In this document: piece after piece, positions 1-64,000 of the stretch
Numbering within the stretch: position 1 is the stretch's first letter
Layout of the letters: each line of letters opens with the position of its first letter
Assembly (NCBI GenBank): GCA_036172245.1
Contig: JAYWIR010000070.1
Span: 186,001 to 250,000 of the forward strand
Reading direction: 5' to 3'
DNA length: 64,000 nt
Source: Raillietiella orientalis
Lineage: Eukaryota
Position numbers and translations under genes: made by a program
The notes under the pieces: model-generated
Seen by the model: the letters and a program-made list of their open reading frames with translations, nothing else
What the model was told of the DNA's origin: nothing
The model's database searches: none

Positions 1-7
1 TCCTTAC

Positions 8-3000
8 GGGGTCAAAGCCCTCGTCGTAGTAGAGGATCATCGGCTCCAGCTGGTGATGCAACCGCGGATAGTCGGTGGCCTCGCGCAAATCCAGACCGGC
101 CCAGAGAGATAAGCAGGACACCTGGGGAGGCGCCCGATGAGTCGATAGGACGAGGAGGAAGCAAGCCTCTCCTCTCACCCAGGCGACCGACGAGATGATG
201 CGCACGCCGCCGGCCGCTCCGGTCACTAAGCGGACGTTCCCAGATCCATCCACGTAGATGCTGGCGGCGGTGGACGACAGGGGCATCCTCCCGGGATGGA
301 TGTAGTTTGCCTGGGAGGGAGGCAGGTCGAAGTAGTTGGCGCTGCCCTCGATGGAGAAGTCATCCATCTCGTCGTTCAGCACGATCCCCGTCGACTGCGA
401 CCACTCCCCCGAGCCGAAGCTGGATAGGGGCAATGGCTGGAAAGGAGCACGAAGACCCCCCGCCTCACTAGAGGTTGATCGTGCTCGTCATAGAGACCGC
501 GTCTCCGTTAGGCGCGACGACTGAGAGGTGAGACGTGCCGCTGTCATTGGGAGCTTTGGAGGAGACGACTCCGTAGTCGCTCGGATCCGTGGACGTGCGC
601 TCCTTGTCAAGGTTCTGCAGGATCCTCGCGACATTCTCGTCTGAGATGATGCTGGACTCGATCTGCAGCGAAAAGGGTCTAACTGCTAGAGGCGCTGTCG
701 GGAGAAGGCACGACCCTACGTGCTTCACTCCGGGAAAGTCTCCCAGATCGAGGCGCCTGGCGTACGCGTACTTCATGCTCTCCACGAAGCGCCTCGCGAA
801 CAGCTGGCGGCTAACTGGGTCCTCCTTCCACTGCTTTTCGGTCAACTGGAAGTAGCTCATCAGCTTCATGATTAGGGTGAGGATAGCTCCGCTCGCAGGG
901 CTCGGTGCCGTGAGCAACCTCAGATCACCGTGGAGGTCCTCCTCGATCGCATCGTCCCAACGGGGTCTAAGGAATCACGGGATTCAAGAGGTGGGGAAGC
1001 AAAGGAGGAAGGGAAGAAGAAAGGGGAAGGAATGGAGCAAGAGGAAGGGAGGAAGGAAGGGAGGAGCGAGGAGGAAAGGTAGAAGAGGAGGAGGAAGAGA
1101 AAGGAGGCATATACGCACTTGTAGCTCCTTAGGTCCTCGGCCGTGATGATGCCTCCTATATCCTGGATGTCCCGGAGAAATCCTTCGCTGAGGCGTCCCT
1201 CGTAGAGCGCCTTGGCTCCATCTGCGGCCACGATCTCCAACGTCTGGCAGTAGACTCTGGGCGTGAATGTGCTCCCAAGGGTAAGGTTGGAGAGGAAGTT
1301 CCTGGTGATGGTGGCAGCAACGAAGGTCTTCCTCGTGCCAGATCGGAGCCGACCCGGACTGTCAATACCTCAGACCGTCTCCTAAGCGGTCCTCCTTGTG
1401 AGTGACCTCGATGGCCTTCCACATGTGCTTGTGCACGCGGATCCCTCTCCAGCACAGATCAATCGAGGGCTGCACCAGCTGCGACCAGGGAAGTCTTCCG
1501 TACATCCGGTGAGCTTCCTGAAGACCCTTCAGCTCCCCAGGGACGGCTATGGACATCCCGCCTGTGCGGAACGCGGCGTCAGAGAGGGCAGAGAAGAAGG
1601 GTCGCCGAAGAAGCGGGCTGACCTTTCATGGAGGAACTCCCCTCTCTCTTGAACATGTCACGTGTGGCCGCCGCTGGGGCAGTTTCCCTGGCGAAGAGCG
1701 TCCGGGCCTTTCGTTCTTCCTTCAGGTAGACGACCATGATGAATCCACCCCCAAGGCCTTTGCTGTGCATGTTGGCTAGGCTGAGGCAGAAGGACGCTCC
1801 GATAGCGGCGTCCACGGCCGTCCCGTTCCTCAGCAACAGATCTCTGGAGAAAACAGGTTTCCGAGATAGCATCGACAATGCATGACCACCCTAGGCAACG
1901 AGCGCGCCACCGGTGGACCCTTTCCTTTTCTTGAAGGAAGGGTGAGAGAGAACCTTCCACCCTATGTGGGCCTTTAGAGAGCAAGCAGGGGGCGAATGGC
2001 GTTCGAAAGAGCCCCACGAGACACATAAGGCGGAGCGAGCCCGCTTCGACGTAGAGGAGAGGAGTGCGGGGAAGGAGAAAGAATTTGGAGATGAGGTATA
2101 GACACGGGAAGGGCTGGGACAGGAGGCGCGATAAACCGGACAAAGTCCACGTGGTGGCATTGCGGCTGACTTCGTGGAAGTGGGGAGTCACGGAAGGAGG
2201 AGAGTCCTCGTCGCCCTACTTGTGGGATCCTGGACTTGCGGAGGGTCCCCGGAAGTTGGTCGCCTTTTCTTGAGATTCAGGAGAGGAAGAGCGGTCCTAG
2301 GAAAGGAAGACGGGAAAAGAAAGGAGGAAGAAAGGGAAGGAGGCGGAAAAAGGAGAAGAGGATCAGGGAAAGGGGAGGAGGTGCTTTCGCACTTTTCGGA
2401 CACCCGGGGGGGTCTCGGAAACCGCGACGCTTCTGGGAGAACCCCACAGCCATCGGCGGCAAGCGAGGAGCACCGTCCTTCGCGGATGAGTCGAGGGCGA
2501 GGATGAAGGCGAACGGGCGTGGCATCGGAGACCCACCACTCTCCCACCGCAAGCCATCCCGAGAAGGTTGGGTGGAGCTGACTCAGAACGTGGACAGGGT
2601 ACGGAAGAGCTCGCCCTCTCTCCCACTTGGGTCCTGCGCCACAGCAGGACGACGGGAATGAGGAGGAGGGTGTATGTGGCACCCGGAAAGGCGCCTTTGG
2701 CACCGGAGAGATTCGGAATCTTCCTGAAGGATGTTTCCGGGGGGCACCCAGATAACCGGCTTATCCCAGTCTTCCCTCCATCCTTCTTCTCCTCCAGAGA
2801 TCTCTCCCTAAACGAGAAAGGATCCTTCGGGTCCTCCCTTTCCCTGGTCCACCCCTACGCCCTTCCATTCTTGCCTCCCGGAAGCGTGGAGATGGGGACC
2901 TGCAGATAGGTGGAGAGGGGAGGAGCCGAGACAGCCAGGGTGATGTGTGGACGACGGGACCCAGTGGGGGAGCATCCTCCTCCTTCGACCTGCCCTCTCT

Positions 3001-3674
3001 GAGGCTCCGCCTGGTCCTGCTTAAAGGAGAGGGGGGGCGTTCGGGAAGGAAATCCCCAAGCTGATAGTCTCTTCTCTCAGTCTAAGAATGGAGCAGCTCC
3101 GCAGGAGAGTCCCGAAGAATAAGGCAGGCGGGGGGGGGGGAGGGGGTGCGCCTGTTGCTTGCTCTTCTCCATTCCCGATGATGATGAGTAAGGTGGGCAG
3201 GAGGTGCTGCCAGGATCTGGCTATGGCAGCAGCAGCCTTGGGTCGTGGGTCAGTCGCAGCGGCAGTGGCTCCAGCCTCGCCGAGGCTGACTCCCTGCCGA
3301 GGAGGCTCTCCAGCCATCCCACCCCCTGCGGCACACGACCTACGGGAGCTCCACATCTCCGTCTGCCTCAAAAAATAGAAAAAGCAGCGTGCTCTGCCCC
3401 TGCTGGGCCGCTTCTTCTCCCCCTTTCTCCTTCTTCCATCTCCACCGCCACCCTCACCTTCCGATCTCGGCGCATTGCTCTCCGTCCGCAGAGATCGCGG
3501 CGACCTCGTAGATCCCTGCCAAGGACGGGGGATGCACCCTTTCCCAAGACAACTGCTCATTCCATCTTCCGGAAATGCCCAATGATATGCACATGATCGT
3601 CACGACCACGACACCCATGATGACCGTGACGAGGATGGTCTTCTTCTTCTTGGATAACGCCCTGGAAGAGGAGT
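8..3674 (-). CDS. Ggt1: Gamma-glutamyl transpeptidase (glutathione hydrolase), multi-exon; first exon not located, 3' end runs off the window start
   Basis: GT-AG exons read as 3674-3458, 1843-1623, 1561-1369, 1301-1119, 966-720, 662-469, 419-179 and 121-8. They encode an N-terminal TM anchor, GTAVDAAI, GLGGG, ARETAP, IAVPGELKG, catalytic Thr in GTSHLSVV, TSTINL, NDEMDDFS, PLSS, GAAGG and PRLHHQL. Confidence 0.95.
2350..3100 (+). mobile_element. Degenerate L1/Tx1-type reverse transcriptase fragment inside the long GGT intron
   Basis: Frameshifted pieces resemble RT motifs in the right order (RKPSREG ~ KSPGxDG; HPDNRL ~ LxNRL; GTQWGSILL ~ GxRQGxPLS). Confidence 0.45.
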
Positions 3675-6429
3675 CTGGAGAGAAGGGCGAGAGGGAAGGC
3701 AAAGGAGGAGCGACCAAAGCAGGCTCTGAGTTTCAGTAGTTTCCCCCTCCTTTTCTCCCTCGATGTTCGTGGCAACAGCGGAGGCGCGGTAGCTTTTCGA
3801 GACGCCTGGAGGAGGGTGAGAGGGAGAGGGGGATGAGCCGCGCCCGGAGGCGCACCTGCGTCCCCTCCTCACTCCTCGTGGCGATGCGGATCGACTGCTC
3901 CCAGGGGACGTGACCCTGACTGCGACCTGCACCCTTCATCCCTCCCGCTTCCTCCCTGAACACCCGCACACGGAGATGAGACGAAGCGGGTGTCGGGCTC
4001 TCTCAGGGGAGCTGGTTGTCCTGCTGCCCGAATTGTCCCCGAGTCTGTATCCCGTCGCCCGATCTTCTCTGCGCTTGCATGCTAGCGGCCCTGACCCGAA
4101 GCTCCGTGGCCTCCGCATACCTGGAAGTTTCGGGAAGAGGGAGTGCCGTGGTTCAGCAACGCTTCCATCACAGGACCGTAGCCACTCTGCTGTGGCGCAG
4201 CTGGCGGTTCCTGCTGCACGAGAATGCTGAGACAGGGAAGAAAGCCCATTGGTGTGAGTCTGCCGTAGTGCGTTTCCAGGGAGTGAATAGGGCACGAGGG
4301 AGGGCGGTATCTCAGAGCGCGCGCGTGTCTACTCAGGGATGCCACCGCACTGCCTCCGAGACTTGGGGCAGTAACCACGGCAACCTGCCCCAGCAGCAGG
4401 AGCTTCCTCCTTCTTCCCAGGGACTGCGAACCGGCCCACCACGCATTCCCGTGATGAGGGGAGGGAGAGTGTGCTCTCGCGGTCCGAAGTTCCTCACGCA
4501 AGAGGACGGAGGGGTGGTGAAAGGCGCTCCTTCGTGAGGCGCACTGCCCGCAAGGCCGTTGCGAGCACTTCCCAGGTGCGGGAGGGCTGGAGGAACCCCT
4601 GCGTCCGCAGGGACAGCTTCACGAGGCAAATGAAAACGGATCCCGCTCTCGGATTCGGGGTGCCATGGGAATGCGAACGCACGGAGGTCGATGTGCGTCC
4701 GCGAAAGCACCAGGTGTAGACTGAGGCAACACTGAGCCCCCGGGCTCTCGGAAAATTCCAGGAGGAAGACATGGGGGCGGTGGAGCAGATGCGAGCCTCT
4801 CCTCCCCCTGGAACGCCGTCTTCGTCCGATCGAGAGAGGGGGGAAGCCGCGGACATCCCGTTGAGGCGCTGCGCGGCGGCGATTCGGCGTCACGCGCATG
4901 CGCGCGGCCTGTGCCGCAGCGGTCTCTCGAGGCGCGTGCGCGGCCCGTCACGAGCGGAGGGTTGGGCGCGTATAGTCCTTGTGACCAGGGAGAGAACAAG
5001 CAACCGGAGGGCGGAGCAACAAGGTGCAACAACAAAAAGAACAAGAACAAAACAACAGCAAGGCTTACATGGGGTGGTGGCCGTCGTCTGCCGTTGCCTC
5101 GGTGTGGCTGCCGTGGGAGCTAGTGAGGAGTCAAAGCCCGGCGGTGATGCCCAGCGGCAGCTCGGAGACTTTCGCTGAGATCTGCGAGGACCTGCTCGTG
5201 GCCGCTCTCCGGCTGCAGAGCCGAAGCCGCTGCACTTCCGGTAGGTCCCTTGCTCGCACGCTTCGCGAGCAGCAGCGCCACCCTTCCTTCCTTCCCTCTA
5301 CCGCACGCGCGCGCGCGTGCTTTTAGGCCCGAGGAGGAGGAGGAGGAGGAGAAAGAGGAAGTGGAAAGGGAGCCAGGTGTGCCTCGCGGTTGGGTCCACG
5401 AGTCCCGGATAACCGCGACCCGCAGGGCTTTACGCGCGCGAACGGTGTGAAGCCGTGGATGCACGGTGGAGAGCGGTGCAGAGGCGAGCCGCAAAGGCGC
5501 TGCCGTCGATGCCGCGCTTCGGCGATGGAGAATGAAGCTGTAGACGAGCCATCCCATAGATGACGTGGCGGCGTCACTGTGCTCATGAGAAGAGACGGCA
5601 GACACGTCAGGTATTGAGAGCGTCCTCATGGGAGGTCGCCGCTCTGTCCACCGGCTGCTTGCCCACTGGCTCATCTGACCCGAGCAAGCGGAGAGAGTTT
5701 TGTTTTTTGCTGCTGCTGTTTCCTTTAAGAAAAGGAAAAAACATCAGCACATCTTTCGAGACATCATGCGAAAGCGCGCTTTCGGTGTATGCACGTTGCA
5801 GCACTCCTGATGGCCGGAGAGCCGTTGCCAAGAACTTCTGGTTTCGCGCGATATGCAGCACGGAGTCGCGTCGACCCCCTGGGAGTTCCCGGGATGGCGT
5901 GCTAGGTGCGTGAGCTGGTTCATACCAGGGCGTCCCGCTTAGGGAAGAAGAATCCTCTTGGGGTTCCGCCTCTCGCAATCTTGGAAACGGGAGGCGTTAT
6001 GAAGCCTCATCCACTCGAGTCCAAGTGCTTTATCGGGGTCGCGAAGGGAGGCCAATCCAAAGGCTGCCGGTTGTTGGCACGCGGAAGGATCTTGGCTTCG
6101 ACCCCTCTTCCCCTGCAGGTGATGCGCTCATTGATTCGGGGAGTGAGGGAAGGGCGTGAAGGACTTGCTGCCTGCTCGGGCAGTTTCCACTTACTCCACC
6201 TCTTACATTTGCCCCACCCAGTGCGTGGAGTACGTCGGCCCCCCTTGTTCCATGCTCTGGGTCCAGAGGGTGCTGTACCAGAAAAAAGAGAGGCAGAAGA
6301 GAAACAGAGGGGGTGCCGGGGAACCCTGGAAACCCTTCTTTCTGCCTTCTTGCGAATCCGCCCGTCCTCGCTCGGGGAGGAAGGCAGTAGGGGACCGCGG
6401 AGAAGAATCTATTTCTTACCTATAGATGT

Positions 6430-6916
6430 ATTTCTTGTAAGGATGTTGCAGCACTTAGGAACATGAGGTTAGCTTTTCTTGTCGGCCATCACTCAGAAGA
6501 TTTGATGGTACCTGGAAAAATCGATATGACCTACTTATCTCCGTGCTTGCCTGAGCTCAGTCCTGATGAGAGCCTGAGGTCGTAACCATTGACAATGTGG
6601 GATTCGCTGCGGTTCTTCGTATCCTTGGAAGTCCCTCGGATGTATGTGGAGGAGGCTTCTGATGGTCTCACATTGCATCCGCTGCACTCGCGATGTGTAC
6701 TGGACTTGCCGACTTGCTCATCCTCCTGACGAAGCCGATGTTCCACTGGAGGGGAAACCTGTGGATGTGGATGGGGGGGACCAGGCCTCCTGAGAAGGTG
6801 ATGACGGACGTCCTTAGCTAATTCGACCTTATACATCTAATGAGAACGAAGATTGTGGGAGGTTGAAGAACGTGAAGAGTTCGCTCCCTTATATTCCGTT
6901 TTTAATTAAAAATAAA
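6430..6916 (+). mobile_element. 3' remnant of a Utopia/NeSL-type (RLE) non-LTR retrotransposon
   Basis: Translates to MWDSL..VLRILG..RRLLMVSHCIRCTRDVY, like the RLE C-terminus also seen at 34.1 and 40.8 kb. Ends in AATAAA at 6911-6916, directly followed by U2-like sequence. Confidence 0.7.
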
Positions 6917-6952
6917 TCTGTTCCTATCGGCTTACAATTTGATACTCCACCT
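6917..6952 (+). ncRNA. U2 snRNA fragment (starts at the Utopia/Keno target position; not a full gene)
   Basis: TCTGTTCCTATCGGCTTACAATTTGATAC vs U2 TCTGTTCTTATCAGYTTAATATCTGATAC. The following CCACCT is shared with the 40.6-kb fragment. Confidence 0.7.
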
Positions 6953-6964
6953 TCCTGACTGACG

Positions 6965-7620
6965 ATGGAAATCCTTGGGTTCTTTTTCTTCTGTCTTCGC
7001 TGTTTTCCTTCCAGCTTTTTTTTTTAAGTTTTCTTTTTTTTGGTTCGCTAAGTACCTCAAGCCGGTCGCGTGCCTCGCGGCGCACGTGGCTCTTTTTAAA
7101 CATTAACACACTGTTTTGTTTCCACGCCCCTCCGCCCGCGACAACCCGCAGGGGGGGGCGTGTAATTCTTCAGTGTAATATTCTTCAGGATAGGGGGCAT
7201 GGGGTCCGCCCTATTGAATCCAGGAAGGGCTCGGAGTCCGTTCCTCTCACGCTTGGGGAGGGATCCCCCCGGACGGGGGGGATCGCACCTCTCACCCTGG
7301 TTGTCTCCGAAGGGGAACCCTGAAGGGAATCTCTCCTTCCTTATTCTCTCCAGAGGGACACCCCCTGCAATGGGGGGTGGTCCTCTCCATTTCAACTTCT
7401 CCGAAAGGGAGCCCGTAAAGGATCCGCTTCTAGGAATTCCTTCTCCGGAGAAAACCCGCAAGGGAAGCGCTCCTTTATTCACTCCTCTGAAGAGAACCCC
7501 GAAGGGACGCTTCCGAAACTCAGAAGGGGCGCTGCAGCTTCCCACAGGGAATCGCTCTCGCTTGCTTCTTTCCTTTGTACACACTCTGTGAAGAGGCGAC
7601 GACTCAGAGGGACCTCCCAA
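6965..7620 (-). mobile_element. Body and A-rich tail of the tRNA-headed SINE family (head missing)
   Basis: Colinear with 19780-20260, 32810-33200, 36130-36370 and 42595-43050. The tail GAGGTACTTRGCGA plus A-rich tract matches 42960-43050. Confidence 0.75.
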
Positions 7621-7622
7621 CA

Positions 7623-7668
7623 TTCTTCCAAGTATATAATGTACTTGTACATTATATACTTGGAAGAA
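7623..7668. repeat. Perfect palindrome, 22-bp arms with 2-nt spacer
   Basis: TTCTTCCAAGTATATAATGTAC-TT-GTACATTATATACTTGGAAGAA. Confidence 0.97.
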
Positions 7669-7695
7669 ATAAGGAATAAGGAAATACTTGGAAGA

Positions 7696-7722
7696 ATATT
7701 AAACTGTATCGGTAAGAACAGA
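7696..7722 (-). ncRNA. Probable U2 snRNA fragment (decayed)
   Basis: Minus strand reads TCTGTTCTTA-ccgata-CAGTTTAATAT vs U2 TCTGTTCTTATCAGTTTAATAT. Confidence 0.5.
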
Positions 7723-8269
7723 TGTGATTTGACCAAAGACTTCACATACAAAAGCGACATTTTGAGCAAAGAAATCTACGACATAGTTGGCTCTTCTTGA
7801 GGATGCTTTGTGGAATTTCATCCCCTCTCTTTCCCGTATCTTTAAAGAATTAAACAGCTCTTTTTTTTTAACTGCTAATAGTAAAGACTGGTTTTTGAAA
7901 AGATGCTGGTCCCGGCTTAGAGGATGGAGGAAAAGAGTAGCAATCGTACCTCCTCTGATAGTGATGCTGGAAAGCTGTTTGGTGTTGCTGACAGCAGGAA
8001 AACCATCCTGCTCAGGATTGTCCGCGTTTTTCAGAAGTAGGCTAAGTTTCCCTACGATTCCAGAACTGAAATCGCCTAGAGGTTTTGTCTAATCGCTCGA
8101 AATTTTGGTTTCTTCACCGTGAACCACGGCTTTATATCTTTTGAGCTCAACCTCAAGCCCTTGCATGCTTTGCTATTTAAGTTATTTAGCATTTTTGTGA
8201 GGATTACGGTGTTATTGTGCAGAAGTTGCCATCATTTTTCATTCATAGGCTGAACTTCTTGTGAAAGGT

Positions 8270-8680
8270 ATCACGTCACTATCTTAAAGGACGTTGGTCT
8301 GGATTTCTATAATCATAATATTGATACATCCGAATAACATTTGGACATTTTGAATATTTGAGATCTCTTAGGCACATTTCAGTACGTACATGCATCTGAA
8401 GTTGATGTCTGCTGTGGTGATCTTGACTCAGGAGAAACGAATGAAGGTCGGTTGAAAAGGTTGTCTCTTGCTAATTTGGACGAAGCAGTTAGTATGCTGA
8501 TGAGAATGCCTGGAGCTCCTGAAACGTTGGCCCATTTGATGTCCTACATACGATGATTGTAATTGCTAGAATTCTGATGTCAAATTCCCAAGTACATTGC
8601 ACGAGAGAAGATGTCAGGTGAATTGCAAGCACTGAGTTTGCTCGCTGGTGCTCAGTTCAACTCAGTTCTTTACGGAAGAG
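8270..8680 (+). pseudogene. bioB: Bacterial biotin synthase remnant (C-terminal half), endosymbiont-derived
   Basis: LKDVGLDFYNHNIDTSE*, VCCG...GETNEGRLKRLSLANL...MLMRMPGAP, IARILM and REKMSGELQALSLLAGA..NSVLYG are colinear with BioB. Contains stops and frameshifts, no introns. Confidence 0.9.
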
Positions 8681-8878
8681 AAGAATGATTTTCATCATTT
8701 TTGGAACGCCGTAGGCACATGAACCCTCTAATTTCCTATTCCAAATATTGGGATTACACAAACTGCAAGTAGGATATTCAAAAAATCCTGAACGAGACCA
8801 ACCTACCCAGATGGCATTGGGATGACGGAGCATGTTTTGAAGATAAAGTACTTTATATTTTTGGTGAAAGGCGGTCCA

Positions 8879-9355
8879 GTGGCGTTCAAACTGCAACCTT
8901 CTATGCTTCCAGCAGACTTTGAAAAATCAGAAGATGAAGCGAAGAAAATTAGCATCTGTGTGAATTATGTGCACGCAGACATCATGGATTAGAATTTTGT
9001 TCCAAACATTACAATTAGTCCGGGTGTTGTCTCTGCAATACATAACTACAGCTATCTTCCTTCTGATGCCAGGAGATTTAATCGTCAAATGTGCTTCATT
9101 ATCAAATCTCCTGGTGAGCACATTGAAAGCCTTATAAGTGCTGGTGTTCGTATTATTACTATGCATCCTGAAGCACACCTTGAGAAACTGACAGGAAGGA
9201 TACGTTGCTGCAAAAGCGGCGCCGGTAGTAACAAAAAAAAAAAATTCAAGTTGGCATTTCAGTCGCTGCTTTGAACCCTCCAATTAGATATTGCTCTCTT
9301 TATGATTGTGAACCCTGGTTTTAAAGGTCATGGATTTATTCACTTCCATTAATTC
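8879..9355 (+). pseudogene. rpe: Ribulose-phosphate 3-epimerase remnant, Wolbachia-like
   Basis: SMLPADF, YVHADIMD*NFVPNITISPGVVSAI, IKSPGEHIESLISAG..IITMHPEAHLEKL, KKIQVGIS and LDIALFMIVNPGFKG. The insert before IQVG resembles Wolbachia Rpe as recalled. Confidence 0.9.
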
Positions 9356-9644
9356 AACTAAACTTGAATGCTATTCCATTCTTTGTGGATAATCTGCCTC
9401 TGTTCCAGAGTTCTTGCACATTCGATTTTTCCAAAGCACTCAATCATGGTGTTCCACGTTGAAAGTTGCTCAGTTTGATAGTCGGGTTCTGCATTGATGG
9501 TGTTTTCCTGCAAGTTAGCCATGATAACCGTCTTAACAGCAATTTTTTCGCCATGGAGTGAGGAATGATCTTTTGTTACCATCTCCATTGAGTGAGCTAT
9601 CGTATGCTCTCCTCGGCTATCATATGCTCCTTCTCCTCAAATAG

Positions 9645-9806
9645 CTTCCCTCCCTCCGCATTTCCCCCATTCCCCTCCGCTGCCCAGGGGTGTCGAGCCG
9701 GTCTGCGTACCGCTTCCCGGCAGGCCACATGAACTATTGGCCGTAGCGGGGCCTAGTACCGCAAATATACTGTGTTTAGAAATAAACGTCCCGGCGTGAC
9801 CGGGTG
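9645..9806 (+). mobile_element. Solo 3' UTR/terminus of the L1/Tx1 family
   Basis: CTGCC..GGTCTGCGTACC..GGCAG stem-loop, then AATAAACGTCCCGGCGTGACCGGGTG. Confidence 0.75.
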
Positions 9807-10860
9807 GGAACTCCCCTGCTTCCAGTGGAAGCGGCGTGCGTTGCAGGGAAAACCCCAATGCAACAGCAGCAGTGCCGACTCTTGCCACTTCAGGGGGAGA
9901 ATCCTGGAACCTTGCAACGGTGGGGGACACTTCAGGTCATCCGTCGGGATGCCGATCAGCTCGCCCCATCTCATCAGTCCACGCGGAAGGGCACTCGGGG
10001 TCGTGGTATCCGCCAGCACTCCCATGGTCCAGCCGCTTAACTTCTCCCTGCCTGCGATCCGACAGGAGACTTGCCACCTCGACATCCGGACGCTGACGAA
10101 AGCCCTCCGTAGGAAGGACAGCGCCATAGCTAAAGGGGTGGTCTCTGTCCACATCCTCCTGGCGGGACACTCCAGAATGGTCCGCAGGGTGCAGAGGGCG
10201 TGGGGGCCGAATCGCAGGCAGTTCCAGCTGTCACTTCTCGGGGCATTCAACTTTGCCCACGTTCCAACAGATTCCTCCAGCCATGTGGAGGAATTGGCGG
10301 GGCTGCATACTATCCAGGCGTTCTCCTTGACCAGTGTTTCCAAGGAGAAGGCCGCATCTTCTGACCTTCCGGCCGCGGCACAGAAGACGCGAGTCCTTGC
10401 GTCCTGGAGACACGGCTGGCGAGGAGGCGGGCCGGAATGCACCAAGGGATGCTCCATAACTTCGCTGCGATGGCCATGGTGCGCCATCGCAGCTGTACTT
10501 CCATCCGCTCCAGCGTCAGGAGACCAAGGCCACCGTCTCGAAGCGGAGCGCACAAGTCTTTCAGAGGCACACGGGGCCTCCCGTTTCCCCACAGGGCGAT
10601 GCGGAGTATGTCCTTAGTCCTCTTCTTCAACTGAAGGGGGGGGGGGACGGGGCACACAAAAAGCAAGGGGCGGATGATGGGAGCCGCGAACGCGTTCCGC
10701 ACCGCGGTCCGTTCCGGCAGGAGGAACTTGCCTTCCAGGAGCGGGATAATCGCCAGCTCTACCTTTTGGAGACGACCTGACCAGGCTTCTGCGAGGAAGA
10801 AGTCCCCCAACGGGACGCCCGTCCGAAGGTGGAGGAGAGGGGCACACCGAGCAGGCTGCA
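9807..10860 (-). mobile_element. L1/Tx1 ORF2 segment (post-RT to zinc-knuckle region), inverted relative to the adjacent 3' end
   Basis: LWGNGRPRVPLKDLCAPLRDGGLGLL and ILPLKWQESALLLLHWGFPCN; homologous to 16.0-16.7 kb and 17.8-18.4 kb. Confidence 0.8.
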
Positions 10861-11055
10861 GGCTGTTCCTTCCCGTGCCCCCCAGAGTTTTTTTTTTATT
10901 ATTCATTTTTATTTTTGTTTGCCCCTTCCCCTCCGCTGCCGAGGCGAACCCCACCTCTGTCGGTTACTCGGCAGGTGCCGAACATTTTCGGATAATGTAG
11001 GGCCAATGGTCCTACAGATGTATGTTTATTATTTTTATAATAAACGTCCTGGAGG
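10861..11055 (+). mobile_element. L1/Tx1 3' UTR/terminus
   Basis: T-rich tract, CTGCCGAG...CTCGGCAG stem, and AATAAACGTCCTGG at 11039. Confidence 0.75.
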
Positions 11056-11699
11056 ATAAACCTAGCAGGCTGCTCCACCGAAGGAATGTCTTCGCCCGGA
11101 CATTCTTCGTAAGTCGCGTCTCCCCCCTAGCTGATTGAGCGGAAGAGAAAGGCCCTTTCTACCCGGTCATGCGCCAGCAGGCAGTGTCCCAGGAATGCCC
11201 CACTGTGGGAAAGTGGAGAAAGAAAACAAAAAAAAAAAACGCATATACTGCTACAATGCGGGAGGCTGAGTCAGGGATGAGAGCGCAGCGCTGAGGCGCT
11301 TCGGTTCCATGATGCCGGCTCCAGAAGACCTTTTTAGAGAGACCGCTCACCTCTCCATGTCCGCAGGTCTCCTCGTTACTGACGACGCTGTGCCACGTAC
11401 GAGCAATGGTGACTGCTGAACCGGAGGAAGAAGGACATGGCCGACCTCCCGGAGAGCCATCCGACAAGCTTCGTCGCCTACATGTGAAAAGCGACAAAAT
11501 GGTCCAGTCTGGAAAGTGGAGCATGAGAGAGCCTTAGAAATCCTGTGAGCAGACTGACCTGAAGCTGGTGAGGGTATTCCCCTCATCCGTTGCGCCCCTG
11601 CCCGCCGCAGGCTCTCTGGAAGTAAATGAAATGCCGAGAGGCCGGCCCATTACATTCCCTACTTATTTATGTACTCTTCCCCCCCACATCTTTCTCCAT

Positions 11700-12700
11700 T
11701 TCTCTCTAGTTCTGGACCCGTCGAGGTTAGTCTCCACTGATGCAGGCCGACTGTAAAACAAAAAAAGCAAAAAGACGGGAAACCAGGGGAAGCGGTGATT
11801 GCTTCGGGCAGTTTCTTCCTTCTAGAAGCGATTTAGAATGCAAGCAATTTTGCTGGTGACTTTGCACAGATGAAAGCGCCTCGCTGCAGTTCTCAGGAGA
11901 GCGGCTGCTGTTCCTGTGTCCAAAAATCCAGCACATGTTCGGGCGGTTAGTCACGCCGCTGGCAACCCACGGAGACCCAAAGGGCATGGCGCTCAGCGAA
12001 GGTCCGCCACGCGCGAAGAAGAACCTCCGCAGGAGGTCTCCGTCGGAGTCCTCCTGGTGCGGAGACCGCCGACCTACGGCAGGTACGGAAACGATTCGAT
12101 CACTCCGCACCTAGAACCTTTTTGTCACGCAACGGCTCCACCGGCAGACGAGGCGGAGGCGCTCGTTAGACCGGAGGCCCCAGCAAACGGAGAGCACCGC
12201 CTCGAGCCTCCATCCCCAAGGGAGCACCAAAGCCACCCTGAGAGGGCGAGAAACCATTGATTCCTCGGTAGAAGCATTCGAGGGTTCTCGCCAATGGAGG
12301 AATCCTCCCGACAACGCGGCGTCCACCAGAAGTCGAGTAGTGCTGTCGCTCCCGCAACGGTTCGTGAGAGTCTCAGACGCCGCCAGAGGGAAACCATCGC
12401 TGCTTGCTCTTAGGGAAGACAGCGCTGCAGCAAGGGGTGTGAGGGTTAGACGGGTTCACTGCATCCAGTGCTGCAGGGCATGTTCCGAGAAAGCTGGCAG
12501 GGGAAGAACTTCCTCTGGGAGCACTTTCCGGACTGCAACTGAGGCATCGAGCACTTCCTGCCGCCACGCATCCCAGTCCATCGGGAGGCAGCGTGAAGCA
12601 AAAGGTCCCGAGGTGCCATTTGGCCGAGCGGCGTCCGGTTGCCAGTCTCCCTCTGGAAGCAATGGAGAAGGACGATTGAAGATCCACGGCTCTCAGCTTT
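11700..12700 (-). mobile_element. Divergent L1/Tx1 ORF2 3' remnant
   Basis: LVLPWGWRLEAVLSVCWGLRSN and SRCGVIESFPYL parallel TLPLKWQE..CWSLPCN and CGERESFPHL of the other copies. A T-rich tract follows. Confidence 0.5.
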
Positions 12701-14099
12701 CCGTCTTTCCTCTGGGTTCCTGCTTGTGTGTTCGGAGCCAGTAACGCCGCTCCGTGAGGCGTAGGGAAGAGGAGAAGAAGATGGTCAATATGAGACTCCG
12801 GCAGCCATCCGGCGTTTCTTCGAGTCCCGCCTCCCTTTTGAGGAATCCCAAGTTCTAGGTCGAAGCGGGATCTTGCTCCTTCTTTCTTCTCCCTACATTC
12901 CTTCTCCTTCCTCGTTCGATCACCGTTTCTTCCTCTCCCTCCTTGCCTATCCCTTCCTCATTCGATCACCGTCTGGTCTCTACTGCCGTCGGATAAGTCC
13001 ACACGGCCCTTGGAGGTGGCCATGCCTTCCGATGGTTGTCAGCAGCATCCTCAGCAAGAAAGCTGCTGTGAACGGTCCGTCCTGAGATCCCGGGTCTTTG
13101 TAGCACTCTGCTTCTCCTCCCGGATTCCTACTCGGGCATCCGGCATCATTGCAGTTTTCTTCCTTTTCCTCCTTCATTAGGAAGTTCATCCTCATCCTCT
13201 TCTGTCGATCCGCTTCGAGGAAGACACGGGTCCTCCCGGGCGCCGAAAAGAGGGATCTTCCCTGCAACAGAGATGCGGGTGCAATGAGGGGGGAAAAGGG
13301 AGGAAGGAACTGGGTCCACCTCGTATTTTCTAAAAGAGGTGTCCCCGTGGAGCCTTCTTTCCGTTCCGCGGCCGTGGTAAATAGGCTGGTTGACCTTCGC
13401 CTCACCGCTGGCTCTGGAATTCTCTCCTCCCAGACGACCACGCTCAGCTTGTTTGTAGGGGAGAGCTTTCGAGGTTTTCCAGTAGGGCGTGGATTCGGAG
13501 AGCGCGAGATGCACGCGAAGGGAGGAGTCACTTGGGACGTTCGTTTCTCAGAGCTCTCGTCTTGCCCCTCCCGCTCAGCATCGGCGTCTCTTCGACGATG
13601 GAGGCGGCGGGCTCGGAGACTGGCAGTTGGCTTTCGCGTTCGTCCATCCAGTGGACCGAACACGGGGAAGCTACACGGCACTCAGGACTCTCCGTCCAAG
13701 GGACGGAGAACGTCGCAAGAGGGGCCGGATCCAAACATCCTGAAGATCTCCAGGCTGAGATCCAGAGGCTGAGATCTAGCAGTGGGAACACGGCATCGGC
13801 TCGCTCGTTGCCTCGGAGTAGGTCCGATATCACTTCTTGGTCCGATTGCATGCAAATGCATCCAGCTGCATCCTCAAACATCCCTTCCCTTTCCACAGCT
13901 TCCTGCAACTCTCGCCCATCCATTCATTTATTTATTGCTGCGTCTTCAGGTTCATGGGAGTTTCCTCTCGCTCATCTCGCGCCCTTCCCCACGGATCCAT
14001 GGTCATTCAGACCTCCTTCTCCCTGTCCCCTTCTCCACGTTAAATCCATCCCATTTCCTCCTCCCTCTTCCATATTTCCCTTGAAAGGCGATCGGGATC

Positions 14100-17000
14100 C
14101 GGACCGCACATCGAGTCACTCCGCTCGCGGGAGAAAATGAGCAGATACGGATCATCCAAGAAATGAAGGCCTTTTGCACTTGGTGTGCGGGGTCACTAGA
14201 GCTGCCCTTCCTCTTGAGGCATCTCTCTGTGTCACGTGCCCTCTCCCACGGGAAACAAGAGGTGGATGCCGGAGTCATCTCTTGGTTTTCCTTCATCCGG
14301 AATGACTGCCAGCTGTCCTGTCGATCCACCGACCTCTCCTTTCGACCCCTCTTCCCACACCTAACGCGCTCCCATAACCTCTACAAGTGCTCCCTTCCCA
14401 TGTCTCCCTTCGGGCGCCTTTTTGGGAGCGCAGCTCCTCGAACAGGGGGAGTCCAGGTGATTGCCGCTGGCTTCATGCCTGAGGGAAACGGCGGATTGCT
14501 CGCAGTGCAGGTCCGGAGCTGGCCGCATGGAGAGTGGTGATCACCGGGTACCCAGACATGTTTTCTCACGGTGAGGCCAGACCGGAGTCACCGTCATCCT
14601 CTCCTTTTCTCTCCCTGAGACTCCCATTGGTCGTTTTCTTGAGCTGCGCACTCAGAAGGGACAGAAACAGAGGAGGCGAACAGAGAGATATCCTGGGAGA
14701 GCGCGGACAGCTTCCCGGTTGTCTGCACAAGTGGGGGCCGAAGGGAAACTCTCCGTGGCTGCGACAGGGTGGGAAGCACTGCAGGCTTCCTCTCCATACC
14801 ATCGCCAAAGAGTCTTTGCCGGCGTTCATGCGGCTCGCGTGCGCAAGACCTCTGTCCCTCCGGAAGCCTATCAGCACGACCGAAGTAAATCCCGTCGACC
14901 GCGCCCACCCCTGACTTGGGATGGGCGATGAAACTCCTCCATTTCTCAGCCCAAGCCTCTGGAAAACCATCCTGGCCCATCACGAGCTCCTCGTTCGAGG
15001 TGGCGCCGGAGATTCCGAGTGTGGCCGTCGCCGGTGGGTGCGATGATCCCGATGGGACGAGCACGGTTTGAGAAGGGCGATTTGCGGTGGTCGCATGGGA
15101 AGCGCCACGAACCTGTGTAGGGAAGGAGGGAGAGGGGGAGGAAAAGTGGGAGTTCCGATCGGGTCCTTCAACCATGTTGGAGCGAGTGCACGCATCGGAG
15201 GGGTTGGCTGGATGGTTCGTGAATGGGGTGGGGGTGGAGTGACGTACTAGGTTTGTTCTTTGAGTTGTGGGGTGCGGAGCATCATGGACGAGGAACATAC
15301 CTGGACTGCTCTGTGAGCCGTGGTGGCCATGTGAATGCACTCAGAAGCGCGAGAAGTTGATTTTCGGAGACGTGTCTGGGCAGGAAGTTGGCAGGGAGAG
15401 GAACTGATGCGATGGAGCATCTTCTTGGCAGGATGGTGTACTGATGGAAGAGGTCGGATATCCCGCTGCGCGCAGGCGTGGTGTGCATTCGAAATAAGAG
15501 GTCCTGGAACAGCGGTCGGTGATGCTTTGGCTTCTGATCGCACCATGCCGAACGAATGCGCCCCAGCTTCCCAGACATCTGGAGCAGGAAGGCACGGCGC
15601 TCCTCAACTGGAAAGCACTCTCCAGCGGAGAGGAAGGGGAAGGGGGAGTCGGGGAAGCAAATCGAGTCCTACCGCGTGCGCCGAACCTCTTGGAACCGTC
15701 AAGGGACGCGCGAGGGTCCGGCGGACCGCGCCGGCGCATCCATGGGAACTGTTCGGGGGACAGCTGGCAGGGGAGGAAATTCATCTGGGAGCGCTTCCTG
15801 ACTCCACTCATCAAAGTTCTTCGGACGAAAGAAGGTCCACCGGCGATCTTCGGAAAGGATAGCAAGATCGCCTCGGTGGGATCCTTCCAGGGCACGCTGG
15901 AGTTATCTCGCATTTGCCACCCGAGGTCGGAAGACCTGGGAAAAGTCCAAAAGACGCACTTTTTCTGGGAGTTTCTCCCGGACAAAGTCCCGAAGAAAGG
16001 GAGAGATGGAGACTTCCGGCACGCGTGACCGCGGACGCATGAGTCGCCGAGGGTGGCACGTGCGCCGCCCATCGGAAGATTCACAAGGCGGCTCGGCGTG
16101 GAGACCTCGCTGCTTCCTTCAGGTCCCGAGCCGTTCCTCCGCTTCTTCTGAAGAGCCGGTGGGGTCTCTGTCCCGAATTTCCTCAGGAAACGACTGTCCA
16201 GGTCTCTCAGGCCATTTTCCAGGTGTTCCGCCTCCGCGAATGGTAATGCCTGGTTGCAGGAAACCATTCGCACATGGGGCGAGGAACCATAAGCGATGCC
16301 CGGAACAGGCGCAGCGATTTTTGTACAGGCTTTATGGGAACTGTTCGCTCTGGGAAGAGTGACGTGAAGAGAAAAGTGCGTGGGCAGGAAACCTTGCCGC
16401 AGCGCTTCCCTCCCTGAGGAAATAAATGGGCAGCAGCCTTCTGGCTAGATCGGAGGTCTCCTTGGAAATCTCCGGCAGGAGAAAAGAACTGTGTGAGTGG
16501 ACGACAGGACAGCTCACGGACGCTGCGACCCCGAGTGCTCCACCTCGAGGACTTCTGCGCTGGGACGAGCTGCTGGATATTCCACAAGAGAATCTACAGT
16601 GGCCGCCAGTGCTCTTGGATACTCGCACTCTCCCCCTTAAAGTGGCAGGAGTCGGCGTTGATGATGCTGTGTTGGAGTCTCCCGTGCAACACCCGCTGGC
16701 ATCACTGGACACCGGTGTGTATGAGTCCGAACTGTGGCAGGTGCACGGAACGTGAATCTCTCTCTCATCTGATAGTTGGCTGTCCTGCCTCCGGCCCCTG
16801 TGGGAACGTTTCGGGACGACCCTTGGGTTACCGGTTAAGGCAACCCCAGAGACGTTTACCGCCTTCTCTTCATGCGGGACTCCCTGCAGTTAGCCACAGC
16901 CCTGACAGCACTTTGCTGCATCCGAGGGATTGTGGCGGTCTGGAGTGAAGCCGACGATGAAGATGCCAACGAAAGGGACGTCATCCCGTGTGCTGTTCGC

Positions 17001-17305
17001 TTCCTGCAAAGAGCTACCGGATGGCCCCAGCTGGGTGGAATAAAGAAGGAACTCGAAGGCATCCTGCAAAGAATGGACCCTCCTCTTAGTGATCCCTCCC
17101 AGCCCTCCAAACTCTTGTTTTGTTTTATTGGTTTTATTTTTCTTTTTGTTTTTCCCCCATCCCTTTCCACTGCCGAGAGTCACGCTGGTCTGCGTCCCGG
17201 AGTGCCGGCAGGTCCTGTTAAATGTTGGCCGTTAGTGGGGCCTTGCACCACGTTTTGTTATGACTTCTGGAAGAGTTTGAATAAACGTCCCGGCGTATCC
17301 GGGTG
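14100..17305 (+). mobile_element. Longest decayed L1/Tx1-clade LINE copy (APE-like, RT-like, zinc knuckle, 3' UTR)
   Basis: Ordered remnants: GNGGLLAVQV (APE-like), GSWQGEEL (RT QG motif), GRKFIWERFLTPL, TLPLKWQES, CGRCTERESLSHLIVGC and C-terminal WPQLGGIKKELEGILQRM. Ends AATAAACGTCCCGGCGTATCCGGGTG. Confidence 0.75.
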
Positions 17306-17819
17306 GCATCACCGGGCGCGTCTGGAATTGTCGTTCGTGCCCGGCGCGTCGGGCTCTGCTTGTGTGTCCAGGTTCGAGATGCGCGCAAATGGCGGCGAGA
17401 AGCCTTCGGCAAACCGTTCGCGTCGTGCTGCGCCTTCGAGCTGCTTCGGCTGCTACTGTCGTTCGCACGGACGCCACACCTCCCGATAGCGACGCTGCGT
17501 TTACTCGGAGTCGGCAGTTTCTCTCGCGTTGATTAGTCTGTGAGGTCCTCTCCGCTTCCGCCTACCCATTGGCTTTCTGTCCTTCTGCTCCTTGCCTGCT
17601 CTTGAACCCTTGGCCCTGACAAGCGTCGCAGGACTCCTTCTCTGCCGCCACTTGTGTTTCTGCCTTCTTGTCCCCCCGCTGCTCCCCGAGAACCGCATGC
17701 GGCTTAGGCTGCCTCAGGCGATCCTGGCCGCGCGTGCCCCGGCGCGATCTTTTCCGCGATCCGCACGTCTTGGCGGTTTGCCTTTCCTGAGTGGACTCCA
17801 GGCGCATGAGATAGGTGCG

Positions 17820-18944
17820 CTCGACCTCACAACTTCGGCGGAATGGTTGCCTTGGCGAAGGAGAACGCCTGGATCTCCTGCCTCTCCGCGAACTGCACTA
17901 CCTGGCTTCAGGAGTCGGTTCGCATGTGGGGGAAGATCCACGACAAGAGCAGAAAAGATTTCTCCTGTCTGCAACGTGGCAGGTACGCTCGTCAGCTTCT
18001 ACAGGAGGTCCTGGAGAACCCAAGAAAGAGCCTGACCTGGAGGGCCCCGTTCACCCCCCTTGCCTCAGTGCTGCCCTCCTTCAGGAAAACAAGGGACAGT
18101 GCACCACAGGCAAGGTGGAAAGTGACCTGCACCTTAGCAGGAAAAAGAAACTTCTTGGAGGGTAGTCGGCACAGGAGCCCACGGACGAGGCACCCCGAGT
18201 GTCTCGCCCACAAGACTCACACGCTGAGGCGATCCTCTAGGAATTCCTCGGAAGGAACTGAAGTGGCCCCAGCATGCTGGAACAGTTGCACCCTCCCTCT
18301 CACGTGGCAGGGGTCGGCGCTGCTGGTCTTGCATCGGAGATTCCCGTGCGAAGTTGGTCTTCACCACTAGAAAGAAAAGTATGGGTTAAGGGAGATCCTC
18401 CAGCAGCTGCTCCTCGACGGTGCTACCCCCCGAGCCCTTTGGGATCCTCTTGCAGCGACCCTTCGGTGGGACAACCCCAAGTCACTTTGAAACGCCTCTT
18501 CACACGTGCCGCACTGCCGACAGCCGCGTCCCTCGCTGCTCTCTGCTGTCTTGGTGGGTTCGGAATGGCCTGGAATGACTCAAGAAGAGGTCAGAATGGA
18601 GGAAACACTACCCACTTGCTGGGAGTCTTCTAGAGGAATGCCACGAGATGGCCCCACCCATCTAGACGATATTCAGATCGAATTTGCCGGCATCCTGCAA
18701 AGTCTGCAGAGAACGCCCAGAAGCGAGCTTGCCAGAAAAACTTTTAAACCCTTTTTTTTCCTTTATTTTGCTTTATTTTTTCTTTTTGCTCGTCCTCTCG
18801 CCCCTTATGCCGGAAAGGACCTCGCCGGTCCGCTTACCAGCAACTCGGCAGCAATTCCGTATTTCTTAGGGCGTGGCAGGACGGTGAGTCGTACCACAAA
18901 TACTTTAAATACCTTCATAATAAATACCCTGGAAAATCTGGGTG
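17820..18944 (+). mobile_element. 5'-truncated L1/Tx1 copy
   Basis: LAKENAWISC, TLPLTWQGS and IQIEFAGILQSL; T-rich UTR, stem-loop and AATAAATACCCTGGAAAATCTGGGTG. Confidence 0.8.
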
Positions 18945-19189
18945 AACAAATCACGTGCAGGAGTGCTTGTTCACTTGCCTTTTGGGGTTCGATGCAGAGA
19001 CGCGGGGAGATGGAGGGGAAAAAAAGAAAGATAAATGAAAAAAAAAATAAAGTTCGAAGAGTGTTTGTCTGGGGGCAGGGTAAGGGATCACAGTACGTCC
19101 CGCGACGTCCTGCTCACTCTTTGGAGGATGCTGGCATGTTGCTTTCCAGGTGGGGCTATCTGCACGTGGTAGGGTTAAGGGTCCTACTA

Positions 19190-20297
19190 AACTGAGCGCG
19201 CATTGGCGGCCGCGTATTTGCGGTCTCCTCGCATGGCACCACCAAACGTCGCGGGTTCGAATCCCGCCCGGAGAAAGATCGACACCGAGAAATGGGTGCG
19301 TCGTGGGTTTCGAGTTCCCTCCGCAAGATGACGCTGATTGGTCTATTCGGATGCGGCACTGGTGGGAGCTGGAATGCCTCCGTTAACTGGCCGGGATTGT
19401 AAGTGGATCCTACAGGGTCCTTCAAGGAATGAAGGATCCGTTCCCTCCGGTTGGGAAAATGGAGCCGTTCCCCTCTTGGGAGACAACCCTCTTTTGGGTT
19501 CTATGGCAAAATGGAAGTGATTGCCGAAACTTCTAAGTGGCTGCCTTCTTTGAACCTTAGTGCAAGTACGAATCTTACAGAGGATCAGCTATTATTGGAA
19601 AAGCTATTAGGAAACGTCAATATTGTTTTCACTCTCGATATTCCAACTTTTAAAAGAGGAATCAATGCTTTTGGTATCAGCAAGGCAAAAAGGGATGCAA
19701 AAAAGTCTACTTATGATTGTTATGAAATGGTGAAAAATATAGAAAAAGAGGTTGTAAACGCTTGGAATAACGTTCTGTGCTTGATAACCCCTTCATGGGG
19801 TCGCCTCTCCAGAGTGTCAGAAACTCTCTGCTCCCTTAGGGGAGCGTTCCTAGGAAAAATTTGGAAGCTTCCTGTCGCGTTTCTCTTCAGAGGAGGAAAG
19901 AAGGAGCGGTTCCCTTGCGAGCTCCCTCCGGAGAAGAAATTTCTGATAGTGGATCCTTTCCGGGTTCCCTTCGAAGCGGATCCCTCTGGGGACCCTGCGG
20001 AGAGAATGAGGAAGGAGATTCCCTTCGTGGTTCCCCTTAGGAGACAAGTAGGGTGGAGGTGATCTCCATTCCGGGGATCCCTCCCCAGGCGTGAGAGCAA
20101 CGGACTTCGAGCCCTTTCTGGATTCATAGGGCGGTTCCCTCTCGGGATACCCCTCAACTTGAAGAGTGAACACTCACCGTAGGCTGGCGCCACAATTGGA
20201 AAGAGCTTCGTGAGCCCCTAGGCAAAATGATCTTTCGTACTTGGCGAACCAAAATTGCGAGTTTATTTCTAGAATAAACGCTCCGGCGTACCTGGGT
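19190..20297 (+). mobile_element. Most complete copy of a long tRNA-derived SINE, interrupted by a bacterial insert at about 19505-19780
   Basis: T-arm GCGGGTTCGAATCCCGC (B box) near 19255 and a second B-box-like GGTTTCGAGTTCCC near 19307. The body is shared with five other loci. Ends AATAAACGCTCCGGCGTACCTGGGT. Confidence 0.75.
19505..19780 (+). pseudogene. tolC: Fragment of a TolC-family outer-membrane protein gene, Wolbachia-like
   Basis: AT-rich, stop-free stretch KMEVIAETSKWLPSLNLSAS...VFTLDIPTFKRGINAFGISKAK...VVNAWNNVL. It fits the OEP repeat pattern (LPxLxLxA...LxIPxFxxG...VxxAW). Confidence 0.7.
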
Positions 20298-20349
20298 AAT
20301 AAACCCTCACCACGACAAGGGTAGTCAATGGAGGTGACCAACCCTCCTT

Positions 20350-20900
20350 GCCTCAATTCCTACACGCTTTCGGTTTCCTTACGAGCCACAGGATAACAGC
20401 TGTTTCATTGGCCTGCAGCTTGTGTGGCAGCGACTTCCGGTTCGCCACCGTGGTTCGTGCTGAGGCGAGCCCCAAGTGGACAATCTCGAGCTCTTTCTCA
20501 GGGTTCATTTTCCACCGTGGAGAACTTCTCCAGCTCCCTAATATAAACCTACGTCCCACTCAAGTGAACCAGAAAAGACCGATCTCCGCGGGTCGGACGA
20601 CCATCCGCCCCTCGACGGCCAGCGGCGTGCACAGCGATCATTGCTCCAGGAGAGCGTCCGTACAGGATGAATTCCAATGCCCGCTGCAGTCGATGGTCAC
20701 CACGGACGGGCGACCCAACGCTGGCGCAGCTCATCTCTGAGCTTGCGCCCAGAGAGCTCCGGCATGAGGCGACCTACCTGATACCAAGAGCGGGCTTGAA
20801 GTACATGGGCTACATATGACCGCGACTCCGGAATGTCGAGTGCCCCTCCGTGCACCGCCGTAGTGGCAATCCGCCTCTACGAAAATCTCCCCCCCGGGGG
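20350..20900 (-). mobile_element. Degenerate APE endonuclease fragment of a LINE
   Basis: HSGVAVI, GRLM and GSWRSSP in APE motif order; frameshifted. Confidence 0.35.
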
Positions 20901-20949
20901 AGAGGCAGAATTCACGAAACTGGTTGTCCTAAATTCCTCAGGGAACGGG

Positions 20950-21375
20950 AATTTTCGCTAGATTACGCCCTGTTGTTTATTTTCACAATTCATGTTTGCA
21001 AATAAATGGTCAGATTGCCAAGAATTAAAAAGGTCCTCTTTTCAGGATGGGTCCTTTCCTTCAGATAGAGTGCCGCTTCGTCAGCGGAAGTGCTGAGCGG
21101 AAGTGCTGAAGGCGCTAACTGCTCGCTAGCAGATTGTCTGGAGAAGTCCGCACAGGGAAAATAAGGAATGAAGGAGTAAAGAAAATAAATAAATAACAAA
21201 AAGAAAGATTGAGGACAAGGAAAAGGATCACAGAACTCACAGAAACCTCCCTGACGTCTTCAGCATCCTATCCAGGATGCAGGCAAGTTCCTCCTGATGC
21301 TGTGTTAGGTGCTGCCATCTTGTGATCCTTCTCAAAAGAGGGAACACGATCGCGAAGGGACCCTTGCTCGTTCGG
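20950..21375 (-). mobile_element. L1/Tx1 C-terminus and 3' UTR
   Basis: LLRRITRWQHLTQHQEELACILDRM matches the family C-terminus; T-rich UTR and AATAAAC near 20980. Confidence 0.65.
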
Positions 21376-21479
21376 CCCCGCTTTCGACGCAGCTTCTCGC
21401 CGAGGCAGGTCGTCACGGCAGGCGACATCGAGCCACGAGGGAAGAGGTGTTTCAACACACAACTTTGGGGCTGCCCCTC

Positions 21480-22240
21480 GAAGATTGCAGGACCGCAGTG
21501 CAAGCAGACCTGCATGGATCAGGAGCCACTTGTCGAGCTGCTAGAACGGCTAGGCTTTTCAGCTGGCCTTCCGGATTACTTACGCCCTCGAAGGCGCAAA
21601 ATGAAAATTCCGGTCTCTTCCGACGGCCTTCCCATAAAAGGCGTCAAGGTCAAGAGGGGAATTCGACAGGGAGGCAGACCCTCTGAACTGGTGCCAAACG
21701 CGTAGCGGAATAGCGGAGTGTACTGGGCTGGAGCAGAATGAAAGTCCATCGCAGAGCACTTCAGTTGCTGCCCCTAAGGATCTCCTGAAACGCGTCCTCG
21801 TGTCTGGAGGTCCTCTTCCTGGTACGAGCGAGAATGACTGCCAAAACTGAGGACAGATGTGTCCGTAATCTCAGGGAACTGCTGGAAGTCTCTGTCATCT
21901 GCATTCATTCGCGGCAAAGATGACCCAGTCCGAGGGAGACCCATGAGGGGTGAACGTACCGCATTCCCTGTTTCTCCTCCCTCTCCTCCTTTGCATGCCT
22001 CCCTCCCCGAGGACCTGCAACAGGCCCTAGGGGATCATGTTTATCACCATGAGCCTCATTTTCTCCCATTCCTGCATTTGTTTATTAGCCCTCCCTGCTG
22101 TCCCCCTCGCTCTCATTCCTCCCTAGTCCTGCCGCAAGGGAATAGAATTCCCTTCGTTTCGGGCCGGCTCATGTAGTACCGTGCATGTCGTGAAAACTTC
22201 ATTCATCCATTTTCAATAAATGGCCCGGCAATCCAGGATG
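21480..22240 (+). mobile_element. RT-core fragment plus decayed 3' end of an L1/Tx1 copy
   Basis: LLERLGFS...VKVKRGIRQGGRPSEL (RT motif). Terminus AATAAATGGCCCGGCAATCCAGGATG at 22215. Confidence 0.65.
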
Positions 22241-23689
22241 AGAAGGTCACGAGAAATACATGCATGAACAAAGAAACTAGTAGGACAATTACTTCCTCCT
22301 GTGTACAGGCCAGAGGGCCGCTGATCCCAGCAACTACTAGGGAAGGCGGGACAGACAGAGAGGGGACAGGAAACCAAACATACAAAGATATTTGGTGGGG
22401 CTGGGAAGGAAAGAGCAGTAGGATTCCATACCGGTTCATCGCAACTTCGTACTCGATGCCGGAGATTCTCTCACCAGTTTTCTTGGCCACGTGACTCCCA
22501 CAGTCCAACAGCAGTGCGGGAACGATGTCACGTCGGGCGGTTGCTCCCTTGCCATGAAACACTGTGGGCGCAGAGCAGGAGGAACACGCCGCGTGCTGAT
22601 ATCTGAGGGGCGATCGGAACTTGCCCACACCCAGTGGGCAGGTTGCGAATTTTTATTTATTTATTTTAAAAACGGAACGTTGCATCCGGAATGAAGAGGC
22701 TGGTCGTTCGAATCTCTGTGACTGAAGAGCTCATTCCTTGTTTTCCTCCAAGGATCCAGAAAGGAATGCGCCTTCTTGAGTCACGTAAATGTTCGTCAGC
22801 CTTCAGGCGGGGATGTGTCTCTGTCCGAAGAATCCAACGGAGGATCAGTGGAAGTGTTTTCGGGGAGAGTGATTCAATCAGAAATGCGAATGGCACTCAT
22901 GCCGAACAGCATGCTAAGGGGGCGAGGAGGTCGATTCACGGTCAGGAGTGCCAGCACTCGCGTCGAATTTACATGCCGAGCCGGTAGTCCCAGTGCGTAC
23001 TTCCTCAAATGGGAGAGTGATCCCTGTGCTGCGTGGGTAATTCGTTCCAGGCACCTTGCGTGAGTGGACAGAATCGCGCGTCTTCGAATCTCTCCTTCAT
23101 CTTTCTGTCCACTGCTGACCGAAGAGCTGCAAAACTGGGGTGCAAAGAACTCTGTATAAAGACAGGGAGAAGTATTGCTCCGCAGAGTTTGCCTTTTCCA
23201 AGGAGCCAGTGGTGGTTCTTTGCAAACTTTATCGAATTAAAATTTATCTGTGTCCACTGAAGCTGAACCCTGAGGGTGTGAGCAAAGGTAGATCCGCCTC
23301 AGGAAGGGAATGGAGATGCCGGAGGAGAGGTAGAAACATCTTGCCCTGACAAGTACAGAATCTTTGCTGTGAAAAATGCTTCAGGTGCATGGCGACTTTC
23401 GGGAGAAAATCGTCGCAACAAGAGACATCATCCTTCGGTTGCAGATGATAAATAGTGCTCTTCAGAATTTGTTGGCTGGGAGAAAAGAGTTCTGTGAGCT
23501 CCCGGACGTGCTAGAGGGAACATGTCAGGGAGTTATTCCCATGATGTGCTGGAATGGGACCACAAAAACACAAGACAAACCACGACGAACCCTGAAAACT
23601 TAAGGTTAAGCAGTAGGTCAGCTCTGGACCAGCAACGAAGATTGCCAAGTAAGAAATGTACGTCTTGGATTGTTTCCAGCGAAGGTTGA

Positions 23690-24700
23690 TCCATTGAATG
23701 GCCACTTTCTTCGGAACCTTTGGTTCCTCTTCGTTGAACTTTCTTGACGAGCTTACCGACCCAATCTTTCTGCTCTTCCGGACAAGAAGCAAAGAGGAAA
23801 TTTTCTTTGGTTGCGTTGGGGATGCAATTCACTTTACAGGTACAGCAATTTCCTCTTTCCTGTCAGGGCGCTCCAGATGAATCTCGATGCGACCTCCAGA
23901 GCTGCCGGAGATCACAGCATACGCCATATTGGTTTGGAACACACCTCACATGTAGCTGACATGTGGAAAGGAATCGGCACCAACTCATGAAAAGTCAAGG
24001 TTTCGAGCTTCTCTTCCCTGAGCGCATCCGTGAAGGAGACACCGGCTCGTAAATCTGGTTCCTAGCTCACAAGCTTCTCCTTCACCGGTGTGCAAAACCT
24101 AAAAGATTTTGGGTATGTCCGCAAGTATCTCCTTGAGTCACAGGACGCATATGGAAAAAACTTACCCGGGTTCAACATGATAGCGGTGTCAGCGTTTTGC
24201 TTGTTGCTTCCGGAGTCGTAAAATAAAGTAAAATCGGATTTTCTTGGAGGAAACGGCCGCGTGCTGGTTCCTCCGTCCGTGCCTCCGCAGATTCTGCTCG
24301 TCAGACACTGAGAACCACCCTTCCAGATGCGAGTCCTAATCATTCCCGTGTCCTTCGCTGACGATGGAAGCGACCTCGCTGTTGACCGCGATCCATTTCT
24401 GCTGCAGCTGACCTACTTCCGCGTCCTTGCTGCCCATCTCCCTGTTCAGCCTGAGTCTCGTCTAGTTCTCATCACACAGCATTGTGCTGCTCAACGATCA
24501 CGTACGGCTTTTCCATTTTTGCTGGATTTCCTGCTGGAGTTTCCGGTACTGTTTGTCTCTGCGCAGCAGCTCACTCGCTTTCCGTGCCTCTGACCTTGAC
24601 TTCGGACAGGTCCACGTCCTCTACTGGTTTGTTGATCGCTTGCATCTTCGATGCTTGCTCCTACTCCAGCTGTTTGCACAGCTTTTCCATTCCCTTTTTT
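23690..24700 (-). pseudogene. Rok: Rho-associated kinase (ROCK/Rok) pseudogene, C-terminal part, apparently intronless
   Basis: KMQAINKP (Rho-binding), MGSKDAEVGQLQ, LEGWFSV..AVSSKKI and IPKIF*VLHTGEGE (PH), HELVPIPFHMSATCEVCSKPIWRML*SPAALE (C1), and ASCPEEQKDWVGKLVKKVQ. Many stops and frameshifts. Confidence 0.88.
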
Positions 24701-25199
24701 CCTGGATTGGATCCCTACTCCATTTTCAGCACCTTAAGCTCAAAAAAACACGGAACACCTTTTCGCTCTCTCTTTGCTCTAGCGTCTACCAGATATGGAG
24801 GTGGAAGAGGGAAGCTTTTCAGAGTCTAACCAAGTAATGGATGGCGCACGGTTCCAACTGGATCCAATGCTTGCGAGCTGTAGCACTTTCACGAATGAGG
24901 GGACCGATTCTGTTCCAGGACACCATGTGTCCGGTACGCAGGGAACCCCTTCTCATGGGAAGGCAGGATAATCTGCATCATCGGCGTGGTATCCCTAGAG
25001 GTTTTGCCACGAAGATTGCCCATCGTCGTGGGATCGGTGGCCAATGGATCCAAGGGTTGCCGTGGCACCTGCATCAGTGGTATCGCTTTGGGGACAAGAG
25101 TAGCCCTCCATTTCCCCCCCCCTTCCTTTACACACACACACTCTGGATCGACTCTTTTGTGTCCCAAACAAATGCTGCAAGGGAACTACCAGAGGAACC

Positions 25200-25560
25200 G
25201 GAGGCGAGAACCAAGGGCACGTCGAAGACCCGTCGGGGATGCTGCTCAGCCCTCAGACCGCGCTCCGCCTTTCCTGGAAACTTCTGTTCCACGAAGCAAG
25301 GATTTTCCCCATCCTGAGCTGTATTCCGGCAAGCTGGAATCAGAAGATACTGGGACGATTCCACCGCCGCCAAATGAGTGCGTTCCCTCCGCTGACCTCG
25401 TGCCGAAATTCCCTTCTAGGAAGACCGATAGATGGTCCGTGGAGGGAAAGACAGTGACAAAGTCCTCGACGTGAGGCAGGGTTGCGTCGATGTCTCTTCT
25501 CCGCGACGTCATGACTTACAAAGAAAAGGCACTGGATGGATCCGGAACCACGGTCCAGAA
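25200..25560 (-). mobile_element. APE endonuclease C-terminal remnant of a LINE
   Basis: FWTVVPDPSSAFS...SRRRDID...STDHLSVFL resembles DxWR..P...SRID...SDH. Confidence 0.45.
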
Positions 25561-25859
25561 AGGAGAGTCGGTCAGCTCGATCTGTTTATCGATTTCTTGT
25601 AGTTCGCATTCTTGTGCTTTCCGGGCAATCATTTTGTTTTGTTTTCTGTGGTCAGTTCTTCAGCTACGTCAGTGGCTGTTCTCTGTTAGCTTCTGCTTCT
25701 GCTTTGCTCTTGGTCGTTCCTGTTTTCGGTTCCGCACCACCAAAAGGCCCACTTTTGGGCAGAATCAACGGAACGAGCTGTGATGGTAGTAGTAGGTGGC
25801 CCAAGTATTTAGTGCCTACCCCAGCGGTTCCATCCTGAGTGCCGAGAAGGCTCCATAAA

Positions 25860-27150
25860 AGCTCAAGAGGAAGGAATTTTCCTTCGTACGCTCGGGAAGG
25901 AACCCCGAAGGGAGCCATCTCTTCCTAATTATTTCCGGAGGGACCTTCCCTCATTTCCTCCGAAGTGACACAAAGTTCTCTGAAGGGCGCTCCCTGGGTT
26001 GAGCAACGCGCTTCTTGATACTCTGAAAAGGCAAACTCTCGAGGGGGATATCAATGAGCTCCATGGGTAAGAGATGGAAGATTTCCTTCGAAAGGAGGGA
26101 CGGCTCCATTTTCGCAACCGGAGGGGAACTCCGGAAGCAACCGACTCCTTGATTCCCGGATGGAACCCGAAGGGTCAACTTTCAATCCCGGCCAGTCCAC
26201 GAGGGCATCCAGTTTCCAGCTTCCACCAGTGCCGCACCTTCCCCTTAAAGTGGCAGGAGTCGGCGTTGATACTGCTGCATTGAGACATCCCGTGCAACGC
26301 CCATCGCCATCGGTGGACACGGATTTGTGTGAACCTGAACTGTGCAAGGTGTGGGGAGCGGGAATCCTTCCCGCACCTCCTAGTGCACTGTTTCCCTGTG
26401 CACCCTTTGGGGACGCTTTGCCGCGACCCTTGGAACCCCTGGCGGCAACCTCGGAGACGTTTCAAAACGCCTCTTCCTACCCGACGTCCCCTCGCCGGCC
26501 GCATTCCCAGCAGCACTTTGCTGCCCATGCGGCGGGATCGTGACTGCGTGGAGCAACGCCAAAGACCAGAACGACAGGGACGCCGTCAACTTTGCCGTCC
26601 TCTTCATGAGGATAACGTGTCAAGATGGCCCCATCTGGGAGTCTTGAAACAGAAACTCGCTGGCATCCTTACAAGGATGAGGAGGACGCCTTCCAGCACA
26701 CAGTAATCCCTTTTCGAACCGCCTCCCCCTCCACTCATTTCTTGACTGCATTTTTTTGTTTTTTTTGTTTTTCTTTTTGTTTGTTTCCCCTTCGTCTGTG
26801 CTGCTGAGGAGAACCCTGCTGGCCTGCGTACCAGATTGCTCACGGGCAGTATCGCCGCCGCTGACCTTCAGGGAGGCGCGATTATTGCTAGTTGAAAACC
26901 AGATCTCGGCAGGTTCCTTTTCGCATCCATAAGTAACGTGGCAGGATCAAACTTCCTGCCACAGACATGTAGGTTTATAAATAAACGCCCCGGTGCGACC
27001 GGCTGTCAATCAGCGCCGCATCATCTTGCGGCGGGCACTCGAAACCCACAACGCACCTCCGTTCTCGGCGTCCACCCTTCCCAGAGCGGGATTCGAACCC
27101 GCAACGTTTGGTGCCACGCGAAGAGGCCGCAGCCACGCTGCAGCCAACGC
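25860..27150 (-). mobile_element. SINE copy (head 27150-27003, body 26235-25860) split by an L1/Tx1 insertion
   Basis: Head and body join seamlessly when compared with 19190-19500. Confidence 0.7.
26236..27002 (+). mobile_element. 5'-truncated L1/Tx1 copy nested in a SINE
   Basis: FPLKWQES, CARCGERESFPHLLVHC and WPHLGVLKQKLAGILTRM; ends AATAAACGCCCCGGTGCGACCGG. Confidence 0.85.
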
Positions 27151-27400
27151 AGGAGGTCACTTTTCAGGTGCATTCGCAGCTTCTGAAAATCCACCAAACT
27201 TGGGAAAAAGGTATTTAGCGCATCCATCTGCTGCCAGGATGAGAGATCACAATCGATGATCAAGCTAGCCTTGTTCAGGGTGTCTTCCTCCGACGGATAG
27301 GCATTGAAAAATTCTGAACGGTTTCCCAAGATGTTCATAGGCTCCTGACAAGATTCAGGACTCAGGTTCAGAATTTTCAACCTTCATTCAGGACGGTTTA
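27151..27400 (-). mobile_element. Utopia/NeSL-type RT C-terminal fragment, cut at the inverted-repeat boundary
   Basis: IIDCDLSSWQQMDALNTFFPSLVDFQKLR ~ IxxSxLxPWQKxDAxxxFxxPxLxFxLR. Confidence 0.55.
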
Positions 27401-27479
27401 TTCTTCATTCATTTTTAGTCTTCATCGGTCTCATTGTGCTAGGTAACTTGGTAGAGTAATCCAACTCCCAACCCTTCCC

Positions 27480-29800
27480 GGGATTGATGTTCAACCAGCT
27501 CCAGACGGTCCTCTGTCAAAGACTGACTGATGGCAAGGGAGTTCTCCGTTTTCAGGCAATAATCAGAAGTTTGAGAAAAGAAGAAAGTCGATTCATTGAG
27601 CTCATCACCTTACCGAAGATGAGCTCGTTCCATTGCTCACTGGAGAAATCCCTGCCAAGGCACGAAAGTTCTTTGCGTTCCAAAGAGTGAATTCAGGTGT
27701 GCATGGCGAGCCAGAGCGAGGGATATTAGGAAGGGTGGGCAAAGATATTCAAAAGCCTTTTCTTGTCTGGAAATGAACAGCAGAGAGAGAATGTCATCCA
27801 GGCTGGTTCAGTGTTTCGAATTTCGAATTAAAGATGTCTTAGAGATCCAAGTACTTCATCATTTGTATTTTGCAGTATGGGATCTATACCTGGATTTTGC
27901 CTATATTTTTTTTTTTTTTTGGAAATCGGTCTACAGCATCTTTCCAGACAACAACCGCCATCCTCGAAGACAGACATAACAGATCCACAGCCGATTTTCT
28001 CCGATTTCCCTACCACTTCTTGTCATTAATTGGATCTGACTGTGCCTCTGCCATTGATAAAGGCGCGTAAGCAGAATGTGTTCGTCATTTTCAGACTGAT
28101 CTGGTCTCTCTCGCTTTCGATCCTGGTTAACTTGATTTTCTATTCCTCAAAAGGCTTTTGCCTACGTTCCACTGTTTTCAAGCGTCCTGATTGTCTCTTG
28201 CTCAGCTCCAGCAGCCTGAGGCAGCCAGGAGAATCAGTAGCCGGCTACTGATTTTCCTTGCAGTCCAAATTTTACGATGCTTCTAAGTACTCTTCAAAGA
28301 TGGAGGGTTTTGCAAGTTTGCTTTTTTATTGGTTTGCCCTTGACTGGCTTTCGACTCGACTCGGAGCTACACTTTCCAAGAATGTTCTTTCCTCAGTGAA
28401 GAGCATTGAAGAATGGCTCAAACAGAACGTAACTCTGACTTAAAGGAAGAACTTTTCTTCACTGTAGGGAAAATGAAAGATTAAAAGGCTTCCTGGAATG
28501 AAGGACGTTCATGCAGCATCTGTAGTTCATGGCTATGAACTCCCGAGAACTCCAAAAGACTAACAAAGGAGTTCTCCATTAATGCGAAGTCCTCGATGCA
28601 CCAGCAGGATCTCTGGGTACTGGCAGGAGTGCTCCGGAAGTCAACACATTATTCCAGAAGGAAGTCTGATATTTGGCGTGCAGTGCGGGAAGACGTCGAG
28701 AAATATCCTTCTCTGATACCATCGTTTTTATCGACAGTCTCCATCAGTGTGGCCATCGAGACGCTACACCGTGCCGATGGGACTCCAGAGGCAGTCGACC
28801 TTGGTGGCATTTTAGAAGCATGGGTGACTGCACGACAGGGATTTCCCCAAAGCTGTCCTGAATTCTAAGCAGCTCGGGGCTCCCAGCTACGAGTCCTTGT
28901 CTTGGCACATGGCATTTTTTGTTTTTTTGAATGGAAATTTCGCCTACGGATGCTAGAAAACAGCATCTCTTCCCCCGAGTGAGGACGCTCGCGAACTCTT
29001 CCTGTGGTACTTCTTCTCCTATAAGGACGGAAGCCGATCTCGACAGCGCTCCCTGGGATTTCGCCCGTAGTCAGCCACAACAGGGCATTCCCTCGGACAT
29101 GTCTTTTCTCGGTTTAACTCCGATCTAAGGAAATAAGGAAGCTGTTGTCAGGAGATCACTCCAGTCCCTCTTTGTTAGGTGGCATCCTCGGTTCACTGAG
29201 CAACATCCTGTGGCTAAAATCTGCGGAAAGAGACCAATAAGTCTGCGATATTTTTGTTCGTGAACTCTGGAAACACCGTTCAAGCGTGATCCGAAATCAG
29301 GGGAATGAATACATGGTTCCTCTTTCCCTGGAGATAGGTCGGGGATTATTATCCGCAGTCTCTGATGCCCCAGTCTCCGATCTCTGTTCCAGACAATACG
29401 TGGCATCTCTCCTTTCGAAGCGTCCTCCCGGAATGCAGGAAGAGACAGCAATGATGCGGTGGCACTGAATGGCTGCTTGTTTCTGAGACTTGCATCTCAC
29501 AGGATCTCAAATGTATCCTGCGGATGGGATTGTCCAAAGGGCGGCCTCTGGCACCGTATGGTGGTGCACGCGATCCCTAGGAAACGCTTCTGACGCATCC
29601 ACTTCATTTGCTTTGGAGTTGCGTTGGAAACCAGAGATTTCTTATACTCTGATCTCTCCAACGCACTTCTCAAGAACCTCTCCTTTATTTTTGCTTTTTT
29701 TACATCTCCTTAAGAACCCGTGCCCTTCGAATCTTGCCTCCAAATCGATGGATAAATGGCACCTGCATCCAGCCTCAGTCTTGCCTCAACCACTCTGCAG
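27480..29800 (+). mobile_element. Heavily decayed L1-type ORF2 (different subfamily)
   Basis: EELFFTVGKMKD*KASWNEG (~EEL..KAPGxDG), TARQGFPQSCP (QGCP motif) and SLLGGIL (~LSLxGRI), in order. Confidence 0.5.
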
Positions 29801-30349
29801 CATCGTCTACCCTGCACCTACCAAACAAATGCACAAATGAGGACCTAAAGCTGTAAAGCGTGATTAAAGTCTCGCCTGCAGGCTCCAGAGCTAGAGAGAG
29901 AGATTTACCAGAGATCAGGGGTTTTTGCTCTGATTCGTCACAGAAGGCAGTATGAGTCAGTAGTGAAACAGATCATAATTTAGGTCATCGGAAGGGAAGC
30001 ATTCAGTTTGCAAAGCAACAGGGATCTTGTTAAGCGTACATGGTGCTCCTAAAAGATAACTTGAAGAGGAGAAGCTGAGCAGAACCCCATTGCGATTTCT
30101 GGAGCAGTTGGTCCTTCTTGATTTCGCAGATACAATCATTTGATGACGCTTTGGTACTAAAAAAAGGAGTTCGCTTCCTTGAATCTGTCAAGCCCTCCGC
30201 CGCTAGTTCTCTCGGTAAAATCCGCAATGATGATGGCCTCTGCGCTGAAGACTCGCCCTGCTTCTCCGCTTCTTGCTGCAGAACGACGTCGGATGGCAGC
30301 ACGTCTTTCTCCTAAGACGTAGATGTTTCTCGGAAGAGGACTTCCGTGC

Positions 30350-31100
30350 TCTTTCTTCTCGGTGGTTCGTAGGCCAGAGCACGTCCCGGTCCTCATGGTT
30401 GCGTGGGTGCGATGGCACATGGAGAAATTGGCGCCTCCATTTTCTCTCGATGACGAGTCCGTTCGTGGCGGTCGGCTCTCGGGAGGCAGCGGGCTACTCT
30501 GGTAGCTCGAATTTTCCCCTGACACGCATTCTTCGATGCAGAGAGTGCTTCGTGCGGCAGTCGTCGGCCGCTCCGCTCTGTGAGGAACTGTGCGGTCCTC
30601 ACAGAGGCTCCAGAAATCATGAGGAATGACGAAGGTGTAGGCAGGCGAAGTGGCTGCCGACAAGATCAAAGCAGTCTCTCATTCCACAAGTAGAATCGAG
30701 GCTCCCGTCGATGCAAGGACTGGGAAAGTAGCGCCTACCCTGCTCATGCGCCGAACTCGAAAAACCACTACGGGTGACGGGTGAGAATACCCGGGCTGCA
30801 AACCTGAGAGTGCTCGGGTCGCAGGAGGTTGGGAGTGCCGACCTTCGCCGGCTGAGCGAACGCGACTGCCTCCGCGTGACGTGTGGACGACAGTTTCGTA
30901 TCCAGGAAATGCCGCGCGCATGCCTAGCATGACAGAGCATTGCGTGTATTGCGTCGTCCGTAGGAGCATTTGCACGCACCGTGCGTGCGCGCACACTCGC
31001 GCAATGCGCGCAGAAGCGGTGATCGCACCCGCTGAGCACTCATTTGCCACGCTTACGGACATGTCCTGTTGGCACGGTTCCGCGCTCGTAGCTTCAAGAC
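30350..31100 (-). pseudogene. Possible RING/RBR E3-ligase-like pseudogene
   Basis: LSGCDHRFCAHCA (RING CxHxFCxxC) and a downstream NFSMCHRTH..TC; otherwise unrecognisable. Confidence 0.3.
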
Positions 31101-32809
31101 CAGTCATCCGCGTCGCCTGTGCCTTGGTCTCTTAGAAACCTCAGCCCGCGTTGGCTGCAGCGTGGCACCAAACGTTGCGGGTTCGAATCCCGCTCTGGGA
31201 AGGGTGGACGCCGAGAACGGAGGTGCGTTGTGGGTTTCGAGTGCCCGCCGCAAGATGATGCGGCGCTGATTGACAGCCGGTCGCACCGGGGCGTTTATTT
31301 ATAAACCTACATGTCTGTGGCAGGAAGTTTGATCCTGCCACGTTACTTATGGATGCGAAAAGGAACCTGCCGAGATCTGGTTTTCAACTAGCAATAATCG
31401 CGCCTCCCTGAAGGTCAGCGGCGGCGATACTGCCCGTGAGCAATCTGGTACGCAGGCCAGCAGGGTTCTCCTCAGCAGCACAGACGAAGGGGAAACAAAC
31501 AAAAAGAAAAACAAAAAAAACAAAAAAATGCAGTCAAGAAATGAGTGGAGGGGGAGGCGGTTCGAAAAGGGATTACTGTGTGCTGGAAGGCGTCCTCCTC
31601 ATCCTTGTAAGGATGCCAGCGAGTTTCTGTTTCAAGACTCCCAGATGGGGCCATCTTGACACGTTATCCTCATGAAGAGGACGGCAAAGTTGACGGCGTC
31701 CCTGTCGTTCTGGTCTTTGGCGTTGCTCCACGCAGTCACGATCCCGCCGCATGGGCAGCAAAGTGCTGCTGGGAATGCGGCCGGCGAGGGGACGTCGGGT
31801 AGGAAGAGGCGTTTTGAAACGTCTCCGAGGTTGCCGCCAGGGGTTCCAAGGGTCGCGGCAAAGCGTCCCCAAAGGGTGCACAGGGAAACAGTGCACTAGG
31901 AGGTGCGGGAAGGATTCCCGCTCCCCACACCTTGCACAGTTCAGGTTCACACAAATCCGTGTCCACCGATGGCGATGGGCGTTGCACGGGATGTCTCAAT
32001 GCAGCAGTATCAACGCCGACTCCTGCCACTTTAAGGGGAAGGTGCGGCACTGGTGGAAGCTGGAAACTGGATGCCCTCGTGGACTGGCCGGGATTGAAAG
32101 TTGACCCTTCGGGTTCCATCCGGGAATCAAGGAGTCGGTTCCCTTCAGGGTTCCCTTTGGGAATTTTTAGTGTCGGCATCGTTTCAGCTCTTCCATTCTT
32201 CGACGATAGCAGCAACCATTTCCCATCACAGATTCTGGTAAAGTATGATGGCACCTCCAAAGAATGGCCAGCACCAAAGAAGGGCACACGGGATCCGTAT
32301 GCTCTTGCACGCCACGCTGAAGCTACAGATGCCACGCCTCTCTGGAAACCTGTCCCCACTTTGCTGCTGTTTTGTTATCGGCAAATACTTGCCTCCGACG
32401 TCGAGCCAGCGGATTCCGCATGCTGCAGGCGCCTGCTGGCCAGCACGCACAGGTTGGCATCCGGGGTCCCAAACTTAGCACGCTCCCTGCAGCAAAATTT
32501 CCGCTGTGGTCCAAAACCGCGGTCTTGGACCATAGGAATCCCATCCTATACGTCTCGCGAAAGTGCTGAAGACAACGCATTCATTTTATTCTCCAATGGT
32601 AAATATCTCTTCTTAACCCGTACACCTGCTACAGATCAAGCATGGTGAACTCCAGCATGCAAATCGGGTCACGGGTTGCACGATTCAGTGGGAATAACAT
32701 CGCTCAGTAAGCCCAGTATAACGGTCGACGGAGTCATCTTCAGCAGCATTATGAGGAGAAAATTTACCTCCGGCGCGAGAGCACTGCAGAAAGAACGCGC
32801 ATGACAATC

Positions 32810-33520
32810 CTTCTTCTCTGTCTTTGCTGTTCCACGCCTTTCGAAGGTGTGTGTAATTCTTCAAGATAGGGGGTACTCGGGAGGGGTCCCGCCCTATGAA
32901 TCCAGGACGGTCTCGGAGTCCTTTCTCCTCACGCCTGGGAAGGGATACCCGAAGGGAGCCCCCACCCTGGTTCTCTCCGGAGGGACCCTCGGAGGGGTCC
33001 GCTCCATTTTTTCTTCTCCGGAGGGAACCCGGAAAGGAGCCGCTAGGAGGAATTTCTTCTCCGGAAGAAACCCGCAAGGGAACTGCTCCCTGTTTACTCC
33101 TCTGAAGAGAACCCCGAAGGGATGCTTCCTAATTTTCTCTGAAGGGCGCTTCCCCGAAGGGATCGTCTCGCTTCTCTGCACTCTCTGGAGCACTGACAAC
33201 ACACTTGCTCCATTAGTACGACGCGGAGGATCCATCTGGAATGGGAGTCCGCTCCTTTGCACAGCTGGAGAGGAATAAACTCCCACTCCTTGATTCCTGG
33301 AAGGACCCGAAGGTCGACTCCCATTGTCACAGCCCTCATCGCGGACATTCGGTTTTAACCGCTATCAGTGCCTCACCCGAATGAATGGAGGCCAACCAGC
33401 GTCATCTTGAAGGAGGAGCTCGAACCCACGACACACTGCGTCGATTCATTTCGGGGTATTCGCACCCGCGACGCTTGGTGGTGCCGCGGGCGGAGACCTC
33501 AGCCACACGGCCGGGCAGAT
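32810..33520 (-). mobile_element. Near-complete SINE copy
   Basis: Decayed tRNA head (GCGGGTGCGAATACCC; GTGGGTTCGAGCTCC) followed by the family body with ~40-bp internal repeats. Confidence 0.75.
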
Positions 33521-33534
33521 GTCAATCTCTAGTC

Positions 33535-34395
33535 CAAAAACACATCAGTCAAGGAAAAGCCATGCAGTTTCTGGGCGTCCATCACATATCAAGCTTCTTC
33601 CTCGCCAATGGAGATTACCTGAGATTCCAGGACTACGGATTCATCCACGCAGCCAGACTAAACGTCCTATCAGTCAGTGCGGGGTTTAGGATGAAACCAG
33701 CGGAGCGAGGATGTCGGCGTTGCCGGACGGGAGACGAAACGCTTTCTCACATATGAAACAGATGCAGGAGGCACTTCCATCTATCCATTGCGCGATGTGA
33801 CGTGATTCAAGAGATGATCAGCATGGACGCGATGGATGAAGTAAAGTGGACCCTCGAGTCCACTAACCGAGAGCACCAGGAACGGATTCCCCCTTCAGAC
33901 AGGACATAGTGATGTAAAAAGGAAACCGGATGATAGTTCTGGGCGTCTGCTGCCCGTACAAGGGTGGAGAAGAGACGTTCAGCACAGCTAGTGGGAAAAA
34001 ACAGGAAAGGTACAAAGAAGTAGCCTTCCAGCTAAGCAGAAGAGGGAAGCAATGAAGAGTTCATGCTTCCAGCGTTGCCTTTCTGGAAGCCTGGGATCCA
34101 GGTAACGAAAAAGTTCTGCAGGATCTCGAAATTCCGAAAAAGCACTTGGGGACGCTGAGGCACCGGATGGTGGCTTCGTGCATCCCAGCAACACCTATGG
34201 AGCCCATGTCACGAGGGACCTACAGCCACATACAGCCGGAGAACCCAGAGGTGAGCCCTCGAGAGACGGAAGCTCAGGAAGCGACATGCTCAGGGGCGAC
34301 GAGTCCCTAGATGAATAGAAGAGGGATTCCGGAAGAATGTCAAGAGTCCCATCTGTAACGTGTTGTATAATAGTAAATCTATGTAATTAAAAGAC
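33535..34395 (+). mobile_element. Utopia/NeSL-type retrotransposon 3' part (zinc knuckle plus restriction-like endonuclease)
   Basis: QGK..FFLANGDYLRFQDYGFIHAARLNVL, CRRCRTGDETLSHI*NRC, FRQDIV, VCCPYKGGEETF..KKQERY, AWDP and LRHRMVASCI. Confidence 0.85.
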
Positions 34396-34757
34396 ATCAA
34401 CCACTCGTAGACCGGTGTTGTGCCGAAATGAAAATTCTACCCAAAAGATGGGACTCAAGCCTCGTCGTAGGTCATGATTTGCAGTTTCTCAAACGCTCTC
34501 GGATCCGGAAGAAACAGGTGAGAGCTCCGTCAGAGAGGGCACTACTGGAGCTGCACACTTCGCTTTCGAAATTACTGGCGGCGAAGGATGCCGGAAGTCA
34601 TGAAGCATGCGATCCTTCAGTTTGAATCCTGGAAGGATTCCGTGCACTACCAGCTTTCTACCAGCACTCATGGAGGATGAGAACAGTAGGGGTACCACCG
34701 AACACACCAACAGCATTTCTCTTCACTCCATTTCGATCACTCATGCGCGGGAATTCG

Positions 34758-37700
34758 CTCGCCTCTCAGATCTCAAATTATCAAGAGCGTGATGTTATCG
34801 TTAGGAAGCGTCCGTTCGCGGCTGAGGCGAGAACGTGGAGCGACATGCGGAAAACCTCCTCAGCGTCTAGAACCAAAGATGGGATGCAGCACCTGCACTC
34901 ATATACGTAGATCTGATCAACACCAATCATCACATTCATGTCATTTCCTGAAACTGCCTCGCAGAGACAACCGCGGACGTTTCGAAGAGCACCTTGGCCT
35001 TCGTGGCGCTCCTGGGGTTCCGTCTGCCCGTGAACCCGATGGGCATTCCCACACCCACCTGACTCCCAGCGATTGAGAGATGACGGATAAAGTCTCCAGC
35101 GAAGAGACGGCAAGGACCACAGACGTCTACGAATTTCGTCCTCAAAAGGCAAAGGGGATTCATCATCACCAGCATACATATGCCTACGAGGTTGACATCC
35201 ATCAGGAAGAAAAACCAGGAGCAGCCACCGAAAAGAAGTCGAACGTTGCCGGCTTCAGCAGTCAAACACGTGGATGGAGGAATCGAGAAAGCGACGAGAG
35301 CAGATGACGCAGCCGCCTGCATCCCCCATCCGGATATCCCACAGCTACGTAGGCAGGCATCCTCCTCTTTCCACGAAACGAGAAACGCGCGCGCCCCTCA
35401 GAGTGGCGAGATGAGATCGCGCACCTCGGCAGCTGCAGCCGCAGCACCACATGCAGAGGAGCCGCGGGACACCCATTGCCAGGACAGACGGTTCCACGTG
35501 CTGGACTTTGGAGAGGAAGACCGCGGTACCGGAACGTAGAGGAGCGGCATCCGCGCGCTCTCGGTCCTGTGGGTTCCTCAGGCCGCCTTCTCGTCCCTTC
35601 GCTTAGGAATCGCCACTGGAAGCCCCCACACCCCACTGACGGGATCGCATTCGTAGCGCGCTGGTTGCGAACGTCAAACAGCCCTAGACTCCCTCCCCTC
35701 CAAGCACGCGTCCGCCGACAGGTCCACTACGCGTCGTTTGTCGTGCGCCTCCGCACGCCGCTCGGCGTTTCTCGCCGTGGCCATGCGTGAACGAGGAACG
35801 CTTGGGTCCTGGGCGGGGTCAAGACGGGAAGGAAGCAGCTCCTACCGCGACCCTTTGAAGTCCGAGGTTGGCTTGAGACAGCGGAAGCTGGGGACAGAAA
35901 GTTGGCGGCCGCGTGGAACCAAGCGTTGCGGGTTCGAATCCCGCCCTGGGAAGGGTCGACGCCGAGAATGGGGGATGAGTCTTGGGCTTGGAGTCCCCGT
36001 CGCAAGATGACTCTGGCTTCGGGAGCGGCACCGGCTCAAGCCGCAAACCGGATGACCTCGTCGATCCTTTCGGGAATCCAGGAGGTCTCCTCGGGCTGCA
36101 GAAGGAGCGCCGTCCCTCCCTCCGAAAGGGGACCCACCATATCATAACCTTGGAGCTGGTCGATGCACCCCTCGGAGGTCTCCAGAGTGTCAGAAGAGCG
36201 CTGCTCCTTTCGGAGTTCTCTTCGGAGGAGTACCAACAAGGAGCGGTTCCCTTGAGGCGGGTTTCCTTCGTAGAAGAAACTCCTTGAGGAGTGTCTCCCT
36301 TCGGGAGGTCCCTTCCTCCGGAAGCCCTTCTGGATTCATAGGGTAGTCCCCCAACACTCGGAGAGTCCTACGCACTCCTCGAGTAGTGGCGTGCACAGAG
36401 TTGAAGGGATTCGCGACTCCCACCCCCATCCCACCCCTTCTCCAAGGAGGTGGGCAAACGGCTCTCGAGTACCCGGCGACAGCGGAAGTAAGGAAGACGG
36501 CTCCCCACCTTCTCCAGATGAGAAGCATGCTGCGCCTCGCAGACCGAAGAGATGGCGGTTTGTCCTCACGGTTTCGCTCCAACTCGCAGCGAGGAATCTT
36601 TGAGAGGATGTCCACGCTCCGGGAAGCCGCAGAGGAGGATCTCGCGGTTCGCCCTGTAGCGAACGGGCGTCCACGAAACGCCGCGCTGAGGCAGCGACTG
36701 CCGAGACGGCTCAGCCGCCTTATCTTGAAGGAAATGCCGTGAGTTGAAGGACTTCTTACGACACGGATCGTAAGGAGGAGCACCTCGCTTGGCTCCTGGT
36801 AGGCCGAAGCCTGCGCTCCGTGTTCGCCGAAGCCGATCCGGTGCCTCGTCAACAACGGCCGCCGCCGCCCGAGGTTTCATGCAGGTTCTCCCGCTGCGCA
36901 CAGGTGCTGAGGGTGCTGCTGGCAGGCGACGGAGAGGTGAAGCTCGCAAGCGGCCACGCTCATGGCTCCGCCGCAGCATCCCGAGATCCGGAACGAAGCA
37001 CTCCATTCCACCCCCGCGCCGAGCGCTCTCTCCTTCCGGGCGGCCCTCGATGACGTTTCCCTTTCGCAGTAGCCCGCTTCCGTCGCCATGGAGAGCTGCC
37101 GTCGGCTCGAAGGACCCGAAGGCATCTCCCGAGCCGACTCCGTGCAGAGACGTCGAACGCGCGTTCCCGAAGCGGACGCGCGGGCGGGAAGAGGCTCACG
37201 AAGCGGCGGACTCGTTCCTCCCCGCGCACGAAGAGAGAGGGGAACAGTTGAGGAATGCGTCGTCCACTCCGTATGGCTTTCCAAGAGTTTCTCGGTTTCC
37301 GGAACGGATGAAAGGAAGGCCTCTTTCCAAGCCGATCGACCGGGGGTCGTACGTAACCTTCGCCCAGCTCGCACGTCCGTGCGGAGGAAAGTTCGCAGCC
37401 AATTCCTCTTCCTCTTGTGCACGGCGGGCCTCCTCCGAAAGTTCGCTTCGAACATGGTTCTTGCTGGCAAGGAAAAGTTGTTCTGCGCGCGCGATCATTA
37501 TGAACGATCGCTTCTTGGCAGTCCTTAAGCAAACACAGATTCGTAGGATTGCGGTCGCGTGGATCACTATCCTTACGCTAGCCAGTCGTGACAGTTCCTC
37601 GAGCAGCGTTCTCAAAATGCAGCCGGCAGCCTTCCTCGTCGTGAAATGGGATAATCTGAATCTTCGATTATTTGATAGCATCACAAGCGACGCTACGGGA

Positions 37701-39667
37701 GAATGGACCGGTTTCTCCGATGAAGGGTCCTCCTCCTCGCACCACCAACAATTTCTCGTACGCCCTCGGAAAACGAGAACCGAAGAATGTGCCTCTGCGT
37801 GCATCGCTATGCGATGGGTATTCCGCCAATGGGTATACAAAGTGAAGAGACAGCAGGCGTCGCTTGGCGGAAAGAGGATTCCGTCTGGCACTTCCCTACG
37901 TTGCGGAATTCGATCCTCGTTTGTTCGGCAGCTGCCAGGACGCTGGCTGTCGGCGCTCCTTCCTTGCCGCGTAGCGCATTCCCCAATTGTACGTGTGGAT
38001 GATGCTTGGTTTCTCGCAAGACGGAAGCGTCGAGAGAGTCCTGACAGTGGGAATGCAAGCAGGGAAAGCCTGGTGCCTTGGGACTTGCTTCAAATTTCCC
38101 CGATTTCCGCAACACCAGCAAAGAGCTCAATTCCTGCAAGAACGGATGCTAGCATTCGTTCTTCCACCCTCGCGCGGTCCTCAAAGAATGTGTGCATGTG
38201 CTACGATATCGCCACAGCTTGCGAAAGACGACACGGATCTTTGCTGTAGGCAAAGGAGCTGTGCGTGCAAACAAAGGCGTGGGAAATGATATGGTCTCAT
38301 CTACATTTTCCGCAATGTCGAGGAGTACTGCAAGTCTGCGTTTTGCCCACGGTCCCGTTTCGGCCTGCTGCCACGTTACGTATTTTCCGTGTGACGAATA
38401 CGGGAAACCATTCTGCGTAGGAACATGATTCTCCCAGAGTTCTTTCTGTCTCGCGGCACTTCTTCGCTGTCAGCCCTTGTGGTCACGGTTTCGAGTCTTC
38501 TGAGTTCTCAGAATGATTGGAGAACAAAGCTAGCTGATAGCAGTGCGCGCAACAGAAGAGCAAGCGCGTGCTGCGTATTTCCGCGTACGCCAGCAAAGAC
38601 CCTCCGCCGTTTCGGCTTTTCGAAAGAGCAGGCGGAAAGCCATCTGACTGCGTAATCAAGGATTCGGTTTTGCGCTGTTCGGCATCCTGAAACATTTATT
38701 CTCAAGCCCGAGTGGCACGAATATGTGTTTGTTAGCGTGTGTGTGCGTTTTTTTCTTGTTTCTTCTGAGAAGCGGTTTCATGGGAGTTTCGATCGTGCGA
38801 CCTCCACCAACATCCTAGGGTAGACCAGGAACGAGCCCGTGGCAAGACCTGACAGTAGAAATGCAAAAGAAAAAGGCGGAAGAACGTCCGCACAGCCACG
38901 CTGTCACTTTGCCCAGAAGTCCAGCGCGTGGAACCGTCTGTCCTGGCAATGGGTGTCCCGCGGCTCCTCTGCATGTGGTGCTGCGGCTGCAGCTGCCGAG
39001 GTGCGCGATCTCATCTCGCCACTCTGAGGGGCGCGCGCGTTTCTCGTTTCGTGGAAAGAGGAGGATGCCTGCCTACGTAGCTGTGGGATATCCGGATGGG
39101 GGATGCAGGCGGCTGCGTCATCTGCTCTCGTCGCTTTCTCGATTCCTCCATCCACGTGTTTGACTGCTGAAGCCGGCAACGTTCGACTTCTTTTCGGTGG
39201 CTGCTCCTGGTTTTTCTTCCTGATGGATGTCAACCTCGTAGGCATATGTATGCTGGTGATGATGAATCCCCTTTGCCTTTTGAGGACGAAATTCGTAGAC
39301 GTCTGTGGTCCTTGCCGTCTCTTCGCTGGAGACTTTATCCGTCATCTCTCAATCGCTGGGAGTCAGGTGGGTGTGGGAATGCCCATCGGGTTCACGGGCA
39401 GACGGAACCCCAGGAGCGCCACGAAGGCCAAGGTGCTCTTCGAAACGTCCGCGGTTGTCTCTGCGAGGCAGTTTCAGGAAATGACATGAATGTGATGATT
39501 GGTGTTGATCAGATCTACGTATATGAGTGCAGGTGCTGCATCCCATCTTTGGTTCTAGACGCTGAGGAGGTTTTCCGCATGTCGCTCCACGTTCTCGCCT
39601 CAGCCGCGAACGGACGCTTCCTAACGATAACATCACGCTCTTGATAATTTGAGATCTGCGAGGCGAG
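34758..39667. repeat. Inverted duplication: 34758-35508 and 38917-39667, about 3.4-kb spacer
   Basis: Identical ORF peptides on opposite strands; only two substitutions noticed, both near the ends. Confidence 0.97.
35895..36370 (+). mobile_element. SINE copy (head plus shortened body)
   Basis: GTTGCGGGTTCGAATCCCGCCCTGGGAAG..CGCAAGATGAC, then family body. Confidence 0.7.
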
Positions 39668-40570
39668 TTCGAGTTCTTTTCAGTGGCTGCTGCTGGTGGT
39701 GTTTCTTTTCTCAGAAGAGCAATTTCTTCAGAAGATTTCTTTTTATGAATCGAAATTGAGCGAGTGTGATTTCGAAGGCTTGGATGCCTCTAGTAGTTCT
39801 GGACCATGTGCACTCGTACTCAAGCCAAAGAATGTAGATCGCTCTAGAAAGTGCTGGAATGGGACCACGTCCTCTGCCACCTCACACGGCTCGTGATGGT
39901 TCGGCTTGTGTTGCGACACTGTAGGATTAGTCTTCCTTTGTCTTTGCTGCATTTTGTCAGGAGTGCCTTGGGATGCAGCTATCCAGGTGAATGGGGGCGG
40001 CAGAGATTCTGCGCGTTTGTTTCGGAATGACATCTAATGCAACATAAGATGTTACTGATGTCATAGTTTTTGCTGTTCTATATTGTGTAGCATCCACCTT
40101 GCTCCCGCATCTGCGAGACTTTAAGGTTTCTTCATAGAGAACACACTCTGTTGCATTTCCGTGTTCCATCTTGCTCATCGATAGGGTCGGAGAGATGGGG
40201 CGGAGTACGGTGTTCTCACGTTCGGCTTGCTGTGGCTTTCCGATGGCAGGAAGCCCATCTTGCTCACATGTTCAAGGATTGGGACCTCTTCATCGTATTC
40301 ATCCCGTTTCGGTCTCCTTCAAAAGGTGGAACGCGTGGAATCTTTCCACCTTCCAGCTTGGAAACTGCATAGCTGCTAGTGGGAATATCGGGCGATCATT
40401 TCCACGTAGCCTTTCGACGATTGCAGACGAGGCGAATCTCCTGCAGACGTTTGGATCACTTTTTATCGCTTTGACATGTATCCACAATTTGAGAAAAATA
40501 AAGCAAAGCTGAAATGAATCACAAGCCTCATATAGCACCCCATGTTATTGTATAGAGAGGTTTCAGGGTT

Positions 40571-40637
40571 TCAAAATAGTTTAGTATACTGGTCACCAGA
40601 TAGGTGGTGTATCAGCTATTAAGCTGGTAAGAACAGA
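40571..40637 (-). ncRNA. U2 snRNA fragment (stem IIa, stem IIb, Sm-like site)
   Basis: TCTGTTCTTACCAGCTTAATAGCTGATAC-ACCACCTATCTGGTGAC-CAGTATACTAAACT-ATTTTGA, colinear with the middle of U2. Confidence 0.85.
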
Positions 40638-42560
40638 TTTTACTTCATAATTGCTGCAACTCATCTTGCAAATTAACTCGCGTGGTCCTACTCACTTCTT
40701 TCTATTTCTTCCATGGACTATTCCACTGAGGGTTGTTCGTAAGGAGACTGTTTTTAGCTGAGTTTCTAAGTAGTCCCTTGGATTGCCCGCGTCTTCTGAA
40801 GGGTGGTTTAGCCGCGGGGGACAATACACATCTCTACTACATCGAATGGAGGAGGCTATCATCAGTTTCCTCATTTTGTCCGCATATCTCCTAGTCGTAG
40901 TACTCCATCATTGGGGAAATCCACATTCCTACGCTATCAGTGATAGCACCATTCATGACATTATGCATATTCCCTTCCAGTTCGATATGTTCGTCGGAGT
41001 TCTTCCTTTGATCGTTACACCGGAATCCCTATCGAGAAATTCAGTAAATCATTGCTATTCCCATATTCGCATGTTCTAGAAAAGAACGGCGCTTGCACAG
41101 GTAGGATGGAAAAATCAAGATGCACTGGTGCAACTTCACGGCATTCCTTCGAAGCAAATCCAACCTTTCTGCTTCTCTTCTTCTTAGTGAACAAACGAAC
41201 TTCTATTAGGGGTGTTTATCTTTCGAACTGTTTCTATGGAAAGTGTTAGAATGGCGATAATTCTCCACTAAATTACTTTTCTTTCCGGAAGGTTTGTTGG
41301 CACTTGTCCGTCATGCAATGCAGCAAAGTTGGAATGGGCGGACAGCCCATTCATCGGGTTGGCATGCAAGGAATGCGTGTGCAGGCACTCTGACCTAGCC
41401 TCGAGATACGGTCATCAAAGTAAGGGTTATTTCTGGGAAAGGCCACAGCAAGGAAAACTTCAAAAACTCAAAGGACATGGCGAAAACACTTGAGCAGAAG
41501 TGGAGATTCCAGTTTTCAACAAATTCTCCGACCTCGCCTGCAGTCCCGAATCAAAGGGTCCTGCTTGAGAACACCTCAAGTGTGCAATTTCTGGTTTTCA
41601 GCTCAGAAGGCAACTCCAAGATGGAGGCACTGCTTTGGGTTGACTTTCTTTTTATTGTATGCATGGTAATGAGATTTCGGTCGCCAGCCTTGAGTGCAAA
41701 GTTGTGGTGCATGTGTGTTGCACTCGTCCATCTCCTGCAGAACGAACAAGACAAACTCTTCTCTACCATTCTGTCCTGCTGCCTTAGGATTTGCTGTTCT
41801 TTCCTTTAATTATCATTTTTAGAACTAAAGTGGATGTCCTGCCAATGATATTCACCCGAAAAACACTCCTGCCCGACCAATTCTCCGGTAATCGTTAAAT
41901 ACCGTTCTACCCGGGAAAATGGATCAACCCAGGGTTCCATTTGTAAATAAACAGAAGTATCCATGAGTGTGCTCAGCCACCGAAGAATTCTCCTTGTAAT
42001 GTTCCACATTTTTGTTTCTGTTTTCGTTTTCGAAGGTCCTCACAATATAAAAGTGTGTGTATGAATGCTGGTTATAAGCGATGTGCCAGGACGTCATGAA
42101 TGATACACGCAGTATAGGCGGCAGTGACAGCGTTGGTGACATAATCATAGCTCGACGCCGAAATCTTTTTAGGAATCATTTGAGGCAGAACTTCCGCTCA
42201 TTACGAAGACGAAGCCAGCCTGAGAAAGGTTCAGGAGCAACAGGTTGACAATTAAGGGGGCTTATAGCGCCCCCCTCTATATGGAGCGTTTTCTTCTGCA
42301 ACGTAAGCAGATTCGAACCATCCAACTCGCCTCTTCGATCATTTCTCCTAGTGCATTGGGGATGGGAAGGAAGCGATAAGAATTCCAGATACCTGCCGTG
42401 CAAGCGGATCTTGCAACCGACATCAAAACAGGCGTTTCCCGCGAGCGGAAGAGGCTGAGGAACTCAGCCGGGAAACTCGGGAAACCGTTAGACAAGGATG
42501 GCAGGGAATCACAAATGCATCCGCTCCTGGAGAACAAATGCACCACAAACTCTCGTAGAA
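40638..42560 (-). mobile_element. Decayed Utopia-type retrotransposon ending at the U2 fragment
   Basis: C-terminal MRKLMIASSIRCSRDVY; upstream RT-like remnants (VPQPLPLAG; KKTLHI). Confidence 0.7.
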
Positions 42561-42594
42561 GTTTTCCTAATTCTAGCAGATGCCAGATGATACC

Positions 42595-43050
42595 TCTCCA
42601 GAGAGACACGTGCCGCTCCCTTCGGGAAGCGCCCTTCTGAGAAATCTCGGAAACCTCCCTTCGGAGCTCTCTTTGTAGGAGTAAACAGGAGCGGTTCCCT
42701 TCGGAGAAGAAAAAAACGAAGCGGTCCCTTTCGAGGGTCCCTCCGGAGAGAATAAGGAAGGAGATTCCCTTTGGAGACAACCAGCGTGGAGGGGACGAAG
42801 GGGCGTTAGAGGAATGGACTCCTTTCTCTGGAGTGCTTCCTGGATTCACCAGGTGGTCCCCTTTAGGAGTACACCTATCTTGAAGAATTACATGCACCCT
42901 CGGGTGGCGTGGAACAGTGTTAAGGAGCTGCGTGAGTGCCAGACGCGCGGCGGTTCTTGAGGTACTTGGCGACCCCCCCAAAAAAAAACCTAAAAAAAAA
43001 AAAAAATGGAAAGAAAACAGCGAAACAGAAGAACCAAAAGGAATTCCATC
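42595..43050 (+). mobile_element. SINE body and A-rich tail
   Basis: Matches the reverse complement of 6965-7620. Confidence 0.75.
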
Positions 43051-43089
43051 ATCCTATTCCCCCCCCCCCCCCTTGTCCTAGTGCTGCTT

Positions 43090-43972
43090 CTTTTAAGGGA
43101 CGCAAGGGACAGCGTAATCCCGGCAAGGTGGGAATTGACTTGCTGCATAGCAGCAAAGAAGAAAGTATTGGGGACATGGATAACTCGGAAACTGACGGAC
43201 ACTGCGACCTCGAGTGCCCCACCCCACGGACCAGTACGCTGGGGAGAGCTGCTCAGCATCCCTCCGGAGGAGGTGATGCGTGCCCCAGCGTGCTGGAATA
43301 GTGCAACCCTCCCCATCATCAGTGGCAGGAGTTGGCGTTGCTGGTGTTGCATGGGGGAATCCTATGCAAAGAGCGCCTTCATCGCTGGACAAGGGGAACA
43401 TAGGTGCTCAGTGCGAGACAGGTGCGGGAAGAAGGCCCTCCCGCACCTGCTGTTGGACCGTGCTGCTCTCTGACCTCTTTGGGATTGCCTCGTGACGACC
43501 CTAGAAATCCCTGCGGCCGTCCCCAGAAATATTTTGAAGGTGCATGCCGCACTGCCGTGACCCGCGTCCCTAGCATCTCTGCTGTGCTCGCGGAATCATG
43601 ACGGCTTGAAACGCCAGGAGAAGAGGTCGAAATGGCAGGAACGCCATCCATTGGGAGAGTATATTCCTGAGGTCCGCCTCGAGATGGTCCCACCTGGGCA
43701 TTATCAGGGAGGAACTTGCCATCATCCTGAACAGGCTGCCGGAGACGATTGGTAGCAAACCGTGATACCCCCCGTGTATAAATTCCCCTCCCCTGTTTTG
43801 TTTGTTTATTTGTTTGCGTTTTGTATTCCCTTCCCCCACGCTGCCGAAGAGGACATCGCCGGTCTGAGTACGGTCCTCGGCAGGTTCACTGCTCATGGTA
43901 CAACCAACCGTTCTACCCCAAAAATGTATTTTAATTACTTAATTGTAATAAATGCCCCGGAATAACCGGGTG
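43090..43972 (+). mobile_element. 5'-truncated L1/Tx1 copy
   Basis: VRWGELLSIPPEE, CGKKALPHLLL and WSHLGIIREELAIILNRL; stem CTGCCGA(A)GAGGAC..GTCCTCGGCAG; AATAAATGCCCCGGAATAACCGGGTG. Confidence 0.8.
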
Positions 43973-46900
43973 AGAATCATCCGATCTTAAGGGTTTCCAC
44001 GAGAATGATTTTCCCTCATTGAATCCTTGCATGAATTACATAGGAGGAAAAGACTAAGCTATGGATTCCAGTTTGCAACAAACTGGGTGCAGTGAAAGAG
44101 AAAAGTTGGACCTCATCTGTCCTCGCTGCAGGCAACTGCCCTTCAGAATGCCAGACACAATCCTCCTCTGACACATATTCCTTCCTTTTTCACAGAGTAA
44201 CGGATTAGGAACGCCAGCTTCAGAGCAGATGTTAAAACAGAACCGGCCTCCACGGACCTGAGAACGAAAGTCGAATCTCTACAAAGAGTTGCTGAAGACA
44301 CGGAATTCGAATTGGGTTGCACTGACTGCTTGTCTTACCCAAGTTAACACAGGGCTTAACCCTAAAAATGGCGACTGGGGGGAAATAGGTGTTATCAGTG
44401 AGTTATTATTAGCCCAAAAATCGTGGAGAGAAGTCTGAATCTTTGCTCTGTGGTTTCTCGACGGGTTATTTTTCGTTCCCTTCGTCTACGACACGGAATA
44501 AGAGTTCGTGAGAAACCAAGAGCTCTCTCTCCACCTACCCCTCACTCTTGTGCCGTATTTTCTGGAATGATGTTGCGTTAAAGACCGTAGTGCCAGCATC
44601 CTGGAGGTGATTTCTTCTTCCCAGTCAACGAACCAATCAAGATGCCGTTCCAGTATCTTCCAAATCTCAGTTGATTCCAATAAATGAAGCACAAGAATCG
44701 AAAAGGCAATCAAAGTTGGTTCCACCACCAAAAGCACCATTTTTGGCATAAACGTAAGTTGTCCTGAGGGCTGGTGCTAAAAAATTAAACGGCGCGTTCG
44801 CTCCGTATCCTATAGGCAGCTAGAATCCACGTTGAGAGAATTGGTGCTTGTTGCAGCCTCCTCAAACAGAGTGGTTCCTCCTTAGGTATGCGCTTAATCT
44901 TGTTCGACGGGCATGGACAGGTTTGAGAAAAATTGAGGTTCGTGCAGGTGGTCAGCCAACGCGGGTTGTCTCGTTTCGATTTGTTGGGTTAGCGAAACCT
45001 TTGCCCGGATCCTTTACAAGTTATGAGAATGCCATTTCATTAAATAGGAAACCCATTTCCATGAGTCATGACTAATCTTCAGTGAGGCAAGGAGGCCTCT
45101 GATAAACGACATGCCGATCGAATTGAAATTTTCATAGACGCTTTAAAAAATCTTTGAAGGGACAGAAGGAATGCAAATCAGAAACGTCTGCATCACGTAA
45201 CGCTCCGTAGGTTTAACGTAACGTAGGTTTTGAAGGAGCAAAACCGTGAATCCAGAAGGCTTCCTTGCAATGTATAGACAAAGGCATTATCATGGGAAAG
45301 TGTCCAAAAGTTTCCAAGAGATGCCACGGAGCTGCTTCTGCATGGAAATCGACCTATGCTTATAAATGGATACGTAAATCTTGTAAAGAAAATAGGTATA
45401 GCCAACAGGTATGAAGCCCGACTCCCGCATCTCCAAACAGGAAAAATTCAGGGGGCCATGCCTGCATGGATTTTTTCAGTAGTCTAACTGTTTGCTCGAA
45501 GAGTGGAGAAGTGACGTCGCTATTTTACATGAAGAACAAGAAATTTTGGTTTTTAAGAGTTGCTTGCAACCCTTAAAAACCATGAAGTTGCAAGCGACTA
45601 AGATTACATCAGGAAACCAATTTGAGGTTGTTTGGATTCCAAAAAAATCTATGTAATCAATCTAAAACTCCAGCAATGCATTCAGCTGGAGCCACGAATT
45701 AAAAGTTAGCATCAAACTCTGCTGCTCCAATGATTAGCGATGAAGCAGTTTTTCGTCGAGACAATATGCAGTCGAACTGACGATAAAACTCCATAAAAAA
45801 TTCGGAAGCCGAAATATGATGCTCGTTCATCTTCCTTCTATCGACTCCATCTCGTCGAATTGTCATCTCCTCCCCTCTTTATTACTTCCTCAATAGCTAG
45901 AAGTTCCGGAACCTCAGAATGACGGAAACCACACGAAAGTTTTTTTCTGTTATTGTTCAATCAAAACGGAGATTTATCAAGATGTCATCATAAAACCTTC
46001 CGGTAAATGGCAAGAGATGCGAAACTCACAAAAGTTTTTGACAAATTTAATCATAAAGATACCTCTCAGGATTAGCAAAAACAACCCAAAAGATGACATT
46101 AAGACATAAATCTTCATACATCATCATACCGCAATAGAATTATCGCTGATTCCTGTAAAAACTCAGTGACCCGAATTGCTGGAAGTTTTGTAATGTTATA
46201 AATTTCCTTCTTAATAATTATTGAGAGAAAAACCATGATGTCCATGGTTGAAAGAATATATAATGTAGACAGTAATGAAGAATATATAATGAAAGAATAT
46301 ATAATCAAGACTATTTAATTTTGAACTCTTAGTTCTGAGTACAAAAAGTCTTAACCTAGCAACGGAGGATTTTCATCGTCACCTTGTAAGTCTTCTGAGC
46401 TCGAAATGCTTGCTTTGGATTCTCATTCCCTTTCTGCTCTTGTCTTCTTTCCAATAGTCACATCCCCATCCTCCCAATTTATCTTATAATCATTAATTTT
46501 TAGCTTCCATCTGCTATAACTTCGTGGTAACTAAATAATCATCTGATTTCATGTCCTTTAAACTAGGACCAGTATTTCTCCTAGCCAAGAGTTCAGCAGT
46601 TCCTTTTCTTTTTTTCGCACTTTCACTAATACCACCAGGTCCAGTCTGATCTCCAATGCTTGCTCTATTCCCTTGATACTGGTGCTCGATATATCTACAA
46701 TCACCTACATCACTATCTCTTACTCATATAGCTTCATGTTTAGCGTCCAATCTTGAAGCAGAATTTTCTAAATAGCATCAGTTTCTTCTTGTTTAGAAAA
46801 CACTTTACTAAATGTTTGAATCGTGAATCCTACATTTTCTATAAATTAACTGATTCTCAGTTCAACTCTCGCAATTCAAGGTTCATACTGACTCTCACTA

Positions 46901-49900
46901 CATCGACTATCTACAGAGTCTGCAAGTATAACATCCTCACTCAGTAAGCCTTGTATATCCCTCAAATATATGAGTGGTCAGCAAATGGAATATTCCTATT
47001 TCTACTTTACTATCTTGCACTCTGGATGGCAGCAGTTCTTTTACTGGTGTTGCTCCGTAAGCCAATCAAGTAATATTTCTCTGCAATCGCTAGTGATTTC
47101 AAGGATTCATATAGTTTATATATAGTTTGATTTACTTATTAATTTATCTTCCTGTTTTGACTAAACAATATGTTGTTTGGACTTCACCTACTTTATCATC
47201 ATGTTCTACAAACTCGCCGTCAATAAGCCTGTAATTTAACTTTTAAGGCAATAGTTTTGTTGCATTTTTTTGGTAATTTAACTTTGGAATGTTTGGTCTA
47301 TGGCCATTTCAGAATCATCAAGTTTTCCAAGGCATGATTTCTTTGCATCAAAACCACTGACATAGCACCTAAACACAACCTCAAAACTCAGAAATCCTGA
47401 TACATCAGGAAGTAAATCGTGATACATCAGGATGTTGTAATAATTAAGTTTTCAAATATTGTTTCCGTCAATCTAATTAAGCCATGCAATCGATCAACTT
47501 GAAGTCAAAATTTTCGTTGTATAACCATTCACTTTCCAGTATTCATAATGAGATTCACAGTAACAAATTATTTTTCATTTTTTTAAAAAAATGAAACCAT
47601 ATCCAATACATTTCGATGTACTTAGTTGCTTATTCAGAAAAACCCTTCCGTCGACTGTACTATCGTAATCTCAACTGTGAGATCCTATGCTATTTCATTT
47701 AATGTTGCTTTAAGTTGTCTAAACGACTTTGTCTAATTGACATGACATTCAAAATATTTCTCCAATAATGATACTTTCACTAGCTAATTTAAACTATTTT
47801 TCAAAGATTTAGCTGAGTCAGTGAAATGAAGATGGTGAACGAGAATATCCCATTTCTGAATTTTTTATGAGCTTTTATTGACATGTTCGACCGCATAATA
47901 TCTAACAGCGTCATTGTATGATCATTCTCCTCACCTTCAGAGATCTCTTTCATTTGTTTTTTTACTTCAGTACTAAATTTAATTTTCCATCATTAAGAAC
48001 CATGTTTATTTTAAATTTATTTCAAGTTCATCCTCTTTGTCATTCAGTTCAATCGAATGCTACACTTGAAAATGCAATCTCACGAATCAACACTTCACAA
48101 ACTTCTAGTTATGAATAGTGCTAGTATGTATTCTAATAATGTATACTTTCTGTTTATCTCCACTACAATGCTGGCCATCATGCCACAAGGAAGAGAGGTT
48201 TTATATTCTCTATATTTTTTCTAGTTTGTCGCTTGTCTTTGGACTAGAGCTTATTGCTTGGGGAACTCTCAACTGAGGAACCTAGGCAGTCTTACTTTTA
48301 ATATCGGCCACATTAGATAGTGTGAAGTAAAATATCAACAACATCCAAAGGAAACTGGTATTTCTGGTTAAATATTTTTATTCCCGTGTTCTCATGCTCA
48401 TTAACTACATACTGTTAACTGCTTTAAGCCAAGAGTTCAGGTTTCATCTTCGGGGTTTTATTCCTTCTCTTATTTGAAACTCTTATGTGTTCAGTTTTTC
48501 GGGATTCTTGAATTAGTTTTATTAATTGGAATTGGCTCTGGAAATACATTTACAGGAGCAGTAAATACAAATAATACATTGTACACTGTTGCACAGTTTT
48601 TTAGAGTGCATTGAAAGCACACGGTTCATTCTCAAATACGTCATCTTTGCATCTAAAGCTTCACACGAAGAAGAAAATCTGTTTATTTGTGGTCAACACG
48701 TTAAATATGAAGTATAATTTTTCCGCTTAAAAATAAAATCATGATCCAATTATCTGCTAGTTTATATGTTTAAATCCAAATAATCTTCCACAGGTGTCTC
48801 GCGTATTTTTCAAGCATGTCATTATATTTATGATTTTAAAATTGATTCATAGAAAAATGCACCTATCTCTAGCTTTTCAAAGAAAATTGCCTCATCATAC
48901 ATTTCTGACCCTGTTAAATTTTGGATTTCGGATATTGGCACTCCTTTGGCTTCTTCAATAAGTGCTGAAATGCAAGTACTTCGTGGTATTGGTGATGTCC
49001 CTGATTTTGGTTTTACCCTATAATTGAACCGAAGTATTTCGTGTTGAATTTCCCAGTGCTGACGATCTTGAATTGTTGCAGTTAAAAATTAGCTCAGTTT
49101 GGAACGATCGTTTCAGACAAACTCATTTTGAGATGTACAACGCACCGGTTTAAAATGAATGCCAATTGTGATAAGGGATTCACGGTTTGTTGATAATAAA
49201 GCATGTGTCCCCACCAGCACAGTCCTCGTGTTTACTGATTCTGCAGCCGATCATCGACACCAAAGCAAGCTTACATTTCGGTCAGAATATTTTCATTACG
49301 TAATTGTTAGGCAGCCTTAGGTGAGTGGCAGAGGGTGGGAGGGCGAGGTTTTTCTCAAATACAGACGTTTCACCATCTCGGCTCCGACATAAACTGAGCA
49401 GTGTGAAGTGAAGCTGCTTAAAGCAGCACAAAGTGGACGTTAATTCGAATACACGCGGTGTCCACCGATTCGGATGCATGCGCATGCATTGGTTAATTTT
49501 TTTCAAGATTTCGAATTCATTGGTTTTGAAATTCCTTTTTGTAATGATTTTGTGCATACTTTACTAGCGATTTGATGTCAGTTGCACAATTGCTACCATT
49601 TTTTTCGTTTCTCTTTTTCGTTATTGTATTGGTGATTTGACAATTGGTGAAATGTGAAAGGACGAATAGGAAAATTGACCGAAGATTTAGGTAGCACTTA
49701 TAAGGCTATGAGATGTTAGTAACACCGAAGTTTTGCCATCTTACACCAGAAACGCTAGAAATTTCACAGTACATGCACCAAAATGTGAGAACTTAAATTT
49801 ACTATACAGTGTTAACAGTTTCTTAATGTATAATTTATTTTTATGATTATAAAATTTGAGCATCTTTGGAGAAATTTTAAATCATCCTGCTCATATTGTG

Positions 49901-49997
49901 CTTAGAACATCTCTTAGGATTCAATATCACACTTCATGAGTATTCATCTTCAACCACTTTTCCTCATCACATGTTTGAAGCTGGACAACCTTTGATA

Positions 49998-51507
49998 CTA
50001 GCCATCTTGAATTCCTAAGCGGGACAAAAAAATTTGTTTCCGAAGCTCTACCAATTCCCGGTAATTCTGTTCAGCTAAAAAACCATGCAGATTTACAAAC
50101 ATTCACCACATAAAATAATTTTGAATATGCTTACTTGTGGATTTAATCAGGCCCCCTTGAATGTAATGCAAAAAGTTGAGCAAGTTCACAACTGATGTTA
50201 CCTAGAGAAAAAATACCGAGAAAATCTAGGAATGATTACTAACTCGATTTCTGCAATGAGTAGAAATATCCCAGAAATCAGATTTCACATCTACACGAAG
50301 TCGGTATCTTATAAGACATGGCACCATCAATAGAAAGCATATTCCTGGGCTGAAAAGATTGCCTGTTCTCTATGTCTCATACTGCATTCTTCACCTCACT
50401 GGGGATTTGTTTCTTCAATGCATACTATACTGTTGTGAACAGCCTGTTCCAGTTGAGAACTACCCAGTGTATTGGGAAATTTCAAATTAGGCAGTATATC
50501 TTCATGGTGTAACTGTTTCATAAATGCATTAGTATAATGCATATCAGGAGATTCTTGCCATTTAGAAAATTCAGCCAGAAGAATTGGATCTGGCTATGAG
50601 AAGACATACACAGTGCACATTTGCCAGCTTACCTCAGTCTGACAGCACTGCATATGTTTTTCTTGAACTGGATTACAGGACTGTTTACTATATAAATTTT
50701 TTGGTAGAGAGGCTGATTTCTGGTGTCCCTTTGTAACTTTAGCAGATGTGTTCTTTTGTTGTTGATTGTCTCCAGAAGAATATGTATGGATTAAATGTTT
50801 CAGGCCTTCAACTTCAGCTTTTAGCAGATCCACTTGCAGCTGAGATTCCTGGAAAGCTCGTTCTGATGCAGCTTGTTTTATGTTTGCTTCTCGTACCATT
50901 CTGTGAGCTTCCTGAAAGTTTTTTACATTTTTTTCATTAATATTTTTTTTCATGTTCTCACCTCAAAGAGACTCGCACTTAAATCTTGAAGCTCTTTATC
51001 CATACGTAATTGTTCCATGATCAGTTTCTGACATTTTGCTTCTTTGTCCAACAACTGTTGTTCCAAAAAATTCAGCTGTTCTTGCACACTTTTGTTCCGA
51101 TCAGCTAATGCAGGTGCTTTTGTTTGCAATGGAAACTCATTTTGTTGTTCAGGGATACAGAAGGTGTTTTTATTTTGAATTTTTTCCATTACGAAATTGT
51201 TTAAAGCTTCAATATGAGTGATGAGCACCATCATTTCCTTTCTCAATGAGGTTATACCTTGATCTATGGAACTTGTTATTTCTGGCACAGTGGGTACTGA
51301 TGTGGAACAGTCACATGCAACCTGCTTCAAACTGTTGATATGGGTATAGAGGTAATTCAACTTATGCAGGTATTTCTGCATACTCTTTTCGATTTCACCG
51401 ATATGTGATTTAATATCCCATTCGCCTTCTTTAACATTGACTTCTTCATCAAGCTTCTGTGAATTATCAGATTCTGTTTTTTTTACGTCACAACATGCAA
51501 TGTTCAT
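49998..51507 (-). CDS. RAB3IP: Rab3A-interacting protein / Rabin8-like Sec2-domain GEF
   Basis: Exons 51507-50962, 50911-50633, 50593-50400, 50349-50244, 50201-50135 and 50074-49998 splice in frame. Motifs ELQDLSASLFE|EAHRMVREAN, KAEVEGLK, ISTHCRNR, FLHYIQGGL and LRKQIFLSRLG. Confidence 0.92.
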
Positions 51508-52153
51508 GACAGGTCAGATTTTGAAGGAATTATGCTATAGCTGTACATAGGAATCAAATTAATTAGATTGTTATTCACATTACTAAGAAATCAATAAAGT
51601 GGCTTGGTGGCAAACCCAGGATAATGAAAGATTTGATCGTGATGTTAAGACCATGCATACAGAACACTAAAAACCATCTACTGCTCATCGAGTTATCGCT
51701 TTCATTAATGTACACACAATTTTCGAAACACACTCTACATAGCCGTAACTTCTTCGAATGTTGCTACACAAACATCTTCGGTATTTCAATTTACATTCGC
51801 ACAGAATTTACAAATCTACTGATTTCGGAAAGCCGTAACTGCATCATTCGTAACTGTATTACTGCAAAGTTTGTGCAACTTTGTACGCCGCCAGTGCACG
51901 AAGAGCGGGCCTGCAAAGTCTGTACACTGCGACTCACTTTACCACCAGGAGTTGCATTTCAAGTATGCTGCATGTCTGCTGCATGCGCTGCTGGTGCAAG
52001 CGTACGGGGTTTTTTTGACACAGGAAAGTGATGGAAGACAGAAACCCCACGTTCTCAAGAATCGTCCAGAACACGCGCTTCTGCTTAGCATATAGCATGT
52101 GCCTTCGCTCCGACCGCGGTTTTTACTCCCATCCCTGAGGACTCTCATTCATG

Positions 52154-52184
<31 letters not shown>

Positions 52185-52190
52185 TGTGTG
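52154..52190 (+). repeat. Poly-T plus (TG)n microsatellite
   Basis: T run followed by about 10 TG units. Confidence 0.95.
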
Positions 52191-53648
52191 TTCCCACTGC
52201 TCGGTCAGCGTTCCTCGTGCATTGCGGTTCTCTATTTGCAAAATAAACAATTTGGAGCGATTGTTTGACTGCCAGAAACGTCAGCCCCATCACATCAAAC
52301 ACGTATGATGTCTGAAAGTACACACCCCGGTGTGTACGTCCAAGTGCGAGTACAATTGAATGAGCAGCGGAGACCCCGCTTACGATTTGCATTTTCGTGT
52401 GTACATCGCTTTCCTTTATGTAGCCCGCTTAGGGTTTTACCACCTTTGACTTCGACTATCTTGTTAATAAGGGAAACCTCAGGAAGCCGTGAATCGCCAC
52501 AGCAACAAATAAGATCTCCACAGTCTCCATGAGGAATGATACGAAAATTTCGTCAGTCCAGGCAAAATGCTTCGATCGGCGTGACAAACAATGAGATGAA
52601 TGATAGATTTCCCATGAAAATGGTAAAAGGTGGCTCATTTTTTGAGTAAACATTTCCGCTGAGCAACGGAGTCGTCTATTTTGCGATTTGTAACTGCGTA
52701 ATATGTTGAAACGCGTGTAAACGCTCTGGGGTCAGCACTGAAAATTTCACATTCCAGTATGAAAGATGCACAAGTTTCTGCATCCGAGTAGCGAGTTCCC
52801 TTTGTCGGATTTCTTCCGAACCGCCCGCCCTACGAGTAATCGCGTACACAGTCCTCCACGATTGTATTTTCTGAACACACAAACGTGATTGCCGGACTTG
52901 CTTTGCTCACGCACATCTTTCGAAAAACTTGAAAAAGTTACGGGCAAGTATGGTGGCACTGCGCGTGAATCGTGTGACCGACTTGTGTACAGTGTCGGAA
53001 TACACACGTGTGTGCGACCACTGTGCCGAGCCACATCCCGTGCTGTCGATCCTTCCCGGAAAATAGGGGGTAAACCCGGAAGTAATTCGATAGGGGTTCA
53101 CTGCAGGAAATGCTCCTATGAAACCAGCGCCATGGGACTTCGTTCTAGGCGGCGGAGGGCTCGCCCTATTCTTGAGCTTTTTGTTTCAGTGATTGATTGC
53201 ATACGAATTAACAAAGCTGGCAGCACGAACGAGAAAGCAGAAATTTTTACCCCTGACGTCACCAGCGGGTCAAAAACACACATACCGAAATAAAATAAAC
53301 GAAACATTTGCAAAGCATAAACCGGGGGGGAGGGGAGAGAAATCATTGCGAATGCATTTTTTTTTTCTTTTCATAAATTCTTTTTTATAACATCTTTTGA
53401 TTCGCGGAATACTCACGAAAAGTGAGATTTTCATATTCATTTCAAGTTTTCCATTCAAACATGATTTCATAGTGTCACGTTTCAAAACTAATCTTCACTA
53501 TTTTCGGACACATTTTTCTAACACACGAAGAAACAGTTCTAATGCAGAATTCGAGATTTCCATTTAGCAGACTCGAGGGCCGTTTCCGGGGTTTCCGGGG
53601 CACGCACAATCACCAGGGCCAGAATTTAGTTGCAAAATTGCATAAAAT

Positions 53649-63893
<10,245 letters not shown>

Positions 63894-64000
63894 CTGAAAT
63901 AAAAGCTTGAAATAAAAATCTAGAACAAAGGTTTCAAGCCAGGAGTATCTGGCTAGAAAAAAAAATGGTGATTATTATCTGCCCATTTACTTGATGTTAA

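Follow-up and report, generated by a model that had tools for sequence, protein, structure and literature searches.

The classic example of 'relaxed', poly(A)-dependent retrotransposition is provided by L1-type elements, and human L1 both needs and carries a poly(A) tail. The UnaL2 and ZfL2 elements belong to the L2 clade and have short tandem repeats after a stem-loop. To our knowledge, structured 3′ ends without a poly(A) tail characterise other clades; for the L1 clade, a case has been made only for some plant and algal lineages. For UnaL2 of the eel and for ZfL2-1 and ZfL2-2 of the zebrafish, PMC4176376 and PMC3747384 describe a 3′-terminal stem-loop that must be recognised by the element's own ORF2 protein to start reverse transcription, and the latter presents structured 3′ tails recognised by the own reverse transcriptase (RT) as the rule in 'stringent' LINEs. 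In sections 4.3-4.4 of PMC3747384, Ohshima argues that the LINE1-1_ZM group of maize and sorghum ('monocot 1a') and L1-1_CR of Chlamydomonas are stringent lineages of the L1 clade. The Tx1 group (Tx1L, Keno, Kibi, Koshi, Tx1-Mar) is described in PMC4494074 as L1-related APE-type animal LINEs which often land in other repeats or transposons, and Grechishnikova and Poptsova (2016; PMC5135761) propose that a stem-loop at a specific position close to the 3′ end of human L1 may serve as a recognition feature.

The tail described here ends a set of old, decayed copies of an L1-like LINE in the window, i.e. the whole stretch of 64,000 nucleotides of Raillietiella orientalis DNA that was analysed. With UnaL2, ZfL2-1 and ZfL2-2, as those papers portray them, it shares a conserved 3′-terminal stem-loop, a fixed 3′ end, variable 5′ truncation and the lack of poly(A), recognition by the RT being predicted here; unlike in these elements, the RT is L1-like, a terminal repeat is lacking and AAUAAA stands immediately before the hairpin. 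As in LINE1-1_ZM and L1-1_CR, for which the same sections of PMC3747384 report a terminal stretch of about 45-80 nt that forms a stem-loop and is conserved far more than the element body, the tail is better kept than its surroundings. In those lineages the tail is additionally common to SINE partners, the stem has compensatory changes and the end carries A or T repeats, whereas in the animal studied here neither a SINE partner with this tail (in the one window scanned) nor GC-stem compensation nor a terminal repeat was found. The copies are inserted in other repeats and in a further LINE, as is often seen in the Tx1 group (PMC4494074), but unlike the target-specific members of that group they have no common target in this window. 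A stem-loop near the 3′ end as a candidate recognition feature is shared with the proposal for human L1, from which the locus differs by having no poly(A) tail. A fixed tail as tag for the own RT is a strategy already known in other retrotransposon groups and no new principle is involved; the first-pass annotation overstated the case in suggesting an undescribed 3′-end mechanism, since RT-recognised structured tails are known in stringent LINEs and, in the sections cited, are argued for plant and algal lineages of the L1 clade (PMC3747384). An L1-like lineage from an animal that ends in AAUAAA plus a hairpin, with no A-tail, would be one more data point on whether the ancestral state of the L1 clade was stringent recognition.

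Occurrence of the tail and the copies that carry it

The motif AATAAA-N0-12-CCNGG-N3-8-CCGGG has three exact matches in the window (9781, 17280 and 43947) against 0.02 expected, and three were reached in none of 100 shuffles. With up to three mismatches to the consensus AATAAACGCCCCGG-N5-CCGGGTG, six sites were found in the window and none in 100 shuffles: 9781, 17280, 20273, 26980, 31274-31299 on the minus strand and 43947. The last but one is the inverted duplicate of the site at 26980, and since blastn aligns 26124-27119 with 32155-31160 as an inverted duplication of 99.5%, the six sites represent five independent ones. At 18919 and 22215 the tails fit less closely (more than three mismatches to the consensus), and that at 11039 is aberrant, either stopping after CCTGG or having an expanded loop. 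All positions listed in the first-pass annotation exist in the sequence; its formula YRYCCYGG-N5-CCGGGTG is exact in three of the seven complete tails, the others deviating from it at one to four positions. The motif itself is genuine. A generic test for AATAAA followed by any hairpin was barely enriched (7 of 46 sites between 1 and 45 kb against a 10% background), and the motif scan of the window gave no further tail motifs beyond the LINE copies.

Copy A (9661-9806, plus strand) is a 146-nt, 5′-truncated 3′ UTR piece with the exact motif in its tail (9781-9806; AATAAACGTCCCGGCGTGACCGGGTG) and a body matching 17151-17306 (blastn, 9661-9807). Its 3′ end is directly abutted by piece X (9807-10819, minus strand), an antisense ORF2 fragment covering the post-RT region and stopping shortly before the CCHC knuckle. 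Copy B (10860-11063, plus), in head-to-head orientation to X, is a 3′ UTR piece whose aberrant tail reads AATAAACGTCCTGG and then AGGATAAACCTAGCAGGCTG, and in which 10889-10951 matches 26751-26816 (blastn). Copy C (16392-17305, plus; tail 17280-17305) consists of the ORF2 C-terminus with its knuckle followed by 3′ UTR and, from weak matches to the protein P0003 introduced below, may extend back to about 15762. The ORF2 C-terminal part and 3′ UTR are also present in copy D (17845-18944, plus), where the arms CCTGG/CTGGG of the degenerate tail (18919-18944) form two G·U pairs, and in copy H (43030-43972, plus), where the tail (43947-43972) is exact; 18054-18658 of copy D matches 43067-43694 (blastn), and copy H is located at the edge of a GC-rich island adjoining AT-rich host DNA. 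Copy E (20254-20298, plus) is a tail-only fragment of about 45 nt (tail 20273-20298) embedded in the A-rich tract of a different repeat (fam2), and copy F (22191-22240, plus) has a degenerate tail (22215-22240) with two unpaired stem positions. Copy G (26237-27006, plus) is a 770-nt, 5′-truncated insertion with both junctions defined; it contains the CCHC knuckle, the ORF2 end, a T-rich stretch, stem-loops 1 and 2 and the tail (26980-27006, ending ...CCGGCTGT), and its left flank is not LINE sequence. The same insertion, within the 99.5% inverted segmental duplication and not an independent event, is copy G′ (31273-32042, minus). Copy lengths of about 45, 146, 770, about 940 and at least 1100 nt with a 3′ terminus common to all, i.e. 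variable 5′ truncation and a fixed 3′ end, are the 5′-truncation pattern of LINEs.

Judged by their sequence, the copies are 5′-truncated 3′ pieces of an L1-like LINE. Piece X (P0002) is 65% identical over 69% of the query (E 2.5e-51) to P0003, a public RT protein of 619 aa (RVT_1, E 4.7e-24) that is a fragment without N-terminus. By tblastn, P0003 was aligned to X at 10819-10373 (aa 394-540, 65% identity) and 10334-10254 (aa 558-584), to copy D at 17852-17998 (aa 558-611) and, upstream of copy F, to an RT fragment at 21511-21693 (aa 235-295, 52% identity, E 1.9e-10). The best solved relative of P0003 is human LINE-1 ORF2p (E 7e-40; R2, 7e-17), and among its best 20 longer relatives (about 30% identity) 19 have PF03372 and PF00078, 16 of the 20 also having PF13966. 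An L1-like profile matched piece X at 10481-10792 (profile positions 767-868, i-E 5.6e-8) and copy G, weakly for the knuckle, at 26278-26439 (positions 1004-1056, i-E 0.0077). The knuckle C-x2-C-x7-H-x4-C is intact in copies C and G and falls on the CCHC columns of 20 full-length relatives (hhalign, E 2.6e-4, probability 43%); a Pfam search with the knuckle region gave no match. Neither a Pfam RT nor an APE domain was found in any ORF given for the window, from which PF03372 is likewise absent; the N-terminal part of the L1-like profile had no match in the window, and the APE endonuclease was seen only in the distant full-length relatives. No true homologue was found for the ORF of copy D among 1.84 billion representatives, nor in a homologue search with the ORF of copy C, and the RT core is absent from the tail-bearing, 5′-truncated copies themselves. 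The L1 assignment therefore rests on X and P0003, one RT fragment of 61 aa and the knuckle; together with the domains of the relatives and the L1-like profile, these back the earlier proposal of an L1-like lineage, of the type with RT, zinc knuckle and, putatively, APE. As read from the fragments, the ORF2 of the lineage comprises an RT and a C-terminal CCHC knuckle.

Conservation and predicted folding of the 3′ end

The motif is probably the 3′-terminal module of a non-LTR retrotransposon lineage that is L1-like, old and diversified, and this module would act in 'stringent' RT recognition and in 3′-end formation. Of the options raised in the first-pass annotation, a structured RT-priming or 3′-processing signal is the best reading, with folding, cleavage and recognition by the RT as its predicted parts. 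Across seven copies, pairwise identity is 100% in AATAAA, 89% in the 5′ arm, 76% in the 3′ arm and 86% in TG, against 33% in the loop, 41% in the next 10 nt and 38% in the upstream UTR; for copies A, C, D, G and H the corresponding values are 100%, 92%, 84% and 100% against 34%, 37% and 44%. An invariant hexamer and arms at 76-92% stand against a loop at about 33% and a surrounding UTR at 30-44%, which bears out the early observation that the arms are kept while the loop varies. Three loops have CGT in common (CGTGA, CGTAT, CGTAC). In the GC stem, 32 of 35 cells (five pairs in seven copies) are paired.

Such retention would also be seen if CCCGG...CCGGG, with TG, were read as DNA or linear RNA and its hairpin potential were incidental; the reader could be the element's endonuclease or RT, for which it would be a terminal recognition or annealing site, or a host factor. 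Two-sided compensatory changes were found in none of the five GC-stem pairs across the seven copies and partner shuffling gives equal pairing (91.9% vs 91.4%), so a conserved palindrome fits the window data as well as a structure does, and arms that are nearly invariant cannot discriminate between the two. Moreover, fold energy is better than that of shuffles in only two of eight tails (z −4.4, in copy B with its strong AAUAAAC helix, and −2.2), the other six ranging from −0.53 to +0.42. We nevertheless regard a purely linear motif as unlikely. The pairing-preserving changes in the GC stem (four cells) are all G·U on the sense strand, although three of the four are C-to-T at CpG and would also be yielded by neutral decay, and copy G keeps an alternative 5-bp stem, CCGGU-GCG-ACCGG, despite its 3′-arm change. 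Additionally, the AAUAAAC helix with the upstream run reaches 49 bp over eight copies against 35.3 ± 3.2 (49 reached in 0 of 1000 shuffles); its position 7 co-varies with the partner (C-G in five copies, U-A in two), its loop lengths vary among the copies, and stem-loop 2 has three pairs changed on both sides (RNAalifold). Judged by these partner changes, the entire UTR has the behaviour of a structured RNA.

Element terminus and flanking sequences

That the hairpin marks the end of the element, as first proposed, is borne out by copies G and A. Copy G splits a repeat of which the other copies are uninterrupted in 3 of 3 cases; its empty target site (19330-19352, minus) lies in an uninterrupted copy of the tRNA-like 'T-repeat' and contains neither hairpin nor AATAAA. 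Comparison of copy G with the reverse complement of 19150-19520 places the hairpin inside the insert, followed by one T and no A's, and the insertion has no A-tail, no TSD and an 11-nt target deletion. The 3′ end of copy A is within 0-3 nt of GTG, as antisense piece X begins at about 9807-9810. The initial statement that A-tail and TSD are missing holds for copy G, the one copy for which both flanks and an empty site are present.

The usual cleavage window of metazoan poly(A) sites is 10-30 nt, and the element end, 20-21 nt past the hexamer, lies inside it, in line with the proposed 3′-end module. Alternatively, AATAAA and hairpin might be merely the poly(A) site of a relaxed L1-type element, on which the RT starts in the poly(A), as in mammalian L1, and from which short A-tails have since been lost or mutated. 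The invariant hexamer and its spacing, the age of all copies and the continuation with A after TG or TA in four of seven copies (D AACAAA, E ATAAAC, F AGAAGG, H AGAATC) are in line with such an end. It is, however, quite unlikely: copy G, the sole junction defined by an empty site, has no A between ...GGCTGT and the target, copy A is separated from the next element by at most three non-A bases (GGA), three or more A's in a row directly after the hairpin are seen in no copy except for the interrupted AACAAA of copy D, and the retention of the arms relative to the UTR would be left unexplained.

A target-derived end, i.e. a hairpin belonging to or co-mobilised with the multicopy target of a site-specific Tx1-type element, had been offered as an equal option and is very improbable. 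The antisense insertion of copy A in the ORF2 of another LINE would suit it, but it is already contradicted for copy G by the empty site without hairpin, and the other flanks differ. Only the 3′ flank of copy G matches the T-repeat (its score reached by 0 of 300 shuffles); those of copies A, B, C, D, E, F and H have no likeness to this target (48-287 of 300 shuffles score as high), and identity in the 10 nt after the tails is no more than about 41% (seven copies, without B). Alignment of the 3′ flanks gave no common target, and no single specific target sequence was seen across the eight old copies in the window, which is a weak test. The tail sequence is not found in unrelated contexts beyond chance, the exact 26-mer having four matches in 596 Gb of prokaryote genomes (about two expected; none with LINE homology) and none in viral contigs. 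The Utopia/U2 junctions once invoked as a parallel were not confirmed, the sole U2 signal, at 40472-40676 (minus), being sub-threshold with 33.2 bits against a gathering score of 46. Helitron 3′ ends bear a GC hairpin near the terminus and Pfam gave no RT in the window ORFs, but a rolling-circle (Helitron-like) or other DNA transposon is extremely improbable given the RT/ORF2-homologous sequence upstream in the same orientation, the fixed 3′ end with variable 5′ truncation and the absent CTRR terminus.

Proposed 3′-end module

In the preferred reading, a stringent RT-recognition and 3′-end module, the ORF2 stop would be followed by a T-rich stretch, stem-loop 1 (CUGCCGAG...CUCGGCAG), stem-loop 2, an A/U-rich helix (AAUAAAC and an upstream GUUUAUU-like run), the GC hairpin CCCGG-N5-CCGGG and finally UG plus 0-3 bases. 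AAUAAA would direct cleavage about 20 nt downstream, immediately 3′ of the hairpin; the terminal hairpin module would then be recognised by the element's own ORF2 protein, as in 'stringent' LINEs, and target-primed reverse transcription would begin at the templated 3′ end instead of within poly(A). Copies made in this way would lack an A-tail and share a fixed 3′ end, while differing in how far they are truncated at the 5′ end. The tail is a compact candidate RT-recognition tag of about 26-45 nt which is directly testable.

More tentatively, AAUAAA may be sequestered in a small helix stacked on the GC hairpin, the two forming a bipartite RNA tag that fixes cleavage, loads the RT so that cDNA begins precisely at the cleaved end, and is common to a guild of diverged, mutually nesting L1-like families. 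If true, L1-type target-primed reverse transcription in an animal would proceed independently of poly(A), with families that recognise a common tail yet differ in target choice.

As a separate observation on the 3′ UTR of copy G, stem-loop 1 is there interrupted by the 5′ half of a U4 snRNA (26832-26907; Rfam U4, 47.3 bits).

A conserved, tail-less 3′ terminus

The feature is a real, non-random one, namely a conserved 3′ terminus without an A-tail in an L1-like LINE lineage, at which AATAAA is followed by a GC hairpin of the CCCGG-N5-CCGGG type and a closing TG. The tail sites named in the first-pass annotation are all present in the window. The pattern AATAAA-N0-12-CCNGG-N3-8-CCGGG occurs on the plus strand at 9781, 17280 and 43947 (three sites; shuffle mean 0.02, with 0 of 100 shuffles reaching 3), and the consensus AATAAACGCCCCGG-N5-CCGGGTG was found with up to three mismatches at six sites in the window as against none in 100 shuffles. 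Due to the fact that one of the six belongs to an inverted duplicate (26124-27119 versus 32155-31160, 99.5% identical), five good independent tails remain, those of the LINE 3′ pieces A (9781), C (17280), E (20273), G (26980) and H (43947). The tails of copies D (18919) and F (22215) are looser and that of copy B (11039) is aberrant. Of the 46 AATAAA sites between 1 and 45 kb, 7 are followed by some hairpin of at least 5 bp, barely more than the background of 10%; the non-random part of the tail is its common sequence and register and not hairpin potential per se.

In the alignment of the eight 3′ ends a T-rich stretch comes first and is followed by stem-loop 1 (CTGCCGAG...CTCGGCAG, which encloses a CCGG...CCGG hairpin) and stem-loop 2; AATAAA then lies in A/T-rich sequence ahead of the GC hairpin and TG. 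Pairwise identity among copies A, C, D, E, F, G and H amounts to 100% for AATAAA, 89% for the 5′ arm, 76% for the 3′ arm and 86% for TG, and to 33% for the loop, 49% for the spacer and 38% for the upstream UTR, which agrees with the earlier remark that the arms are kept while the loop varies. Between copies, identity is about 92% at the constrained positions compared with 65-70% in the bodies, indicating that most of the body divergence predates insertion. Judged by sequence comparison, the same tail appears to have been retained by several diverged lineages. A second tail-like string, ATAAACCCTCACCACGACAAGGGTAG, in which a hexamer-like sequence is followed by a CCCT...AGGG stem, lies immediately 3′ of the copy E tail at 20299-20325 (+), and copy B has a similarly doubled ATAAAC; both may be tandem tail fragments.

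L1-like origin of the tail-bearing copies

The identity of the copies was derived from an antisense ORF2 fragment at 9807-10819 (−), termed X, which begins directly 3′ of the copy A tail. Its ORF (P0002) is 65% identical (E 2.5e-51) to a public reverse transcriptase (RT) protein of 619 aa with an RVT_1 domain (P0003). Among solved structures, P0003 matched human LINE-1 ORF2p best (E 7e-40), with R2 proteins at 7e-17 or worse, and of its best 20 longer relatives (about 30% identity) 19 combine APE and RT, 16 of the 20 having zf-RVT as well. Residues 394-584 of P0003 align to X and residues 558-611 to copy D; a further match lies at 21511-21693, where an RT fragment precedes copy F. A profile of 27 full-length relatives matched X (positions 767-868) and, weakly, the knuckle region of copy G. 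The motif C-x2-C-x7-H-x4-C is kept in copies C and G and was aligned by hhalign with the CCHC columns that are invariant among the full-length relatives (E 2.6e-4, probability 43%). The P0002-P0003 identity, the ranking of LINE-1 ORF2p as best solved relative and the CCHC knuckle uphold the L1-like part of the L1/Tx1 assignment made in the first-pass annotation. The copies, the shortest about 45 nt and the longest at least 1.1 kb, have one common 3′ end; together with these matches, this marks the tail-bearing pieces as 5′-truncated copies of an L1-like LINE.

Pfam searches of the window ORFs gave no RT, APE/endonuclease or zf-RVT match; they covered 150 of 196 ORFs of at least 70 aa in the plus-strand set and 147 of 203 ORFs in a second set, from which 32 on the minus strand (left of 7,099) and 24 short ones (right of about 48.8 kb) were omitted. 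Nor did Pfam match any of three ORF pieces or of the three read-through frames of 10400-13399 (−). The best-preserved ORF upstream of the tails, that of copy D (17810-18367), was compared by HMMER with 1.84 billion representatives and matched a single LRR protein, judged spurious, and no true homologue; a word-indexed search with the copy C ORF found no match. Scanning of metagenomes with P0003 recovered distant RTs only (22-35% identity) and one 28-residue match at 61%, with the tail motif in none of the RTs matched, and the scan of viral contigs gave no locus.

The 5′ ends of X and of copy B, a 3′ UTR piece at 10860-11063 (+), face each other in a head-to-head arrangement. This resembles an L1 5′-inversion (twin priming), and an origin of the two as one event is putative.

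Element end and reading of the tail

The end of the element was located at copy G, whose insert (26237-27006) ends in ...AATAAACGCCCCGGTGCGACCGGCTGT. Its flanks (left to 26236, right from 27007) are halves of one tRNA-like repeat (T-repeat), of which the copy at 19188-19491 and two others carry no insert. Both hexamer and hairpin are absent from the empty site, which proves that the hairpin belongs to the copy G insert. At the junction 11 target bases were lost, none was duplicated, and the tail is not followed by A, so that the absence of A-tail and target site duplication reported earlier is borne out here by the empty site. An assignment of the copy G hairpin to the T-repeat was ruled out by this site and the flank comparison. 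The left flank of copy G is not LINE sequence. Copy A ends at most 3 nt from GTG, at the start of antisense X.

The best-supported reading of the tail is a predicted 3′ module of the stringent type, the tail being most likely an RT-recognition and 3′-end module. ORF2p would recognise the terminal hairpin or hairpins and target-primed reverse transcription would begin at the templated end, so that 3′ ends would be fixed and lack A-tails. The hexamer may plausibly also set the RNA 3′ end; it stands 20-21 nt from the terminus, the normal distance between hexamer and cleavage site in metazoans. The same distance would suit an ordinary poly(A)-primed end whose tails have since been lost, an alternative to be weighed against the copy G junction.

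A further alternative regards the tail as a sequence motif and not as a structure, and RNA structure has mixed support. On the structural side, 32 of 35 cells of the GC stem pair, all four pair-preserving departures are G.U on the sense strand, and the 3′-arm change in copy G leaves an alternative 5-bp stem. In seven of eight copies a GUUUAUU-like run lies upstream with which AAUAAAC can pair, at differing loop lengths; the summed helix length of 49 was reached by 0 of 1000 shuffles (35.3 ± 3.2), and position 7 and the base opposite change together, five copies having C-G and two U-A. RNAalifold, applied to six of the eight 3′ ends with E and F left out, predicted three of the aligned helices with two-sided change in 4 of 17 pairs; three of these belong to stem-loop 2, and the fourth is an artefact caused by copy B, the aberrant one. 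On the other side, compensatory change on both strands of the GC stem is absent, its pairing (91.4%) is matched by that with shuffled partners (91.9%), three of the four departures to G.U are transitions at CpG as also made by neutral decay, and fold energy is better than in shuffles in only two of eight tails.

A target-derived end, put forward in the first-pass annotation as a co-mobilised target piece, is rejected, because the empty site lacks the hairpin, the other flanks are unlike and the tail 26-mer is no commoner in prokaryote genomes and viral contigs than chance would allow. The seven other copies were matched by 48-287 of 300 shuffles when their flanks were compared with the copy G target (0 of 300 for G itself), and the 10 nt after TG are 37-41% identical between copies. 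The 3′-flank comparison suggested earlier thus yielded no common target in the window, and no site specificity is visible among the copies there. Searching outside the elements returned four exact 26-mer matches among prokaryote genomes totalling 596 Gb (about two expected at equal base frequencies), none with LINE homology, and zero in viral contigs. A non-LINE element, compatible with the empty Pfam searches, is the weakest alternative in view of the P0003 matches.

'Stringent' LINEs are defined by structured tails recognised by their own RT (PMC4176376). A case for such tails within the L1 clade has been made for Chlamydomonas L1-1_CR and the LINE1-1_ZM group of maize and sorghum, with SINE partners and compensatory changes reported (PMC3747384). 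Unlike those tails, the present one has AAUAAA fused to the hairpin, has no terminal repeats or A's, has no SINE partner found in the window and resides in an animal. Exact-word searching of open-access text found no description of a tail-less L1/Tx1 terminus with AATAAA plus hairpin, which is weak evidence for its absence from print.

Neighbouring repeats and host DNA

Stem-loop 1 of the copy G 3′ UTR contains the 5′ half of U4 snRNA (about nt 4-72; 5′ stem-loop and AUUAUUGCUAGUUGAAAAC stretch) at 26832-26907 (+), duplicated at 31372-31447 (−), with ACCAGA on either side of the insert. The Rfam U4 score is 47.3 bits (gathering score 46), and the piece looks like a template-switch or microhomology capture. 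Copy G alone matches U4, the 3′ UTRs of the other copies giving none at E up to 0.1.

The T-repeat, target of copy G, is found at 19188-19491 (+), 27007-27164 (−), 31115-31272 (+), 33366-33513 (−) and 35861-36015 (+). It contains two tandem tRNA-like T-arm segments, GCGGGTTCGAATCCCGC and GTGGGTTTCGAGTNCCCGC, and ARAGORN called a tRNA-Phe at 35861-35952 within it. As a second repeat family (fam2) usually follows it, the T-repeat may form the front part of a composite SINE-like element. Members of fam2 lie at 7166-7644 (+), 32835-33223 (+), 19737-20262 (−) and 42587-43028 (−), strands being relative to the first copy, and had no Pfam match; LINE copies E and H adjoin fam2. A poly(A) tail as the end of fam2 was ruled out, since homology extends about 60 nt beyond the A-rich tract, which is therefore internal, to a common end (...GGAATTCCATCRTC).

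A sub-threshold U2 snRNA match at 40472-40676 (−) (33.2 bits, gathering score 46, E 0.0064), with no adjoining RT in the ORFs scanned, probably represents a decayed U2 copy that prompted the 'Utopia/U2' remark of the first-pass annotation. The 491-aa open frame at 36774-38246 (+) in GC-rich DNA has no Pfam match and is probably a chance ORF; the protein atlas offered only an uninformative feature-score lead of 0.75. Two short ORF pieces in a 44% GC stretch between repeats match Pfam ribulose-phosphate 3-epimerase (8993-9271, +; E 3.3e-6, above cut-off) and the 3-dehydroquinate synthase C-terminal domain (9361-9636, −; E 2.8e-5, below cut-off). The GC-rich repeat island holds two young inverted segmental duplications, 34758-35508 versus 39667-38917 (99.7%) and the one including copy G (99.5%). 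A sharp compositional break separates the island (1-45000, 50-62% GC) from host DNA (45000-64000, 33-43% GC), in which a Furry/MOR2-PAG1 gene lies on the minus strand with Pfam matches from 53652 to 63249.
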